From: an uncultured cyanobacterium
GTDB taxonomy: Bacteria; Cyanobacteriota; Cyanobacteriia; Cyanobacteriales; CAWUOF01
DNA length: 64,000 nt
Direction: 5' to 3'
Assembly: GCA_963744145.1 (NCBI GenBank)
Contig: CAVUSO010000001.1
Coordinates: 3,680,001 to 3,744,000, forward strand
In this document: positions 1-64,000 of the stretch, one piece after another
Layout of the letters: each line of letters starts with the position of its first letter
How positions within the stretch are numbered: the first letter of the stretch is position 1
Position numbers and translations under genes: made by a program
Notes under the pieces: model-generated
Seen by the model: only the letters and a program-made list of their open reading frames with translations
Databases searched by the model: none
What the model was told of the DNA's origin: nothing

Positions 1-2
1 GA

Positions 3-104
3 CTTTTAATTAGTAAAGAACTAGAAAAGATGAATTCAAAAGTAATTGCCTCAATTACGGGACGAGCCTATATATTAGAGGCACTATCTGTAGTCGGCAT
101 TTAG
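3..104 (+). CDS. 3' end of a gene entering from the left edge; product unknown (VIASITGRAYI loosely resembles proline-racemase/DAP-epimerase-fold C-termini)
   Basis: Open frame LLISKELEKMNSKVIASITGRAYILEALSVVGI* ending TAG 102-104. Confidence 0.35.
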   Translation, partial: LLISKELEKMNSKVIASITGRAYILEALSVVGI

Positions 105-323
105 AGAATTGGTATTACTCGGTGACCAACGCTTATCGCAACCATTGCAATTCTGGTTAGGATAGCATCTTGTCATGGATAATCATTAGAGCTATTTATT
201 TGATGACTAATGCTAATTGTGACTATCAACAGCAGTGCGATCGCTCATAAATTTTCCCAGGATTTAAGCATGGTAAATCAAAATGTATGTTAAACTAAAA
301 ATTAGTCTTTTTCTTTATTTAAT

Positions 324-650
324 ATGATACTGAAAGAATTAGAGCATCAACTGCTAGCCTTATCTGATCATGAACAAGCTCAAGTTGTACAACTTCTATC
401 TCAAGGCAAAATCACTCTCGGACGTGGGATTGAAAAAACGACTGGTGTTTGTGGTGGTAGTGCCTGTATTGCGGGAACTCGCAGTACCGTTTGGGGGTTG
501 GTAGAAGCTCGTCAGATTGGATATAGTGAAGCTGATTTACTAATTAGCTATCCATCTCTATCTGCAACTGATTTGGCAAATGCTTGGGCTTATGCTGAAG
601 CTTTTTCCCAGGAAATTGAAACAGAAATTCGGGAAAATGCCCAAGACTAG
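324..650 (+). CDS. DUF433-domain antitoxin (last ~5 codons replaced at a junction; cognate toxin absent)
   Basis: GVCGGSACIAGTR..YPSLS..DL motif; near-identical to 7257, 15302, 37434. Confidence 0.8.
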   Translation: MILKELEHQLLALSDHEQAQVVQLLSQGKITLGRGIEKTTGVCGGSACIAGTRSTVWGLVEARQIGYSEADLLISYPSLSATDLANAWAYAEAFSQEIETEIRENAQD

Positions 651-797
651 AATATATTGGTATAGAGACGATTTGAGCGATCGCATTATTATCTAAAACA
701 ATATATAAAGATTTATGACAATATCGGTTGAAATTGGATAAATGTTGGGTTATTTTCTAGCCATCAAATCTTGTTTATATAAAATATCAGGGTAATT

Positions 798-1214
798 ATG
801 GCAAGGCTAGTTCTACAAGATCAGAATAAAAGGGTCAACTTAGACTGGTGGGTATTAGTTCTCGGTGGGATGGTTTTGTGTGGCAATGGATTAGGGACAC
901 AGAGGGCGATCGCCGCTAATGGTGTTCCTAGTGTAATTGCACAACAAACAGAAAATGATTCCACAGATAAAACTAATGCGGATCGCCTTTTGCAAGAAGG
1001 AGAACAGCTATATAAACAGCATTCAGTAGAATCTTTAAAAGAAGCTCTGGCCAAATGGAAAGCAGCAGGAGAGTTGTATCATCGTATAGGCGATCGCGCT
1101 GGTGAAACCGATCCCCTCACTCATCTCGGTTTAGTTTACTCAGAATTGGGGGGAAAAGCAGAAAACCATAAAATACTACAATCAGTCCTTGCCCCTCAGT
1201 CAGGCTGTGGGTGA
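798..1214 (+). pseudogene. Truncated, frameshifted N-terminus of the TPR-CHAT gene (signal region + one TPR unit)
   Basis: Near-identical to starts of 11924 and 17280; frame lost at the G/A run ~1147-1157; similarity ends at GGTGATCGC ~1211. Confidence 0.85.
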
Positions 1215-1415
1215 TCGCCCTCAACTCATCTCAATTTAGGTTTATGATCGCGATCGCACTCAGGTATTTTTAGTTTAAGCGATCATCGTCAATTATTTTG
1301 ATGATAGCGATCACGGTGAGAGACTATAATAGAAGAACAAAGATGAGCATCTAGATAATTGGCAGAAATGACTAGAAGTAGGTATAATGGATCTAAAATT
1401 ATTCAGATTTAGCTT

Positions 1416-1649
1416 ATGACGGTAGCTCAATTGAGTGGAAACTATGAAATCGAGATTCCGATAGCAGTGCGAGAACTATTGAATCTGAAACCGGGTGATT
1501 CTCTACAAGTAAAAGTAGTGGATGGCCATGTGGTGATGGTGCCAATTCCCAGCCACACTTCCAACTTGTTTGGAAAGCATAAGCACCTCTGGCAGGGAGT
1601 GGATGCTGTTGCCTATATTCGTCAGGAACGTGAGTCATGGCGCGATTAG
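1416..1649 (+). CDS. AbrB/MazE/SpoVT-family antitoxin
   Basis: IEIPIAVRELLNLKPGDSL motif; overlaps PIN gene. Confidence 0.85.
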   Translation: MTVAQLSGNYEIEIPIAVRELLNLKPGDSLQVKVVDGHVVMVPIPSHTSNLFGKHKHLWQGVDAVAYIRQERESWRD

Positions 1650-2083
1650 AAGACCTGGAGGGTGTTAATGTTGCCTTGGACAGTGTGATTTTTATTTATG
1701 CCCTAGAAGGAAATCTAGAATTTGGTCAACTAGCACGACAAATGTTGGAGATGATAGAACAGCGGAAATGCCAAGGGTTTGCCTGTGACTTGGTAATAGC
1801 TGAATTAATGGTTAAGCCATTGCGTCAAGGATATCCCGAAATTGCCGAAGAATATGCTAGAGATTTGCCATCTTTTCCTAATCTAAAGTTTTGCTCTATA
1901 ACTCAGAAGATTGTTATTGGGGCAGCTCGTCTGCGTGGTAATAGTAATCTGGGTTTGATTGATGCTTTGCATTTGGCGACTGCTGTAGAATTTGGATGTA
2001 CGGTTTTTCTGACTAATGATGCGGCTCTTCGTCACCCCGATGTAAGGTTAGATATTTGGATGCTTGGAGATATTAACAGTTGA
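1637..2083 (+). CDS. VapC/PIN-domain toxin, apparently intact
   Basis: VALDSVIFIY, AEL, DALHLATA, FLTND acidic PIN motifs. Confidence 0.85.
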   Translation: MARLEDLEGVNVALDSVIFIYALEGNLEFGQLARQMLEMIEQRKCQGFACDLVIAELMVKPLRQGYPEIAEEYARDLPSFPNLKFCSITQKIVIGAARLRGNSNLGLIDALHLATAVEFGCTVFLTNDAALRHPDVRLDIWMLGDINS

Positions 2084-2281
2084 TTTTCCTAGCTCTTTTA
2101 CGATTATTCCGATCGCCCGATCGCCACGAAAAAGATTAAGTTAATTATAGGATAGCTGGGAGCGATCGCTGTGAAAAAGATAGTAATTAGATATTTTTGC
2201 CCTGGTTGCTCAAGAGGAAATAAGGTTTAAAATCTAAGCATCGATAAATATATAAAGACTCATCCTATTATAGGACATAGA

Positions 2282-2461
2282 AACCTCAAGAATTATTAGA
2301 TTTTAGTGCTAATCGTCAAGCACTTAATAGTAATTCTCATCTTAATCAATACCAAATTATTCATTTAGCCACCCACGGTTTTGTTGATACCGAACATCCA
2401 GAACTCTCTGGAATACTTTTATCTTTAGTAGATCAAGAAGAAAACTATGAAAACGGTTACT
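2282..2461 (+). pseudogene. Isolated internal fragment of the CHAT domain (HLATHG region)
   Basis: Near-identical to ~14027-14206 and ~20476-20655. Confidence 0.85.
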
Positions 2462-2665
2462 CGGTGACCAACGCTTATCGCAACCACTGCAATTCTGGTT
2501 AGGATAGCATCTTGTCATGGATAATCATTAGAGCTATTTATTTGACGACCAATGCTAATTGGGACTGCCAACAGCAGTGCGATCGCTCATAAATTTTCCC
2601 AGGATTTAAGCATGGTAAATCAAAATGTATGTTAAACTAAAAATTAGCCTTTTTCTTTATTTACT

Positions 2666-2922
2666 ATGACACTGAAAGAATTAGAGCCTCAACTGCTAGC
2701 CTTATCTGATCATGAACAAGCTCAAGTTGTACAACTTCTATCTCAAGGCAAAATCACTCTCGGACGTGGGATTGAAAAAACGCCTGATGTTTGTGGTGGT
2801 AGTGCCTGTATTGCGGGAACTCGCAGTACCGTTTGGGGTTGGTAGAAGCTCGTCAGATTGGATATAGCGAAGCTGATTTACTCATTAGTTATCCAGCTCT
2901 ATCTGCAACTGATCTGGCAAAT
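2666..2922 (+). pseudogene. DUF433 antitoxin copy, frameshifted and truncated
   Basis: ATG 2666; G-run one base shorter at ~2835; homology stops at GGCAAATG 2923. Confidence 0.8.
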
Positions 2923-2923
2923 G

Positions 2924-2999
2924 ACATTTCTCCATCAGCCGCAACTAAATCAATTTCAAAAAATAGCTCTCCCATCTCGCCAAAGCACCCATTAATCAT
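2924..2999 (-). pseudogene. 5' fragment of clan AA aspartyl protease gene
   Basis: Matches 8317-8392. Confidence 0.75.
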
Positions 3000-3314
3000 A
3001 GAGTACCGCAAGCTCCAGTTTCATTGAGACGGTGAATCCCGATCATCCCACGGGGATACTTCTCACGAGCTTTTTGAACAGCAATTTCCTCATCGCGATC
3101 GATGAAATAGTCTCCACTGTTTGGCTCAATCACGATCAACCAGTTGTAATGATGATCTATTAGTTCAGGACTAACCAAGCGTAAAAACTTCCCGATAACG
3201 CTGACAGCGGGCATCTTTTTCAGATTTAAGCCTAGCTAAGTCTTCTGGTGATCTCCTAAATTCAGGAAATAACCTACCTCGACGATGAGGGCGATTTGAT
3301 GTGGTTTGAGTCAT
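2996..3314 (-). pseudogene. Small partner of aspartyl protease (DUF5678-like), frameshifted
   Basis: MTQTTSNRPHRRGRLFPE.. start 3314, +1 shift near 3185, continues as SPELIDHHYNW..GDYFID. Confidence 0.65.
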
Positions 3315-3534
3315 TGCTCGAATTTGTATTCAACTAGATCCAATTATATCTGCCATATTCCTAAGCATACAAGTATCCTTAAATTCGGCGATCGCATGAT
3401 ATTAATACCATAAACTATTAAAGAACTCTATTATAACACATCTGACGCCTTGTTCAGCAGTTGGCAAAGTCTATACACCTCGTCAGCATATACCTTAAAT
3501 GATTACGATACTAAAGGCTGACTATACCTACGCA

Positions 3535-3900
3535 TTACAACTCATTGATGGTCACTACACCACCTTCGGTGAACTGAATGATAAGTTCTTGATCGTTTAG
3601 CAGAGCAGTTCCCACTAAGGGTCGTCTTCCTGTAGCAATTACATAAACTTCTCTCTCTTCCCCGTCCCAGATGACAACTGCTTCATGGACTGGTAATAAA
3701 ACCTCGCGGTTGTCTGCCAAGTTTGCTGGGAGATCGTATAGGAAAGGTAGTCTCAATAATGAAACAGTTTCTGAAGGCAAACAAAGATGTCCAGTAAATC
3801 CAGTATCAATGACGAATTCAATCGGTATGCTTGAGCCGTTGAAGAGCAGAAATGTCAACGTGACGATTGCGTGTCTATCAGTCACAATTCCGGAAATCAC
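3535..3900 (-). CDS. Clan AA (retropepsin-like) aspartyl protease
   Basis: VIDTGFTG catalytic motif; PLVGTALL. Confidence 0.85.
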   Translation of the reverse strand: MISGIVTDRHAIVTLTFLLFNGSSIPIEFVIDTGFTGHLCLPSETVSLLRLPFLYDLPANLADNREVLLPVHEAVVIWDGEEREVYVIATGRRPLVGTALLNDQELIIQFTEGGVVTINEL

Positions 3901-4169
3901 TGGTAGACACGCTCCATGATGCCACCGAATGACACAGCTACATTGTACCCAATTCGGATACCGAAGAGACGGGCATTTGGATGTTTGGCGCTGAGTGATC
4001 GGGCTGCTTTTAACCCAGTTTCATCTATTTCGTAGTCTCCTGATTCAAAGTCAATAATGACCATTTTACCGATATTTTCGTCAATTTCTACTTGTTGGCG
4101 GATGGTGCTTTCATACAATTTCTTGGCTCGTTTTCCAACTTCTTCGCGACTTAAAAGAATTGCTTGCAT
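3897..4169 (-). CDS. Small partner protein of aspartyl protease (DUF5678-like)
   Basis: GKMVIIDFESGDYEID..RIG motif; 4-bp overlap with protease. Confidence 0.7.
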   Translation of the reverse strand: MQAILLSREEVGKRAKKLYESTIRQQVEIDENIGKMVIIDFESGDYEIDETGLKAARSLSAKHPNARLFGIRIGYNVAVSFGGIMERVYQ

Positions 4170-4237
4170 CGTCTAACCTCCGCTCGCTATGCTGACTTTT
4201 ATTAACTTCTTTATCATATCTTACGGATCAACAAGAA

Positions 4238-4308
4238 TCGCACATTCAACGGTAGATGGTTTCAATTTCTTGAAATGCGGGTGGTTGGATCAGAATTTGA
4301 TAACTCAT
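4238..4308 (-). pseudogene. RelE/ParE-like toxin remnant
   Basis: MSYQILIQPPAFQEIETIYR* overlapping the antitoxin stop; early TGA then truncation. Confidence 0.6.
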
Positions 4309-4571
4309 CGACGGGGAGGAATGTTGAACTGCTGCTGTAGCGCGGTCATGGCTGGATCTGCTGGAATACCTTCACCTCGATCAAAGCTTTCTAGTCCTTT
4401 GCGGATACCGATGATGGCTTCAAGGTAGTCGATTCTTTCTAGCAGTTGTTCGTAGGTATTGAGTTGGTGGTATGGAGACGATTTGAGCGATCGCATCAAG
4501 CTAAGAAGATCGACGAGCTGTTCGTTAGGGGTGCTATCGATTTCTTGGATCAGGAGTTCTTTGATGGTCAT
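4305..4571 (-). CDS. Putative antitoxin (DUF2281-like N-terminus; IRKGLESFDRGEG C-terminus)
   Basis: 88-aa ORF coupled to ParE-like remnant. Confidence 0.65.
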   Translation of the reverse strand: MTIKELLIQEIDSTPNEQLVDLLSLMRSLKSSPYHQLNTYEQLLERIDYLEAIIGIRKGLESFDRGEGIPADPAMTALQQQFNIPPRR

Positions 4572-4770
4572 TGCAGCATCGGTGGTCGGATTGATACTTT
4601 GATTATAACGAGCGTCATCGCCTTTTATTTTGTACCGGAGTTCTTAATTTCTGGGGAATCGCTCTTTGATTTGAGGCGATCGCTACCCAGAAACAAGAAA
4701 CAGCGATCGCTCATCATACTGCTTGGTATTTGTCCGGAGTTGCGATTACCCTTTATGATTAGTGGTGCGA

Positions 4771-4965
4771 TTACCGATGATCTTGTCCGATTTGCTCCAA
4801 CGATTTATTAGACCTCCGCTTGATTGGTAGTGTCACAACACTTTGCTGATGAGCATTCTGCTTATTTCGCAAATCGTTAAATATTGCATCCATATCGTAG
4901 TCAAAGGATCTGGCATATTCTTCTCTGTATTTGTGAATTTCTTCGATAATTTTGTCTTTCCACAT
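4771..4965 (-). CDS. Small antitoxin-like protein found downstream of PIN genes
   Basis: MWKDKIIEEIHKYREEYARSFDYD motif; copy at 25802. Confidence 0.65.
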   Translation of the reverse strand: MWKDKIIEEIHKYREEYARSFDYDMDAIFNDLRNKQNAHQQSVVTLPIKRRSNKSLEQIGQDHR

Positions 4966-4983
4966 GGGCGATTCTCCTGTAAA

Positions 4984-5077
4984 TTAATATCCGAGCAACT
5001 GATATGGTGTATAGATAACTGGTAACTCGTAACCTAAGCTAGCACTAATTTGTGATAGCTTTTTCTGAATTTGGGCA
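4984..5077 (-). pseudogene. 3' remnant of a PIN-domain toxin
   Basis: AQIQKKLSQISASLGYELPVIYTPYQLLGY*; cut at the MITE end. Confidence 0.6.
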
Positions 5078-5209
5078 TAGGGTTCAGTTAATTGTAGGGG
5101 TGAAGTATTCGGGCGACAATTGAGCGATCGAACCAATAATATTAGATCCGAATGCTTCACCCTTCTTCTAAAGCCGAGATATCCAAAAATATTCTTAACT
5201 GAGCCCTAT
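5077..5209. mobile_element. MITE-like element with ~15-bp terminal inverted repeats and internal hairpin
   Basis: ATAGGGTTCAGTTAA...TTAACTGAGCCCTAT; internal GGGTGAAGTATTCGG/CCGAATGCTTCACCC. Confidence 0.7.
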
Positions 5210-5214
5210 TGAAC

Positions 5215-5870
5215 TATAAATAGGCGATCGCGGAGCTGATAATTGGTGGTACGATCGCTTTTGCTAAAAATCCTACTCAATTTTCATGAATGTTGGAGTA
5301 AACATAACCGATGGGAGAATGGCGATCGCATGATGTTAATACCAATATGCTTTCTGTTTCCCGATGCCAAAATTCAACTTTGCATATTCCCAAATAATTG
5401 AACTGGGATTGAGTTGGTGGTATGGAGACGATTTGAGCGATCGCATTATCTAAAACAATAGATGAAGCTTTATGACAATATCGGGTGAAATTGGATAAAT
5501 GTTGGGTTATTTTCTAGCCATGAAATCAAATCTTGTTTATATAAAATATTAGGGTAATTATGGCCAGGCTAGTTCTACAAGATCAGAATAAAAGGGTCAA
5601 CTTAGACTGGTGGGTATTAGTTCTCGGTGGGATGGTTTTGTGTGGCAATGGATTAGGGACACAGAGGGCGATCGCTGCTAATGGTGCACCCAGTCTAATT
5701 GCACAACAAACAGAAAATGATTCCACCGATAAAGCTAATGCTGATCGCCTTTCGCAGGAAGGAGGACAGCTATATAAACAGCATTCAGTAGAATCTTTAA
5801 AAGCAGCTCTAGCCAAATTGAAAGCAGCAGGAGAGTTGTATCATCGTATAGGCGATCGTGCTGGTGAAGC
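5215..5870 (+). repeat. Spacer + TPR promoter + TPR N-terminus module, repeated at ~11581-12235 and ~16938-17580 (partial at 665, 8814, 21097)
   Basis: Near-identical sequence on direct comparison. Confidence 0.9.
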
Positions 5871-6000
5871 TATTATCCTCAACAATCTCGGTGGTGTTTA
5901 CGATGATTTGGGGGAAAAGCAGGAAGCAATCAAATCCTACAATCAGTCCTTGCCCCTCAGTCGGGCGGTGGGCGATCACTCTCAGTTCATCTCAATTTAG
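5560..6000 (+). pseudogene. Truncated TPR-CHAT gene (signal region + one TPR unit)
   Basis: Homology to 17280 ends at GGCGATCAC ~5971. Confidence 0.85.
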
Positions 6001-6142
6001 GTTTATGATCGCGATCGCACTCAGGTATTTTTATCTAAAGCGATCGCCCACTCAGCTCAGAGAATAAAAACTTATGAGAAATTGTTTGATATTTGCGGCA
6101 AAGTGCGATAAACTTAACTTACTAACTTGGTTTTTAAGGAAT

Positions 6143-6259
6143 ATGGAAACTGTAAATATTGATGAGGCTAAAACGAATCTCTCAGCACTATTATCGCGGG
6201 TAGAGATTGGAGAAGAAATCATTATTTCAAAAATTGGTATCTGTAGGATCAAAGAATAA
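6143..6259 (+). pseudogene. Truncated Phd/YefM antitoxin
   Basis: METVNIDEAKTNLS; matches 9464 only up to ~6240. Confidence 0.75.
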
Positions 6260-6314
6260 AAGATTTATGATGTTTGAGAAAGACTCAATTATTAAAAACT
6301 CTTTCAGCTAAATA

Positions 6315-6542
6315 ATGACCCAAATTACTACGACTGAATTACCCCAAATGCTCCAGACTCTACTGATAGAGGTCGAACGGACCAAAACTTCCCTAACCGT
6401 TATCCATGAAGGAAAACCATTAGTAATTATTTATCCTGCTACCACCACCTCACGCCCCACATTTGGTGCAATGAAAGGAAGTGGTGAAATATTAGGGGAT
6501 TTAATCGCTCCTGTAGCGGAAGTCTGGGAGGTTTTAGAATGA
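6315..6542 (+). CDS. Phd/YefM-family antitoxin
   Basis: HEGKPLVII, FGAMKGSGEILGDLIAP; ATGA overlap with PIN; copy at 36040. Confidence 0.8.
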   Translation: MTQITTTELPQMLQTLLIEVERTKTSLTVIHEGKPLVIIYPATTTSRPTFGAMKGSGEILGDLIAPVAEVWEVLE

Positions 6543-6766
6543 AACTTTTACTCGATACCCATATTTGGCTTAGGTATTTACTAGGTGACCAACGCTTATC
6601 GCAACCATTGCAAACGGCGATCGCCGATCCTAACACTGAAATTTGGCTGAGTCCAACTAGCATTTGGGAGACACTCATCCTTGCAGAAAAAAGACGGATA
6701 GGGTTAAAATTAGCTACGGTTGATGCCAACATTACAGGTAATTCAGCCCTACAAACACTCAGTTAG
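6539..6766 (+). pseudogene. VapC toxin with in-frame internal deletion
   Basis: LLLDTH..SIWE joined to LATVD; 75 aa, lacks DPxDR segment. Confidence 0.75.
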
Positions 6767-6795
6767 GCAAACTTCACCCGTTACAATATTTAATT

Positions 6796-7046
6796 ATGTC
6801 TGCTAAAGATATATTTCACAACTATCAGCAATCTCTGAATTTCATATAGCCGTTGGTCAATTTCTGAATTATCAGGTAGCCTTAGATAAATTAGACCTAG
6901 AATGGATACTGTATTTAGCTATACCCACGGATATTTATCAAGATTTTTTTACAGATTCATTTGTGCAAGAGGTGGTTAAACGATTTCAAATTAAGTTGCT
7001 GGTTTTTCATATTCAGAAACAGGAGATAGTGCTATGGATAGATTAG
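6796..7046 (+). pseudogene. xisH: xisH-family copy with 169-bp internal deletion
   Basis: Equals 36521-36940 minus 36547-36715. Confidence 0.85.
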
Positions 7047-7151
7047 ATTATCGCGAATTGGTAAAAAAAATTATCCAACAACACGCCAAGGAGCGATCAA
7101 AAGAAGACCCAAATCAAACTCAGATTGTTTTTGATGAGGAACGCGATCGCT
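7034..7151 (+). pseudogene. xisI: xisI-family 5' fragment
   Basis: Matches 36928 up to the HIP1 site at ~7144. Confidence 0.8.
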
Positions 7152-7256
7152 ACTTATGCCAACAGCAGTGCGATCGCTCATAAATTTTCCCAGGATTTAA
7201 GCATGGTAAATCAAAATGTATGTTAAACTAAAAATTAGCCTTTTTCTTTATTTACT

Positions 7257-7598
7257 ATGATACTGAAAGAATTAGAGCATCAACTGCTAGCCTTATCTGA
7301 TCATGAAAAAGCCCAAGTTGTACAACTTCTATCTCAAGGCAAAATCACTCTCGGACATGGTATTGAAAAAACGCCTGGTGTTTGTGGCGGTAGTGCCTGT
7401 ATTGCGGGAACTCGCAGTACCGTTTGGGGGTTGGTAGAAGCTCGTCAGATTGGATATAGCGAAGCTGATTTACTCATTAGCTATCCATCTCTATCTGCAA
7501 CTGATTTGGCAAATGCTTGGGCTTATGCTGAAGCTTTTCCCCAGGAAATTGAAACGGAAATTCGGGAAAATGCCCAAGAGATGTACGAGGATTCATAG
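7257..7598 (+). CDS. DUF433-domain antitoxin
   Basis: TPGVCGGSACIAGTR motif. Confidence 0.85.
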   Translation: MILKELEHQLLALSDHEKAQVVQLLSQGKITLGHGIEKTPGVCGGSACIAGTRSTVWGLVEARQIGYSEADLLISYPSLSATDLANAWAYAEAFPQEIETEIRENAQEMYEDS

Positions 7599-7601
7599 TC
7601 G

Positions 7602-7721
7602 ATGGCGCGTCTCTATGCCGATGAACAATATCCTTATCCTGTGGTAGAATTACTGCGAATTTTAGGGCATGATGTCTTAACTGTTCAAGAAGCAAATAAC
7701 TGTATAACAACCTGTAGCTGA
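7602..7721 (+). pseudogene. DUF5615/PIN-like toxin 5' fragment
   Basis: MARLYADEQYPYPVVELLRILGHDVLTVQEA then unrelated tail and stop. Confidence 0.75.
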
Positions 7722-7733
7722 ATCTGGTAGGTT

Positions 7734-7940
7734 TTAGAATGAAACTTTTACTCGATCCCCTGTCTCAAATTCAGCAATAGCTTCTTGTGCTAGGGCTTCT
7801 AGCTTACCATCAGCAATATCTTTCTCTAATTATTTATCCCAGCGTTGATAATCTAGATCGGCAAACCACTCTAAGAGTTTTCGATACTCATCTGGCGGTA
7901 GCTGGAGAATGGCAGATTCAATTTGCTTAAGTGTTAGCAT
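7734..7940 (-). pseudogene. Antitoxin-like gene copy with nonsense codon
   Basis: Matches 15658-15834; CAA>TAA at ~7830. Confidence 0.65.
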
Positions 7941-8023
7941 TGGAATTTAATCAATTTAATTCTGAGCATATTATAGCTTTTCTGTGATCATCGTGACTGT
8001 CAAAGCAGATCGCCCTTTAATCT

Positions 8024-8392
8024 TTATCCCAAAGTCAACACTCCGGCTGTAAAATTCACAGCTAACGGCAGCATTTTCAACCACTGCAAACCTAAAATCG
8101 ACTCAGGAATTCCCGCTCCTACTAACACAGGGATTACATCCTCTTGTTCATTCAATACAACTTTTCCCTCAAAAATATCAAAATACTCCTCACCCCGTGC
8201 TGTTTGCATAACTCGTTCGCTTTCAAGCATCAACCAACCCAAACTGAAAGCATCTTGAGTATCCAGTGCTAACCAACCTGTTGTAAACCCAGTATCTAAT
8301 AACACTTCAATCGAGAACATTTCTCCATCAGCGGCAACTAAATCAATTTCAAAAAATAGCTCTCCCATCTCGCCAAAGCACCCATTAATCAT
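8024..8392 (-). CDS. Clan AA aspartyl protease
   Basis: LLDTGFT motif; ILGLQWL. Confidence 0.85.
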   Translation of the reverse strand: MINGCFGEMGELFFEIDLVAADGEMFSIEVLLDTGFTTGWLALDTQDAFSLGWLMLESERVMQTARGEEYFDIFEGKVVLNEQEDVIPVLVGAGIPESILGLQWLKMLPLAVNFTAGVLTLG

Positions 8393-8707
8393 AGAGTACC
8401 GCAAGCTCCAGTTTCATTGAGACGGTGAATCCCAATCATCCCACGGGGATACTTCTCACGAGCTTTTTGAACAGCAATTTCCTCATCGCGATCGATGAAA
8501 TAGTCTCCACTGTTTGGCTCAATCACGATAAACCAGTTGTAATGATGATCTATTAGTTCAGGACTAACCAAGCGTAAAAACTTCCCGATAACGCTGACAG
8601 CGGGCATCTTTTTCAGCTTTAAGCCTAGCTAAGTCTTCTGGTGATCTCCTAAATTCAGGAAATAACCTACCTCGACGATGAGGGCGATTTGACGTGGTTT
8701 GAGTCAT
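8389..8707 (-). pseudogene. Protease partner (DUF5678-like), same frameshift as 2996 copy
   Basis: Near-identical to 2996-3314. Confidence 0.65.
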
Positions 8708-8821
8708 TGCTCGAATTTGTATTCAACTAGATCCAATTATATCTGCCAATTTTCCAAGCATACAAGTATCCTTAAATTAGGCGATCGCATGATATTAATA
8801 CCATAAACTATTAGGGTAATG

Positions 8822-9175
8822 ATGGCAAGGCTAGTTCTACAGGATCAGAATAGAATGGTCAACTTAGGCTGGTGGGTATTGGTTCTGGGTGGGATGATTT
8901 TGTGTGGCAGTGGATTAGGGACACAGAAGGTGATCGCCGCTAATAGTGTTCCAGGGTAATTGCACAACAAACCGAAAATGATTCCACAGATAAATCTAAT
9001 GCTGATCGCCTTTGGCAGGAAGAATTACAGCTATATAAAGAGCATTCAGTAGAATCTTTAGAAGAAGCTCTGGCCAAATGGAAAGCAGCAGGAGAGTTGT
9101 ATCATCGTATCGGCGATCGCACTGGTGAAGCTGATACTTTTCTTGGCATTGGTAGTGCTTACTTAGATTTAGGGG
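8822..9175 (+). pseudogene. Frameshifted TPR-CHAT N-terminal fragment
   Basis: ATGGCAAGGCTAGTTCTACA start; 1-bp indels; ends within first TPR. Confidence 0.8.
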
Positions 9176-9187
9176 GCGATCGATTAC

Positions 9188-9300
9188 AATTATGCTTTTC
9201 CAAAGAGACAAGATCAGCTTAGGAAAGGCTAGTGAATTGATCGGAATACATCGAATGGAATTTCAGAAATTGCTAGCCGAGCGAGATATTTGTGTTCATT
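9188..9300 (+). pseudogene. Internal fragment of UPF0175 antitoxin
   Basis: Matches ~16170-16283. Confidence 0.75.
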
Positions 9301-9463
9301 AAAAAATAGGTTTTCTTTGCTGATTATTACAAAAATATATAGGTAATTGATTATAGACAGGCGATCGCCCGCTCAGATCAGAGAATAAAAACTTATGAGA
9401 AATTGTTTTATATTTGCGGCAAAGTGCGATAAAATTAACTTACTAAGTTGTTTTTTAAGGAAT

Positions 9464-9709
9464 ATGGAAACTGTAAATATTGATGAAGCTAAAACGAATC
9501 TCTCAGCACTATTATCGCGGGTAGAGCTTGGAGAAGAAATCATTATTTCAAAAATTGGTATTCCGATCGCGAAGTTGGTTCCGTTTCGTAGATCATCCAA
9601 TCGACGCGCTAGTTTAGGGCAAGATCGAGGGAGATTTATTGTACCAGAGAACTTTAATGATCCTTTACCAAAAGAGATTTTGGCTAGATTTGAGGGGGAT
9701 GAAAAGTGA
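9464..9709 (+). CDS. Phd/YefM-family antitoxin
   Basis: VNIDEAKTNLSALL..GEEIII..PIAKLVP..F.DPLP; AAGGA RBS. Confidence 0.85.
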   Translation: METVNIDEAKTNLSALLSRVELGEEIIISKIGIPIAKLVPFRRSSNRRASLGQDRGRFIVPENFNDPLPKEILARFEGDEK

Positions 9710-9864
9710 AACTTTTGCTCGATACTCATTGTTGTTTATGGTGGTTTGCCCAGGCTCAGATAGAGGAAATGACGCTGATGAGTGCTGATTCAATATTCAA
9801 AGAATACAGCGATATTTCCATTCTTTTGGCTGCTAACTCGGGAGATTTTCCTCCTGATTTATAA
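9706..9864 (+). pseudogene. VapC toxin collapsed by internal deletion (52 aa)
   Basis: GTG start; KLLLDTHCCLWWFA fused directly to QAQIEEMTLMSAD. Confidence 0.75.
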
Positions 9865-9949
9865 GGTAGGATTTGAGCAATAAAGTGTTGTATATTATCA
9901 TGAATGTTGGAATAAACATAACTGATGGAAGAATGGCGATCGCATGATG

Positions 9950-10138
9950 TTAATACCAATATGCTTTCTGTTTCCCGATGCCAAAATTCAATTTTGCATA
10001 TTCCCAAATAATTGAACTGGTATTGAGTTGGTGGTATGGAGACGATTTGAGCGATCGCACCAAGCTAAGAAGATCGGCGAGCTGTTCGTCAGGGGTGCTA
10101 TCGATTTCTTGGATCAGGAGTTCTTTGATGGTCAGCAC
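9950..10138 (-). pseudogene. Chimeric ORF: 4305-type antitoxin N-terminus fused to DUF5615 fragments
   Basis: First part matches 4455-4571; SIIWEYAKLN matches 38163-38193. Confidence 0.7.
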
Positions 10139-10354
10139 TGCATCTGGGGGAGTATTGATACTTTGATTATAACGAGTGTCATCGCCTTCCTACAGGATGA
10201 TAATTAATAGTTCTATTCTAATCTGGATGTCATCCCATCTGCTAGATCCTCTAAGATATACCATACAATACATTGAAAAAGATGTTGGGAGCAGATCTGA
10301 TCCTGCATCCCAATTAATGCCAGTATAATTATAATTGTTTGTCATCAGGGCTTT

Positions 10355-10771
10355 ATGTCAGCAAAGGATAAATTTCATGATGTTGTGAAGATTGCCTTGC
10401 AAAAGGATGGTTGGCAGATTACAGATGACCCACTTTTCCTAAGTGTGGGTGGAGTTGATATGTTAATCGATTTGGGGGCGGAACGTCTGCTCGCAGCCGA
10501 ACGGCAGGGCGAAAAAATTGCGATAGAAATCAAGAGCTTTTTGAATACCTCCGCCATAACAGATTTTCATTTAGCAGTTGGACAATTTATTAACTACCGT
10601 ACAGCACTCAAGTTTCAAGATCCACAGCGTCAGCTATTTTTGGCAATTCCTTTGACGGTGTATAACGATTTTTTCAAGCGTGAATTTACGATTACTGTTG
10701 TGGAAGACTACCAGTTGAAATTATTGGTTTATGACATAGAAGAAGAGGTGATAGCTTTATGGAAAAAGTAG
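10355..10771 (+). CDS. xisH: XisH-family protein (PD-(D/E)xK fold)
   Basis: MSAKD.FH..V..AL.KDGW.IT.DP, IEIKSF, AVGQFINY. Confidence 0.9.
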   Translation: MSAKDKFHDVVKIALQKDGWQITDDPLFLSVGGVDMLIDLGAERLLAAERQGEKIAIEIKSFLNTSAITDFHLAVGQFINYRTALKFQDPQRQLFLAIPLTVYNDFFKREFTITVVEDYQLKLLVYDIEEEVIALWKK

Positions 10772-11097
10772 AAAAATATAGAGATTGGATCAAACAAGTT
10801 CTCACCCAATATGCGGCATATAAGCCTTCCTATGGAGAAGTAGATGTGCAAGTTGTTTTTGACACAGAACACGATCATTATCAAGTAGTTCAAGTGGGTT
10901 GGGATCAAAAGAAACAGCGAGTTTACGGTTGTCCTATACATCTTGATATTAAGGATGGCAAAATCTGGATTCAGCAGAATTTAACGGAAATCGATTTAGG
11001 ACAAGAGCTAGCTAATATAGGTGTGCCGAAGTCGGATATTGTGGTTGGATTTCATCCACCTTATATGCGTCAGTTTACGGAATTTGCAGTGAGTTAA
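10759..11097 (+). CDS. xisI: XisI-family protein
   Basis: HLDIKDGKIWIQ..TE..GVPKSDIVVGFHPP. Confidence 0.9.
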   Translation: MEKVEKYRDWIKQVLTQYAAYKPSYGEVDVQVVFDTEHDHYQVVQVGWDQKKQRVYGCPIHLDIKDGKIWIQQNLTEIDLGQELANIGVPKSDIVVGFHPPYMRQFTEFAVS

Positions 11098-11139
11098 AAC
11101 TAAGGTGGATGTTTTTACTTGCAGGTATGGAGGCGTTTT

Positions 11140-11493
11140 ATGAGAGATTGGAATGTTTTAAAGTCCCGCTATTTACAAGATGAGCTACCTGTTCGTTTGG
11201 AAAATTTGGCATCAAATTTAGCCCGAATTAAATCTCGATGTCAAAATTCAACTAATCGTGAACTGGTGGAAAGTCTGCTGCAAGAAAGTAAAATATTTAT
11301 TGAATGGACTGCTAAAGATGCAGAGGTAGAAGTAGCTGCTGAGTTAGTTGAGTTACAAGTTCAGTTAGCTTGCTGGCAATATGGTTTGGTAAAGATTTGG
11401 GAGGATTTAGAACGACGAATGAAAATGGCAGAAGCAACAAAAATTTGGTCAGAAAAAGTGCTGAATATGTCTGGTTTGTTGGCTGTCAATTAG
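11140..11493 (+). CDS. Conserved hypothetical helical protein
   Basis: ORF with GGAGG RBS; RYLQD..RL.NLASNLARI. Confidence 0.7.
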   Translation: MRDWNVLKSRYLQDELPVRLENLASNLARIKSRCQNSTNRELVESLLQESKIFIEWTAKDAEVEVAAELVELQVQLACWQYGLVKIWEDLERRMKMAEATKIWSEKVLNMSGLLAVN

Positions 11494-11923
11494 AGCGGGG
11501 GCGATCGCTCTTTGATTTGAGGCGATCGCTTGGGATAATTGGTGATGTAATTACCTCCCAGATAGCCGGAGTTAGGTAATTATAAATAGGCGATCGCGGA
11601 GCTGATAATTGGTGGTGCGATCACTTTTGCTAAAAATCCTACTCAATTTTCATGAATGTTGGAGTAAACATAACCGATGGGAGAATGGCGATCGCATGAT
11701 GTTAATACCAATATGCTTTCTGTTTCCCGATGCCAAAATTCAACTTTGCATATTCCCAAATAATTGAACTGGTATTGAGTTGGTGGTATGGAGACGATTT
11801 GAGCGATCGCATTATTATCTAAAACAATATATAAAGATTTATTACAATATCGGTTGAAATTGGATAAATGTTGGGTTATTTTCTAGCCATCAAATCTTGT
11901 TTATATAAAATATCAGGGTAATT

Positions 11924-14554
11924 ATGGCAAGGCTAGTTCTACAAGATCAGAATAAAAGGGTCAACTTAGACTGGTGGGTATTAGTTCTCAGTGGGATGGT
12001 TTTGTGTGGCAATGGATTAGGAACACAGAGGGTGATCGCCGCTAATGGTGTTCCCAGGGTAATTGCACAACAAACAGAAAATGATTCCACAGATAAAGCT
12101 AATGCTGATCGCCTTTTGCAAGAAGGGCTACAATTATATAAACAGCATTCAGTAGAATCTTTAAAAGAAGCTCTGGCCAAATGGAAAGTAGCAGGAGAGT
12201 TGTATCATCATATAGGCGATCGTGCTGATGAAGCTGTTACTTTTCTTGGCATTGGTAGCCTTTATCATAGCTTTGGAGAAAAACAGCAAGCCTTAACCTA
12301 CTACAATCAAGCATTGCCCCTGTTTCGGGCGGTGGGCGATCGCACTGGTGAAGCTACTACCCTCTCTAATATTGGTGTTGTTTACGATAGTTTAGGGGAA
12401 AAACAGCAAGCCTTAACCTCTTACAATCAAGCCTTGCTCCTTAGTCGTGCGGTGGGTGATCGCGCTGATGAAGCTAGAACCCTCACTGGTATTGGTAAAG
12501 TTTACGATAGTTTAGGGGAAAAACAGCAAGCCTTAACCTACTACAATCAAGCCTTGTCCCTTCATCGGACGGTGGGCGATCGCGCTGGTGAAGCTACTAC
12601 CCTCAATAATATTGGTTTAGTTTACGATAGCTTAGGGGAAAAACAGCAAGCTTTAACCTCCTACAATCAAGCCTTGCCTCTTCGCCGTGCGGTGGGCGAT
12701 CGCGATGGTGAAGCCTATACCCTCAATAATATTGGTTTAGTTTACGATAGTTTAGGGGAAAAACAGCAAGCCTTAACCTCCTACAATCAAGCCTTACCCC
12801 TATATCGTGCCGTGGGCGATCGCGATGGTGAAGCTAATACCCTATTTAATTTAGCTGGGTTAAAACGTAGTCAAGGTAATTTACCAGAAAGTCTCTCTTT
12901 GATTGAAGATGCTATCAAAATCATAGACAACCTCCGGACTAAAATTACTAGTCAAGACCTCCGTACTTCTTACTTTGCTACCAAACAAAATTATTATGAA
13001 TTTTATATTGACTTACTAATGGAATTGCATAAACAACAACCTACCCAAGGATATAACATCAAAGCCTTTGAAGCTAGCGATCGCTCCCGTGCCCGTTCAT
13101 TAATCGAACTCCTAACAGAATCTAGAGCTAAGATTACTACTGGCATTGACCCTAAACTATTAGGACAAGAGCAAGATATTCAGAATCAAATTGATGCTTT
13201 TGAAAAGAATAGTCAAAAAATTCTTAATGGTAATCCCACATCAGAACAAAAAGCCAAACTCCAACAAGAGAAAATTAATCTCTCACAGCAATATAATAAT
13301 ATTCGCGACCAAATTCGGGTTAGTAGTCCTGCTTATGCTCAGTTAAAATATCCTGACCCTCTTACTCTTGCTGATGTTCAACAAAAATTACTTGATGAGC
13401 ATACGGTTTTACTTCAATATTCTCTTGGTAGCGATCGCAGTTATTTCTGGGCAGTCACGCAAACAGAAATTAGTAGTTATGAATTACCTAAACAAAGTGA
13501 AATTGAAAAATTAGCTAATGAGTTTAAGTATAAACTAACCGATCCAGCTACCAGAGAATTACCCATAGAACTTAAGAGAAGTTCTAAAGAACTTAGTGAT
13601 ATTATTATCAAACCAGTCTTAGAAAAGATTGGGAATAAACGATTATTAATAGTCGCAGATGGAGCTTTACAATATATTCCATTTAGTGCCTTAACTATTC
13701 CGGGGAAATCCACTCATGAATATGTTCCTCTCCTTACTGAACATGAAATAATTAACTCTCCATCTGTCTCCACTATCGGGATTATTAAATCCGACCACAA
13801 ACGGAATAAAACCGCTCCAAAACCATTAGTAGTATTTGCCGATCCGGTATTTACTCCCGATGATGAACGCTTTGGTAAAACTGTTGCTCCTCAACCTAGT
13901 CATCAGCGCGATCGCGGTTTACCAATCGAGGCACAACAATTAGAAAGAGCCGCAGGAATTAAATGGAAAAGATTACCTTTTACCAGAAATGAAGCTGATG
14001 GGATTGTGAGAATCATCCCCAATAGTCAACCTCAAGAATTATTAGATTTTCGTGCTAATCGTCAAGCACTTAATAGTAATTCTCATCTTAATCAATATCA
14101 AATTATTCATTTAGCCACCCACGGTTTTGCTGATACTGAACATCCAGAATCCTCTTTTATACTTTTATCTTTAGTAGATCAAGAAGGAAACTATGAAAAC
14201 GGTTACTTAACATTAAATGATATATTTAACCTGGACTTACAAGCAAATTTAGTAGTATTAAGTGCCTGTCAAACTGGAGTAGGAAAATTAATTAAAGGAG
14301 AGGGATTAGTAGGATTAACTAGGGGGTTTATGTATGCTGGTACTCCGCGAGTGTTAGTATCGTTATGGAGCATTAATGATCAATCTACATCGGAGTTAAT
14401 GGTGAAATTTTATCAGAAGATGCTGAAGGAAAAGTTAACACCCGTAGCAGCATTAAGAGCAGCTCAATTAGAAATGTGGCAACAAGGAGATTGGCAGAAA
14501 TGGAAATCACCCTATTACTGGGCTGCTTTTACTATGCAAGGTGACTGGAATTAA
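11924..14554 (+). CDS. TPR-CHAT (caspase-like) protease; 5 TPR units + capping unit; N-terminal signal-like segment
   Basis: 40-aa repeats; HLATHG and LSACQTG dyad; SPYYWAAF. Confidence 0.92.
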
Positions 14555-14562
14555 TCACTAAA

Positions 14563-14808
14563 TGCTAAAGATATATTTCACAACTATCAGCAATCTCTGA
14601 ATTTCATATAGCCGTTGGTCAATTTCTGAATTATCAGGTAGCCTTAGATAAATTAGACCTAGAATGGATACTGTATTTAGCTATACCCACGGATATTTAT
14701 CAAGATTTTTTTACAGATTCATTTGTGCAAGAGGTGGTTAAACGATTTCAAATTAAGTTGCTGGTTTTTCATATTCAGAAACAGGAGATAGTGCTATGGA
14801 TAGATTAG
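14563..14808 (+). pseudogene. xisH: xisH-family copy lacking start, same 169-bp deletion
   Basis: TTTCACAA|CTATCAGC junction as at 6821. Confidence 0.8.
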
Positions 14809-15128
14809 ATTATCGCGAATTGGTAAAAAAAATTATCCAACAACATGCCAACGAACGATCAAAGGAAGACCCGAATCAATCTCAGATTGTTTTTGATGAG
14901 GAACGCGATCGCTATTTATTGCTATATGTCGGATGGCGAGATGAAGAACGACTACATGGATGTCCAATTCATATCGATATTCAAGATGGCAAAATTTGGA
15001 TTCAGCGAGATTTTACAGAGGAAGGAATTGCTGATCAATTGACAGAGATGGGCGTACCCAAAACCGATATAATTTTAGGATTTCGTTCACCTTATATTCG
15101 ACAATTCACTGAATTTGCTGTAAAATAA
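14796..15128 (+). CDS. xisI: XisI-family protein
   Basis: HIDIQDGKIWIQRDFTE; copy of 36928. Confidence 0.9.
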   Translation: MDRLDYRELVKKIIQQHANERSKEDPNQSQIVFDEERDRYLLLYVGWRDEERLHGCPIHIDIQDGKIWIQRDFTEEGIADQLTEMGVPKTDIILGFRSPYIRQFTEFAVK

Positions 15129-15301
15129 TTCTGGTTGAGATAGCATCTTGCCCTGGATAATCATCAGAGCTATTTACTTGACGACCAATGCTAATTGGGA
15201 CTGCCAACAGCAGTGCGATCGCTCATAAATTTTCCCAGGATTTAAGCATGGTAAATCAAAATGTATGTTAAACTAAAAATTAGCCTTTTTCTTTATTTAC
15301 T

Positions 15302-15643
15302 ATGATACTGAAAGAATTAGAGCATCAACTGCTAGCCTTATCTGATCATGAAAAAGCTCAAGTTGTACAACTTCTATCTCAAGGCAAAATCACTCTCGGA
15401 CGTGGTATCGAAAAAACGCCTGGTATTTGTGGCGGTAGTGCCTGTATTGCGGGAACTCGCAGTACCGTTTGGGGGTTGGTAGAAGCTCGTCAGATTGGAT
15501 ATAGCGAAGCTGATTTACTCATTAGCTATCCATCTCTATCTGCAACTGATTTGGCAAATGCTTGGGCTTATGCTGAAGCTTTTTCCCAGGAAATTGAAAC
15601 AGAAATTCGGGAAAATGCCCAAGAGATGTACGAGGATTCATAG
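15302..15643 (+). CDS. DUF433-domain antitoxin
   Basis: Copy of 7257; toxin reduced to ~4 codons at 15647. Confidence 0.85.
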   Translation: MILKELEHQLLALSDHEKAQVVQLLSQGKITLGRGIEKTPGICGGSACIAGTRSTVWGLVEARQIGYSEADLLISYPSLSATDLANAWAYAEAFSQEIETEIRENAQEMYEDS

Positions 15644-15657
15644 TCGATGGCGCGTCT

Positions 15658-15834
15658 CTAAAATTCAGCAATAGCTTCTTGTGCTAGGGCTTCTAGCTTA
15701 CCATCAGCAATGTCTTTCTCTAATTGTTTATCCCAGCGTTGATAGTCTAGATCTGCAAACCACTCTAAGAGTTTTCGATACTCATCTGGCGGTAGCTGAA
15801 GAATGGCAGACTCAATTTGCTTAAGTGTTAGCAT
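15658..15834 (-). CDS. Antitoxin-like protein (WDKQLEKDIADGKL family), C-terminus clipped, no toxin
   Basis: MLTLKQIESAILQLP..; stop created at junction. Confidence 0.6.
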   Translation of the reverse strand: MLTLKQIESAILQLPPDEYRKLLEWFADLDYQRWDKQLEKDIADGKLEALAQEAIAEF

Positions 15835-16095
15835 AGGGAGTTTAATCAATTTAACTCTAAGCAAATTATAGCTTGTCCCTGACTACCGTGTCAAATCTTC
15901 TCTCAGGAGTCCAGCAACTTGACAATCGATTACTGATAATTAATGGTGCGATCGTTTTTTACCGAAGTCGTACTGAATATCAATGAATATGGGAGAATAG
16001 AGATCGCTCGGTAATGATTGGTGTTCCAATTCTCTCCGATGTCTTTTGGAGCATAGCTGCTAAGATGTAAGAAACTCTATCTCGCTAAAATAGTT

Positions 16096-16341
16096 ATGAC
16101 TTTATTAGTCTCAGATGAGATCATCCAAGCCAGTGGCTTATCAGAAAGGGAACTTTTGTGGGAAATTGTAATTATGCTTTTCCAAAGAGACAAGATCAGC
16201 TTAGGAAAGGCTAGTGAGTTGCTCGGAATACATCGAATGGAATTTCAGAAATTGCTAGCCGAGCGAGGTATTTGTGTTCATTATGATGTATTGGAATTCC
16301 AGGAAGATATCAAAACATTACAATCAGGGGGTTGGCGATGA
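16096..16341 (+). CDS. UPF0175-family antitoxin
   Basis: ISLGKASELLG..EFQKLLAERGI. Confidence 0.85.
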   Translation: MTLLVSDEIIQASGLSERELLWEIVIMLFQRDKISLGKASELLGIHRMEFQKLLAERGICVHYDVLEFQEDIKTLQSGGWR

Positions 16342-16823
16342 TTGTAGTGAGTAACACTTCGCCAATCTCTAATTTAGCTCACGTTGGACAGATTAACCTA
16401 CTGCAACAGCTTTATCAAACAGTTTTAATTCCAACTGCGGTCTATGCTGAATTACTGGATGAGAGAGCTGGAGAGAATGTCATTACAGCAGTTCAATCAG
16501 CGGTTTGGCTAAAAATACAGCCAGTGCAGCAGCAAGAATTAGTCAGCGTGTTACGAAATATTGTAAATTTGGGAGAAGCTGAGGCGATCGCGCTTGCGGT
16601 GGAGGTAAATGCAACCCGACTGTTGATCGATGAGCGTTTGGGCAGACAAGTAGCCGTAGAGCAGGGATTAAAAATTAATGGTGTATTTGGGATTCTGCTC
16701 AGTGCCAAGCAACAGGGTTTAATTGCCATCGTTAAACCGATTATAGATGATTTGATCTCTCAGGCAAATTTTCGGGTAAGCAGTCAACTATATGCAGATG
16801 TTTTAAAGGCAGCAAATGAATAG
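16338..16823 (+). CDS. DUF3368 PIN-like toxin
   Basis: MIVVSNTSPI, GEAEAIALA, LLIDERLGR. Confidence 0.85.
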   Translation: MIVVSNTSPISNLAHVGQINLLQQLYQTVLIPTAVYAELLDERAGENVITAVQSAVWLKIQPVQQQELVSVLRNIVNLGEAEAIALAVEVNATRLLIDERLGRQVAVEQGLKINGVFGILLSAKQQGLIAIVKPIIDDLISQANFRVSSQLYADVLKAANE

Positions 16824-17279
16824 GTTGATCGGTTTTAAAATTTGAAGAAATTTGGAAAATAATTACTAGAAAAATTGGCGATCGCTTGGGATAATTGTTG
16901 ATGTAATTACCTCCCAGATAGCCGGAGTTAGGTAATTATAAATAGGCGATCGCAGAGCTGATAATTGGTGGTGCGATCGCTTTTGCTAAAAATCCTACTC
17001 AATTTTCATGAATGTTGGAGTAAACATAACCGATGGGAGAATGGCGATCGCATGATGTTAATACCAATATGCTTTCTGTTTCCCGATGCCAAAATTCAAC
17101 TTTGCATATTCCCAAATAATTGAACTGGTATTGAGTTGGTGGGATGGAGACGATTTGAGCGATCGCATTATTATCTAAAACAATATATAAAGATTTATTA
17201 CAATATCGGTTGAAATTGGATAAATGTTGGGTTATTTTCTAGCCATCAAATCTTGTTTATATAAAATATCAGGGTAATT

Positions 17280-20200
17280 ATGGCAAGGCTAGTTCTACAA
17301 GATCAGAATAAAAGGGTCAACTTAGACTGGTGGGTATTAGTTCTCGGTGGGATAGTTTTGTGTGGCAATGGATTAGGGACACAGAGGGCGATCGCCGCTA
17401 ATGGTGCACCCAGTCTAATTGCACAACAAACCGAAAATGATTCCACCGATAAAGCTAATGCTGATCGCCTTTTTCAAGAAGGAGAACAGCTATATAAACA
17501 GCATTCAGTAGAATCTTTAAAAGCAGCTCTGGCCAAATTGAAAGCAGCAGGAGACTTGTATCATCGTATAGGCAATCGTAAAAGTGAAGCCACTACCCTC
17601 AACAATATTGGTAAAGTTTACGATGATTTGGGGGAAAAGCAGGAAGCAATCAAATACTATAATCAGTCCTTGCCCCTCTATCGGGTAGTGGGCGATCGCG
17701 ATGGTGAAGCATCTACTCTCAACAATCTCGGTAGTGTTTACTCAGATTTGGGGGAAAAGCAGGAAGCAATCAAATCCTACAATCAGTCCTTGCCCCTCTT
17801 TCGGGCTGTGGGTGATCGCAAAGGTGAAGCTGTTACCCTCAACAATCTCGGTAAAGTTTACTCAGATTTGGGGGAAAAGCAGGAAGCAATCAAATCCTAC
17901 AATCAGTCCTTGCCCCTTTTTCGGACTGTGGGCGATCGCAAAGGTGAAGCTGTTACCCTCAACAATCTCGGTAAAGTTTACGATGATTTGGGGGAAAAGC
18001 AGGAAGCAATAAAATCCTACAATCAGTCATTACCCCTCTTTCGGGCGGTGGGCGATCGCGCTGGTGAAGCCACTACCCTCAACAATCTTGGTGCTGTTTA
18101 CTCAAATTTGGGAGAAAAGCAGGAAGCAATCAAATCCTACAATCAGTCCTTGCCCCTCTTTCGTGCTGTGGGCGATCGCGCTGGTGAAGCTGTTACCCTC
18201 AACAATCTTGGTGCTATTTACGATGATTTGGGGGAAAAGCAGGAAGCAATCAAATCCTACAATCAGTCCTTGCCCCTCAGACGGGCGGTGGGCAATCGCG
18301 ATGGTGAAGCCCGTACCCTCAACAATCTCGGTGAAGTTTACTCAGATTTGGGGGAAAAGCAGGAAGCCATCAAATACTTAAATCAGTCATTGCCCCTCTT
18401 TCGTGCCGTGGGCGATCGCGCTGGTGAAGCTGTTACCCTCAACAATCTTGGTGCTATTTACGATGATTTGGGGGAAAAGCAGGAAGCAATCAAATCCTAC
18501 AATCAGTCCTTGCCCCTCAGACGGGCGGTGGGCAATCGCGATGGTGAAGCCCGTACCCTCAACAATCTCGGTGAAGTTTACTCAGATTTGGGGGAAAAGC
18601 AGGAAGCCATCAAATACTTAAATCAGTCATTGCCCCTCTTTCGTGCCGTGGGCGATCGCGCTGGTGAAGCTGTTACCCTCAACAATCTCGGTAAAGTTTA
18701 CTCAGATTTGGGGGAAAAGCAGAAAGCAATCGAATCCTACAATCAGTCATTGCCCCTCTTTCGTGCCGTGGGCGATCGCGCTGGTGAAGCATCTACCTTC
18801 AACAATCTTGGTGGTGTTTACTCAGATTTGGGGGAAAAGCAGGAAGCCATCAAATACTACAATCAGTCCTTGCCCCTCTTTCGGGCGGTGGGCGATCGCG
18901 CTGGTGAAGCTGTTACCCTCACCAATCTCGGTGTTGTTTACAATGATTTGGGGGAAAAGCAGGAAGCAATCAAATACTATCATCAGTCCTTGCCCCTCAG
19001 TCGGGCGGTGGGCGATCGCGCTGGTGAAGCTGTTACCCTCACCAATCTCGGTGTTGTTTACAATGATTTGGGGGAAAAGCAGGAAGCAATCAAATACTAT
19101 CATCAGTCCTTGCCCCTCAGTCGGGCGGTGGGCGATCGCGCTGGTGAAGCTGTTACCCTCAACAATCTCGGTGTTGTTTACTCTTCTTTGGGGGAAAAGC
19201 AGGAAGCAATCAAATACTTAAACCAGTCCTTGCCCCTCAGACGGGCGGTGGGAGATCGCGCTGATGAAGCTAATACTCTTTTTAATCTAGCTTATGTAAA
19301 ACGGAGTCAGGGTAATCTCCAAGAAAGCCTGATTCTTATGGAAGACTCTCTACACATTATCGAAGACCTTCGCACTAAAATTGCTAGTCAAGACCTTCGT
19401 ACTTCTTACTTTGCTACCAAACAAGATTATTATGAATTTTATATTGACTTACTAATGGAATTGCATAAACAACAACCTACCCAAGGATATAACATCAAAG
19501 CCTTTGAAGCTAGCGATCGCTCCCGTGCCCGTTCATTAATCGAACTCCTAACAGAATCTAGAGCTAAGATTACTACTGGCATTGACCCTAAACTATTAGA
19601 ACAAGAACAAGATATTCAGAATCAAATTGATGCTTTTGAAAAGAATAGTCAAAAAATTCTGAATGGTAATCCCACACCAGAACAAAAAGCTAAACTCCAA
19701 CAAGAGAAAATTAATCTCTCACAACAATATAATAATATTCGCGACCAAATTCGGGTTAGTAGTCCTGCTTATGCTCAGTTAAAATATCCTGACCCTCTTA
19801 CTCTTGCTGATGTTCAAAAAAAATTACTTGATGAGCATACGGTTTTACTTCAATATTCTCTTGGTAGCGATCGCAGTTATCTCTGGGCAGTCACGCAAAC
19901 AGAAATTAGTAGTTATAAATTACCTAAACAAAGTGAAATTGAAAAATTAGCTAAGGAGTTTAGGTATAAACTAACCGACCCTGCTACCAGAAAATTACCC
20001 ATAGAAATCAGGAGAAGTTCTCAACAACTTAGTGATATTATTATCAAACCAGTCTTAGAAAAGATTGGGAATAAACGATTATTAATAGTCGCCGATGGAG
20101 CCTTACAATATATCCCATTTAGTGCCTTAAATATTCCGGGGAAATCCACTAATGAATATACTCCCCTCATTACTGAACATGAAGTAATTAACTCTCCATC

Positions 20201-21002
20201 TGTCTCTACTATCGGGATTATTAAATCCGACCCGAAACGGAATAAAACCGCTCCAAAACCATTAGTAGTATTTGCTGATCCGGTATTTACTCCCAATGAT
20301 GAACGCTTTGCTAAAACTGTTGCTCCTCAAGCTAGTCATAATATCAGCGATCGCGGTTTACCAATCGAGGCACAACAATTAGAAAAAGCCGCATTAACAG
20401 AAGGAATTAAATGGAAAAGATTACCTTTTACCAGAGATGAAGCTGATGGGATTGTGAGAATCATCCCCAATAGTCAACCTCAAGAATTATTAGATTTTCG
20501 TGCTAATCGTCAAGCACTTAATAGTAATTCTCATCTTAATCAATACCAAATTATTCATTTAGCCACCCACGGTTTTGTTGATACCGAACATCCAGAATTC
20601 TCTGGAATCCTTTTATCTTTATTAGATCAAGAAGGAAACTATGAAAACGGTTACTTAACATTAAATGATATATTTAATCTGGACTTACAAGCAAATTTAG
20701 TAGTATTAAGTGCCTGTCAAACTGGAGTAGGAAAATTAATTAAAGGAGAGGGATTAGTAGGATTAACTAGGGGGTTTATGTATGCTGGTACTCCGCGAGT
20801 GTTAGTATCGTTATGGAGCATTAATGATCAATCTACATCGGAGTTAATGGTGAAATTTTATCAGAAGACGCTGAAGGAAAAGTTAACACCCGTAGCAGCA
20901 TTAAGAGCAGCTCAATTAGAAATGTGGCAACAAGGAGATTGGAAGAAATGGAAATCACCCTATTACTGGGCTGCTTTTACTATGCAAGGTGATTGGAATT
21001 AA
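17280..21002 (+). CDS. TPR-CHAT protease; 14 TPR units + capping unit
   Basis: 120-bp repeats 17580-19260; HLATHG / LSACQTG. Confidence 0.92.
17580..19260 (+). repeat. 14 tandem 120-bp TPR-coding repeats
   Basis: 18181-18420 identical to 18421-18660; 18901-19020 identical to 19021-19140. Confidence 0.95.
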
Positions 21003-21374
21003 TCCGATCAATATTTTGCATTTATTGTTGGGAAAATTAATTGAGATTAGTAGTTAGAATTGCGATCGCGTTAATCAAATCAGGATGATTGAGCAGGCGA
21101 TCGCATCATGTAAAAATATAAAGATTTATTACAATATTAAATCACATTGGATAAATGTTGTGCTATTTTCTAGCTATCAGATCAAATCTTTATCTAAAAT
21201 ATTAAGGTAGCTATGGGAAGGATAGTTTGAAAGAATTAGCCTATTAATCGAACATTGCCCCTGGTCTATCCGGTGGGCGATCGCCCAGTCGAAACCCACT
21301 ATATAGACTAAAAAGCTTACTATATCTAGTCAATCAATGGTAAAATTATTTAAGAAAAAATTTGATTATGGTTT

Positions 21375-22070
21375 ATGAAAAGGAAAATATCTATTATTTT
21401 ACTCTTACAGATATTGATAATTCCCAATTTTGTACCTGTAGCATTTGCAAACGACAGTATTTCAAATACTAGCCCAAAACAACTTAATAATGATCCTAAT
21501 GATACTACAAATCCTACAACCTCTCAGCCGGATCATGATAGTAAGGATAGTCCCAGAGGAGCTTGTAGTAAAGAGGAAAAAGAAATTATTCCTTTAGTTC
21601 CAAAAGCAAAGGTTGTATATACTATTTTGGGAAATCCAAAGGTTTTCTTTTATGTTCCTGAAGGAATGAGTAAAAATATTAAGTTTTCTCTATCAAACGA
21701 GGATGAAGGAGTGGTTTATCAAACTACTTTTGATACTCCTAATCAAGCGGGAATAATTAGTGTTGAGCTTGCGAGTGTTCCGGAGAAAAATTTGCAAATT
21801 GGAAAACAGTATAAATGGGTGTTTCAAATAGTTTGTAATGAAAATGACCCTAGTGGAAATCCATTTATAGAAGGAGTGATTGAAAGAAAAGAAATTTCCC
21901 AGGATCTAAGTAAAAATCAGCTCTGGTACGATGCTTTATTAGAAACTGCTCGTCTACATCGTTCTGCTTCTAATGATCCTAAAGTTACTCAAGATTGGGA
22001 GGTTTTGTTGGATTCACTAGGATTTAAGGCGATCGCTAAAGAGCCTTTTGTAGAGGTGTTAAAAAAATAA
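21375..22070 (+). CDS. DUF928-domain exported protein
   Basis: Signal peptide; RGAC, P.VFFYVP, GIIS, Y.W, WYDAL motifs. Confidence 0.8.
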   Translation: MKRKISIILLLQILIIPNFVPVAFANDSISNTSPKQLNNDPNDTTNPTTSQPDHDSKDSPRGACSKEEKEIIPLVPKAKVVYTILGNPKVFFYVPEGMSKNIKFSLSNEDEGVVYQTTFDTPNQAGIISVELASVPEKNLQIGKQYKWVFQIVCNENDPSGNPFIEGVIERKEISQDLSKNQLWYDALLETARLHRSASNDPKVTQDWEVLLDSLGFKAIAKEPFVEVLKK

Positions 22071-22091
22071 ATTTTATTTCGGAATAGAGTT

Positions 22092-25000
22092 ATGATTACT
22101 AAGATAATTAAAAAATTTAGGGTAAGATTTTATAGGGCAAATTTAATTTTTTCCTTTTGGTTATGGGTTTATATCGGGATAAGTTTATTATTGGTTGATA
22201 GACCTATTATAAAAGTGGCGATCGCACAGGAACCAGAAAAAGTAATTGCGGATCGTTTATACAAGGAAGCAGAAGAAACCTATAAAAAACAAACTAGAGA
22301 ATCCCAAAAAGAAGCTCTGGAAAAGTTTAATGAAGCCAAAGAAATTTATCATCGGTTGGGTGAGGGTAAAAGTGAAGCTACTATTACTAAAAATATTGGT
22401 AATATTTATTCATATTTAGGGGAAAAACAAAAGGCTTTAGATTATTATAATTTATCTTTAAGTCTGGCTCGTAGGATAGGGGATAAATCTCTTGAATCGA
22501 TTAATCTTAATAATATTGGTTTGGTTTATAAGTATTGGGGAGAAAGACAGAAGGGACTAGAATATTTTCATCAGTCTTTGGTAATTAATCAAGCTATTGC
22601 CGATCGCCTTGGTGAAGCGATCAGTTTTAATAATATTGGGTTGATTTATTCCGCTTTAGGAGAAAAGAAAAAAGCCCTGGAATACTATAATCTATCTTTG
22701 CCCCTCTATCGGACTGTGGGCGATCGCGAGGGTGAGTCTAATTTGTTTAGTGACATTGGGACGGTTTATGCGGATTTGGGAGAGCAACAGAAAGCTTTAG
22801 ATTATTATCATCAGTCTTTGTTTTTGAAACAGACCATTCACGATTTTAGGGGTGAAGCTAATACTCTCAATAATATTGCTAATACTTACTATTCTTTAGG
22901 TAATCAAAAAAAGGCTTTAGATTATTATCAGCGGTCTTTAACTCTCAAACGTACCGTTGGCGATCTCCCCGGTCAAACTACTACTTTGAATGGTATTGGG
23001 TTAGTTTATTTAGATTTGGGAGAACAAGAAAAAGCTTTAGATTACTTTCACCAATCTTTAGACATTTCTGTGCAAATAGGCGATCGCCCTAGACAATCTT
23101 CTGCTCTGATTAGTATTGGTAGTGTCTATAGTAATTTGGGGGAAAGTCAAAAAGCTTTGGAATATTATAATCAAGCTTTACCGATTAAACGTGCTGTTAG
23201 CGATCGCTCAGGTGAAGCTAATACTTTGATTGGGATTGGTAATGTTTATAAAGATTTAGGTAAGAATCAGGAAGCGTTATTATATTATAATCAGGCTTTA
23301 GTTCTTAAACAAGCTGTTAGCGATCCTAATGGTGAAGCTAATACTCTGATTGGAATTGGTAACGTTTATAATAAATTAGGAGAACAGAAAACTGCTTTAG
23401 CGTATTATAATCGGGCTTTACCTCTGAAACGAATTGTATCCGATCCGCAAGGTGAGGCTAAAATTCTGAATAATCTGGGATTTGTCTATGCGGATTTAGG
23501 AGAAATACAGAAAGCTTTAAATTATTACAATCAGTCCCTAGTTATTGCCCGTGCTGGAGGAGATTATTTTGATGAAGCTAATACTCTTTTAAATTTGTCT
23601 ATTTTAAAGGAAAAGGAAGGGAATCTTCAAGAAAGTTTATCTGATATTGAAAGTGCTTTAAAAATTATTGAGAATCTTCGCACTAAAATTATTAGTCAAG
23701 ACCTCCGGATTTCTTATTTTGCTACAGTGCAAGACTATTATAAATTTTATATTAATTTATTGATGAAGTTACATAAACAAAAACCAAATCAGGGTTTTAA
23801 TATTAAAGCTTTGGAAGTTAGCGATCGCTCTCGTGCCCGATCTTTAATTGAATTACTAGCAGAATCTAAGGCTAAGATCCATACAGGAATAGATCCGAAA
23901 TTATTAGAGGAAGAACAAAATATTCAAGCTCAGATAGATAACTTTGAGAAAAATAGTCAAGAAATTCTAATTAATCATCATACTCCTGAAAAAGAAGCAG
24001 AATTAAAACAACAAGAAATAAATCTTATTCAGGAATATAATAGGATTCGTAATAAGATTCGGATCACTAGTCCTCGTTATGCTGATTTAAAATATCATCA
24101 ACCGCTGATGTTATCAGAAATTCAACAATATTTGGATGATCAGACAATTTCATTGCAATATTCTTTAGATACAGAGGTTAGTTATCTTTGGTTAGTGACT
24201 AAAACAGAAGTTAATAGTTATGAGTTACCGAAACAAAAAGATATAGAAAAATTGGCTGAAAATTTTAGAAATGTATTAACTATAGCTAGTCAAAGAGATT
24301 TATTAAAATTGGTGATGAATAATAGTAATGCTCTCAGTAATGTAATTCTTAAACCAGTTGCAGAAAAATTAGGTAAAAAGCGTTTATTAATTGTTCCAGA
24401 TGGAGCATTGCAATATATTCCTTTTAGTGCTTTAACTGTACCAGGAAAACCTTTTCTTCCTTTGATAGCTGAACATGAAATAATTATGTCCCCATCCGTA
24501 TCTACTATAGGGATGATTAGGAAGTATAGCAATAAAAGTATTGCTACTCAGCAGTTAGCTATTTTTGCTGATCCGGTTTTTAGTGTTGATGATGAGCGTT
24601 TTGGGAAAGCTATAGTTAGTAAAAATTATGATTCTCGCGATCGCAGTCTGTCAAGGGAAACAAAAGGATTAGAAATAGCATCATTATTATTAGGAATTAA
24701 ATGGGGGAGATTACCTTTTACTAGAAAAGAAGCGAATGGGATAATAACTTTAACTTCTAGAGAGCAGAGTCAAGAGTATTTAGATTTTGATGTTAATCGT
24801 GATGCAGTAAATAATCCTAATTTGAATCAATACCAAATTATTCACTTTGCCACTCATGGATTTATTGATACAGAACATCCTGAGTTATCAGCAATTATTT
24901 TATCTTTAGTGGATCAAAAAAAGAATTATCAAAATGGTTATTTAAGATTAAATGATATATTTAACTTAAATTTGAATGCCAAATTAATAGTTTTAAGTGC

Positions 25001-25280
25001 TTGCGAAACGGGATTAGGAAAGGAGATTAAGGGGGAAGGGATAGTGGGATTAACAAGGGGTTTTATCTATGCTGGTGCTCAACAAGTATTAGTATCTTTA
25101 TGGAGTATAAATGACAAATCAACTGCGGAATTCATGGTAAACTTTTACAGGAAAATACTGAAAGATAAGTTAACTGTATCCGCAGCATTAAGGGCAGCCC
25201 AATTAGAGATGTGGCAAGAGGGCAAATGGAAATCACCCTACTACTGGGCTACTTTTACGATACAAGGTGACTGGAATTAA
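22092..25280 (+). CDS. TPR-CHAT protease, divergent paralog; 10 TPR units + capping unit
   Basis: HFATHG / LSACETG; hydrophobic N-terminal segment. Confidence 0.92.
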
Positions 25281-25340
25281 TCACTAAATGCTAGGTGTGC
25301 TAAAGATACAGAGGTAGAAGTAGCTGCTGAGTTAGTTGAG

Positions 25341-25602
25341 TTACAGAGGAATGTTGAACTGTTGCTGTAGTGCGGTCATGGCTTGATCTGCTGGAATACC
25401 TTCACCTCGATCAAAGCTTTCTAGTCCTTTGCGGATACCGATGATGGCTTCGAGGTAGTCGATTCGTTCTAGCAGTTGTTCGTAGGTATTGAGTTGGTGG
25501 TAGGGAGACGATTTGAGCGATCGCACCAAGCTAAGAAGATCGGACGAGCTGTTCGTCAGGGGTGCTATCGATTTCTTGGATCAGGAGTTCTTTGATGGTC
25601 AT
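25341..25602 (-). pseudogene. Frameshifted copy of the 4305 antitoxin
   Basis: Extra G at ~25543 versus 4512; 3' end clipped. Confidence 0.7.
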
Positions 25603-25801
25603 CGCGGCATCTGGGGGAGGATTGATACTTTGATTATAACGAGTGTCATCGCCTTTTATTTTGTAGCAGGGTTCTTAATTTCTGGGGAATCGCTCTTTCA
25701 TTTTAGGCGATCGCTGCTCAGAAACAAGAAACAGCGATCGCTCATCGTACTGCTTGGTATTGGTCTGGGGTTGCGATTACCCTTTATGGTTAGTGGTGCG
25801 A

Positions 25802-25996
25802 TTAACGATGATCTTGTCCGATTTGCTCCAACGATTTGTTAGACCTCCGCTTGATTGGCAGTGTCACAACATTTTGCTGATGAGCATTCTGCTTATTTCG
25901 CAAATCGTTAAATATTGCATCCATGTCGTAGTCAAAGGATCTGGCATATTCTTCTCTGTATTTGTGAATTTCTTCGATAACTTTGTCTTTCGACAT
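25802..25996 (-). CDS. Small antitoxin-like protein (copy of 4771)
   Basis: Near-identical translation; PIN remnant upstream at 26015-26108. Confidence 0.65.
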   Translation of the reverse strand: MSKDKVIEEIHKYREEYARSFDYDMDAIFNDLRNKQNAHQQNVVTLPIKRRSNKSLEQIGQDHR

Positions 25997-26107
25997 GGCC
26001 GATTCTCCTGTAAATTAATATCCGAGCAACTGATATGGTGTACAGATAACTGGTAACTCGTAACCTAAGCTAGCACTAATTTGTGATAGCTTTTTCTGAA
26101 TTTGGGC

Positions 26108-26262
26108 ATAGGGTTCAGTTAATTGTAGGGGTGTTCGCGTAGCGTGCCGTAGGCATAGTATTCGGGCGACAATTGAGCGATCGAACCAATAATATTATAT
26201 CCGAATGCTTCACCCTTCTTCTAAAGCCGAGATATCCAAAAATATTCTTAACTGAACCCTAT
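26108..26262. mobile_element. MITE-like element (copy of 5077) carrying a ~22-bp nested insertion
   Basis: Perfect 15-bp TIR ATAGGGTTCAGTTAA/TTAACTGAACCCTAT. Confidence 0.7.
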
Positions 26263-26505
26263 TGAACTATAAATAGGCGATCGCGGAGCTGATAATTGGT
26301 GGTACGATCGCTTTTGCTCAAAGTTGTGCTAAATCTTAATGAATTTTGGGTTGAGGGAGTAAATCTAAACGATCTGAGAATGGCGAGTGATCGCTGATGA
26401 TTGGTGACGTGATCGCTTTTAGTCAAAGTTGTGCTAAATATCAATGAATGTTGGGTTGAGAGAGTAAGCCACCAGCATCTTAACCATGTGCCAAGTTTCT
26501 TCTAC

Positions 26506-27633
26506 TTACATAATTGCTAGAACAAATTCACCCTCGTTGACAGACTGGTTAATCGAAACATGAAAAACCAATCCGGACCTGTCAGAATAAACATCTTTAA
26601 CATTAGGAAATTCTTTTAATTTATCAAAACTCAAAACCTGGTAGAGAAGATCCCCCTGCTGAACCGAAGTACCAAGTCCTACTCTAGATTGAACCATACC
26701 ACCTACAGGTGACCAGTATTTTTTGACTTGGCTTAAGGGTCTGAAACTCATGTTGAGTTCCATGAATTTTTCTGGGGGCAGACTTTCTATATTGATAATA
26801 CCTTTTTGAACCAAGTAGTTCTTAACTCCACAAACTCCCTTAGAAACTGAATTTGGATTCATTGCCATTCCAGTACCTAGTTCTAGCGTGTATGCCTCTA
26901 CATCAAATTTGATTTGTTTCCCTAATTTAGATAGGGTATTCTCTAGTGCTAGCCAAGGCTTCATAAACGCTTCGTCAAAAGCATCCCCATCATAATCATC
27001 AAACATAATCCCATGTTCGAGCAAGAATAACTTTGCACTTTCTTCGCGATCGCGGAAGTAATACAAATATTCCAACCCATAATTAGTATTACTGTGCAAA
27101 TCAATCAAGTAGTCAGCGTCTAAACAGAGAGATTGCACCTTGTATCGATATTTATCGGTTAGTTGTACGCTACTAGGGGCATCAATTTTGGCTTGAATTT
27201 GCTCAAAGCTAGTTTTAATTTTCTGTTTATAGTTCTGCTTAATGATATCTGGCTCAACATTAATTTGAGACTGAGCAAATTCTTCTAAATCCTGACAAAC
27301 TTTTTCATAGTCCCAGTAGATTCGATTCCAATCCTTGCCATCATAGGTATTGAATCGTCCTGTTGCAAACTGATGGGAACGCTGGTTTGTCGCTAATGGA
27401 TTACAAACTGGAACCAGCCAAATTTCTCCCGTTAAGACTTCTGGTTCAAGAGTCATCAAAAACTCAATTAATTGATGAATTACAGCATTACCTACAATTT
27501 CATTGCCATGTAAGTTAGCTTGGAGGTAAGCTTTCTTACCCGGTTTAGCACCAAAGAACTTATAGACTTTGATCGATAGATAATCGCCGGAGGCAAGTTG
27601 TAGGAGGGTAATAGTTTCAATGGTTGGAATCAT
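26506..27633 (-). CDS. Succinylglutamate desuccinylase/aspartoacylase (M14 AstE/AspA-like) protein
   Basis: HGNE, NR, DLHS, TLELG zinc/catalytic motifs. Confidence 0.85.
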   Translation of the reverse strand: MIPTIETITLLQLASGDYLSIKVYKFFGAKPGKKAYLQANLHGNEIVGNAVIHQLIEFLMTLEPEVLTGEIWLVPVCNPLATNQRSHQFATGRFNTYDGKDWNRIYWDYEKVCQDLEEFAQSQINVEPDIIKQNYKQKIKTSFEQIQAKIDAPSSVQLTDKYRYKVQSLCLDADYLIDLHSNTNYGLEYLYYFRDREESAKLFLLEHGIMFDDYDGDAFDEAFMKPWLALENTLSKLGKQIKFDVEAYTLELGTGMAMNPNSVSKGVCGVKNYLVQKGIINIESLPPEKFMELNMSFRPLSQVKKYWSPVGGMVQSRVGLGTSVQQGDLLYQVLSFDKLKEFPNVKDVYSDRSGLVFHVSINQSVNEGEFVLAIM

Positions 27634-27696
27634 GTCAATTTTAGTTGGGTTGGGTATGAAATTTAGGTTAGCTCAGAGCGTAATTTACTGAACAAG

Positions 27697-28479
27697 TTAA
27701 CGTTTTTGCTTTGCAATTACTTGAGAGCTAAAACGTATCCACTTTCGACAATGAGGACGAAAATTATAGAACACATCATTTTGTCCAATTGATTTCCATA
27801 GGTTATCCGGAAAGAGGATATTTAGATTGCTTATCCATCGATCTTTGTCTGGTGTATAAATTTCATTAAAGTCCATTGGACTCGCAAAAATTAGATAACC
27901 ATTAGGAGATAGTAAGTCATATAAAGTCTCAATGAGTGTTTTAGGACTCGGATGACGATCTGCAACATTAAGACACGTAATCAAATCAAAATAGTTCGCA
28001 GGTCGCGGAACGCTTTCTGCAAATGCCTCATATATGTAAAGTTCTTTTAATTTAATAGGATTAGGGCGACTTAAAGCTTTTCCATAAGAAGGCTTTTCAC
28101 AGTTAGTAACAATAGGAAAATAGCCTAGTTCTTCTGAGTCAATTAGCAATTTTTTAGCCCACTTACAAAACTTTGAAGATGGTTCCACTAAAACCAACTC
28201 AGTTAAACTAGGGAATAAATTGTATATTTCATATACAGTACGCCCAGTTGAGCCACCAACATCGAGATATTTTGACGGAACATAACTCTTTGGCAACCAT
28301 TCTTGTGCTAGTTCACCAATCTGTCGATAGAAATTTGGATAAATACGATCAGTTTTAGGATTAAGTAGTTTTTCATGGGAATCAGGTAGCACAGTACCCA
28401 ACAAGAAGTCTGACCACTCTACTTCGAGATATGTAGCTAGTTGCCATTCTGTGGTGTAGTCTTTTTTATTGTCTGTCAT
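27697..28479 (-). CDS. Class I SAM methyltransferase resembling the OvoA C-terminal / METTL9-type histidine N-methyltransferase domain
   Basis: YLDVGGSTGR; FDLITCLNVADRHPSP..L..NGYLIFASP. Confidence 0.7.
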   Translation of the reverse strand: MTDNKKDYTTEWQLATYLEVEWSDFLLGTVLPDSHEKLLNPKTDRIYPNFYRQIGELAQEWLPKSYVPSKYLDVGGSTGRTVYEIYNLFPSLTELVLVEPSSKFCKWAKKLLIDSEELGYFPIVTNCEKPSYGKALSRPNPIKLKELYIYEAFAESVPRPANYFDLITCLNVADRHPSPKTLIETLYDLLSPNGYLIFASPMDFNEIYTPDKDRWISNLNILFPDNLWKSIGQNDVFYNFRPHCRKWIRFSSQVIAKQKR

Positions 28480-28842
28480 TGCGATAATTTATCCTTATTT
28501 ATAATTCTGAACATGAAAATTCGCCGATCTTTTTTGACGCTGCCATCCTGACGCATATGAGAGACATTTACAGCTTTACCTTCCACGACATGAAATCCAA
28601 GATTCTGGTAAAGTGATTGTGCTACAAGGTTCTCCTCTTTTGTATTCAAAAGTATATTTATAGCAGCAGAGCCTAAAGTATCTAGGCAAGTTTTGACTAG
28701 GTGCTTTGCTAAACCCGTTGTCACTGAAGTATTCTTGATATGGAGGCTCAGAAAATACACTTTGGTAGAGTTGTATTAATCCACATTTAAATGCTTTTGG
28801 CAACTCTTCTGATTTAGTTAATCGAATTACTGTATAGTTCAT
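28476..28842 (-). pseudogene. GNAT acetyltransferase, internally deleted/frameshifted
   Basis: LYQSVFSEPPYQEYFS in one frame, then GLAKHLV..N..AQSLYQNLGF in another; core motif A missing. Confidence 0.7.
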
Positions 28843-28898
28843 GTTCAATCCTATAGCGAGCTATATGGTTATTTTTCAGAGCGTTCTTTATTTGGAGC

Positions 28899-30914
28899 CT
28901 AATAAAGAGATTGTGAGCCAGATGGATTATCAATCAAGTTCCAAGGTTTCAAGTATCGGGTAAAAAACTGAACTGACTCCTTCCAATATTGTAACTCTGC
29001 TGGTTTACTGAAAGAATGACCCTCTTCGGGAATGATTTTGAGAGTAACTGATTTTCTCCAAGTATGAGAACTGAAAATCTTCTCTAACTCGTAAGCTTGA
29101 TCAATAGGAGTATCAACATCATTTTCCCCCTGAAATAGAAGCACGGGAGTTCTTACTATTTCTGGACTAAATTTATGGATAGGCGATCGCTCCTTTGCTC
29201 TTTCTACAAGTTCATTTACATAGCCACCCACTAAACGATGGTCATAATAACGAACTTCGGTTTGAGTCTGCTGAATCTCCCAGTCACTTATGAACCCTGA
29301 TCCACACGCACAGACAAAAGGATGTTGTGGTGCGGTAATTGTTTGCAGGACAAGATATCCACCCCAGCTATACCCCCAAACACCTAACAGAGAAGCGTTT
29401 ACATGAGGATGATTCGCAAATATGTCAGCAGTCCGAAGAACATCATCACGATCAGCGATTCCTAAATTTTCTGCTAGTCCTGCTGACATATGAACAACAC
29501 CTTGACCATTGCTTCCTCGATAATTTACGGAGGCAACAGCAAATCCCTGTTTTACTAGAAGCTCTATCGAAATGAAATTAGAGTAACGACTTAAGTTGGT
29601 TATTGGTCCACCTTTAATCCAAACAATCCCAGGAAACCCTCCTATAGGTGGTTCAGTATCGGGCAGATAAATTTGCACGTAAGGATGTTGCCCGTCTTTA
29701 GTTGAGAACTCTGTCAACTCTAGTTGTACTTTCCCTCGACGGTGACTACAAACAGCTACCTCAGTTCTGCTTTGTTGAGTACCTACTTTCAAAAGAATAG
29801 GAGGCTGAAAAGCTTTTTGCTCATAAAAGTAAATTTCAGATCCGATTCTAGCAGCAATAGTTTCTACAGCATTCTGTGCTTCTGTGATTGCCTTCTTGTT
29901 TCCAGTGCGATCACAAAGCCAAATTGTCTCTCTTCCCAAACCCACTTCACTTGTAGTCAATAACCACCCATCAGGTTGTACCAGTAATTGACCATCATCG
30001 AAATTTCCCGAACAAATTGTTTGAGTAGAACTATATACAAGCTGTCCAACTTTTAGTGCAAAACGATGCCATTTAGCAAAACCAGTGTTGTTACAACGGA
30101 CTAATAATGGCAAATCACTATCATGTTTGTCCCAAGTAACACAGATACCTGCATAAATACCATCAGGATCTAAAGGAGTGTTACTAGGTGAGTTAATGTA
30201 AAGTGGCGCTTCATTTATTATGTAAACTTCTGAGTATTGCCCCCAATTAATGCCAACGGCAACAGTTTCTGCTGATATATCAAGGGCAGTAAAACTTTGA
30301 ACTCGCCCATTTTTAACTCTACATCTTGTTTTAATGGTGCTTTTATCAATTGATACTTGTAAGAGAACTGAGTAACGTATCGGTTCAGCTAGGCAATCAT
30401 TCATTTTCGAGGTATCTTTATAAATGCTACGAAAAATTAATGATTTCCCATCATCAGTAAATAATAAATCGGGGGTATTTCGGTTAAGGTGAGTCTGTGT
30501 AAACTGATTGAAGCTACCTGTAGCAAAGTTGATTGATCCTTGAAATATCTGATCAAGCGAACCATCCATGTAATCAACTATCCAAAGTCCTGATTCAGCG
30601 TCTTGCGAACTATTGACGGCAAAAGCAATATATTGCCCGTCTGGTGACCAGATAGGCGCACTCAACTGATAGCTAGAACCTGAGTATCCAAAAAAATTCC
30701 CTGGAAGAATTGTTTCTGGTAAGCCGTCTGAGAAATTCAGCTTGTAAAGGTTTGTTACATCTCCAACTCGATGACAGGCTATCCAAACATTTTGTTGAGG
30801 AGAGAATGTGAAACCATACCATTCTTCTTCTACTAAGAGTGTGCTAAAAGAAAAGTAGTTAGGAAAAGCACTATTGTAGTTTTGATTAATTGAGTTTTTG
30901 TCTCTTAAGTTCAT
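28899..30914 (-). CDS. S9 prolyl-oligopeptidase/acylaminoacyl peptidase family protein
   Basis: GGP, NYRGS, GYSWGG (Ser), QGEND (Asp), EGHSF (His); N-terminal propeller-like region. Confidence 0.85.
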   Translation of the reverse strand: MNLRDKNSINQNYNSAFPNYFSFSTLLVEEEWYGFTFSPQQNVWIACHRVGDVTNLYKLNFSDGLPETILPGNFFGYSGSSYQLSAPIWSPDGQYIAFAVNSSQDAESGLWIVDYMDGSLDQIFQGSINFATGSFNQFTQTHLNRNTPDLLFTDDGKSLIFRSIYKDTSKMNDCLAEPIRYSVLLQVSIDKSTIKTRCRVKNGRVQSFTALDISAETVAVGINWGQYSEVYIINEAPLYINSPSNTPLDPDGIYAGICVTWDKHDSDLPLLVRCNNTGFAKWHRFALKVGQLVYSSTQTICSGNFDDGQLLVQPDGWLLTTSEVGLGRETIWLCDRTGNKKAITEAQNAVETIAARIGSEIYFYEQKAFQPPILLKVGTQQSRTEVAVCSHRRGKVQLELTEFSTKDGQHPYVQIYLPDTEPPIGGFPGIVWIKGGPITNLSRYSNFISIELLVKQGFAVASVNYRGSNGQGVVHMSAGLAENLGIADRDDVLRTADIFANHPHVNASLLGVWGYSWGGYLVLQTITAPQHPFVCACGSGFISDWEIQQTQTEVRYYDHRLVGGYVNELVERAKERSPIHKFSPEIVRTPVLLFQGENDVDTPIDQAYELEKIFSSHTWRKSVTLKIIPEEGHSFSKPAELQYWKESVQFFTRYLKPWNLIDNPSGSQSLY

Positions 30915-31020
30915 AGCAGTTGTCTAAGAGCAAGATATAGGATTGCGTTGAGCTAAAACAATAACAAAATCTCCTTCGGTTCGTTTAAAGTACACCGTGA
31001 ACGCTTACGTTTTCATTAGC

Positions 31021-31983
31021 TTAAACTACCGCTAAATAACAAATACTGAAATAATTATTATTATCACTCCAAGCTTTTGCTAGCTTAAATCCGCACTCTT
31101 CAGACAAATTTCTTATTTCCTCCATATTAAACTTGTAAGAATTTTCTGTATGAATACTTTCACCCTCTATAAATTTGAATTTTTGACCTGCTACAGTAAC
31201 AATCTGATCTTTTAAACTCACTAAGTGCATCTCAATTCTGCTCTCTTTCAAGTTAAAAAAAGCATAGTGATTAAAACTATTTAGGTTAAAATCCGCTTCT
31301 AATTCTCTGTTCATCCGACCCAGCAGGTTCAAGTTAAATGCGGCAGTAACACCTTTAGCATCATTATACGCAGCATGAAGAATTTGAGGATCTTTCTTCA
31401 TATCAACTCCAATAAACATTCCTCCACCTAAGCCCACAATATTTGCTGATTGTTTCAAAAGCTTTACTGCTTCAATGTATTCTAAATTAGCTATTGTAGT
31501 GCCTGGAAAAAAAATAACTCTTTTCTTAACTGTTTTCTGATCGTATTCAGGTAAGACAAGTTGAGCCGTATAATCAGCACAAACCGCTATAACATCTAGC
31601 TCTGGATAGGTTTCTGCAATTCTATTAGAAGCAGTAATCATATGCTGTTTTGAAATATCAATTGGCATATATGTTAAAGGCTTTTTTATTTTATCCAGAA
31701 AAATACAGATTTTTTGACTGCTGCCACTACCATACTCTATCAGTAAACAAGATTCTCCTATTAAATCTGCGATTTCTAAACAATGATTCCTCAACAGCTC
31801 GGATTCAATTCTAGTAGGGTAATATTCCTCTACTTCACATATCTGATCAAAAATCTTAGACCCATTATCATCATAGAAAAATTTTGGAGGAATTTTTTTC
31901 TGCTTCATACTCAGTCCTGTTAAAACTTCTTCATGGAAGTTGCTAACATTGGGATTCAGGTCATAAAATTTTAAATTTTGCAT
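31021..31983 (-). CDS. egtD: L-histidine Nalpha-methyltransferase (EgtD/EasF family); ORF could extend to 32052
   Basis: KKIPPKFFYD..GS..F, EYYPTR.E, EYGSGSS, AYND..GVTAAFNLN, RIEMHL, IHTENSYKF. Confidence 0.88.
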   Translation of the reverse strand: MQNLKFYDLNPNVSNFHEEVLTGLSMKQKKIPPKFFYDDNGSKIFDQICEVEEYYPTRIESELLRNHCLEIADLIGESCLLIEYGSGSSQKICIFLDKIKKPLTYMPIDISKQHMITASNRIAETYPELDVIAVCADYTAQLVLPEYDQKTVKKRVIFFPGTTIANLEYIEAVKLLKQSANIVGLGGGMFIGVDMKKDPQILHAAYNDAKGVTAAFNLNLLGRMNRELEADFNLNSFNHYAFFNLKESRIEMHLVSLKDQIVTVAGQKFKFIEGESIHTENSYKFNMEEIRNLSEECGFKLAKAWSDNNNYFSICYLAVV

Positions 31984-32099
31984 ACGGTTTGCCTCCAATT
32001 GGTTCAAATAGAGAATAGAGATTGGTAAACATTTATCTACACCCAAATTCATAAAATGAACAGGGTAAGTCTTTGTGCATATATGCTACTAACAATGTC

Positions 32100-33452
32100 T
32101 TACAAGACTTCGTTTTCCAAGAAAATCTGTAATTTTTGAATTAGCTCATTGATCTCAACCCTTTGTTGCTCTCCATCTGCCATCCTTCTGATCAGAGCTA
32201 CATTATTTTCAAATTCTTCCTGCCCAATAATGACAACAAAAGGGATTCCTTTCTTGTTTGCATATTTCATTTGTACTGCAAGCTTTTTGTCTTCTAGATA
32301 TACTTCAGTATTGATTCCAGCCTTCCGAAGAAGTCCACCTATTCTCAAATATTCTTGTTGTCTATCTTTTTCTAGAGACATTACTAGCACAGACGTTACA
32401 GTAGGTTTTGATGGTTTGATTACTCCCATTTCAAACAACTTTGGCAGTAATCTTGTAAGACCAATAGAAATTCCTACACCTGGGTATTTCTTCCCAGCAA
32501 AATTGCTTGCTAAGTCCTCATATCTTCCTCCGCTACATATACTACCAATCCCAGCATGACCAGTAAGGCGTGTTTCATATATTGTTCCAGTGTAGTAATC
32601 CAATCCTCGTACCATAGACAAGTCAACACCATAGTAATCAGAAGGAACACCCAACATATCTATTCCTTTCAGAACTGTGGTAAGTTCATCTAACCCAGTT
32701 GCAAATTCTCCTTCTATATTTAGTGAACTGAGATAGTTTATCAATTCATCACTAGATGCTTTTTTTGAGAAAAATTCTAATATTGAATCGATCGCATGAT
32801 TGGTTAAATTTGCTTGACTTAACTGTTCTCTAACCTGAGAAACTCCTATTTTATCTATAGCATCTACAATCCCAATCACATTCTGTATTTCTTCTTGCTC
32901 AACCCCAGAATTTACAAGAAACCCTTGGAGAATCTTCCTGTTGTTTATCCTGATGTAAAAATGCCCAATGTTGAGTTCTTTGAATATCTGATAAATGACA
33001 AACGGCATTTCTGCATCGTTGAGTAAAGATAGCTCACCCTCTCCAATGACATCAATATCACATTGATAAAACTGTCTGTAACGACCTGACTGAGCGCGTT
33101 CACCACGCCATACTGGTTGAATCTGGTAACGACGAAATGGAAATGCCAAATCATTAGAGTGTTGTGCTACATATCGGGCTAGAGGCACAGTGAGGTCAAA
33201 ATGCAAGGCTAAATCTTTTCCATCATCTCCTTCTTCAGCCCGCAGTCTTCTTAAACCGTAGACTTCCTTACTAATGTTTCCTTTCGCAGTCGATAACGTC
33301 TCTATGCGTTCAACGGCTGGAGTTTCAATTGGTACAGCACCAGACCTCTCAAATCCTTTTCGGATTATGTCAATAACTCGATTGAACGTGATTTGTTCTC
33401 CTGGCAAAAATTCGGGAAAACCAGAAATAGGTTGAACATTAAATCCAGACAT
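32100..33452 (-). CDS. hisS: Histidyl-tRNA synthetase, full length with anticodon-binding domain
   Basis: FDLTVPLARY, WRGER..GRYRQFYQCD, RGLDYYTG, GGRY, KYANKKGIP. Confidence 0.92.
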   Translation of the reverse strand: MSGFNVQPISGFPEFLPGEQITFNRVIDIIRKGFERSGAVPIETPAVERIETLSTAKGNISKEVYGLRRLRAEEGDDGKDLALHFDLTVPLARYVAQHSNDLAFPFRRYQIQPVWRGERAQSGRYRQFYQCDIDVIGEGELSLLNDAEMPFVIYQIFKELNIGHFYIRINNRKILQGFLVNSGVEQEEIQNVIGIVDAIDKIGVSQVREQLSQANLTNHAIDSILEFFSKKASSDELINYLSSLNIEGEFATGLDELTTVLKGIDMLGVPSDYYGVDLSMVRGLDYYTGTIYETRLTGHAGIGSICSGGRYEDLASNFAGKKYPGVGISIGLTRLLPKLFEMGVIKPSKPTVTSVLVMSLEKDRQQEYLRIGGLLRKAGINTEVYLEDKKLAVQMKYANKKGIPFVVIIGQEEFENNVALIRRMADGEQQRVEINELIQKLQIFLENEVL

Positions 33453-33482
33453 TTAAAACTCTCTTTTGATTAAGTTATGTAA

Positions 33483-34196
33483 TTACATTCTTGGGTCAAA
33501 GTAGTCTTCTAAACCCAATTTTTCCACCAAGAATTGGGCAGCTTCCTGACCCGTGTATATTCTGTTCATTGGCATACATACATTTCTGATACGCGGTTTT
33601 GCCCACAAGTGTGGTAGCTGGTCTGCTACACCACCAGTTCCGTATATAGCTACGACATATTTAGGTGTGTCGTTATTTTTAATTAGTGATTCATTTATTT
33701 TTTGAATGTGAGCGCATTCTGTTAGTGTGCCTGCACTCCCACCAATAACTATCATTCCATCAATCAAAGACGTCCAAGTAGCACCTTCATCGCCCCATCG
33801 TGATTCTCCAATCATAGGATGTACACAAATTGATAAATCAAGCAGCGAGGAATCGAGAGCATACTTTCTGCCCTTCCTAGGAAATACTCCAATAGTTTTG
33901 AAACCATATTCCTTTGCTTTTTTAGTCGCTAATTCTGGAATACCGCCCTCGGTTCCGCCTGTTAAAATTGCTATTCTATAGCCTCGAAAAAGTTTTAGGG
34001 CATCGGATATCAATCTGTCATGCAATGTATTTCGGAATGCGATATACTTTAACTGCAAATCATCATCATCTGGAATTCCCTGCAATTTATCATCAGCACC
34101 GCCAGAAAATCCAATAACTTTGTGAATACCCTGCTCTTTCATAAACGAGGTAACTTTCGATGCGTAGTCCTCCTTACCAATAATGTCAATCAACAT
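33483..34196 (-). CDS. SLOG (Smf/DprA-LOG) superfamily nucleotide-binding protein
   Basis: LTGGTEGG..A...A...G.KTIGVFP and IGGSAGTLTE (GGxGTxxE-like). Confidence 0.7.
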   Translation of the reverse strand: MLIDIIGKEDYASKVTSFMKEQGIHKVIGFSGGADDKLQGIPDDDDLQLKYIAFRNTLHDRLISDALKLFRGYRIAILTGGTEGGIPELATKKAKEYGFKTIGVFPRKGRKYALDSSLLDLSICVHPMIGESRWGDEGATWTSLIDGMIVIGGSAGTLTECAHIQKINESLIKNNDTPKYVVAIYGTGGVADQLPHLWAKPRIRNVCMPMNRIYTGQEAAQFLVEKLGLEDYFDPRM

Positions 34197-34410
34197 TGTG
34201 AATCCTCATATAAAAAAAACATCACAACACTGGAGCAACATAAATTCAAGAGCAGATAGATGATTTTGACATTGTGTTTTCACTGATATAAAAACCATAA
34301 ACGACTTTATTGTCTTCCTATTATTCCTTAGAAATCGAAGGTTTGTATAGTCTCAAAAGGTATTATTTTGCCGACAAATTTCTTCTGCTTTTACTTTCTA
34401 TTAATCTAGT

Positions 34411-34472
34411 TTTGTACGAAAATGTACGAGAATGTAATAAAAAGTCCAAAAATGTGATGTATAATGTGCGAA
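34411..34472 (+). promoter_or_regulatory. Phased 10-bp direct repeats overlapping a TATAAT -10 box
   Basis: tttgtacgaa/aatgtacgag/aatgtaataa/aaagtccaaa/aatgtgatgt; TATAAT 34460-34465. Confidence 0.5.
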
Positions 34473-34494
34473 ATGCTCCTATATCCTAGCACCG

Positions 34495-35889
34495 ATGAAT
34501 CTTAAAGAAATGTTAAAATTTGCTGATGAGATAGTATTTGCCAAAACGGGTCAGCACCTTGACGATTTACAAGCAGCGGTACTGCGAGGTACTCTGCAAC
34601 GAGAGACATATAAGGAAATAGCTAAGGATTTTGATTGTTCAGAAAGTCGTGTTAGAGAAGTAGGATCAGAATTATGGCAGATACTTTCAGAAGAGTTAAG
34701 AGAAGAGGTCAGTAAATCAAATTTTAGATCGGCTATGGAGAGAGTGCAATTTTCCATATATTCAAATATTGCACAAGAAGAATCGGTGCAAATTATTTGT
34801 GGTGAAAGTAGACACCTAGCAGATATATCAAAGTCACATCCATATAATGAGGAAACATCTAACACAAAACAACCTCAAAATCTACATCAAGATTTAAGCG
34901 TAATGCCAGATTTGGGTGCTTTTTACGATCGCACTCCCGAACTCGAAACTCTCAAAACCTGGATTTTACAACAAAGCTGTCGCCTCATCTTACTCACAGG
35001 TGTGAGTGGTATCGGCAAAACCTCATTAGCGGTACAACTCGTTCAACAAATAAAAAATGAGTTTGAATATGTAATTTGGTGTAGTCTAGACGCATCCCCC
35101 ACCTTAACTGAATTTCAAGATCAACTGATCCAATTTTTCTCCCAATCAGAAAAGCTAGATTCATCTGCAAGTAACCAAAAAACCTTACCGCTAATTAAGT
35201 ATTTGCAAAAACATCGCTGTTTAGTAATTTTAGATGATATTCACAACCTTTTCAGTAGCGGTGAATTAGCAGGTAAATATCAACCAGGATCTGAAGAATA
35301 TCGTTCTTTTTTCAAACAGATAGAAAAATTATCTCATCAAAGTTGCTTTCTGTTAATCGGTTGGGAGCAACTGAGAGAAGTTACTCAAGTCAAAAATCAA
35401 AATATCCCTATTCAGACTTTACAGCTCACTGGTTTAGACATCACAGCGGGACAGGAAATACTAAAAGATTACGGGTTAGCAGAAATCGATGACTACTCAA
35501 TACTCATTCACCGCTACCAAGGTAATCCGTTATACTTAAAAAGTATCGCGACTCTGATTCAAGAATTGGGAGGATGCGGGACTGAGTTATTACCCGATGA
35601 TCCCATATTGTTACCAGAAGATTTGAAAGATGTTTTGCAGCAGCAGTGCGATCGCTTATCCGAATTAGAAAAACAAGTTCTCTCTTTATTAGCTCAAGAA
35701 CATGAACCAGTTAATCTGGCAAAATTACTAGAAAATGCTAGAATCCCATCGTCAGATTTACTAACCGCATTGCAATCTTTATTGCGACGTTCCTTAATCG
35801 AAAAATCAACAAATCTTTATACTCTTCCACCTGTGCTGATGCAGTATATAAAATTATTATCACCTCACATTAGTTCTCCAAATAGTTAA
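34495..35889 (+). CDS. N-terminal HTH + NB-ARC (STAND) ATPase without C-terminal repeats
   Basis: LDDLQ..VL....TYKEIA HTH; GVSGIGKT Walker A; LVILDD; GNPL. Confidence 0.85.
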   Translation: MNLKEMLKFADEIVFAKTGQHLDDLQAAVLRGTLQRETYKEIAKDFDCSESRVREVGSELWQILSEELREEVSKSNFRSAMERVQFSIYSNIAQEESVQIICGESRHLADISKSHPYNEETSNTKQPQNLHQDLSVMPDLGAFYDRTPELETLKTWILQQSCRLILLTGVSGIGKTSLAVQLVQQIKNEFEYVIWCSLDASPTLTEFQDQLIQFFSQSEKLDSSASNQKTLPLIKYLQKHRCLVILDDIHNLFSSGELAGKYQPGSEEYRSFFKQIEKLSHQSCFLLIGWEQLREVTQVKNQNIPIQTLQLTGLDITAGQEILKDYGLAEIDDYSILIHRYQGNPLYLKSIATLIQELGGCGTELLPDDPILLPEDLKDVLQQQCDRLSELEKQVLSLLAQEHEPVNLAKLLENARIPSSDLLTALQSLLRRSLIEKSTNLYTLPPVLMQYIKLLSPHISSPNS

Positions 35890-36039
35890 GAAAATATGCT
35901 TTATTTGCTGATTGTTACAACAATATATAGGTAATTGATTATAGACAGGCGATCGCACTGTACTATCATAGAATAAAAAATATCTGATGTTTCAGAAAGA
36001 TTCAACTATCAAATATCAAAAACTCTTTAATCTCAAAAA

Positions 36040-36267
36040 ATGACCCAAATCACCACGACTGAATTACCCCAAACGCTCCAGACTCTATTGATAGAGGTCG
36101 AACGGACTAAAACTCCCCTAACCGTCATCCATGAAGGAAAACCATTAGTAATTATCTATCCTGCTACCACCACCTCACGCCCCACATTTGGTGCAATGAA
36201 AGGAAGTGGTGAAATATTAGGGGATTTAATCGCTCCTGTAGCGGAAGTCTGGGAGGTTTTAGAATGA
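36040..36267 (+). CDS. Phd/YefM-family antitoxin
   Basis: Copy of 6315. Confidence 0.8.
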   Translation: MTQITTTELPQTLQTLLIEVERTKTPLTVIHEGKPLVIIYPATTTSRPTFGAMKGSGEILGDLIAPVAEVWEVLE

Positions 36268-36491
36268 AACTTTTACTCGATACCCATATTTGGCTTTGGT
36301 ATTTACTCGGTGACCAACGCTTATCGCAACCATTGCAAACGGCGATTGCCGATCCTAACACTGAAATTTGGCTGAGTCCAATTAGCATTTGGGAGACACT
36401 CATCCTTGCAGAAAAAAGACGGATAGGGTTAAAATTAGCTACGGTTGATGCTAACATTGCAGGTAATTCAGCCTTACAAACACTCAGTTAG
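36264..36491 (+). pseudogene. VapC toxin with in-frame internal deletion
   Basis: Same lesion as 6539. Confidence 0.75.
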
Positions 36492-36520
36492 GCAAACTTC
36501 ACCCGTTACAATATTTAATT

Positions 36521-36940
36521 ATGTCTGCTAAAGATATATTTCACAATATAGTCCGATCAGCTTTGGAGAAGGATGGATGGATAATTACCCATGATCCACT
36601 GTTTTTACAACCTAGTCAGGAAGTTAGAATGAAGGTAGATTTGGCAGCACAGAAGTTATTATCGGCACAAAAGGGGAATCAAAAAATTGCTGTAGAGGTC
36701 AAGAGTTTTATTGGTCTATCAGCAATCTCTGAATTTCATATAGCCGTTGGTCAATTTCTGAATTATCAGGTAGCCTTAGATAAATTAGACCTAGAATGGA
36801 TACTGTATTTAGCTATACCCACGGATATTTATCAAGATTTTTTTACAGATTCATTTGTGCAAGAGGTGGTTAAACGATTTCAAATTAAGTTGCTGGTTTT
36901 TCATATTCAGAAACAGGAGATAGTGCTATGGATAGATTAG
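36521..36940 (+). CDS. xisH: XisH-family protein
   Basis: MSAKDIFH..ALEKDGW.ITHDP, VEVKSF. Confidence 0.9.
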   Translation: MSAKDIFHNIVRSALEKDGWIITHDPLFLQPSQEVRMKVDLAAQKLLSAQKGNQKIAVEVKSFIGLSAISEFHIAVGQFLNYQVALDKLDLEWILYLAIPTDIYQDFFTDSFVQEVVKRFQIKLLVFHIQKQEIVLWID

Positions 36941-37260
36941 ATTATCGCGAATTGGTAAAAAAAATTATCCAACAACACGCCAACGAGCGATCGAAGGAAG
37001 ACCCGAATCAATCTCAGATTGTTTTTGATGAGGAACGCGATCGCTATTTATTGCTATATGTTGGATGGCGAGATGAAGAACGACTACATGGATGTCCAAT
37101 TCATATCGATATTCAAGATGGAAAAATTTGGATTCAGCGAGATTTTACAGAGGAAGGAATTGCTTATCAATTGACAGAGATGGGCGTACCCAAAACCGAT
37201 ATAATTTTAGGATTTCGTTCACCTTATATTCGACAATTCACTGAATTTGCTGTAAAATAA
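36928..37260 (+). CDS. xisI: XisI-family protein
   Basis: GKIWIQRDFTEEGIA. Confidence 0.9.
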   Translation: MDRLDYRELVKKIIQQHANERSKEDPNQSQIVFDEERDRYLLLYVGWRDEERLHGCPIHIDIQDGKIWIQRDFTEEGIAYQLTEMGVPKTDIILGFRSPYIRQFTEFAVK

Positions 37261-37433
37261 TTCTGGTTGGGATAGCATCTTGTCCTGGATAATCATCAGA
37301 GCTATTTACTTGACGACCAATGCTAATTGGGACTGCCAACAGCAGTGCGATCACTCATAAATTTTCCCAGGATTTAAGCATGGTAAATCAAAATGTATGT
37401 TAAACTAGAAATTAGCCTTTTTCTTTATTTACT

Positions 37434-37775
37434 ATGACACTAAAAGAATTAGAGCCTCAACTGCTAGCACTATCTGATCATGAAAAAGCTCAAGTTGTAC
37501 AACTTCTATCTCAAGGCAAAATCACTCTCGGACGTGGGATTGAAAAAAAGCCTGGTGTTTGTGGTGGTAGTGCCTGTATTGTGGGAACTCGCAGTATCGT
37601 TTGGGGGTTGGTAGAAGCTCGTCAGATTGGATATAGCGAAGCTGATTTACTCATTAGCTATCCATCTCTATCTGCAACTGATCTGGCAAATGCTTGGGCT
37701 TATGCTGAAGCTTTTCCCCAGGAAATTGAAACAGAAATTCGGGAAAATACTCAAGAGATGTACGAGGATTCATAA
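37434..37775 (+). CDS. DUF433-domain antitoxin
   Basis: PGVCGGSACI.GTR. Confidence 0.85.
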   Translation: MTLKELEPQLLALSDHEKAQVVQLLSQGKITLGRGIEKKPGVCGGSACIVGTRSIVWGLVEARQIGYSEADLLISYPSLSATDLANAWAYAEAFPQEIETEIRENTQEMYEDS

Positions 37776-37778
37776 TCG

Positions 37779-37898
37779 ATGGCGCGTCTCTATGCCGATA
37801 AACAATATCCTTATCCTGTGGTAGAATTACTGCAAATTTTAGGACATGATGTCTTAACTGTTCAAGAAGCAAATAACTGTATAACAACCTGTAGCTGA
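37779..37898 (+). pseudogene. DUF5615/PIN-like toxin 5' fragment
   Basis: Same truncation as 7602. Confidence 0.75.
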
Positions 37899-37952
37899 AT
37901 CTGGTAGGTTTTAGAATGAAACTTTTAATAGTCTCTAACTATACAAGTATAC

Positions 37953-38303
37953 TTAAATTAGGCGATCGCATGATGTTAATACCAATATGCTTTCTGTTTC
38001 CCGATGCCAAAATTCAATTATTGTGTTAAAATGATCTCTCAATATCTGCACAATCTTGAAGGTTGGACTATTGCCAATCCGGAGATAGATAAATTTGGGC
38101 GGATGACCATAAAGCAAACTACGTTGATGAAAATCAGCATCTTTGGAAACAATCATAAAATCATTCAACTTTGCATATTCCCAAATAATTGAATCATCGG
38201 TATTTATTAGTGCCAAAGTTTTGACATGAGCCGAATCAGGATATAAATCGATGATCCGATGAATGATCCTGTCTGACAAGTTTTCGTCCAGTAGTAGTTT
38301 CAC
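37953..38303 (-). CDS. DUF5615 PIN-like toxin, intact
   Basis: KLLLDENLS, D..IWEYA, IVSKDADF, HPPK.I.LR.GN. Confidence 0.85.
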   Translation of the reverse strand: MKLLLDENLSDRIIHRIIDLYPDSAHVKTLALINTDDSIIWEYAKLNDFMIVSKDADFHQRSLLYGHPPKFIYLRIGNSPTFKIVQILRDHFNTIIEFWHRETESILVLTSCDRLI

Positions 38304-38524
38304 CAAGATGCTACGAATAATTTTTTCTCTCGTTCAGCAGCAAAGGTAAGACAGGCTTTGATGTCTTCCGAAGTAAGTTCCGAAAAATCTTCGAGAATTT
38401 CTGCCTCAGTCATCCCACCAGCTAGATAATCTAGGATATCGTACACAGTAATTCGCATTCCTCGAATACAAGGCTTACCGCTACGTTTTCCTGGTTCAAT
38501 TGTGATAATTTCATGGTGTTTCAT
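38300..38524 (-). CDS. DUF433 antitoxin
   Basis: PGKRSGKPCIRGMRITVYDIL. Confidence 0.9.
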   Translation of the reverse strand: MKHHEIITIEPGKRSGKPCIRGMRITVYDILDYLAGGMTEAEILEDFSELTSEDIKACLTFAAEREKKLFVASW

Positions 38525-38574
38525 CAGTTTTTTTTTAAATCATGCTTCTTAACTATTATATCCCATATTTGTCC

Positions 38575-38763
38575 TCAATCACGATCAACCAGTTGTAATG
38601 ATGATCTATTAGTTCAGGACTCACCAAGCGTAAAAACTTCCCGATAACGCTGACACCAGGCATCTTTTTCAGCTTTAAGCCTAGCTAAGTCTTCTGGTGA
38701 TCTCCTAAATTCAGGAAATAACCTACATCGACGGTGAGGACGATTTGATCTTGTTTGAGTCAT
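38575..38763 (-). pseudogene. 5' fragment of the protease-partner gene
   Basis: Matches 3125-3314. Confidence 0.65.
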
Positions 38764-38906
38764 TGCTCGAATTTTTATTCAACTAGATCCAGTTATATCT
38801 GCCATATTCCCAAGCATAAGCTGATATTTCTCGCACTAAGACCAATCTGTGAGAACATGAAAAACAGAGAAAAAACATCACCAACTGGAAACCTGATGTA
38901 AACCTT

Positions 38907-40124
38907 ATGCAAACCTTACCCAATCCAACTAAAACCCGTCAACTGACTACTGATACTACCATCCATCGCCGCCAAACTCGTGCTGTACCAGTCGGGAATG
39001 TGATCATCGGTGGTGGACATCCGGTGGTAGTACAGTCGATGATTAATGAAGATACCTTAGATCTAGATGGATCTGTGGCGGCAATTCGACGTTTACATGA
39101 AATTGGTTGTGAAATTGTTCGGGTGACTGTTCCCAGTCTAGCTCACGCGATCGCCTTAGCACAAATTAAGGAAAAATTATTAGCTACTTACCAAGCAGTT
39201 CCTCTAGTCGCTGATGTCCACCACAATGGCATGAAAATTGCCCTAGAGGTAGCTAAACATGTAGATAAAGTCCGGATTAATCCGGGTTTATATGTATTTG
39301 AAAAACCAAAAGCCGATCGGGTGGAATATACTCAAGCAGAATTTGCCGAAATTGGGGAAAAAATTCGCGAAACCTTAGCACCCCTAGTCATTTCCCTCCG
39401 CGATCGCCATAAAGCCATGCGAATCGGGGTAAATCACGGTTCTCTAGCCGAAAGAATGTTATTTTCCTATGGTGACACTCCCGCCGGAATGGTAGAGTCA
39501 GCCATAGAATTCATCCAAATCTGCGAATCTCTAGACTTTTACAATCTCGTCATCTCTCTCAAAGCTGCCCGAGTACCAGTCATGCTAGCAGCTTACCGTC
39601 TAATGGTCCAGAGAATGGATGAACTGGGAATGAACTATCCTCTGCACTTAGGAGTTACCGAAGCAGGGGATGGAGAATATGGTCGGATCAAATCAACCGC
39701 AGGAATAGCGACTCTATTAGCTGATGGGATTGGTGATACCATTAGAGTGTCCCTGACAGAAGCACCAGAAAAAGAAATTCCAGTCTGTTACAGCATTCTC
39801 CAAGCTTTGGGATTGCGGAAAACCATGGTGGAGTATGTAGCTTGTCCTTCCTGTGGTCGGACGTTATTTAATTTAGAAGAAGTTCTCCATCAAGTCCGGG
39901 AAGCAACTAAGCATTTAACCGGGTTAGATATCGCAGTTATGGGTTGTATTGTTAATGGTCCAGGAGAAATGGCAGATGCTGATTATGGTTATGTAGGTAA
40001 GCAACCTGGTTACATCTCTCTGTATCGTGGGCGTGAAGAAATTAAAAAAGTTCCTGAAACTGAAGGTGTTAACGAGTTAATTAGTTTGATCAAGGCTGAT
40101 GGTAGGTGGGTAGATCCCAGTTGA
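38907..40124 (+). CDS. ispG: (E)-4-hydroxy-3-methylbut-2-enyl-diphosphate synthase
   Basis: [29 protein letters not shown]. Confidence 0.97.
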
Positions 40125-40307
40125 GCATTAGAGCTGGCTAGATCCCAAATCCTAACCCAAGCAAACTTTTGAGATTTTTCCGGACTTGGTGGCAACCGAA
40201 TGGGAGAAAGACTTAATAACATTATTTGCTGACCCATTGCTGACATGAAACTGTGCTACAGTGGGCGTAAATCGCTTTCAGTCTTTCTTCTCCGGCTCAG
40301 CAGACTT

Positions 40308-41604
40308 ATGGTCATTACAAAAAGTAAGCTCGTAATTGGGGCAACAGCAGTAATGGTGGCTGCGGTTACTCTTACAGGTACTGGGATTCATCTTTCTAAG
40401 GGATTGGCTTTATTAAAAGAAAGTCCCAAAGATTTGGTTGATGAAGTTTGGCATATTATTAACAACAATTATGTAGATGGCACCTTCAATCAAGTTGATT
40501 GGAAACAAGTACGCCAAGATTATGTAAAGGATTATCCTGATCAGCAGGATGCTTATAAAAACATCCGCGAAATGCTGAAAAAGCTTGGTGATCCCTATAC
40601 TCGGTTTATGGACCCAGAAGAGTTCAAGAATATGCAAATTGATACTTCTGGAGAATTGACTGGTGTTGGTTTGCAATTGGCCCAAGATGAAGAAACCAAA
40701 AAGCTGGTGGTAATTGCTCCGATCGAAGATACCCCCGCTTTTAAGGCCGGAATTCAAGCTAAAGATGTTATCCTCAAAATTAATGATAAAACTACCGAAG
40801 GTATGGATACTAATCAGGCAGTTAGTCTGATTCGTCTGTCCAGCCAACTCGACCGTCACCCTCACGATTGGGCGAACTACTCAGCAAAATCAAATTAAGA
40901 CCATGGATTTTACGCTGAAAAGAACTCGGATTGAAATTCATCCAGTCCATTTTGCTTATCACCCTGATCAATTAAATGGTGTCGGTTATATTCGTTTAAA
41001 TCAGTTCAGTGCTAATGCAGTCTCGGAAATGCGCAAAGCAATCCAGGATTTAGAAAAAAATAATGTAACAGGATATATTCTTGATTTGCGTTCTAATCCT
41101 GGTGGGTTGCTCTACGCTAGCGTCGAAATTGCTCAGATGTGGCTGAATGACAGTACAATTGTTTCCACAGTTTACCGTCAAGGTGAAAGAGATCGTCAGG
41201 TGGCCAATCATCAGGCTTTGACCAATAAACCCTTGGTAATTTTGGTAGATGGAGGATCGGCTAGTGCTAGTGAAATTCTCTCAGGAGCGTTACAGGATAA
41301 TAAGCGTGCAGTTTTAGTTGGAGCAAAAACTTTTGGTAAGGGTTTAGTACAGTCGGTCCGTGGTTTGTCTGATGGCTCTGGTTTAGCAGTGACGATCGCT
41401 AAATACTATACTCCTAGTGGTCGCGATATTAATCATGCCGGAATTGAGCCAAATTATAAAATTGAACTCACGGACTCTCAACGTCAAATGTTAAGGAAGG
41501 ATCACACTAAAATTGGCACACCTAATGATCCTCAATATGCCAAAGCACTAGAAGTTTTAAAGCAAGAAATTGCTACTGGAAGTCGAAGTGTGGTAAATAA
41601 ATAA
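40308..41604 (+). pseudogene. ctpC: S41 carboxyl-terminal processing protease (CtpC-like) split by +1 frameshift at ~40836 (possibly a sequencing error)
   Basis: PDZ in ORF1; DLRSNPGG, SASASE, TFGKG in ORF2; frames join as LIR(G)PANSTVTLTI. Confidence 0.75.
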
Positions 41605-41724
41605 AGCTCAGGTCAAAGGCTAGGTTCTGATTCAGGCTCTCTGATAAGCATCGATCCATAACTTGGTAGCATCTATAATCCTACTCTGAAAAGAATCATA
41701 GCCTTATCCCATTGTCCTGAATCA

Positions 41725-43308
41725 TTGCCTGGATCGAGAATACTGAATAAGTTGTTATTCCTCTCCTCTGGTTCAGTTGGTATGTTAAATTGTCAGTGGA
41801 AAATCAGCCTAAATTGGTTTGGGCACAGTGTAGTAGTAACACTTTTAACCAGTAGTTTCCTTAGTTTTAATTTCGGTAACCAACCAGTACAAGCAGAACC
41901 CTCAGCTTACTGTCAACAGTCATCCACCGCGATCGCCCAAAAAAATCAACTCCGTCAAGCTGCATTAACCGGCGATCGCCAGAGTGAAAGTGCCTATCGC
42001 ACTATTCTCGCTCAACAAGCAGACGCCTTACAATTGTGTCGTCGTCAAACTTGGCCCCAAACTCAAGCCATCTGGTTACGGCTTTATCCTTGTGATATTA
42101 GACCAGGAGTCATTGATAAAATTTTTGATGACATTGTAAATCGCGGCTATAACCAAGTTTATGTTGAGTCATTTTACGATAGCCAAGTGCTGTTACCCGC
42201 CGCAGATAACCCGACTAATTGGATCTCAGTGCTCCGGATTCCAGGGGAAGAAAAAACCGATCTCTTAGCTACAGCAATTCAAAAAGGGCACGATCGCGGT
42301 CTGAAAGTTTATGCTTGGTTATATAGCTTGAATTTTGGCTACTCCTACGCTCAACGTCCCGATCGCCAAAATGTGTTAGCTCGTAATGCCCAAAATCAAA
42401 CCAGTTTGGATATATCTACCGATGTAGAATTAGATATTAAAGGTGGAGCTAATCAATCTGATAACGCCTTTGTCGATCCTTACCATCCTCAAGCTCGAGC
42501 AGACTACAATAACATGATTAATGCGATTCTGCAACGCCGACCGGATGGAGTTTTATTTGACTATATTCGTTTTCCGCGACAGGTAGGGGGAGCTTCAGTT
42601 GCCACCAATGTGAAAGATTTATGGGTTTACGGTGAAGCAGCTCAAAATACTTTATACCAAAGAGCGCTAAATCATAAAGGTTTAGAGTTGATCCGCCGCT
42701 TTTTGAAACAGGGATTTGTGACAATTGATGATATTACTAGGGTAGATAAGCTATTTCCGAAGGAAGGAGAACCACTCTGGCAAGGACGTAATCCTACTCT
42801 GACTGCTTCTTTAGCACCCGCAATCCAGCGTCAACCTCAAATTCAACTGGAACTATGGGAACTCAGTGTTGCCCATGCAATGCAAGGGGTAATCGACTTT
42901 CTCAACCAAGCAATCCAACCCGTCGAACAGCAAGGAATTCCTGCCGGAGCAGTGTTTTTTCCGGAAGGAAATCAAGTAATTAGACAAGGTTTTGACTCGC
43001 GGTTGCAACCATGGGAACGTTTTCCCAGTTCGATCGAATGGCATCCCATGGTTTATGGGATTTGCGGGGACAGCAGTTGTATAATTTCCGAGTTACAGCG
43101 GGTTTTGAATTATGCACCACCTGGCACTAATGTGATGCCAGCTTTAGCAGGAGTTTGGGGTCAATCTCTGAAAAACCGTCCCTCTCTAGAAACTCAAATG
43201 CAAGATATTCATCGCGCGGCTCCCCAAGTTAATGGAGTTAGCCATTTTGCCTATTCTTGGCAAGAACCTGATTTTGATAATGACCGTAAATTCTGTCAAG
43301 TCAAATGA
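41725..43308 (+). CDS. Glycoside hydrolase-like family 10 (DUF187) protein
   Basis: GYNQVYVE, GLKVYAW, DGVLFDYIRFP; true start may be 41782. Confidence 0.75.
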   Translation: MPGSRILNKLLFLSSGSVGMLNCQWKISLNWFGHSVVVTLLTSSFLSFNFGNQPVQAEPSAYCQQSSTAIAQKNQLRQAALTGDRQSESAYRTILAQQADALQLCRRQTWPQTQAIWLRLYPCDIRPGVIDKIFDDIVNRGYNQVYVESFYDSQVLLPAADNPTNWISVLRIPGEEKTDLLATAIQKGHDRGLKVYAWLYSLNFGYSYAQRPDRQNVLARNAQNQTSLDISTDVELDIKGGANQSDNAFVDPYHPQARADYNNMINAILQRRPDGVLFDYIRFPRQVGGASVATNVKDLWVYGEAAQNTLYQRALNHKGLELIRRFLKQGFVTIDDITRVDKLFPKEGEPLWQGRNPTLTASLAPAIQRQPQIQLELWELSVAHAMQGVIDFLNQAIQPVEQQGIPAGAVFFPEGNQVIRQGFDSRLQPWERFPSSIEWHPMVYGICGDSSCIISELQRVLNYAPPGTNVMPALAGVWGQSLKNRPSLETQMQDIHRAAPQVNGVSHFAYSWQEPDFDNDRKFCQVK

Positions 43309-43314
43309 TGGGTT

Positions 43315-43497
43315 TTAAGCAATACTGATCCAACCACGACGGATACTATAGAGTAGTCGAGTAATGATTTGCTGTGATTCTGAATCCATCATGGCATTAG
43401 CCGCAGTCAGTAGGATTTTAAATTCGTCTGTATTAAGAACACCACGATGGTTAGCTGTGGCAAAGATATCGGTGAGGACTTCGTTGATGGAATACAT
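43315..43497 (-). CDS. Small conserved hypothetical protein
   Basis: ITRLLYSIRRGWI motif typical of a small cyanobacterial family. Confidence 0.6.
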   Translation of the reverse strand: MYSINEVLTDIFATANHRGVLNTDEFKILLTAANAMMDSESQQIITRLLYSIRRGWISIA

Positions 43498-43657
43498 CAG
43501 TCTTTAACCCTAAACTCTACATCTTAATCATCGGGGTAAAATCCTATTCCTGATATGATCAGCATCTATATAAATGTGTGATACCTCCCTGGGTTTGGCG
43601 TGATCAGCACAAGATTAGACCAGTGATGCCGATCACAAAAACTAGAATTCATCACAC

Positions 43658-44059
43658 CTATATAAGCTTTACAGGCAAATTTTTATTAATTTCAATCAAG
43701 CTAATTGTACCATCTTCTATGACAGAATTTCCTAGTATCGTTTCTTCTAAAGCATGAAATTTAGATTTGGTTTCGCGAATATTTTCGTAATGTAAGACAA
43801 TATGGTATCTTTTTTTAATTGGTTTTCCTGTCTCGGAAAATTCTACAGCATCCAAATCCCGGTTTTGTTCTAGCTCAACCATCTCCCGATATGAACTTGC
43901 TAATTGTTCTAGGGTGATAGCGATCGCGTGTTCGGCAGTTTGCCCGTAACAGGTGGTGTCCGCTCTCGGTGGGTCAAGAACAGATGACATTTGACAAACG
44001 AACTGTCCTTGATCGTTAGTGTGAACATTCATCGTAATTGTACTAGTAATTGTATTCAT
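43658..44059 (-). CDS. Hypothetical protein, HicB-like N-terminus; paralog of 44249
   Basis: CYGQTAEHAIAI. Confidence 0.65.
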   Translation of the reverse strand: MNTITSTITMNVHTNDQGQFVCQMSSVLDPPRADTTCYGQTAEHAIAITLEQLASSYREMVELEQNRDLDAVEFSETGKPIKKRYHIVLHYENIRETKSKFHALEETILGNSVIEDGTISLIEINKNLPVKLI

Positions 44060-44248
44060 TTTTAGGTTAGTTTAAAAGTTAATCTGTAGCTATTTCATCA
44101 TAGCAGATCTATAAACCCAATTATGTCAATTAGGCAATCAGTTTTACTTAATGAGAAAGGGGAGTAGGTTAAATTCCTTTATCTATAGCGAGCTAGGAGC
44201 AATTTTCAATTTTGGTTAATCTTGTTTTAGTAGCGATCGCTCTTACAT

Positions 44249-44659
44249 CTATCCTCGCTCTACAGAGTTTACAGGTAAATTATTATCAATATCAATCACG
44301 TTAATGATCGCATTTTCCACCACGAGATTTTCCATAATTGTGTTTTCAAAAGCCTCAAATTTAGCTGCGGTTTCCCACACAGTTTCGTAATGTAAAACTA
44401 CATGGTATCTTTTCTTAATTGGTTCCCCTGTTTCGGAAAGTTCTACAGCATTCCAATCCGTATTTTGTTGCTCATCAATTATATTTCGATAGGTAATTGC
44501 TAGTCTTTCTAGTGCGATCGCGATCGCGTGTTCTCTCGATTGACCATAACAGATTACTTCTTCTTCTGGTAGATCAAGATCAGATGATATCTGAGCAATA
44601 AAATGTCCTTGCTCATTAGTTTGAACATTAATGGTAATTGTGCTAGTAGTTGGATTCAT
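44249..44659 (-). CDS. Hypothetical protein, HicB-like N-terminus; paralog of 43658
   Basis: CYGQSREHAIAI; shared KKRYH.VLHYE. Confidence 0.65.
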   Translation of the reverse strand: MNPTTSTITINVQTNEQGHFIAQISSDLDLPEEEVICYGQSREHAIAIALERLAITYRNIIDEQQNTDWNAVELSETGEPIKKRYHVVLHYETVWETAAKFEAFENTIMENLVVENAIINVIDIDNNLPVNSVERG

Positions 44660-44745
44660 TAGTTTAATTCCTGCTATAATCTAATTTGGTTCTATGTGAA
44701 TGATTAACAAACCCGATTATTGATATAACCGGGTATTCTGAAGAT

Positions 44746-47304
44746 TTATTCAGCAACCACAAAATTGACTAATTTTCCGGGGACAACAATCACCTTTTTA
44801 ATTTGCTTATCCCCAATATGTCGTTGAGCAGCTTCTGATTCTCTAGCATATTGCTCCAAAATTTGTCGATCATTAGTTACTGGTACTTGAATTGCTCCAC
44901 GAGTTTTCCCATTAATTTGAATGACTAAGGTAATTTCATCGACCACTAACGCATCTGGGGCGAATTTTGGCCAATTTTGCGATAAAACTGCACCTTTATT
45001 ACCACTTAACTCCCATAATTCTGCCGCAATATGAGGTGCAAAAGGAGTTAATAACAAAATTAAAGTTTTAATTCCCTCTCCATAAATTACTGAATTTTTA
45101 CAAGCACTATCAGCTAAAGCATTACTCAGTTTCATTAACTCAGAAATTGCAGTATTAAACTGATATTCTCCTTCTAAATCTTCGGTAATTTCCTTAATTG
45201 CGATATTAATTGCACGTCGTAAATCCTTTTCAGGTTTACTTAAATCTGAATGAGAAACCAACTTATGTTGCTGATCCACAAACTCAGTTACCAATCTCCA
45301 CACCCGATTTAAAAACCGAAATTGTCCTTCCACATCAGCATCTTCCCACTCTAAATCCTTTTCTGGTGGTGCTTTAAACAAAATAAACATCCGAGCTGTA
45401 TCTGCACCATATTTAGCCAACACTTGGAGCGGATCAATTCCATTATATTTCGACTTAGACATCTTTTCATAAAAGACTTCTAAGGGTTCTCCACTTTCGG
45501 GATCTTTAGGACTATTTGGATCAACCTCATGGGAAGGAAAATATTTACCAGTAACCGGATTTTTATAGGTTAAACCTTGCACCATCCCTTGGGTGAGTAA
45601 ACGTTGAAAAGGTTCGTCAAAATTTAATAAACCGCGATCGCGCAATACTTTCGTAAAGAAGCGAGAATAAAGTAGGTGTAAAATCGCGTGTTCAATTCCT
45701 CCTACATATTGATCCACCGGCATAAAATCATTAACTTTAACTTCGTCAAAAGCTTTGTGTTCATTATTCGCGTCAGTATAGCGGAGATAATACCAGGAGG
45801 AATCAATAAAAGTATCCATAGTATCGGTTTCCCGTTTCGCAGGAGTACCACAACTTGGACAAGACACATTCACCCAGCTTTCTAGTTGTGCTAAAGGTGA
45901 AAGACCGCGACCAGTAAACTCGACATTTTCTGGTAATTTAACTGGTAATTGTTCTTCTGGAACTGCTACAGCACCACAATTCGGACAATGAATAATGGGA
46001 ATTGGTGCTCCCCAATAACGTTGTCGAGAAATGAGCCAATCCCGAAGACGATATTGAATTCTCGCTTTACCAAAACCTTGTTTTTCTGCATATTCAATGA
46101 CTGCTTGCTTCCCTTCACTTGAGGGTAGATTATTAAATTGAGCCGAATTAACCATAATTCCCGCATCAGTATAAGCTGATGTGAGACTTTGATTTGCGTC
46201 TCCTCCTGGAGGTAAGATTACCACCTGAATTGGCAAATTTTGTTGTTTAGCAAATTGAAAATCTCTGACATCATGAGCAGGAACACCCATCACTGCTCCT
46301 GTACCATATTCATAAAGAACATAATCAGCAATCCAGATCGGAATTTCTAATCCAGTGAAGGGATTAAGTGCTTTACCACCAGTAGGAATACCCTGTTTCG
46401 GTTTATCTTCAGCAGTTCGATCTAATTCGCTTTGATTAGCTACTTCTTTAATAAAGCTTTCTACAGCTAATTTTCGCTCTGGAGTAGTAACTAGAGGAGT
46501 GAGAGGATGTTCTGGTGCCAAAACCACATAGGTAACACCATATACAGTATCAGGTCTAGTCGTATAAACACCAATTTTTTCATCTAGCCCGACAATGGGA
46601 AATTCTAAATAAGCTCCGGTCGATTTACCAATCCAGTTAGCCTGCATTAGTTTGACTTTTTCCGGCCATCCTGTCAACTGCTCTAGATCATTTAGTAGTT
46701 GTTCTGCATAATTGGTAATTTTCAGAAACCACTGCTTCAGAAGTTTGCGTTCAACTTTAGCACCAGAACGCCAAGATTTGCCTTCGTTGTCTACTTGTTC
46801 GTTCGCGAGTACGGTTTGATCAACTGGGTCCCAATTAACTGTAGCTTCTTTTTGATAAGCGAGTTCTGCTTGGAAGAATTGTAGAAAAATCCACTGAGTC
46901 CATTTATAATAGTCAGGGGAACAGGTAGTTACTTCTCGGTTCCAATCAAAAGATATACCCAAATGTTGTAATTGCCCTTTCATTTGGGCAATGTTTTCAT
47001 AGGTCCACTTCGCTGGGTGGATTCCTCTCGCGATCGCTGCATTTTCTGCTGGTAGTCCAAATGCGTCCCACCCCATTGGATTGAGAACACGATACCCTTG
47101 CATCCGTTTTAATCGGGCAATTACATCTACAATAGTATAGACGCGAACGTGACCCATGTGCAGGTTGCCCGATGGATAGGGAAACATGGACAGGGTGTAA
47201 AATTTTGGCTGATTTTTATCTGTGGGAGTTTGGTTGAAACCTTGTTCTTCCCAAGTTTTTTGCCATTTTGATTCAATGGATGCAGGATTATATCTCGACT
47301 CCAC
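44746..47304 (-). CDS. leuS: Leucyl-tRNA synthetase
   Basis: MFPYPSG.LHMGH, KMSKS. Confidence 0.97.
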
Positions 47305-47435
47305 TGTTATGCTCCGATACTGGACTAATAATCTTTTCTGTAGGGATATTTTGGCATATTTCTGGTTAGGCTTGAGATTTAATCTGTAAACATGAAAAAT
47401 AATAATAATGATGATGATGTTTTTTAACTAAGCCG

Positions 47436-47876
47436 ATGGTAAATTTGATTAGAGTATTTGTTTATGGAACTTTGAAACCAGGAGAAATCAACTATAAACC
47501 TTATTGTGAGGGTAGGGTTGAGCAATGGCAACAAGCGATCGCTTTTGGTCAACTATACCATCTCAGCCAACGAGGTTATCCAGGTATGACTATTGGTAAT
47601 ACTCCTGTTCACGGTGTAGTGATTTCCTTTACTGATCCCAATATTTTTGAGCAGATGGATTGGCTGGAAACTTATCAACCCGATCGCCCACCAGCGGAAA
47701 ATGAATATCAACGAGAAAAAATCACAGTTTTCGACCTGAATGGACAATCCTTAGGTCAAGTTTGGGTATATCTCATGCTACCAGAACGGATTGAGGCACT
47801 TGGCGGCACTTTAATTGCCCATGGTTGGTGGGGTAGTGGTGCCCCACCAGCAAATTTTTGTTTACCACCAATTTAA
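47436..47876 (+). CDS. Gamma-glutamylcyclotransferase (AIG2-like)
   Basis: VFVYGTLK, YP, D.LE. Confidence 0.85.
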   Translation: MVNLIRVFVYGTLKPGEINYKPYCEGRVEQWQQAIAFGQLYHLSQRGYPGMTIGNTPVHGVVISFTDPNIFEQMDWLETYQPDRPPAENEYQREKITVFDLNGQSLGQVWVYLMLPERIEALGGTLIAHGWWGSGAPPANFCLPPI

Positions 47877-48421
47877 TGGGCTGAGTTGACATGGACTTGA
47901 ATCTTCATCATTGGTTTGATGGGATTTGCTACTGCTGCTTTGGGAATTTCAATCACGGGACGGTTTAAAGCCACCATCAAGGGCTCTTGCACTTCCCCGA
48001 TCGCTGGTTTAGAGGTTAGGTTAGCTAATTCCAGCTTGAGCGATTGAGTTCCGGGAATTACCCCGGTAATACAACCAATAAACAAAGCCGCGATCGCCGA
48101 GCCACATCCCCATAATGTACGTCTCTGGTTAATTTTCGCAAATATTTGTTTTACTGTCACATCTACCGATTGAGCTGTGACTGGTACAGTCATGGTCTGT
48201 AAACCTTGACGTACTTCCAACAGACGAGCGTACAAATCTTGGACTACGGGATCTTCTGTCAGCCATTGTTGAACTTGTCTACGTTCTTGAGCGGTTACCT
48301 CACCATCCAGGTAAGCACTTAGCAATTCAAAGCGATCGCGTTGTAACATATCCAGCGCACCCTTATGTTGATCTTTTTTTTCCACATTTAAATCGTTGTG
48401 GTACTCATAGTCAGGAGCCAT
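47873..48421 (-). CDS. Anti-sigma factor (zf-HC2-like, one TM segment)
   Basis: DRFELLSAYLDGE; downstream of ECF sigma; start uncertain. Confidence 0.8.
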   Translation of the reverse strand: MAPDYEYHNDLNVEKKDQHKGALDMLQRDRFELLSAYLDGEVTAQERRQVQQWLTEDPVVQDLYARLLEVRQGLQTMTVPVTAQSVDVTVKQIFAKINQRRTLWGCGSAIAALFIGCITGVIPGTQSLKLELANLTSKPAIGEVQEPLMVALNRPVIEIPKAAVANPIKPMMKIQVHVNSAH

Positions 48422-48571
48422 TTTTCCACCATTACCTAATGACACTAGGGAATCACACTTTAACAAAAACACTTTTAGCTAGTCTAAATTATCGGATTAT
48501 AAATGCACTTTTTTGGTTCCAGTCAATTTTCCCAAACGATGATCACCGTACTTTTCTGATCAAACCTTATT

Positions 48572-49231
48572 TTACTCTCCATCTAAATAATTTTGCAACT
48601 GAAATTGTAATCGTTGACGCGCTCTAGCAATCCGCGACTTGACTGTACCTAAAGAAACCCCGGTAATTTCGGCGATTTCTTCATAAGCCATCCCTTCAAT
48701 TTCCCGGAGTACGATGGTCGTCCGAAAAACTTCTGGGAGGTCGGCGATCGCTTGTCGCAATTGATCATAAAATTCAGTAGTGGTCAGGTTTTCTTCATGT
48801 TCAGGCTCATTAGCAGCAATTTCCCAATCCATTTCTCCATCTTCTACTGTGCGGGGAGCATCCAGAGATAATGGATCTCGGACTCGCTTGCGTTTACGCA
48901 GTTCATCGTAGAATAGGTTAGTGGCAATTCGACTTAACCAACCTCGAAATTTTACTGGGTCATTTAAACGACCAACATTACGATACACCCGAATCCATAC
49001 TTCTTGAGCTAAGTCAGCTCGATCTTGCCAATCCGGGGCTAAATGATATAAAACCTTTTCCACATGAGACTGATAGCGACGTAACAATTCAGCAAAAGCT
49101 AATCGATCAGGACGTAGTCCTTCTTGACAGCGCAAGATGAGATCGTAATTAGCAAGTTTCTCCGCAGGAACGGCTACTTGAGCAACCGTCCCCTCAATCG
49201 TTGACCAGGTTACGGGAATAGAATGACTCAT
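48572..49231 (-). CDS. sigG: ECF sigma factor (SigG type)
   Basis: DLAQEVWIRVY, FRGWLSRIATN, GTVKSRIARAR. Confidence 0.88.
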   Translation of the reverse strand: MSHSIPVTWSTIEGTVAQVAVPAEKLANYDLILRCQEGLRPDRLAFAELLRRYQSHVEKVLYHLAPDWQDRADLAQEVWIRVYRNVGRLNDPVKFRGWLSRIATNLFYDELRKRKRVRDPLSLDAPRTVEDGEMDWEIAANEPEHEENLTTTEFYDQLRQAIADLPEVFRTTIVLREIEGMAYEEIAEITGVSLGTVKSRIARARQRLQFQLQNYLDGE

Positions 49232-49722
49232 GGATGGAAGTAGCTATCGAGTGAACATTCCATCATTTAAGACGCTTTGTTGTCAGTAAAGTTCCCGACA
49301 TTTGGCGATCTAAAATAGATGTTAATCCTAATATTATAAATAAAAAATTTAATTTTGTCTAGCCACAGACGGTTTTCTAATTGTCCCAGTGTTCTTAACT
49401 GGTTTGATCGTTCGATTATATATCAATGATACAGGGGCTGATCTAGAACCCTGTTGCTTGAGATATCACCAACCAAGAAGCAGACCAGACCGAGTAAACG
49501 GACAGATAAGATGTCTATTCTACAAGAGTCTTTTTTGATTGTAGCACAGGCCATTAAATTCCCAAACTTCCCTCCCACCCCTACAGAAATCCGCAAATTG
49601 AGGATAAAATTGGTAGGGACAGGTTCACCAATCAATTCTGTTACCAATAGATCATTATTATAAACCTACCCTGGCCTAACAGATCAACCTCAGATTAAGT
49701 GCAATTTCATAGTAAATTGGTA

Positions 49723-49809
49723 TTACTCCCCTTTCCTGTTAGGAGAGGGGTTGGGGGAGAGGTCAATCTTACTCCCCTTTCCTGTTAGGAGAGGGGTTGG
49801 GGGAGAGGT
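49723..49809. repeat. Two tandem 41-bp REP-like repeats (46-bp period)
   Basis: TTACTCCCCTTTCCTGTTAGGAGAGGGGTTGGGGGAGAGGT x2. Confidence 0.85.
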
Positions 49810-49910
49810 ATTCCTGATTAAGGGGATTGGGGGGATCAATTCCATGCTTCATCAAAAATTGGGATAAAATCACGGTATTATAGTCAAAATCACAACAATT
49901 TAGATTCGCT

Positions 49911-50042
49911 ATGGAACTTGGAGCTATTGTGGGAATTGGGATCGCTGTCTTTCTGGTAATTATTACCGGATTTTCGATCTATACGGCTTTTGGACCCCCT
50001 GCTAAACAATTAGCAGATCCCTTTGATGAACATGAAGACTAA
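49911..50042 (+). CDS. psbN: PsbN (missing from ORF track)
   Basis: MELGAIVGIGIAVFLVIITGFSIYTAFGPPAKQLADPFDEHED*. Confidence 0.92.
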   Translation: MELGAIVGIGIAVFLVIITGFSIYTAFGPPAKQLADPFDEHED

Positions 50043-50060
50043 TTAATCATGGTTTTCTCT

Positions 50061-50100
50061 GTGTATTGCTCGATCTTTAAGATTGCCGATCGCAATACAC
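50061..50100. terminator. Hairpin between convergent genes
   Basis: GTGTATTGC...GCAATACAC inverted repeat. Confidence 0.45.
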
Positions 50101-50108
50101 CCTGCTAA

Positions 50109-50798
50109 TTAGCGACATAAAATCAAATTACCTTTATCACCCCGACGACCATGAGAAATCCATCCACGTACTGGTGCTTGGATTTGAATCCAATTATAAC
50201 CATCGACAAAAACGCTATTGGGTGGATAATTCGTTAAAGTAATTGTGTCTCCATTAGTGACACCTCCAATTTGAGGACTACTCAGACTCGGTCCAGAACG
50301 AATAACTAAACCATCTTTTACAGGTGTTTGGACTTGACGACAAAGATTCGGATTTACCGGGTAAGGATTTGCAGGATCAGGTGGTTGGTAAGGAAGTGAC
50401 TGTGGATTATTGCGATTAACTGCGATCGTAATGTGAGATTTAAACCGTCCATTGTTCCAACAACCGATTTGAATTTCCCCATAACTGCTATATTGTAAGC
50501 TATTATTCTTCCTGTACCAATAGTTATCTGCCATCTGTTTTTGAACTCTGGGGGTGTTCACTTCTCCAAAACAAACTTTTTCAAGGTTGAGAAATGCTTC
50601 CGCGTCTTGAGGGTTGAACCCGTAGTTCAAATCAGGATCTTTCTGATTCCAATGCTCCCATCCCATCCATCCTGATTCTGTATGGTTTACATTATTGGGA
50701 TTGTTTGCTTGTGCTTTGACTGATGATACGTTGGTGAATAAGGGATGACAGGTAGCAATACACAGTAAGCTCATGGAAAAAAAAGTTTTAGTTTTCAT
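50109..50798 (-). CDS. Exported protein with C-terminal bacterial SH3 domain
   Basis: Signal peptide; GLVIRSGPS....IG, WIQI..P..GWIS. Confidence 0.75.
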   Translation of the reverse strand: MKTKTFFSMSLLCIATCHPLFTNVSSVKAQANNPNNVNHTESGWMGWEHWNQKDPDLNYGFNPQDAEAFLNLEKVCFGEVNTPRVQKQMADNYWYRKNNSLQYSSYGEIQIGCWNNGRFKSHITIAVNRNNPQSLPYQPPDPANPYPVNPNLCRQVQTPVKDGLVIRSGPSLSSPQIGGVTNGDTITLTNYPPNSVFVDGYNWIQIQAPVRGWISHGRRGDKGNLILCR

Positions 50799-50841
50799 GG
50801 TTGGTGCTTTTTATACTACAAAGACAAACAGAGTTTACCGA

Positions 50842-53800
50842 TTAGGTGGAAATTGCTATCGGTGATAATACGGCAAAACTGCTAATTTTCCAAGGGGCGA
50901 TCGGCCAAAATTCAGAATTAGGTAAAGTCACCGCTGTTACCGATCGCTCTAAAATATCAATGGCTTCGTCAATCACTAACCCCACTTCTCCTCCTAATTT
51001 TAATTGGGTTGCTTCTCCGACCCATTCATAACAACGTAAAACCCAACGCTGGGGATCTGTTTCTGCTTGTTTTAATGCCATTAAAATCAAATTTTCTCCC
51101 TGTAAATCTAATAATTTCCCCAGTAAAGGTAAATTTGGAGATGTTTTGGTTGGTAAATTTTCAGGTAACGCGATCGGCTGGAGGGGAAAGTTAAATTCAT
51201 ATCCTCTGTGAACTGTTTTAGCTTTTTTCCAATTACCACCATGGGGATAAATTCCATAAGCAAATTCATGTTTACCTTGATCTGCTTCCGGGTCGGGCCA
51301 AATTGGACTTCTTAACAAGGTTAATCGTAATTGATTTGGTTTAGCATCATAGCCATATTTACAATCATTTAAGATACTCACCCCATAATGCTCGTCACTA
51401 AGATCTGCCCAACGTAAAGCGGGAACTTCCCATTTTGCTTGGTCAGCAGTTGTAGTTGGTGATGTGGAACGAGCGATCGCTCCTACGGGAATCTCATAAG
51501 TAGCAATATCAGATTTTACAGTAAAATTAAACGCGGCTTTAACTAATTGATGACGCGATCGCCAATCAACGGTGGTGGCAATCTTTAAAATTGGTGAACC
51601 AGACTCTAGTATATAATCTTGACAAAATTCTGATTCTGCTAATTGTCGAATAATTCGTAATCGCCATTGAATTGGACCTGTTTCTACCCAAAAAATGTCT
51701 GTTACTCTTGGTGCTGGTAACGGATGTTGTTCATAATTAGGATCTATATTCCAAGCATCCCAATATTGACCACTATCTGCAAATACTTGTAATTGATTAC
51801 ATCCTCCCTCACCACATATTTCTCGTTCCTCTATCTGATCAAACATACTACTTATATTTCCTGTCTCCCCATCTACAATTACCCGGAGTAACTCATTTTC
51901 CAAAATCCAATCTTTGGTTGGTAATATTGACTTTTTAGCTAAGGTCTGGTAATCTAAGGGAGAAGAAATGTTATACTGCCTTATTTCTGTCCTTTTTTCA
52001 GTAAACTCCCCTTGATCTAACGAAATTCCAAGGGTTTCCGACGGTTGAGGATAAATCCAAAACACCCGATAACCGATCGACGGCACACCAATTGCTCGAA
52101 ATAATAGGGTATTTTCGTTAAATAATTGGGATAAAAGGATTGTCCCAGTAGCATCACTCACGATCCAGTGTTGAGATGGAATCGCAGGAGGTAATTGAAT
52201 AGTTACTACAGCCGATCGTTCCCAGTTGAGAGGATTAAAGACAACAATGGGGATAGCAGCAAGAGTGGGAGGAGATGGGAGAGTAACTAAATTAGCGATC
52301 GCGAGTAAACTCTGATTTAAGATCTGTAAGCCAATTTGTTTAACAATGAACCAATCCTGATCCGCATCCCGATAAACTTGGGGAATTGCTGAACCAGGGA
52401 GGATATCGTGAAACTGATTAAACAGCATTTTTTGCCAAGCAGTCTCTAATTCCTGATGGGGATAGGAGTCACCTGTGAGCAAAGTTACTAAAGAAGCAAA
52501 TAACTCAGCTTGATATAGTAATCCCTCACTATAACGATTCCAGCGTTTTTGTTCAGCGTGAGTAGTATAACAACCGCGATGAAATTCCAAATATAGTTCA
52601 CTATCCCACACCGGAACATCTTGCGGATCGCGATCGCAAGTCAAAGTAGTTTTAATTTTTTGTAAATAAGCAGCAGCCGTACTATAACTAACCTGGGGAA
52701 AAAATGGGGAATGTTGCCAAACTCTAGCCACTTCTAACATATCCCGCGACGGACCGCCACCACAATCACCAACTCCTGGTAACCAAAGTGCAGATAATAA
52801 ATTAGTTTGCTGTTCCCACTCACAAGCATAATTAGCCATTTTCACCGGATCGGTATCAGTACCAATTAAAGCCGACATCAAACTAAAAATCTGACTCCCA
52901 TCAGGCGATCGCCACCAAAAAGCACCATGAGGAAATTTATTAGTATCATTCCAACATAATTTTTGAGTGACAAAATATTCAATTCCACCTTGACTAAGTA
53001 ACTGAGGTAACTGCCAACAAAATCCAAAACTATCTGGTAACCAAGCTACAGTCATTAACTGACCAAATTTGGCTTGAATATAACGTTGTCCATAGAGAAT
53101 TTGCCGACAGATTGATTCACCATCAATTAAATTCAAATCTGGTTCTACCCACATTCCTCCGACTAATTCCCACCGACCATTAGTAACACTTTCTTTAATT
53201 GCGGCAAATAAATCAGGACGATTGGCTTCAATCCAGGCATAAAGTGCAGGAGTAGTATGACAAAATATTAGATCAGAAAAATCTTGTTGAAGTTGTAAAA
53301 CCGATGTAAAAGTTCGTTGAGCAGCTGACCAAGTTTCACTGACTGGCCATAACCAAGCTAAATCTAAATGAGCATGACCTAAGAGAAAAATTTCCCGTTG
53401 TTTGAGGGGGAATTCTTGAACTAATTCTAGTAACTTTTGACGCAATAAAACTAGCGATCGCTCAAATAACACGCGATCGGGTAAAGCCGTCCAATCAATC
53501 TGAGTAATTGCGACCGCTAATAAATCTAGTTTTGCTGGTGCCAAAGTCGTAAAATATGTTTGCAAAACTGCTAACTCATCCGCGACTAAACTGGGAGCAG
53601 GAGTCAGAAAATCTCCATCATCACGACTAAATAAACAGAGCGATCGGGTTAATGCTCCCCGATCATGGGAGGGACTGACTAAGCGAATTCCCACCAGAAA
53701 CTCATCTGTGATCGTCACTGATTCACTCAGCAACAATCGGATCGAAGCATCAAATAGATCTCCCCGATGTACTAACTTACCATTCACAAAAATTTGAGCA

Positions 53801-54111
53801 TCTTCTGCCCACCAAGTCAAGATTAAACGTAAACTTAATCCTGCTGGGGAATAACCTTGTAAATCCTGGGGAACAACTAATTTCTGAAATAACCATAATT
53901 CTTGACAACCGGACTGCCATGTGATATGACCTTGATCATTAAGCGTAGCGATCGGCAAAATTTGCCAAGGTTCTGACGTAAGAGTCCAGGTAATCGGTAA
54001 GTCTTCGGAGCAATAAAACCAGTGAGCCAAAACATCAACTTGACTTAACCTGTGTAATTGCTCAATCGTTTCACCAATTTGGATACTTAGGTCGGAAATC
54101 GAGGTACTCAT
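50842..54111 (-). CDS. Alpha-mannosidase (GH38)
   Basis: GHAHLDLAWLW, WLPDSFG, LYLEFHRG, NQFHDILPGS. Confidence 0.92.
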   Translation of the reverse strand: MSTSISDLSIQIGETIEQLHRLSQVDVLAHWFYCSEDLPITWTLTSEPWQILPIATLNDQGHITWQSGCQELWLFQKLVVPQDLQGYSPAGLSLRLILTWWAEDAQIFVNGKLVHRGDLFDASIRLLLSESVTITDEFLVGIRLVSPSHDRGALTRSLCLFSRDDGDFLTPAPSLVADELAVLQTYFTTLAPAKLDLLAVAITQIDWTALPDRVLFERSLVLLRQKLLELVQEFPLKQREIFLLGHAHLDLAWLWPVSETWSAAQRTFTSVLQLQQDFSDLIFCHTTPALYAWIEANRPDLFAAIKESVTNGRWELVGGMWVEPDLNLIDGESICRQILYGQRYIQAKFGQLMTVAWLPDSFGFCWQLPQLLSQGGIEYFVTQKLCWNDTNKFPHGAFWWRSPDGSQIFSLMSALIGTDTDPVKMANYACEWEQQTNLLSALWLPGVGDCGGGPSRDMLEVARVWQHSPFFPQVSYSTAAAYLQKIKTTLTCDRDPQDVPVWDSELYLEFHRGCYTTHAEQKRWNRYSEGLLYQAELFASLVTLLTGDSYPHQELETAWQKMLFNQFHDILPGSAIPQVYRDADQDWFIVKQIGLQILNQSLLAIANLVTLPSPPTLAAIPIVVFNPLNWERSAVVTIQLPPAIPSQHWIVSDATGTILLSQLFNENTLLFRAIGVPSIGYRVFWIYPQPSETLGISLDQGEFTEKRTEIRQYNISSPLDYQTLAKKSILPTKDWILENELLRVIVDGETGNISSMFDQIEEREICGEGGCNQLQVFADSGQYWDAWNIDPNYEQHPLPAPRVTDIFWVETGPIQWRLRIIRQLAESEFCQDYILESGSPILKIATTVDWRSRHQLVKAAFNFTVKSDIATYEIPVGAIARSTSPTTTADQAKWEVPALRWADLSDEHYGVSILNDCKYGYDAKPNQLRLTLLRSPIWPDPEADQGKHEFAYGIYPHGGNWKKAKTVHRGYEFNFPLQPIALPENLPTKTSPNLPLLGKLLDLQGENLILMALKQAETDPQRWVLRCYEWVGEATQLKLGGEVGLVIDEAIDILERSVTAVTLPNSEFWPIAPWKISSFAVLSPIAIST

Positions 54112-54140
54112 ATTTCAGTAACAGAAAGTTTTAGAATTAT

Positions 54141-55187
54141 TTGATCTATACCATTAACCCGATCATGTCTTCTCTACCTGGTTCCTATCAAAGCAAACTA
54201 TTTAATTTTCTATCACAGCAATCCCGAAAATTAGCTGAAAAAGTTCAACTTGCTACCCGACAATTAAAAGTCGCTGTGGTTTGGGGAGTACAGTTGCTAA
54301 TTTACCCCATTTATGCCTTATTTCAAACTAGTCGTCTAGTGAGAAAACAGATCCAGTCCTCATCAGTCCCAGAATCATCCCCATCTCCTGACCAAACTGC
54401 TGATCAACCGCTCCTCAGTCCAGCAGAATTAACCAAACCCATCTCATTACCAGCAGAAATCTTCCAAGAAACCATGTCTTGGGAACAAAATAGTCAAATC
54501 GCAAAATTATTAAATCTGTTTGGAGAATCAAGTTTAACCATCACCGACCAATCAGCATTAGTTAAGAGTGCATATCATAATTTGTCAATTTCGTCAACAA
54601 CTAGAACATTATCAACATCTCACTCTAATGAATCAGAAGAATTTTTAGAAATGAAAAACCAAGCTTTAATTAAAGCAGCGATCGACTATTTTTTTAGCGA
54701 TCGCAATCAACCCTTAATCAATAGTAGTCAGTCAATTAATAATCCAGTCGATGAAGATCCTTGGTTAACCGAGACAGATTTATTTGGAGAATCAGTAACA
54801 GCAGAGAAGGAAGAAACCAAAAGTGATGGAAAATTACCCAATTCTCTGATCATTACCAACTATCTAACTGGGACAAATAATCCCCCTCCAATAGCAGCTT
54901 TACCTCAATTCATTCAACCGGAAATAATTGCTCAACCACAGAGCAGACAAAATCAGTCAAATTCCCAGCATGAACAAGCAAATCAGAAGATATCCCAAAC
55001 AACCAACAACCAAATCATTACCCAAACACCAAAATTAGATTCGATCGAAACTCCAGCAACTCCCATCGGTTATGAGAAACATCTGCTTGAACAAATCCTA
55101 GAATGGCTAGATCAGGGGATATTATTTTTAGAAAAACTCTCTTTAAAACTTTGGCAATGGATTAAAACTAATTGGATTAAGAAATAA
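54141..55187 (+). CDS. Conserved hypothetical protein
   Basis: YQSKLFNF.. and GYEKH.LE..L.WLD ends, low-complexity middle; start may be 54165. Confidence 0.7.
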   Translation: MIYTINPIMSSLPGSYQSKLFNFLSQQSRKLAEKVQLATRQLKVAVVWGVQLLIYPIYALFQTSRLVRKQIQSSSVPESSPSPDQTADQPLLSPAELTKPISLPAEIFQETMSWEQNSQIAKLLNLFGESSLTITDQSALVKSAYHNLSISSTTRTLSTSHSNESEEFLEMKNQALIKAAIDYFFSDRNQPLINSSQSINNPVDEDPWLTETDLFGESVTAEKEETKSDGKLPNSLIITNYLTGTNNPPPIAALPQFIQPEIIAQPQSRQNQSNSQHEQANQKISQTTNNQIITQTPKLDSIETPATPIGYEKHLLEQILEWLDQGILFLEKLSLKLWQWIKTNWIKK

Positions 55188-55254
55188 AAGAATATCTGAT
55201 TAATTTCGCGATCGCCAATTGAAAAGAAGCAAAAGACGATCGTTTAAAATCAGG

Positions 55255-55494
55255 TTAATGCTTTTTACGTTTCTTAGGTTGAGAAGATTGATTATTCTGA
55301 TTTTGAGATTTAGAATTGAGGGAGGAATCATTTTGAGCTTTTTGTTTTCGTTCTTTTTGCATTTGCAATTTGACTAGACTAGATCTATCTAATTGTTTAG
55401 CAGTGGAAGCTGCATGAGCAGGAAAAACCGTCAATGTCATGGTCAGGCTGAAAATCATTAAGATCATTAATAAAAAAGCAATTGTAGATTTCAT
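55255..55494 (-). CDS. Small exported basic protein
   Basis: AGGAG RBS, signal peptide ending AHA. Confidence 0.6.
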   Translation of the reverse strand: MKSTIAFLLMILMIFSLTMTLTVFPAHAASTAKQLDRSSLVKLQMQKERKQKAQNDSSLNSKSQNQNNQSSQPKKRKKH

Positions 55495-55951
55495 TTGTTC
55501 TCCTTTTTCCTATTTTCATTAGATTGATCAGATTTTGAGAGAAATTATTGATTTTTTTTGAACTGGACGATCGCTGTTCTATTATTTTGATCACAAGACC
55601 AAAACCTAGTCCTTGATATTTTTACTTATGGGTCATTTCCTCAGATCATAGTCTATTAACAGAGTAGCTTGATTAGGTTCAACCAACCACCTCGAACCAG
55701 AAAATTTTGATCAGCTTAAAGATATCTTCGCTTCACCATAATTACCTGTTTATTTTTGAACAGTGGGACTTTTAGTTATGGATAACGAGAAGACAAACAA
55801 GAAATCAAGCTGGTGGTCAATTTTCACCAGGTCCTAAGTATTGCTAGAAAATAATCAGCAAAAACGAGCAACATTATCGGTATGATAAAAAAGTTAATTT
55901 GTCTTCATCGTCAAATACCCAAATTCTCATATTTCGGGAGAGATCCATACC

Positions 55952-56068
55952 ATGCTTACCCTCAAGATAGTTGTAAATATCGTGGTCGCTTTCTTTGTCC
56001 TCATATTCATATTTGGATTTTTAAACAACGACCCAGCACGGAACCCAAAACGTCAAGACTTAGAATAA
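55952..56068 (+). CDS. psbI: Photosystem II protein I (missing from ORF track)
   Basis: [38 protein letters not shown]. Confidence 0.95.
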
Positions 56069-56173
56069 TCCCATATACTTATCCTTCAGGTTATGCTCAG
56101 AGCGATTGGTCCTGCGTCCTGTAACCTAATGTCAGGTCGTTTTGGTTTTCTATTAAAACCTTTTTGCTGAAAT

Positions 56174-58753
56174 ATGCCATATCTGGTCCCATCGTCTGAA
56201 CCGTCTGCTCTAGTCCAGACCGTATTACCTGAGGATGCAACCCATTCAATTATACCAGGGGCGATCGCGGCACCGCAGGTGTCGTCGAAGCCCTTATCTT
56301 TCATTCCAGGATCTGTCACTAAAACAACTGGGAAAAAATCTGCGGCAATCTTAGGGTCGCCGATCGAATTACAATATTCAACTTCACCACCAGAAGACTC
56401 AGCTCTAGGTAAGTCAGAAGTAAATAGCACAGCTCCACTTCCACCCTTACCAATCTTCAAAAATTCAGAATCAACTCCCTCTTTAGAGGAAAAAGTCCCA
56501 GATCCAGTGTTCAAACCAGCTAATAACTGGAAATTAGCACCGATTTGGTCAGAAAAAACTCCAGAAGTAGACAATAAAACCGAACCATTATTGGTAACAG
56601 GGTCGGAGCGTGTAGTATATCAGATCAAATTTCCGAATTTGCCCCCAGCACCATCTCAGTTAAGTGAAAATATTACCCCATCTGCAACCACCAATAAAGT
56701 TACTCAACCCACCAACACCCAAATTCCTGTACCTGTACTCGTAAGTCCAGAAGGTACAATAGAAATAACCGCAGATCATCAAACTTTTGACTCATTCCAT
56801 CAAGTTGTGACAGCTGAAGGAAAAGTTTTAATGCGCTTTCAAGGGGGAGTGATCGATGCGGACCGCTTACAGATAAATTTAGTGAGCCGTCAAGCGATCG
56901 CCGAAGGAAACGTCTCTTTAGCGCGTGGGGATCAACTCCTGCAAGGAGAGAGAGTAGAATTTAACTTTGTTCAAGGTGGTGGTGTCGTTGAGAAAGCTAG
57001 GGGAGAACTGTTTATTCCTTCGAGTGGGGGAGATTTTTCGCCCTATATTTTACCGACAGATGTCAATGCTAATGTATTTTCTAGTCGTCCTTTAAGCGAT
57101 CGCATCCGGGAAAATGAACCGCTCCAGGGAGTCAATAGTCCTGGTGGAATTCAAATTGGTGGTGGTAGTGAAGCTCGTCCGATGCGTCTACCGGGTCAAG
57201 TCACAGAAGTGAGACGTTTACGGTATGAAGCGGAAAAAGTGGAATTTACACCAAGATTTTCGATTGGTAGAAACGTGCGGATTACGAATGACCCTTTTTC
57301 ACCCCCAGAAGTAGAAGCACAAGCAGATGTAGCGACATTCAAACGTTTGACACCATTTCAAGACGAGGTTAGTGCTAAAAATGCCCGTTTAGTATTCGAT
57401 CAAGGGTTTTCCTTACCTTTATTATTAAGTAGAACTGTGATCGATCGACGCGGAAGGAGTGGTACGGGTTATCTATTTGGTTATGACGGTTCTGAGCGAG
57501 GTGGGTTATATTTCCAAAAAACCTTTGAGATATTTTCGGTTCCCCTCAATAATCCAACAACTACCCCAGTAACAACTCAACGATTAACTCAACCAACAAC
57601 CGCAGCAACAACTCAATCACCCACTCAACCAACAACCGCAGCAACAACTCAACCACCCACTCAAACCACAACTCAACTACTGACTCAACCACCGACTCAA
57701 AATATTACTCTTTCCCTCACACCGCAATTTTTGCTACAAAAAGCACTGTCAAGTAATTTTAATCTTTTTGACACTGGCAATTACGGTCTCAAAGGTAATT
57801 TAGACATTAACTTAGGTGATAATAACCGCATCGGTGGGATCGCCATTTTCTCAAATTTGGGCAATCAGTCTCTGCAAAATACTCTACGAGCTAATATACA
57901 TTGGCGTCATTTACTATCATCGGGCTATATAATTGCTGCTGAATACTCCTTTCGCGATCGGGTCTATAATGGCTCTTTAGGATATCGAACGATTCAAAGC
58001 AGCATCGGTGCTTATGTCACCTCACCGATTATTCCTTTGTGGAAAACCGGGGTTAACCTTAGTTTTCAGGGATCAATTCAAGGAATCAATTCGGAAACAG
58101 ATCGTCCAGCTTTGCTGTTACAACAACCTCCTGCTGTCAACAATCGTGTCAGTTTGAGTCGTTTTCAAGCAAGTGTAGCGCTTTCCCGTGGATTTACACT
58201 GTGGAAAGGAAAAAAATTACCAGCTACTCCTACCCAAGGACTGCGATATACAGCTAATCCAGTTTTACCCTATATCACTTTAGTAACTGGACTAACCGGG
58301 ATTACCAGTGATTATAGTGATGGAGAAAAGCAAAATGCAGTGCTAGGAACAGTGGGGATTGTTGGTCAATTTGGTCACTTTTCGCGCAAATATTTAGACT
58401 CTACCGGATTTAGCGCTATTTATTCCCAATACTTTACCCAAGGTCAATCTCCCTTTTTGTTTGATCGGATTGCTGATGTTCGAGTTCTCTCTGTAGGAAT
58501 CACCCAGCAAATTTATGGTCCATTTCGGTTCGGATATCAAACAGCCATCAACTTAGATACCAATAAACAAATTAATAGTGATTACATCATCGAATATAGT
58601 CGCAGAACCTACGGAATTATCTTGCGCTATAACCCCAATCAGCAAATTGGCTCTTTAAACCTACGGATCAGTGATTTTAACTGGACAGGGGGTACTGATC
58701 CCTTTGATCAGAATTTTCGCTCAATAGAAGGTGGTGTCATCCGTTCTCAATAA
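56174..58753 (+). CDS. DUF3769 / LptD(OstA)-like protein
   Basis: ITADHQ..AEGKV, RITNDPF.PPE, YSRRTYG..LRYNP; downstream of psbI. Confidence 0.8.
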   Translation: MPYLVPSSEPSALVQTVLPEDATHSIIPGAIAAPQVSSKPLSFIPGSVTKTTGKKSAAILGSPIELQYSTSPPEDSALGKSEVNSTAPLPPLPIFKNSESTPSLEEKVPDPVFKPANNWKLAPIWSEKTPEVDNKTEPLLVTGSERVVYQIKFPNLPPAPSQLSENITPSATTNKVTQPTNTQIPVPVLVSPEGTIEITADHQTFDSFHQVVTAEGKVLMRFQGGVIDADRLQINLVSRQAIAEGNVSLARGDQLLQGERVEFNFVQGGGVVEKARGELFIPSSGGDFSPYILPTDVNANVFSSRPLSDRIRENEPLQGVNSPGGIQIGGGSEARPMRLPGQVTEVRRLRYEAEKVEFTPRFSIGRNVRITNDPFSPPEVEAQADVATFKRLTPFQDEVSAKNARLVFDQGFSLPLLLSRTVIDRRGRSGTGYLFGYDGSERGGLYFQKTFEIFSVPLNNPTTTPVTTQRLTQPTTAATTQSPTQPTTAATTQPPTQTTTQLLTQPPTQNITLSLTPQFLLQKALSSNFNLFDTGNYGLKGNLDINLGDNNRIGGIAIFSNLGNQSLQNTLRANIHWRHLLSSGYIIAAEYSFRDRVYNGSLGYRTIQSSIGAYVTSPIIPLWKTGVNLSFQGSIQGINSETDRPALLLQQPPAVNNRVSLSRFQASVALSRGFTLWKGKKLPATPTQGLRYTANPVLPYITLVTGLTGITSDYSDGEKQNAVLGTVGIVGQFGHFSRKYLDSTGFSAIYSQYFTQGQSPFLFDRIADVRVLSVGITQQIYGPFRFGYQTAINLDTNKQINSDYIIEYSRRTYGIILRYNPNQQIGSLNLRISDFNWTGGTDPFDQNFRSIEGGVIRSQ

Positions 58754-58868
58754 TTAAAGATTTAAAATCTAAAATCGTTTACCCTGGGATTGTTGTAATT
58801 ATGTGATCGTCAGTTTGTCATCAAACTGGCTAATTTTATCTGCTTGATGACGCTTTTACCTATGACCC

Positions 58869-59678
58869 ATGACCGAATTGGCAAAGGGATCGACCGAACT
58901 GGCAAAAGATGATGCAGCGAATAGCGCAGCAAATTTACTCATCCACTACAGTTTTGACCTAAGTGGTCTTTCTGCTGATCTATTGATCTCCGGGTGGTTG
59001 AGACAACATCAGGCTAATTGGGTACGTCTAGCCGTAATTGAGGCACTATATCAAGGACGTTATAAAGCTGTCTCTGTTGAACAAATATTGGCTTTTTGGC
59101 ACCGACGGGGACAACCTTTATATCATTTCAATCATGAATTTGAGCGTTTGGTCAGCAGTAAACTTCCTCAAAATCTAGTTGCTAAACCAGAACTTACTCC
59201 AGAGGTTTCGAGTTTATCTAATTCAGTCCCGATCGCTCCGCTTGATTTAGCCCAAATATCCCCCCTGGTAAATAATCCTAGTCTTGCAGTTCCAGAAATT
59301 AGATCTGTGATCGAAACTTCATTAGAGTCCCATCGTGATGTGACTGAGTTGATTTCCCAGATCTCTGCACCTGAACAAGTTTCGGATCAAATTATTCCCA
59401 GCGCATCTCAACCAACTGCACCATTAACCGAGATGGAACTTCCCTTACCCTCTGTTGAACCAACACCTGTCATGAAAATCCCATCTCGATCGATCCCTCA
59501 ACTAAACCAAGAACCTGTACCACCATTGTCGGAAACTGGGGAAGTGCGCGATCGCAAATCTATCCCTCAGTTTACTCCTACTGCCAATACTTCTCCCTTT
59601 TATGACAAACTCAAATCTGTCGCGGACCATAATCAAGTTGATGGGATTGACCAAAAAACTCCTAAGCATGAAACTTAA
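58869..59678 (+). CDS. Conserved cyanobacterial hypothetical protein
   Basis: WVRLAVIEALYQGRYKAVSVEQIL. Confidence 0.75.
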   Translation: MTELAKGSTELAKDDAANSAANLLIHYSFDLSGLSADLLISGWLRQHQANWVRLAVIEALYQGRYKAVSVEQILAFWHRRGQPLYHFNHEFERLVSSKLPQNLVAKPELTPEVSSLSNSVPIAPLDLAQISPLVNNPSLAVPEIRSVIETSLESHRDVTELISQISAPEQVSDQIIPSASQPTAPLTEMELPLPSVEPTPVMKIPSRSIPQLNQEPVPPLSETGEVRDRKSIPQFTPTANTSPFYDKLKSVADHNQVDGIDQKTPKHET

Positions 59679-60185
59679 TTATTTTTTGACACCCATGCGA
59701 ATTTCTGAGTAAAAAGAAGCAATGCTAAAACCATTTTGATCTTTGATCACGCTAGTCCGTTGGCGTAAATTGGGACTAGCAAACCACAGACATTCTTCAG
59801 TATACATACTGTCTGTTTCGGTAATTAAGGTGAGAACTTGATCATGACTCAAACTATAACGACTGATCTCACCAGTTTTTTGTAACATTTTTCCTTGGTT
59901 GGCTTGTTCTTGATCGGGAATTGTCACTAGAATAGTGGCACCAGTTTGTTTTTTTTCGGACTGACCTAAAGTCCCATCCCACTTGACACGCCAACCACCA
60001 GATGATAAAGCTGGATCAATTTGATATTGTTGGCAAAGTTGAGTTACATCCGGATCGTTGTGGTCGAGAAATTCTATCTGTAGCTCTGATTTACCTGCTT
60101 CCATTTGCTGGGAATTGAGATCGTGACTGGTGCGTTGTGACAACCATTTACCAGCATTCTGTTTGAAAAATTCAACTATGTCCAT
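59679..60185 (-). CDS. CpcS/CpeS-family phycobiliprotein lyase
   Basis: EFF...AGKW.SQRT.H; WFASPNLR.R; SFYSEIR. Confidence 0.85.
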   Translation of the reverse strand: MDIVEFFKQNAGKWLSQRTSHDLNSQQMEAGKSELQIEFLDHNDPDVTQLCQQYQIDPALSSGGWRVKWDGTLGQSEKKQTGATILVTIPDQEQANQGKMLQKTGEISRYSLSHDQVLTLITETDSMYTEECLWFASPNLRQRTSVIKDQNGFSIASFYSEIRMGVKK

Positions 60186-60268
60186 TAATTGGGAAATTCC
60201 GGGTCACTGTTTTTTTGCATAATTATAATACTAATCTGAAGTTGGCAAATCAATCTTTGTGATTAATC

Positions 60269-61210
60269 ATGGCTCATGTTTTGGGGATTGATGGAGGAGG
60301 AACAAAAACTATTTGTGTCCTGATGGATCAATTCGGTACAGTTCTAAGTCGTGGGGAAGGTGGACCAGGTAATTATCAGTCTGTTGGTGTGGAAGTGGTT
60401 TCTACCTCGATTCAGATCGCGATCGCTACTTGTCTGGAAAATTATCCTCATGTCCCCATTACGGGAGTCTGTTTAGGATTAGCAGGTGTAGGTCGTTCAG
60501 AAGATGTGCAAGTGATTGAGAAATTGTGGCAATCTTTACCTAGCACCATAGCTGGAAATTGGTACTTAGGCGCAGATTCCGTCAGGATTTGTAGTGATAG
60601 TGCGATCGCATTGGTAGGTGGATTGGGTCATGGAGCAGGAATAGTCGCGATCGCTGGTACTGGTTCTCAAGTATTTGGACGTAATCCTCTGGGAAAAACT
60701 AAGCGTACTGGTGGTTGGGGTTATCTTTTAGGGGATGAAGGGAGTGCTTATTATATTGCTATCCGTGGTTTACAAGCGGTTTTGAGATCTGATGATGGAC
60801 GTTTATCACCAACCCAGTTAAGCCAATGTTTACAGCAGAAATTAGGTTTAAATACTTTAGCAGATTTAATCCCCTTAGTTTATCGTAGTGGTTGGGGTGT
60901 CAAGGAAATTGCTGCTTTAGCACCGTTCGTTGATCAAGTTGCAGCTCAGGGTGATCCGGTCGCGATCGAGATTATTAATAGTGCAGTCGCTGAGTTAGTT
61001 TTAGCTGTTAAAGTTGTCATCACTGATTTATTTGAGCGATCGGAGACTTTGACCATTGTCACGAGTGGTAGGGTGTGGTATAGTTTAGCTAATTTGCGCG
61101 ATCGCTTTATTACTTCCATCAGAGCGATCGCACCTTTAGCCCAGGTAATTTGGCCCATAAACGAACCAGCTTATGGTGCTGGTTTAATTGCATTGCAAAA
61201 GATTTTTTAA
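60269..61210 (+). CDS. BadF/BadG/BcrA/BcrD family ATPase (N-acetylglucosamine kinase-like)
   Basis: GIDGGGTKT, IAGTGS, GGWGYLLGDEGS. Confidence 0.88.
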   Translation: MAHVLGIDGGGTKTICVLMDQFGTVLSRGEGGPGNYQSVGVEVVSTSIQIAIATCLENYPHVPITGVCLGLAGVGRSEDVQVIEKLWQSLPSTIAGNWYLGADSVRICSDSAIALVGGLGHGAGIVAIAGTGSQVFGRNPLGKTKRTGGWGYLLGDEGSAYYIAIRGLQAVLRSDDGRLSPTQLSQCLQQKLGLNTLADLIPLVYRSGWGVKEIAALAPFVDQVAAQGDPVAIEIINSAVAELVLAVKVVITDLFERSETLTIVTSGRVWYSLANLRDRFITSIRAIAPLAQVIWPINEPAYGAGLIALQKIF

Positions 61211-61221
61211 AAATTTTGGCT

Positions 61222-61890
61222 CTACAATTCAGACAGGCGTTTTAGTGATAAGGTGGCGCTGGTAGCCACTTGAGGATTTGGATCTTTTTCCAGGTATTTT
61301 AAAGCAGAAATGCTCTTGGGACTAAGCAGATTTCCTAAAGACTCAGCTAAACGTTGTCTGACTAACCAATCATCCGATTGAGCAAATCGCAAAATCTGAT
61401 CAACGGATTCTACCGCTTTAATTTCTCCTAAAGCAGCGATCGCTGCTTGTTGAATAACTGTTTCCTGGCTATCTAAAGCTACAATTAAGACCTCATAAGC
61501 ACGAGCATCTTTGAGATTACCTAACGCGACTGCGGCACTAAAGCGAACTAACCAGTGAGAATCTTCATAAAAAGCTCTGGTTAAAGGCTCAAGGGAACGG
61601 GGATCTTCCAAATATCCTAACGCACCTGCGGCACCTGCGCGAATGCCATAATCAGGATCTGTGGTTAGTAGTTGGACTAGAATGGGATAGCATTCTACGG
61701 TGGGTTTTAACCCCAGCGCAAATACTGCCATTGAACGTACTTGCAGATTATCATCATCCAAAACTTTTTTAATTAAGGGGACAGCCGCTGCTGCGGGGAC
61801 ATCTCGTAAGGACGCAAGTCCTAACAGCCGATCGCGGGAATTTTTACTATCTAGTTGGGCCGAAATTTGCTCTAGGGTCAAAGAATTCAT
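61222..61890 (-). CDS. nblB: HEAT-repeat phycobilisome degradation protein NblB
   Basis: AVPLIKKVL.D..LQVRSMAVFALG, WLVRFSAAVALG. Confidence 0.8.
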   Translation of the reverse strand: MNSLTLEQISAQLDSKNSRDRLLGLASLRDVPAAAAVPLIKKVLDDDNLQVRSMAVFALGLKPTVECYPILVQLLTTDPDYGIRAGAAGALGYLEDPRSLEPLTRAFYEDSHWLVRFSAAVALGNLKDARAYEVLIVALDSQETVIQQAAIAALGEIKAVESVDQILRFAQSDDWLVRQRLAESLGNLLSPKSISALKYLEKDPNPQVATSATLSLKRLSEL

Positions 61891-61951
61891 GGGATTAAAT
61901 TAGTTGTTACAAAAATTTACATTTCCATTTCCCATTATAGTTAGAACTGAC

Positions 61952-62040
61952 GGCGTTGCTTAATCAGGGTATGAAAATCCTGTAGGGGCGGGCCATGCGT
62001 CCCTACAAATTATTTATTCAGACCGTAAATCAGCAACGCC
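61952..62040. mobile_element. 89-bp MITE with 8-bp target-site duplication
   Basis: TIR GGCGTTGCT/AGCAACGCC; GAACTGAC at 61944-61951 and 62041-62048. Confidence 0.85.
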
Positions 62041-62107
62041 GAACTGACATATTGACAGGGTGATATTTTAATTGATAGAATATAAATAAGTATGGTTTAG
62101 ATCACCA

Positions 62108-62238
62108 TAGGGTGAAGCATTCGGGCAATAATTGAGCGATAAAACTTTACCCAGAGTGTTCCCTGAGTGTAGTCGAAGGGCGTAGTCGAAAGGGGCGTAG
62201 TCGAAGGGGGGTAATATTATCCCCGAATGCTTCACCCT
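62108..62238. repeat. Palindromic REP-like element with nested short repeats
   Basis: AGGGTGAAGCATTCGGG/CCCGAATGCTTCACCCT arms; GTAGTCGAA x3 inside. Confidence 0.75.
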
Positions 62239-62394
62239 TCTTCTGCGCCGAGATCCTTTGCTGGATTAGGGGGCGTATTATTTTTGCGCCTCTACTTTTC
62301 GTTGGTTGCAGATTTAAATTTATCCAACAAATAAATCATCAACCTAGACCTCTATCTGGTAGTCCAATTGAACATATAGAAGATAACAAAAACT

Positions 62395-64000
62395 ATGTCA
62401 TGCTTAAACCTTACCAATCCTACTACGCCCGAGAGCATGATTCCCAACGCCCAGGGGGGAATGAATATCATAGGTATTGCAGGTGACAACCAACTCAATA
62501 TCAACACTACTAACAACCTGGTTTTACTGCAAGCAGGAAATGACTCACTTGAAGATTTTAAGGGCTTTAACACTGTAATTGCCGGATCAGGTAATGATCT
62601 GATCTCAGCATGTGGGGGCAATGATGTCCTCTATGGCAACCAGGGTGATGATACTTTATACAGCGACCCAGGCAATTCTACTCTCTATGGCGGTCAAGGT
62701 AACGACTATTTATATGCCAATGGTGGTACTAACCTGCTATCAGGCGATCAAGGAAACGATACGCTCATAGGTAGCGAATATAAAGATACGCTCATAGGTG
62801 GACAAGGTAACGACTATTTAATTGCTAGCACGGGCGAGCAGCTCCGCTATGGTAAGCTCTTATATGGTAACCAGGGTAATGATACTCTGATCGGTGGTCC
62901 AGGTAATGATACTCTCTATGGCGGTCAAGGCAACGATTATTTAATTGCTGGAGTTGGTAATAACTTCCTATCAGGCGATCAAGGGAACGATACGATCGTT
63001 GGTGGTCCAGGGAACAGTACGCTGGTGGGGGGTCAAGGTGACGATTATTTAATTGGTGGCAAAGGTAATGACCTCCTCTATGGCAATCAGGGTAATGATA
63101 CTTTACTAGCTGGCCGAGGTAATGATACCCTTTATGGCGGTCAAGGCAACGATTGTTTAATTGGTGGAATTGGTAATAACTTCCTATCAGGCGATCAAGG
63201 GAACGATACTCTCATCGGCGGTCCGGGTAACGCTACACTGATGGGGGGTCAAGGTGACGACTATTTAGTTGCTGGCAATGGCAATCAGTGCCTCTACGGT
63301 AACCAAGGTAATGATGTGCTCTATGGCGGCCCAGGAAACGATACGCTCTATGGTGGTCAAGGCAATGATTATTTAATTGCTGGTAGTGGTAATAACTTCC
63401 TATCGGGCGATCAAGGTGACGATACCCTCGTCGGTGGCAAGGGCAACACGACCCTGTTGGGAGGGCAAGGTAACGACTATTTAGTTGCTGGTAATGGCAA
63501 TCAGTACCTCGACGGCGGTCTGGGTAATGATACGCTCTATGGCGGCCCAGGGAACGATACTCTCATGGGTGGTCAAGGCAACAATTATTTAATTGCTGGT
63601 GCTGGTAATGACTTCCTATCAGGCGATCAAGGTAACAATACTCTCGTGGGTGGTCAAGGTAAGGATACTTTTAGCTTTGTCTGGTCAACTAGTGGGGCAG
63701 TGCCGATCGCTGGCACCACTAATGGGAGTCCGTTTGGATCAGACGTAATCCTCAATTTTAATTCACAGCAAGATCAAATTTTGCTAGACCATCGAATTTT
63801 CACAGCAATAACTAGCACACAAGCTGGAGTATTTGCTGAAGTTAACAATTTTAATTCTTCGGTGGTAGGTACTACCAATCCTCAACTTATTTACGATTCT
63901 AGCAGCGGGTTGCTATATTACACCCCTACTAGTGCCAAAAATGATGCCTTACCCATTATCCAACTTAGTCCAGGGCTGACTTTGAATAGTACGAACTTCG
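62395..64000 (+). CDS. RTX/hemolysin-type calcium-binding repeat protein, runs off window end (missing from ORF track)
   Basis: Open frame from ATG 62395 with dozens of GGQGNDxL / GNQGNDTL / GDQGNDT nonapeptides. Confidence 0.9.
   Translation, partial: MSCLNLTNPTTPESMIPNAQGGMNIIGIAGDNQLNINTTNNLVLLQAGNDSLEDFKGFNTVIAGSGNDLISACGGNDVLYGNQGDDTLYSDPGNSTLYGGQGNDYLYANGGTNLLSGDQGNDTLIGSEYKDTLIGGQGNDYLIASTGEQLRYGKLLYGNQGNDTLIGGPGNDTLYGGQGNDYLIAGVGNNFLSGDQGNDTIVGGPGNSTLVGGQGDDYLIGGKGNDLLYGNQGNDTLLAGRGNDTLYGGQGNDCLIGGIGNNFLSGDQGNDTLIGGPGNATLMGGQGDDYLVAGNGNQCLYGNQGNDVLYGGPGNDTLYGGQGNDYLIAGSGNNFLSGDQGDDTLVGGKGNTTLLGGQGNDYLVAGNGNQYLDGGLGNDTLYGGPGNDTLMGGQGNNYLIAGAGNDFLSGDQGNNTLVGGQGKDTFSFVWSTSGAVPIAGTTNGSPFGSDVILNFNSQQDQILLDHRIFTAITSTQAGVFAEVNNFNSSVVGTTNPQLIYDSSSGLLYYTPTSAKNDALPIIQLSPGLTLNSTNF

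Follow-up and report, generated by a model that had tools for sequence, protein, structure and literature searches.

Duplication, decay and HIP1 joints in a mosaic toxin-antitoxin and TPR-CHAT island of a cyanobacterial chromosome

The window analysed here, a stretch of 64,000 nucleotides from the chromosome of an uncultured cyanobacterium, begins with a mosaic of repeated toxin-antitoxin and TPR-CHAT blocks that is probably a duplicated and decaying island, in which the blocks meet at ordinary joints of short or no homology and HIP1 (GCGATCGC) acts as passive microhomology with no dedicated recombination system. As a toxin-antitoxin and TPR-CHAT variable region, the island is extreme but of an ordinary kind. 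No other single word is as common as HIP1 at the ends of repeat blocks in this genome, where it reaches about three to six times the local background.

The mosaic spans from about 1.8 kb before the window to 26.4 kb and consists of a few blocks in varying order with 85–99% identity. An earlier note had described a patchwork of recombined repeated blocks, and self-BLAST of the region bore this out with 45 non-array HSPs (at least 84% identity, at least 60 bp). Many of the blocks are present again at 35.9–38.8 kb; positions 14584–15660, for example, match 36716–37792 at 97.5%. The recurring blocks are DUF433, PIN, XisH/XisI, Phd, a DUF5615 remnant and the TPR-CHAT promoter with its gene, and an IS630-like element and a dispersed repeat of about 130 bp are inserted among them. 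The island is bordered upstream by enolase with its IS elements and, from 26.5 kb onward, by housekeeping genes. It retains gene fragments between 31 and 560 bp long, and an identical 169-bp deletion in XisH occurs in the copies at 6.8 kb and 14.5 kb, indicating that blocks had already decayed when they were re-duplicated.

The IS630-like element (1.15 kb) begins about 1037 bp before the window and has its right end at 1–117; its HTH_23 and DDE_3 ORFs and its TA target duplication, with TA on both sides, place it in the IS630/Tc1-mariner family. It has 11 other copies (1151–1191 bp, 90–99.7% identity) and interrupts a second copy of block 1703–2923. The first DUF433 block follows at 149–646 on the plus strand (gene 324–650), with further copies at 2491–2923 (truncated), 7157–7750, 15127–15660 and 37259–37927. 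A TPR-CHAT promoter block with a truncated N-terminal gene (658–1218, plus strand; gene 798–1214) ends flush with a HIP1 variant at 1211–1218, where a TPR unit abuts DNA normally found after a CHAT gene. Next to it, a MazE-PIN cassette (1219–2163, plus strand; genes 1416–1649 and 1637–2083) is 93% identical to C1:5902–6846, which belongs to the chromosome's second TPR-CHAT cluster. A string of scars at 2282–2923 (plus strand) comprises a 180-bp CHAT C-terminal fragment (2282–2461), a 36-bp PIN fragment (2457–2492) and the truncated DUF433 block, and none of its joints lies on HIP1. The block at 2924–3420 (minus strand), common to 8317–8813 (98%), carries part of a pair encoding a small protein and a clan AA aspartic protease, and related pairs lie at 3535–4169 and 8024–8607. 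The block at 4316–5296, common to 25346–26349 (93%), includes the dispersed repeat (5077–5214, also 26157–26267; over 100 genomic copies). A second copy of the spacer, TPR-CHAT promoter and truncated TPR gene (5560–6000) occupies 5215–6045 on the plus strand, and its spacer carries 57-bp and 31-bp remnants of a DUF5615 gene that are 100% identical to 37961–38019 and 38163–38193. A decayed copy of the toxin-antitoxin block of 35.9–38.8 kb then extends over 6040–7750 (plus strand), consisting of a Phd fragment (6040–6240), an antitoxin with truncated PIN (6241–6821), the start of XisH fused to its own 3′ part with the 5′ part of XisI (6801–7157), and a DUF433 block (7157–7750); compared with the copy at 14919–15202, 282 bp are missing at 7157. 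A partial copy of the start of a TPR-CHAT gene (8803–9155, plus strand) precedes a recombinant joint at 9894–10188, in which 9894–10059 matches the spacer block and 10019–10188 matches 4455–4624 and 25485–25655, the 41-bp overlap ending in the HIP1 at 10051–10058. An intact XisH-XisI pair lies at 10355–11097 on the plus strand.

A segmental tandem duplication follows, in which 11521–12843 is repeated head-to-tail as 16877–18199 with a unit of 5356 bp and the joint at 16877; 12301–14556 also matches 18737–21004. The first unit (11521–16876, plus strand) contains a spacer, a promoter, a full TPR-CHAT gene (11924–14554), XisI (14796–15128), DUF433 (15302–15643) and a UPF0175/DUF3368 pair (16096–16823). 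The second (16877–21004, plus strand) contains a spacer, a promoter and a full TPR-CHAT gene (17280–21002) with fourteen 120-bp TPR units, ten of which carry HIP1, encoding Gly-Asp-Arg. The segment 21097–25280 (plus strand), consisting of a diverged promoter block, a DUF928 gene (21375–22070) and a third TPR-CHAT gene (22092–25280), starts flush with the HIP1 at 21097, and its promoter block is 78% identical to 5437–5574. The least decayed toxin-antitoxin block, at 35891–38818, carries an antitoxin with truncated PIN, XisH, XisI and DUF433 and ends with a DUF5615/DUF433 pair on the minus strand; it is the source or sister of the blocks at 6.2–7.8 kb and 14.6–15.7 kb.

The HIP1 positions named in the earlier note are all exact copies of GCGATCGC (677, 5437, 11803, 17159, 4487, 21097, 5322, 9936, 11688, 17044, 37962, 6040, 9361, 35949, 4676, 11522, 16878 and 7143), and the two near variants, at 1211–1218 and 5971–5978, are one-base variants. 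The note placed at least seven switch points at HIP1. In sequence views, homology ended flush with HIP1, with unrelated flanks beyond, at five of them: 10051/21097, which belong to the same site family (alpha) as 677/5437; 5322/37962; 6040/9361/35949; 4676/11522/16878; and the variants 1211/5971. At site beta (5322–5329, also 9936, 11688, 17044, 37962, 3388 and 8781), the right flank is common to all seven sites, whereas the left flank is one of two unrelated sequences, the change between them falling exactly at HIP1. Several joints are true three-way swaps, also flush with HIP1. At gamma (6040–6047, 9361–9368 and 35949–35956), the left flank is common to 9361 and 35949 and the right flank to 6040 and 9361; at delta (4676–4683, 11522–11529 and 16878–16885), about 30 bp of left flank is common to 4676 and 11522 and the right flank to 11522 and 16878. 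Microhomology was present in both parents at the HIP1 joints 6040 (6 bp, GCGATC, overlapping with the left parent), 11811 (28 bp) and 10059 (41 bp); apart from these and 1218/5977, no second parent of a HIP1 joint could be traced. The other two switch points are merely close, 7–19 bp off: the joint between DUF433 and promoter, which the note put at about 677, lies at 646–658, 19 bp ahead of HIP1, and the XisI truncation, put on HIP1 at about 7144, has its joint at 7157/7158, at distances of 7 bp from the preceding HIP1 and 13 bp from the following one, and shares only TGC. The mosaic and the HIP1 coordinates of the note thus stand, whereas two of its joints are off HIP1 and its list of joints is a selection.

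In an unbiased census, in which an end within 2 bp of HIP1 was counted as flush and slid windows served as the control, 5 of the 56 local junction classes (about 9%) were flush and 51 were not, against a slid mean of 1.5 and a maximum of 5; a coarser local census gave 7 of 46 against 2.9. Genome-wide, 28 of 674 classes were flush (about 4%, 3.4 times the controls), against a slid mean of 8.25 and a maximum of 21, with a sharp peak at offsets 0 and +1 (14 and 8 classes; 0–4 at each other single offset). The fractions of slid windows are not probabilities, and the junction classes are not fully independent. The outside flanks of the 28 flush classes aligned like random pairs (median local score 9 versus 8, maximum 18), indicating that the flush ends are true homology breaks. 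Among two-parent joints of the genome, HIP1 lay in the overlap of 5 of 127, and the others had −3 to 46 bp of unrelated sequence; joints off HIP1 have other overlaps, from none up to 46 bp, or coincide with ends of IS elements or small repeats. HIP1 occurs 7801 times on the chromosome and 73 times in the 26.4-kb region (2.8 per kb), the densest of 290 bins, and 18 of these 73 lie inside TPR repeat units, encoding Gly-Asp-Arg. In non-repeated DNA, HIP1 accounts for 3.4% of the identical 8-mer pairs, 8.8% of the 10-mer pairs and 13.5% of the 12-mer pairs, which gives the share expected of a passive role; the observed share of joints was 4.2% by class and 3.9% by two-parent joint. The flush ratio of HIP1 was 5.7, versus about 1.0 for pooled non-HIP1 8-mers across all abundances between 200 and 2500 copies, and other palindromic (0.74) and GC-rich (0.76) 8-mers showed no excess; by arithmetic, if the ratio simply scaled with abundance and the scale were set by HIP1, the commonest of the other words should reach about 1.4.

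Considering these results, we propose the following scenario. Successive segmental duplications of toxin-antitoxin and TPR-CHAT modules, among them the 5.36-kb tandem unit and copies of the 35.9–38.8 kb block, probably enlarged the island, and it probably decayed later through many small deletions, one IS630-like insertion and insertions of small dispersed repeats. The joints would have arisen by replication slippage, template switching or unequal crossing-over, and HIP1, exactly present at a minority of them, would have served as passive microhomology. Its presence at some joints would most likely reflect its abundance, since no other GC-rich 8-mer that unrelated pieces of this genome can have in common comes near it in number, and its particular density in the island stems from the TPR units, which encode it. 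The match between its share of about 4% and the 3.4–8.8% of identical 8- to 10-mer pairs argues for this passive role. Three observations count against it, namely the contrast in flush ratio between HIP1 and the other word classes; the TPR truncation joint 1218/5977, where HIP1 is in only one traceable parent, the right parent having none, which is better explained by a break at HIP1; and 6240/6241, where in each parent the break lies no more than 3 bp from a HIP1 or a 7-of-8 variant, neither of which is kept in the product.

The same observations, together with the sharpness of the genome-wide peak, would fit a rival in which HIP1, as a palindrome or once methylated, breaks easily or stimulates recombination as Chi does, so that exchanges would start there more often than its abundance predicts and drive cassette shuffling in such islands. 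With HIP1 in the homology arms, integration is reported to rise by as much as 7-fold, or by a factor of over 100 if HIP1 is methylated, an effect described as 'reminiscent of' Chi (Kamoku and Nielsen, 2024), and Elhai (2015) cites site-specific recombination at HIP1 in PCC 7002 and describes an SDR5 repeat inserted between the third and fourth HIP1 bases. However, HIP1 is used by only about 4% of junction classes genome-wide and 9% locally; this share fits the passive expectation; a few AT-rich words show a similar event-level fold excess (AATTTTAT, 7 classes versus 1.8; AAAAAAAA, 5 versus 1.5); and a Chi-like stimulator would be expected to put ends near HIP1 rather than flush with it. We therefore consider an active hotspot unlikely, though worth keeping in view, and it is only tentatively that HIP1 could be seen as a site where short-homology recombination in cyanobacterial chromosomes preferentially breaks and rejoins DNA, visible as cassette shuffling in islands. 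The crossover role that the earlier note gave to HIP1 is supported by several flush three-way swaps and by its rank as commonest end word, but not at most of the joints. Coincidence and selection, in which a reader seeking HIP1 at its local density finds several with no real association, would account for the two joints off HIP1 and for the coarse local test after removal of TPR-array and IS ends (4 of 38 versus 2.2; 18% of slid windows reach 4), and a partial test over 2.8 Mb of another genome, G005, gave 1 of 44 flush versus 0.46, which is uninformative. The enrichment of breakpoints is modest locally, yet only 0.9% of slid windows reach 5 in the fine local census, the genome-wide excess is clear and persists without the island (26 of 638 versus 7.6, maximum 21 in 110 slid windows), and the flush ends are true breaks, so that coincidence is largely refuted and improbable.

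An integron-like or site-specific cassette system acting on HIP1 through an unrecognised recombinase, for example with the island XisH/XisI, appears very improbable. In Anabaena, XisH and XisI reportedly help XisF to excise the fdxN element; the shuffled blocks contain xisI three times and xisH twice, as genes or fragments, and several HIP1 sites delimit blocks on both sides. However, 51 of the 56 junction classes are off HIP1, and, as the earlier note had stated for the window, no integrase was found: Phage_integrase had no match among the 46 ORFs of 1–40 kb and 11 upstream ORFs, a six-frame search of the whole genome with PF00589 gave only two matches, at 6.67 and 7.02 Mb, more than 2.9 Mb away, and the nearest resolvase-family match lies at a distance of 144 kb. 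Integrons comprise an IntI integrase, attI and promoterless cassettes flanked by attC, the attC sites being structured imperfect palindromes of roughly 60–140 bp; the proposed HIP1 site is an 8-bp palindrome. The island resembles them in lining up small modules, often toxin-antitoxin ones, whose order varies. It differs in that no integrase and no attC-like site came to light, an Rfam scan of 1–40 kb giving no match, modules lie in both orientations (for example 3535–4169 and 8024–8607 on the minus strand) and have upstream regions of their own, such as the repeated blocks that accompany the TPR-CHAT genes, gene fragments make up most of the 'cassettes' and most joints share no common site, so that the integron-like array of the earlier note is not upheld. 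Mis-joining of repeated blocks by the assembler is also very unlikely. The region is highly repetitive and public contigs (run X1) break at repeats, but the copies differ by 1–15% with copy-specific changes, as the note had argued, and the chromosome is one 7.63-Mb contig. The X1 contigs, possibly from the source sample and hence not independent, cover 30 of 30 bins of 1–12000 and bridge joints off HIP1, for example at 7875–8529 (1 difference) and 10091–10718 (4 differences), and the joints that they report are explained by paralogous copies.

Variable islands of defence type, rich in toxin-antitoxin genes and carrying IS elements as well as small dispersed repeats, occur in filamentous cyanobacteria. 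The present island is like these in its dense pairs (DUF433/DUF5615, MazE/PIN, Phd, UPF0175/DUF3368 and XisH/XisI), its CHAT proteases and STAND NTPase, and the IS630 and IS110 elements nearby, and it differs in its unusually many nested re-duplications and in its HIP1 density, which no other 26.4-kb bin of the chromosome reaches. A deletion at the smt locus of Synechococcus is said to have HIP1 at its ends. HIP1-linked deletion and illegitimate recombination are already in the literature (Akiyama et al., 1998; Robinson et al., 1997; both cited in Elhai, 2015); there, illegitimate recombination at HIP1 is described as occurring 'at a much lower efficiency', and excision at HIP1 as about equally frequent in Escherichia coli and in Synechococcus (Robinson et al., 1997). 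The island shares with such recombination joints exactly on GCGATCGC, one HIP1 kept and no need for a dedicated recombinase, and differs as a natural island with dozens of joints, only about 9% of them at HIP1. Microhomology between short direct repeats is a general mechanism of duplication and deletion (cited in Xu et al., 2018), and the overlaps of 0–46 bp, local tandem duplication and progressive decay into fragments are in line with it; the difference here is that one 8-mer with 7801 copies supplies a visible share of the microhomologies. In the literature searched, with most subscription journals outside its scope, no genome-wide count of HIP1 junctions was found, and the present analysis adds one.

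The function of HIP1 has been unsettled since the 1990s, with recombination, DNA uptake and chromosome structure proposed. If HIP1 were a preferred break-and-rejoin point, this 30-year-old puzzle would gain a role in genome plasticity beside the reported role in transformation. The census quantifies the idea of HIP1 recombination for a single natural genome: although no end word is commoner, HIP1 marks only about 4% of joints, roughly as its abundance predicts, which tempers readings of a HIP1 crossover system. Comparing the share of breakpoints with the share of word pairs is a simple test that is applicable across cyanobacterial strain sets.

Self-BLAST resolved the region into about a dozen block families of 85–99% identity that recur in varied order, and the patchwork of rejoined pieces described in the earlier note is thus real. 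The mosaic extends 1.8 kb upstream of the window, where a copy of 1703–2459 (99.3% identical) is separated from its continuation, 115–582 (equivalent to 2457–2923), by a 1.15-kb IS630-like element with a TA duplication and 11 other copies. A tandem pair with a unit of 5356 bp lies head-to-tail at 11521–16876 and 16877–21004. Decayed copies of 35958–37927 are found at 6241–7750 and 14563–15660 and have a 169-bp XisH deletion in common, indicating that already-damaged blocks were re-duplicated. Scars consist of a 36-bp PIN piece (2457–2492), a 180-bp CHAT piece (2282–2461), DUF5615 pieces of 57 and 31 bp (5321–5402), each 100% identical to its source, and a 48-bp piece (11310–11357). The picture is one of birth and death among duplicated modules rather than of an ordered array of cassettes.

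Pfam and NCBIfam scans of 46 ORFs identified three full TPR-CHAT genes (11924–14554, 17280–21002 and 22092–25280), two truncated TPR N-termini (798–1214 and 5560–6000), one DUF928 gene, and small toxin-antitoxin-type genes, namely five DUF433, MazE/PIN, two truncated PIN, Phd, two XisH, three XisI, UPF0175/DUF3368, DUF5615 and two clan AA aspartic protease pairs, and no recombinase. From 26.5 kb, ordinary genes (peptidases, methyltransferases, hisS) are followed by a STAND NTPase gene, and an additional toxin-antitoxin block occupies 35.9–38.8 kb. Neither an Rfam scan of 1–40 kb nor a tRNA scan returned a match. The SLOG-domain protein gene at 33483–34196 (minus strand) adjoins the gene of a 464-aa protein (34495–35889) that combines an HTH resembling sigma-70 region 4 at its N-terminus and an NB-ARC/STAND NTPase domain, and the pair looks defence-related. 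The AstE/AspA-like (M14-type) gene at 26499–27639 has a second, 89% identical copy at chromosome positions C1:5436669–5437809. The repeats at 62617–63662 (periods of roughly 220–450 bp) and 43668–44660 (600-bp offset) are internal tandem or diverged, with 70–80% identity.

The upstream side of the window has two IS630-like elements along with genes for enolase, a MazF-like protein, an IS110 transposase and a GIY-YIG protein. The left border of the island (C1:3670001–3680200, 10 kb upstream), where one IS630-like element truncates a PIN gene, adjoins the enolase and glyoxalase genes and holds a MazF/PemK toxin gene. Another large TPR-CHAT cluster extends over the two ends of the chromosome record (C1:1–22,556 and C1:7,624,740–7,634,654), with long 120-bp TPR arrays 72–85% identical to those of the window; MazE-PIN blocks at C1:2538–2982 and C1:5902–6846 are about 93% identical to window 1219–2163. 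A dispersed repeat of about 130 bp (110–140 bp) occurs in more than 100 copies of 77–91% identity, in the window at 5077–5214 and 26157–26267. It often forms arrays with a regular spacing of about 275–330 bp (for example, C1:4232701–4234416, 2895444–2896103 and 7497499–7498792) and resembles the small dispersed repeats of Nostocaceae, as cited in Elhai (2015) and Xu et al. (2018).

The 7.63-Mb chromosome (GC content 39.4%), of which the window is C1:3680001–3744000, carries 7801 exact sites of HIP1, an abundant 8-bp palindrome, or 1.02 per kb. Positions 1–26400 of the window contain 73, a count found in one of 290 bins of 26.4 kb (mean 26.9, SD 7.6). Eighteen of the 73 fall within 120-bp TPR repeat units, in VGDR, where they encode Gly-Asp-Arg. 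Across the three TPR-CHAT genes (11924–25280), nearly all HIP1 sites share a reading phase and encode Asp-Arg after Gly or Ser, so that part of the record HIP1 density is coding-driven. After removal of the arrays and of later copies of duplicated blocks, 25 sites were left in 13,954 bp (1.79 per kb).

The coordinates at which the earlier note had located HIP1 switch points are all exact HIP1 sites, save one-base variants at 1211 and 5971. Judged from sequence views, at five of the seven switch points one comparison or more shows a flush switch, that is, a change of homology within 2 bp of HIP1; the other two are only near it. The flush ones belong to site families that we call alpha to epsilon. 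Alpha (HIP1 at 677, 5437, 11803, 17159, 21097, 10051, 4487 and 25517) switches flush between two unrelated right flanks, the TPR-CHAT promoter and the sequence that follows 4487, 10051 and 25517; at 21097, the left flank also differs. At beta, the DUF5615 remnant begins flush with HIP1 at 5322, 9936, 11688 and 17044, the same as at 37962, behind left flanks of two unrelated kinds. Gamma (6040, 9361 and 35949) is a clean three-way swap in which GCGATC is the overlap with the left parent. Delta (4676, 11522 and 16878) is flush, the left flank common to 4676 and 11522 being only about 30 bp, and 16877 doubles as the joint of the tandem units. At epsilon, in both truncated TPR genes, the HIP1 of a TPR unit is joined to DNA normally found behind a CHAT gene. 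Epsilon is one event, duplicated later; its HIP1 is now mutated in each copy, and the traceable right parent (C1:5902, C1:2538) is without HIP1.

Other joints lie off the palindrome. The joint between the DUF433 antitoxin gene and the TPR promoter, previously assigned to HIP1, is at 646–658, 19 bp before the HIP1 at 677, and the XisI truncation, likewise assigned, is at 7157, between two HIP1 sites, 7 bp after the first and 13 bp short of the second, with only TGC in common. At 5215, a joint coincides with the end of the dispersed repeat, 9 bp before a HIP1. At joint 6240/6241, compared with 9562 and 35958, both parents have HIP1 or a 7-of-8 variant at most 3 bp from the break, and the product keeps neither; this single case looks like site loss.

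In a coarse local census (HSPs of at least 60 bp and at least 84% identity), seven of 46 junction classes, or grouped block ends, lay no more than 2 bp from HIP1, compared with a mean of 2.9 in a control with shifted windows, in which 4.6% of windows reached seven. Without the ends of TPR arrays and IS elements, four of 38 were flush against 2.2, and 18% of shifted windows reached four; under a uniform null, P varied from 0.005 to 0.12 with the distance cut-off. In a finer census (at least 30 bp, at least 88%, sharp ends), five of 56 classes were flush against a shifted mean of 1.5 and maximum of 5, five being reached by 0.9% of windows; these fractions are not probabilities, and junction classes have a common history. 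The test of enrichment proposed earlier thus revealed an approximately three-fold local excess, though 51 of the 56 classes are off HIP1.

Genome-wide self-megablast (78,716 HSPs) gave a clearer result. Of the 1589 sharp ends of non-tandem repeats at a depth of at most 10, 51 were flush with HIP1, which is 5.7 times the flank baseline; the 353 other frequent 8-mers had a median ratio of 0.72 and a 95th percentile of 3.8 at these ends. Counted by event, 28 of the 674 junction classes were flush (shifted mean 8.25, maximum 21), 14 at offset 0 and 8 at +1, with 0–4 at other single offsets; outside the island region, the count was 26 of 638 against 7.6. The outside flanks of the 28 classes aligned no better or worse than random pairs, indicating true homology ends. 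Based on these genome-wide tests, HIP1 at block ends is a real, though small, feature of this genome. The census of G005, another HIP1-rich genome (1.66 per kb; 2.8 of 6.13 Mb), was underpowered, with one of 44 classes flush against 0.46 expected.

We consider it probable that HIP1 served as a passive short shared word at joints. At the 127 joints with both parents traceable, overlaps ranged from none to 46 bp, and HIP1 lay inside five. HIP1 accounts for 3.4%, 8.8% and 13.5% of identical pairs of 8-mers, 10-mers and 12-mers, respectively, in non-repeated DNA, and the observed HIP1 shares of 4.2% and 3.9% agree with the prediction from passive short-word use; a few AT-rich abundant words also have a fold excess similar to that of HIP1 at the event level. 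However, for pooled non-HIP1 words the ratio is about 1.0 whatever their abundance, for other palindromes 0.74 and for GC-rich 8-mers 0.76, which speaks against purely passive use, as do two local joints that resemble breaks at or beside HIP1 without a common HIP1. These observations would fit an active recombination hotspot, which we nevertheless regard as unlikely. HIP1 as a repair scar made at the joint was rejected, because HIP1 at traceable joints was already present in a parent, and no HIP1 was created by the deletions at 7157 and 6240.

Elhai (2015) cites evidence that site-specific recombination in PCC 7002 involves HIP1, as well as illegitimate recombination at HIP1 with much lower efficiency in PCC 7942 and Escherichia coli, and an SDR5 repeat inserted inside HIP1. 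Xu et al. (2018) describe HIP1 as conserved and periodic, Kamoku and Nielsen (2024) report that transformation gains depend on methylation and homology and suggest a Chi-like action, and Rodriguez-Cruz et al. (2026) propose a role in DNA uptake. No genome-wide count of HIP1/GCGATCGC junctions was found in the literature searched, most subscription journals being outside its scope.

An integrase is indeed absent from the window, the nearest tyrosine recombinase, one of only two in the genome, being more than 2.9 Mb away and the closest resolvase-family match 144 kb distant. The integron-like array proposed earlier was rejected on this distance and because genes occupy both strands, modules come with upstream blocks of their own, and the 'cassettes' are mostly fragments. 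Among 31 genomes (this one and 30 relatives), this genome alone had more than 70% nucleotide identity to window 26506–30914, and an exact 20-base pattern across HIP1 site alpha gave two matches in genome contigs, both by chance (20–22 bases). Relatives of the 113-aa DUF433 protein were confirmed in 521 metagenome loci, of which 80 were retained; the closest two, L014 and L015 (about 83% DNA identity), have no HIP1 at block ends and are too divergent for calling joints. The relatives in L014 and L015 likewise have the NTPase gene 1–3 kb from a DUF433 gene. In contigs of two public runs, X1 (a soil metagenome, possibly the source sample, with 65% of sampled words) and X2 (a relative, 14%), no alternative cassette order was seen over 1–12000, though contigs alone lack the power to exclude one; joints there, such as 7157 to 2491 with 207 letters between and 11357 to 4316, are accounted for by paralogues at other places in the window. 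One X2 contig runs through 9188–9301 and 112 other letters to 11522–11593, a match that begins at HIP1 site delta, which is a hint from a single contig.

The duplicated toxin-antitoxin and TPR-CHAT island is real and of an ordinary kind, though an extreme case. A minority of the joints carry HIP1, and the abundance of HIP1 largely accounts for how often they do.

Follow-up and report, generated by a model that had tools for sequence, protein, structure and literature searches.

A protein of the SLOG/LOG fold is paired with a complete histidyl-tRNA synthetase (HisRS), together with histidine-modifying enzymes, in many bacterial phyla; a description of this combination was not found in the literature searched. 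In the window, the whole 64-kb stretch of cyanobacterial DNA that was analysed, the pair heads an operon carried on acquired DNA. One way to understand the arrangement is as an undescribed pathway to a histidine derivative with HisRS as a direct participant; this is offered tentatively, as a possibility rather than a probability.

The operon and its divergent neighbor

ORF calling finds seven minus-strand genes at 26506-34196, co-oriented and tightly spaced: the intergenic intervals, in operon order, are 30, 47, 106 and 50 bp, an overlap, and 63 bp. These genes and the features around them are:

33483-34196, minus strand: SLOG/LOG-fold protein, 237 aa, first operon gene (PF18306, 33.5 bits; cutoff 26.3)
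32100-33452, minus strand: HisRS, complete class II, 450 aa (TIGR00442, 392 bits; cutoff 286.75; HGTP_anticodon domain)
31021-32052, minus strand: EgtD, L-histidine N-alpha-methyltransferase, 343 aa (TIGR03438, 385 bits; cutoff 290.9)
28899-30914, minus strand: S9 serine peptidase, acyl-peptide-hydrolase type, 671 aa (Peptidase_S9, 102 bits; PD40)
28476-28848, minus strand: GNAT acetyltransferase pseudogene (two frames; deletion junction 28716-28720)
27697-28479, minus strand: OvoM/OvsM-like class I methyltransferase, 260 aa (weak ovoA_Cterm match, 51 bits; cutoff 170)
26506-27633, minus strand: AstE/AspA-family zinc deacylase, 375 aa (PF24827 above cutoff; AstE_AspA_cat, 57 bits)
34197-34494, no strand: divergent intergenic region (promoter-like site and 10-bp repeat; consensus matches only)
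34495-35889, plus strand: HTH and NB-ARC STAND protein, 464 aa, divergent (Pfam NB-ARC; weak Sigma70_r4)
27054-35647, no strand: HIP1-poor tract marking the foreign island (HIP1 site list)

The initial annotation listed seven genes. Their order, strand, spacing and identities hold good, but the GNAT gene is a pseudogene, and the step it would carry out is dead in this window. What is left of it is spread over two frames that overlap (28848-28576 and 28760-28476). Against the intact orthologue of Oscillatoria sp. HE19RPO (locus L004; 206 aa), it has lost 253 bp at 28716-28720 and has 5 bp in their place, which leaves the gene 248 bp shorter and shifts the frame. Intact orthologues of 206-208 aa are present in L004 and L001.

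L004 has a homologue of the STAND gene, likewise placed divergently (39% identity over 460 aa), and L001 has a remnant. In the window the gene falls within the HIP1-poor tract, and its product is probably the regulator of the operon. Between it and the operon lie a minus-strand promoter-like site (34349-34320, 9/12 consensus matches) and a 10-bp repeat (34413-34455, unit TGTACGAAAA, 4.3 copies). On the other side, DUF928 and TPR-CHAT genes are the closest left-hand neighbors of the operon.

A foreign and mosaic island

The 64 kb hold 111 sites of the HIP1 element, GCGATCGC, where shuffled sequence would give 0.28. Between 27054 and 35647 the sole site is at 29183, where about 15 would be expected at the mean density of the window (Poisson P ~5e-6); the longest gap, 6.46 kb from 29190 to 35648, far exceeds the second-longest (2.7 kb). 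The single site first counted at 27.1-35.6 kb is therefore confirmed, and the operon sits in the largest HIP1 gap of the window. About 11 cyanobacterial protein clusters are 76-94% identical to the HisRS, and the remaining matches (50-64%) come from other phyla. In a HisRS tree of the kind proposed at the outset, the window protein groups within a 14-row cyanobacterial clade; the lineage itself is non-cyanobacterial. DNA homology with L004 covers 26492-34202, and the flanks differ. The island, as suspected, was horizontally acquired: the HIP1 gap, the rarity of the HisRS lineage in cyanobacteria and the differing flanks all lead there. It is also a mosaic, in that the AstE-methyltransferase-GNAT-S9 part is 90-93% identical to L004 in DNA and the EgtD-HisRS-SLOG part 76-77%, so the two halves have had separate histories. 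The ‘TA arrays’ reported on both sides are present if taken as toxin-antitoxin-like modules (DUF433, PIN, DUF5615 and XisH/XisI genes); (TA)n runs of at least five units are absent from the window.

The SLOG-HisRS pair

Sixteen loci (L001-L016) hold a true SLOG relative and five (L017-L021) a weak SLOG-like one. HisRS is directly downstream of SLOG in 16/16 of the former, and none of the latter gives a HisRS hit; the pair is found in cyanobacteria, Pseudomonadota, Actinomycetota, Thermodesulfobacteriota and several CPR phyla. At least five single proteins fuse the two (P0030, P0241, P0248, P0260 and P0263), and among the best 150 SLOG family representatives four reach 600 aa, every one of them such a fusion. 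P0163, P0173, P0189 and P0244 join GNAT to SLOG, and GNAT and methyltransferase form one 472-aa ORF in L004; together these make a chain of fusions running from HisRS through SLOG and GNAT to the methyltransferase.

The co-occurrence that had been put forward as a check is borne out. All seven genes recur in L004, the only other genome with the full set, while L001-L003 share SLOG-HisRS-EgtD-GNAT. In L008, which is a Pseudomonadota MAG, SLOG-HisRS-GNAT-methyltransferase keeps the order seen here, flanked by integrase and AlpA genes. Only the cyanobacterial loci (L001-L004 of L001-L016) have EgtD after the pair. It is a cyanobacterial add-on; the conserved core is SLOG and HisRS, without EgtD. 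A dedicated GNAT and the ring-type methyltransferase are frequent companions across phyla, with full-length methyltransferase homologues beside the pair in L004 (as the GNAT fusion), L008 and L010. Still, a related methyltransferase is absent from 13/16 loci, and 8/16 have no GNAT within 6.5 kb, a count that scores L012 as GNAT-bearing for a sole GNAT 3 kb upstream on the opposite strand; these absences suggest that SLOG-HisRS can work alone.

The AF2 model of the SLOG protein (pLDDT 93.9) matches TM1055, LOG, the Moco carrier protein, PpnN/YgdH and TRPM MHR domains in Foldseek; by sequence, its closest PDB relatives are the Moco carrier proteins, binders rather than enzymes. Invariant motifs in the family alignment (A1) are SGG, GGT..G.P, WGDE and G..GT..E..H. 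With LOG, TIGR00725, the Moco carrier protein and PpnN it shares the fold and glycine-rich nucleotide-binding motifs; unlike them it has its own WGDE motif, an extra N-terminal helix and the link to HisRS, and its GGxxGTxxE is one residue longer than the PGGxGTxxE of LOG. Of 1.84 billion representatives, 319 clusters match at E<=1e-3; the family is small, specific, separate and tied to HisRS.

The HisRS is full length, as first stated: it passes TIGR00442 and carries the HGTP_anticodon domain. Residues of motif 2, HisA, HisB and motif 3 are invariant over 44 sequences (alignment A2), as are parts of the anticodon-binding domain, and the enzyme is predicted to be catalytically intact. HisZ was considered and set aside, the HisZ model giving 167 bits against a cutoff of 271.65.

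The histidine-modifying enzymes

EgtD matches 4pim (E 1.4e-53) and keeps the residues for histidine binding that we take from the M. smegmatis structure. It is above its equivalog cutoff with a complete pocket, as in the ergothioneine pathway; that pathway has EgtB, whereas here EgtD is embedded in the SLOG-HisRS operon, and no EgtB, EgtC or OvoA domain was found in any ORF of at least 100 aa in the 64 kb, in line with the initial annotation. The substrate of EgtD is free histidine, not activated histidine.

The second methyltransferase is probably a histidine-ring N-methyltransferase. Its nearest solved relatives at profile level are the OvoA C-terminal domain (8khq, 8.7e-19), OvsM (9bxh, 1.3e-16) and OvoM (9bxl, 5.6e-13), ahead of generic methyltransferases (~1e-6); the histidine type first proposed for it is thereby supported, and with the EgtD pocket so is the view of an operon centered on histidine. 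These relatives are N-methyltransferases of 5-thio- or 5-seleno-histidine. Identity to them is low, and the ovoA_Cterm score is under its cutoff (51 against 170). Unlike ovothiol and ovoselenol systems, the operon has no OvoA or OvsA partner; the substrate is therefore probably another histidine derivative.

The cyanobacterial GNATs match the SLOG-fused GNAT domains over their full length (E 1e-13 to 1e-19) and form one subfamily with them. The S9 peptidase has as best solved relatives acyl-peptide hydrolases and acylamino-acid-releasing enzymes, and the deacylase matches 3fmc (E 1.8e-41); among L001-L016 each has an orthologue only in L004, at 92% identity.

A possible histidine-derivative pathway and its competitors

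In the pathway reading, HisRS would supply activated histidine, as His-AMP or His-tRNA(His); SLOG, seated on HisRS, would hold the nucleotide part; GNAT would act on the alpha-amine and the methyltransferase on the imidazole ring. A histidine with N-acyl and/or N-methyl groups might result, or else a histidyl-nucleotide. In cyanobacteria, EgtD would add the conversion of free histidine to hercynine, the S9 enzyme and the AstE/AspA deacylase could release or recycle N-acyl-histidine, and the divergently transcribed HTH-STAND protein would regulate the operon. With GNAT dead, only part of this could run in the window. There is precedent for such coupling: LysX (LysRS-MprF) and ErdS (AspRS-DUF2156) fuse a synthetase to an enzyme that uses its product, as described in the review PMC9437257. 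As there, a complete synthetase is repeatedly fused to or paired with its partner, an arrangement that suggests that the activated amino acid is passed on directly. In the present case the partner is a nucleotide-binding domain of the SLOG/LOG fold, in ErdS a DUF2156 transferase. Synteny, fusions, the GNAT subfamily, histidine specificity, the intact HisRS, the synthetase-fusion precedent and the small SLOG family count for the pathway. Against it count the free-histidine need of EgtD, the binder relatives of SLOG, the mosaic island, a possible role in translation, the loci in which the pair has neither companion nearby, and the lack of any identified core scaffold enzyme or product.

A second perspective, rather unlikely but the nearest competitor, confines HisRS to translation: a spare or insulated enzyme would keep tRNA(His) charged while the operon drains histidine through EgtD or makes methyl-histidine analogues that would starve or poison the host enzyme, and SLOG would serve HisRS of this lineage as an accessory or regulatory subunit. 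The motifs are intact and the protein is close to ordinary HisRS, being 51-53% identical to Rickettsiales HisRS (P0067, P0073), whose genomes, judged by an indirect proxy, have no SLOG match; in Kaiserbacteria the SLOG-HisRS pair lies near dnaK-dnaJ. These two observations make a plain translation role possible. About half of the loci have the pair without GNAT or methyltransferase, and the HisG copy in the Nocardia locus L010 suggests extra histidine supply. It also recalls HisZ-HisG, where a HisRS-family protein works with a nucleotide/PRPP enzyme; the HisRS here differs from HisZ, under whose cutoff it falls, in retaining catalytic motifs and the anticodon-binding domain. In Table 1 of PMC9437257, HisRS duplicates with canonical function are entered as ‘-’ and HisZ is the sole paralogue.

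A close parallel is known from Lactobacillus parabuchneri, whose mobile island for histidine decarboxylase carries an extra hisS and peptidases, with a second copy, hisS2, elsewhere on the chromosome; the authors of that work assume that the extra hisS secures histidine for protein synthesis (PMC5313534). Shared are the complete accessory HisRS, mobile DNA, a histidine-consuming enzyme and peptidases alongside. As described there, a T-box leader, hdcA/hdcB and an antiporter belong to the L. parabuchneri island, which lacks SLOG, GNAT and methyltransferases; a search here for a T-box, other riboswitch or Rfam family found none, which speaks against a spare HisRS, and the second hisS is documented for L. 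parabuchneri. Resistant synthetase copies (mupirocin IleRS2, albomycin SerRS, indolmycin TrpRS; PMC9437257) likewise travel with small-molecule enzymes on acquired DNA and favor the spare enzyme, but inhibitor-building enzymes are not recognised in this operon. A mere spare enzyme would leave the repeated SLOG-HisRS and GNAT-SLOG fusions unexplained.

It is distinctly improbable that the island serves to detoxify or resist a histidyl-adenylate mimic, or a histidine antimetabolite, that comes from outside. HisRS would then be an insensitive target copy; GNAT would acetylate the toxic amine and SLOG cleave or sequester the nucleotide part, while ring or amine would be blocked by the methyltransferase and EgtD, and peptidases would cut aminoacyl or peptide carriers. 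Microcin C immunity, with the GNAT MccE and the S66 peptidase MccF, is the analogy. The patchy, mobile-element-linked distribution (integrase and AlpA in L008, a recombinase in L015, IS66 in L003, HNH and DDE in L014) and the varying peptidases (S66 in L011; M15 in L010 and L015; S9 and M14-like in the window) are as such a role would have them. However, we know of no natural compound that targets HisRS, the GNAT has no specific match to solved immunity acetyltransferases and is decayed in the window and perhaps in L003, and EgtD requires free histidine.

Very unlikely, too, is that SLOG-HisRS is the sole functional unit and the other five genes are unrelated, packed by chance into a variable region. 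The region is crowded with accessory genes, S9 and AstE occur in 1/16 loci only, and the island halves diverge unequally from L004; yet GNAT and methyltransferase recur across phyla, fused mutually or to SLOG, EgtD follows HisRS in 4/4 other cyanobacterial loci, and all genes are co-oriented with gaps of at most 106 bp.

Least credible is a role in conflict, the STAND NTPase sensing an invader and SLOG-HisRS serving as effector or as back-up for attacked tRNA(His) charging: STAND/AAA proteins are indeed encoded upstream in the window as well as in L004 and L005 (large proteins in L007, L008 and L014), TPR-CHAT and toxin-antitoxin-like genes are neighbors, and Thoeris SLOG domains are reported to sense ADPR-type signals, but PADLOC models match no core protein, no SLOG was found in phage records, and the STAND proteins have an N-terminal HTH, as in MalT-type regulators.

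The operon

The initial annotation had described a tightly spaced, co-oriented run of genes, and the ORF map agrees: seven head-to-tail ORFs occupy the minus strand from 34196 to 26506, with gaps of at most 106 bp and one pair overlapping by ATGA. A STAND gene is its divergent neighbor.

Genes of the operon in order, and the divergent neighbor
minus strand, SLOG cluster-4 protein, first operon gene, 237 aa (Pfam)
minus strand, histidine-tRNA ligase (HisRS), full-length, 450 aa (Pfam, NCBIfam TIGR00442)
minus strand, EgtD (NCBIfam TIGR03438)
minus strand, S9 peptidase, 671 aa (Pfam)
minus strand, GNAT fragment (Pfam/NCBIfam scan)
minus strand, class I methyltransferase (weak ovoA_Cterm match)
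minus strand, AstE/AspA-family deacylase, 375 aa
34495-35889, plus strand, HTH + NB-ARC STAND gene, transcribed divergently from the operon

The order and identities of the seven genes hold as first read, except that the GNAT gene is broken: its N-terminal and C-terminal portions are read in different frames. Where the intact orthologue of Oscillatoria sp. HE19RPO (locus L004) has 253 bp, the window has 5 bp (28716-28720); the deletion removes the central strands of the fold and shifts the frame. The GNAT is dead in this window. In the PDB search it gave weak generic matches only.

A GNAT frame change is also seen near codon 55 in Oscillatoriales SM2_2_1 (L003, about 3463), where an IS66 transposase comes after the gene; this may be a second decayed copy or an assembly error in the MAG.

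Between the SLOG and STAND genes, the 10-bp unit TGTACGAAAA is repeated (4.3 copies at 34413-34455), and could be a candidate operator for the HTH-STAND protein. Promoter and terminator scans gave fewer matches than in shuffled sequence and nothing decisive. Neither an Rfam family nor a tRNA gene was found in the window, which therefore holds no T-box and no linked tRNA(His).

A SLOG-HisRS core shared across phyla

The conserved core of the system is SLOG plus HisRS, and it extends across phyla. A profile search of genome contigs with the SLOG family alignment (A1) returned 21 loci, of which 16 carry true SLOG relatives (39-86% identity) and five carry weak ones (L017-L021). Conserved co-occurrence, raised as a question by the initial annotation, is found for this pair: a HisRS gene starts 20-80 bp downstream of SLOG in 16/16 of the true-relative loci, and 0/5 of the weak ones have a HisRS at all. 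The 16 comprise three cyanobacteria, one contig labeled Saccharibacteria, Pseudohongiella, a Pseudomonadota MAG, Desulfobulbaceae, Nocardia, Bradyrhizobium, Moranbacteria, two Kaiserbacteria, Peribacteria, Gracilibacteria, Saccharibacteria and another Patescibacteria genome; the pair is present in at least eight phyla. Many SLOG family matches lie on contigs of the same length as those of HisRS matches, which serves as a proxy for a shared contig, and the two proteins also occur as one, with SLOG fused at the N terminus of HisRS (database protein clusters P0030, P0241, P0248, P0260 and P0263). Among the best 150 SLOG family representatives, all four proteins of at least 600 aa are such fusions.

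Several of these loci have features of their own. The contig labeled Candidatus Saccharibacteria (L002, 3.7 kb) carries SLOG-HisRS-EgtD-GNAT, its SLOG and HisRS having 84-86% protein identity to the cyanobacterial copies, so that the contig has probably been assigned to the wrong bin. In both Kaiserbacteria loci the pair lies close to dnaK-dnaJ. In one of them (L009, 12305-16757) HisRS is followed by a second, shorter SLOG (PF18306, 99 bits), a PRTase-like unknown, a 506-aa unknown and a ThiF-family protein.

The SLOG family is small: a word-indexed search gave 167 matches, and of 1.84 billion representatives 319 clusters reach E<=1e-3 and 83 reach E<=1e-30. The window member matches PF18306 (LDcluster4) at 33.5 bits, against a gathering threshold of 26.3. 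Its structure model is confident (pLDDT 93.9), and Foldseek matches it at probability 1.00 to 1rcu, 1ydh, 5its, 2iz5 and 6gfl; target-normalized TM-scores are about 0.63-0.76 for the first four, which are single-domain, and 0.33 for the larger 6gfl. It thus has the SLOG/LOG Rossmannoid fold, and its structural matches are TM1055, LOG, Moco carrier proteins, PpnN/YgdH and the MHR domains with which TRPM channels bind nucleotides; in sequence it comes closest, among solved proteins, to the Moco carriers. LOG phosphoribohydrolases hydrolyze nucleoside 5'-monophosphates and have the catalytic motif PGGxGTxxE. The invariant residues of the SLOG family, G153..G156 T157..E160 (GGxxGTxxE), form a motif one residue longer.

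HisRS had been called full-length and not HisZ, and both statements stand. TIGR00442 matches at 392.2 bits (cutoff 286.75) over model positions 1-405 of 406; identity as HisZ, the ATP-PRT regulatory subunit, was rejected, as that model scores 167.2 bits against a cutoff of 271.65 and an anticodon-binding domain is present (HGTP_anticodon, 65 bits, Pfam). Invariant in the HisRS family alignment (A2) are R116, G117, R119, R124, Q130, R282-Y287, G308-R310 and G325-R334, which belong to class II motifs 2 and 3, HisA (RGLDYY) and HisB (GGRY). Because these motifs and several anticodon-domain residues are invariant across the 44 aligned members, the window HisRS looks fully active.

Of 8000 scored relatives, the best 120 include only about 11 clusters (P0001-P0011, P0014) with 76-94% identity to the window HisRS; the names found among them are Oscillatoriales, Spirulina, Symploca, Oscillatoria, Microcoleus and Laspinema, the Microcoleus cluster being seen on only four contigs. 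Beyond these, among the same 120, identity falls to 64%, then to 50-57% for Patescibacteria, Pseudomonadota, Beggiatoaceae and Rickettsiales. The best solved relative, 3net, presumably the Nostoc PCC 7120 enzyme, scores 398.7 bits, under every one of the best 120 relatives listed. Judged by sequence, the window HisRS differs from the usual cyanobacterial enzyme. No second HisRS was found within the 64-kb window.

A FastTree phylogeny of 135 HisRS rows carries long-branch warnings for several CPR rows. Its SLOG-linked rows are the window, 15 rows from the loci and 31 from the database, the last assigned by the contig-length proxy, as the P0030 fusion or through identity with a locus row. They are scattered throughout the HisRS clade; the cyanobacterial copies group together in a single clade of 14 rows (support 99).

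In Bradyrhizobium mercantei (L014, 10693-13482) two tandem HisRS-like genes follow SLOG, with 42% and 33% identity to the window HisRS and a weak anticodon-domain match in both; HNH and DDE transposase genes are close by.

Histidine enzymes and recurrent companions

Three of the operon enzymes have histidine-specific ancestry. EgtD scores 385.2 bits against TIGR03438 (cutoff 290.9) and matches M. smegmatis EgtD (4pim) at E 1.4e-53; ten residues of the histidine pocket (Y39, F47, Y56, G161, N166, Y206, T213, M252, E282 and S284, M. smegmatis numbering) are all matched in the alignment with 4pim. As had been reported, it has no EgtB, EgtC or OvoA beside it: no such domain, and no FGE-sulfatase or DinB_2 domain, occurs in ORFs of at least 100 aa in the 64-kb window. 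An ordinary ergothioneine cluster was rejected, as EgtB is absent from the window; an ovothiol cluster would likewise need a sulfoxide synthase (EgtB or OvoA) along with the methyltransferase, and the window has none.

The second methyltransferase, used as a four-sequence profile (A3), matches the OvoA C-terminal domain at 8.7e-19, OvsM at 1.3e-16 and OvoM at 5.6e-13; the best generic methyltransferase is at 2.5e-6 (about 1e-6), and METTL9-type protein-histidine enzymes at about 2e-4. Against NCBIfam ovoA_Cterm it reaches 51.1 bits, under the equivalog cutoff of 170. On these profile scores it is a relative of OvoM, OvsM and the OvoA C-terminal domain, not an ovoA_Cterm equivalog, and most likely N-methylates the imidazole ring of a histidine derivative. 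The nearest solved relatives of the S9 enzyme are acyl-peptide hydrolases; those of the deacylase are structural-genomics AstE/AspA proteins.

Companions of the pair were surveyed in the 16 loci by Pfam scans of ORFs at most 6.5 kb away and by unbiased clustering. GNAT occurs in 8/16 loci: L001, L002 (where the contig stops within it), L003, L004, L006, L008, L015 and, as a weaker case 3 kb off on the opposite strand, L012. The window-type methyltransferase occurs in 3/16 (L004, L008, L010), EgtD in 4/16, all cyanobacterial-type, and S9 and AstE in 1/16 (L004). An M15 dipeptidase is present in 2/16 (L010, L015), an S66 peptidase in 1/16 (L011) and a weak PRTase-like protein in 2/16 (L009, L010), and two unnamed CPR families are each found in 3/16. 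At L008 the window order SLOG-HisRS-GNAT-methyltransferase recurs, flanked by a phage-type integrase and AlpA.

A chain of fusions joins HisRS, SLOG, GNAT and methyltransferase. GNAT is fused to SLOG in P0163, P0173, P0189 and P0244, and cyanobacterial GNATs match these fused domains over their full length (E 1e-13 to 1e-19); at L004, GNAT and methyltransferase form a single 472-aa ORF.

The Nocardia sp. NPDC057440 locus (L010, 4265-12102) is a run of eight same-strand genes: OvoM-like methyltransferase, M15 dipeptidase, HisG copy, PRTase-like unknown, inosine-uridine nucleoside hydrolase, HAD phosphatase, and finally SLOG with HisRS. The run has the look of nucleoside or histidine chemistry around the SLOG-HisRS core. 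In two proteobacterial loci, homologous proteins of ~1000 aa, with no Pfam family and only a weak MalT-TPR match, are encoded divergently upstream of SLOG (L008, 6615-9569; L014, 6491-9628). The same position is taken by an HTH + AAA_16 protein at L005 and a 1000-aa TPR protein at L007; the system may routinely include a large regulator of NTPase or TPR type.

An acquired, mosaic island

The operon island is acquired DNA. The depletion of HIP1 sites first noticed by eye is confirmed by count: the window has 111 copies of GCGATCGC, where shuffles predict 0.28, and a single copy lies in 27054-35647, where the window mean density would give about 15 (our own arithmetic). The longest gap in the window free of GCGATCGC, 6.46 kb, falls in the operon tract. 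DNA similarity to L004 begins at 26492 and ends at about 34202, and the flanks are unlike: L004 has an AdhE-type gene past its STAND gene, the window TPR-CHAT, DUF928 and XisH/XisI genes. Within the island, the AstE-methyltransferase-GNAT-S9 half has 90-93% DNA identity to L004, and the EgtD-HisRS-SLOG half 76-77% to L004 and to L001-L003. The island is thus itself a mosaic. Plasmid and phage collections gave no SLOG matches, and HisRS relatives on plasmids have at most 45% identity.

Between EgtD and S9, where the window has 106 bp, L004 has about 650 bp extra, with a family-less 260-aa ORF (L004, 12990-13772).

Perspectives on function

In one perspective, the operon proteins would all act on one molecule that combines a histidine with a nucleotide part and has its amine free, for which HisRS-activated histidine would be the simplest candidate. 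For this reason, and by analogy with LysX and ErdS, we lean toward a direct part for HisRS in the pathway, tentatively and with somewhat less than even confidence. LysX and ErdS are described in a 2022 review as aminoacyl-tRNA synthetases fused to the user of their product (PMC9437257); the likeness lies in the fusion to a partner, here in the SLOG-HisRS proteins.

A bolder form of the direct role, which we hold to be unlikely, would make SLOG-HisRS a new two-part enzyme, in some cases a single fused protein, in which a complete tRNA synthetase is joined to a LOG-fold domain and either transfers histidine to a mononucleotide-type acceptor or processes the two together. The product would be a histidyl-nucleotide metabolite, signal or antibiotic, tailored by GNAT, the ring methyltransferase, PRTase-like proteins and peptidases; no earlier small-molecule pathway would have HisRS as its basis, and this one would have spread by gene transfer, its hosts ranging from CPR bacteria through to cyanobacteria and actinomycetes.

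The main rival supposes that the operon HisRS is a spare or insensitive enzyme that shields translation; we regard this as possible but doubtful. It has a precedent in L. parabuchneri, whose histidine decarboxylase island carries an additional hisS (PMC5313534). Enzymes that would build a HisRS inhibitor, as expected for an aaRS conferring self-resistance in an antibiotic cluster, were not recognized in the window. In the 2022 review, Table 1 has no entry for a HisRS duplicate with canonical function, and full-length duplicated HisRS genes are given no function (PMC9437257).

The remaining explanations are less likely than either a direct role or a spare HisRS. A detoxification island is improbable, and a set of chance neighbors quite improbable. 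A defense system is very improbable, as SLOG, HisRS, EgtD, S9, AstE and GNAT match 0 PADLOC 2.0 families, the methyltransferase gives only a weak mad2 match there, and no core protein fits a system model.

Our search found no literature linking SLOG with HisRS, or EgtD with HisRS; the 2015 paper defining the SLOG families (Burroughs et al.), which lay outside it, may mention the neighborhood. That one HisRS lineage keeps company with a small nucleotide-binding protein, and has been fused to it more than once, points to an activity of this core translation enzyme that is still to be described. Depending on the reading, the outcome could be a new histidine-derived metabolite (methylated or acetylated histidine, or a histidyl-nucleotide), the first natural HisRS-directed antibiotic with its resistance pair, or a new accessory factor for tRNA(His) charging in CPR bacteria.

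Other features of the window

The first 38 kb of the window are dense with repeated small accessory modules, core genes (ispG/GcpE, LeuRS) appearing only after 38.9 kb. There are four DUF433 genes (324-650, 7257-7598, 15302-15643, 37434-37775), two XisH/XisI pairs with a lone XisI (10355-11097, 14796-15128, 36521-37260), and a PIN gene and a DUF5615 gene (1637-2083 and 37953-38306). The 'TA arrays' of the initial annotation, if taken as arrays of TA dinucleotides, are rejected: the window has none.

Three TPR-CHAT genes (11924-14554, 17280-21002, 22092-25280) carry HIP1 sites at exact 120-bp steps in their TPR arrays (12336-13084, 17388-19139, 23080-23207), for example at 17932, 18052 and 18172, then from 18652 through 19132; the spacing is one site per 40-residue TPR unit. 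A C-terminal processing protease is seemingly in two, a PDZ ORF (40245-40898) and a Peptidase_S41 ORF (40903-41604) with 4 bp between them; the split may reflect gene breakage or an error in the sequence.
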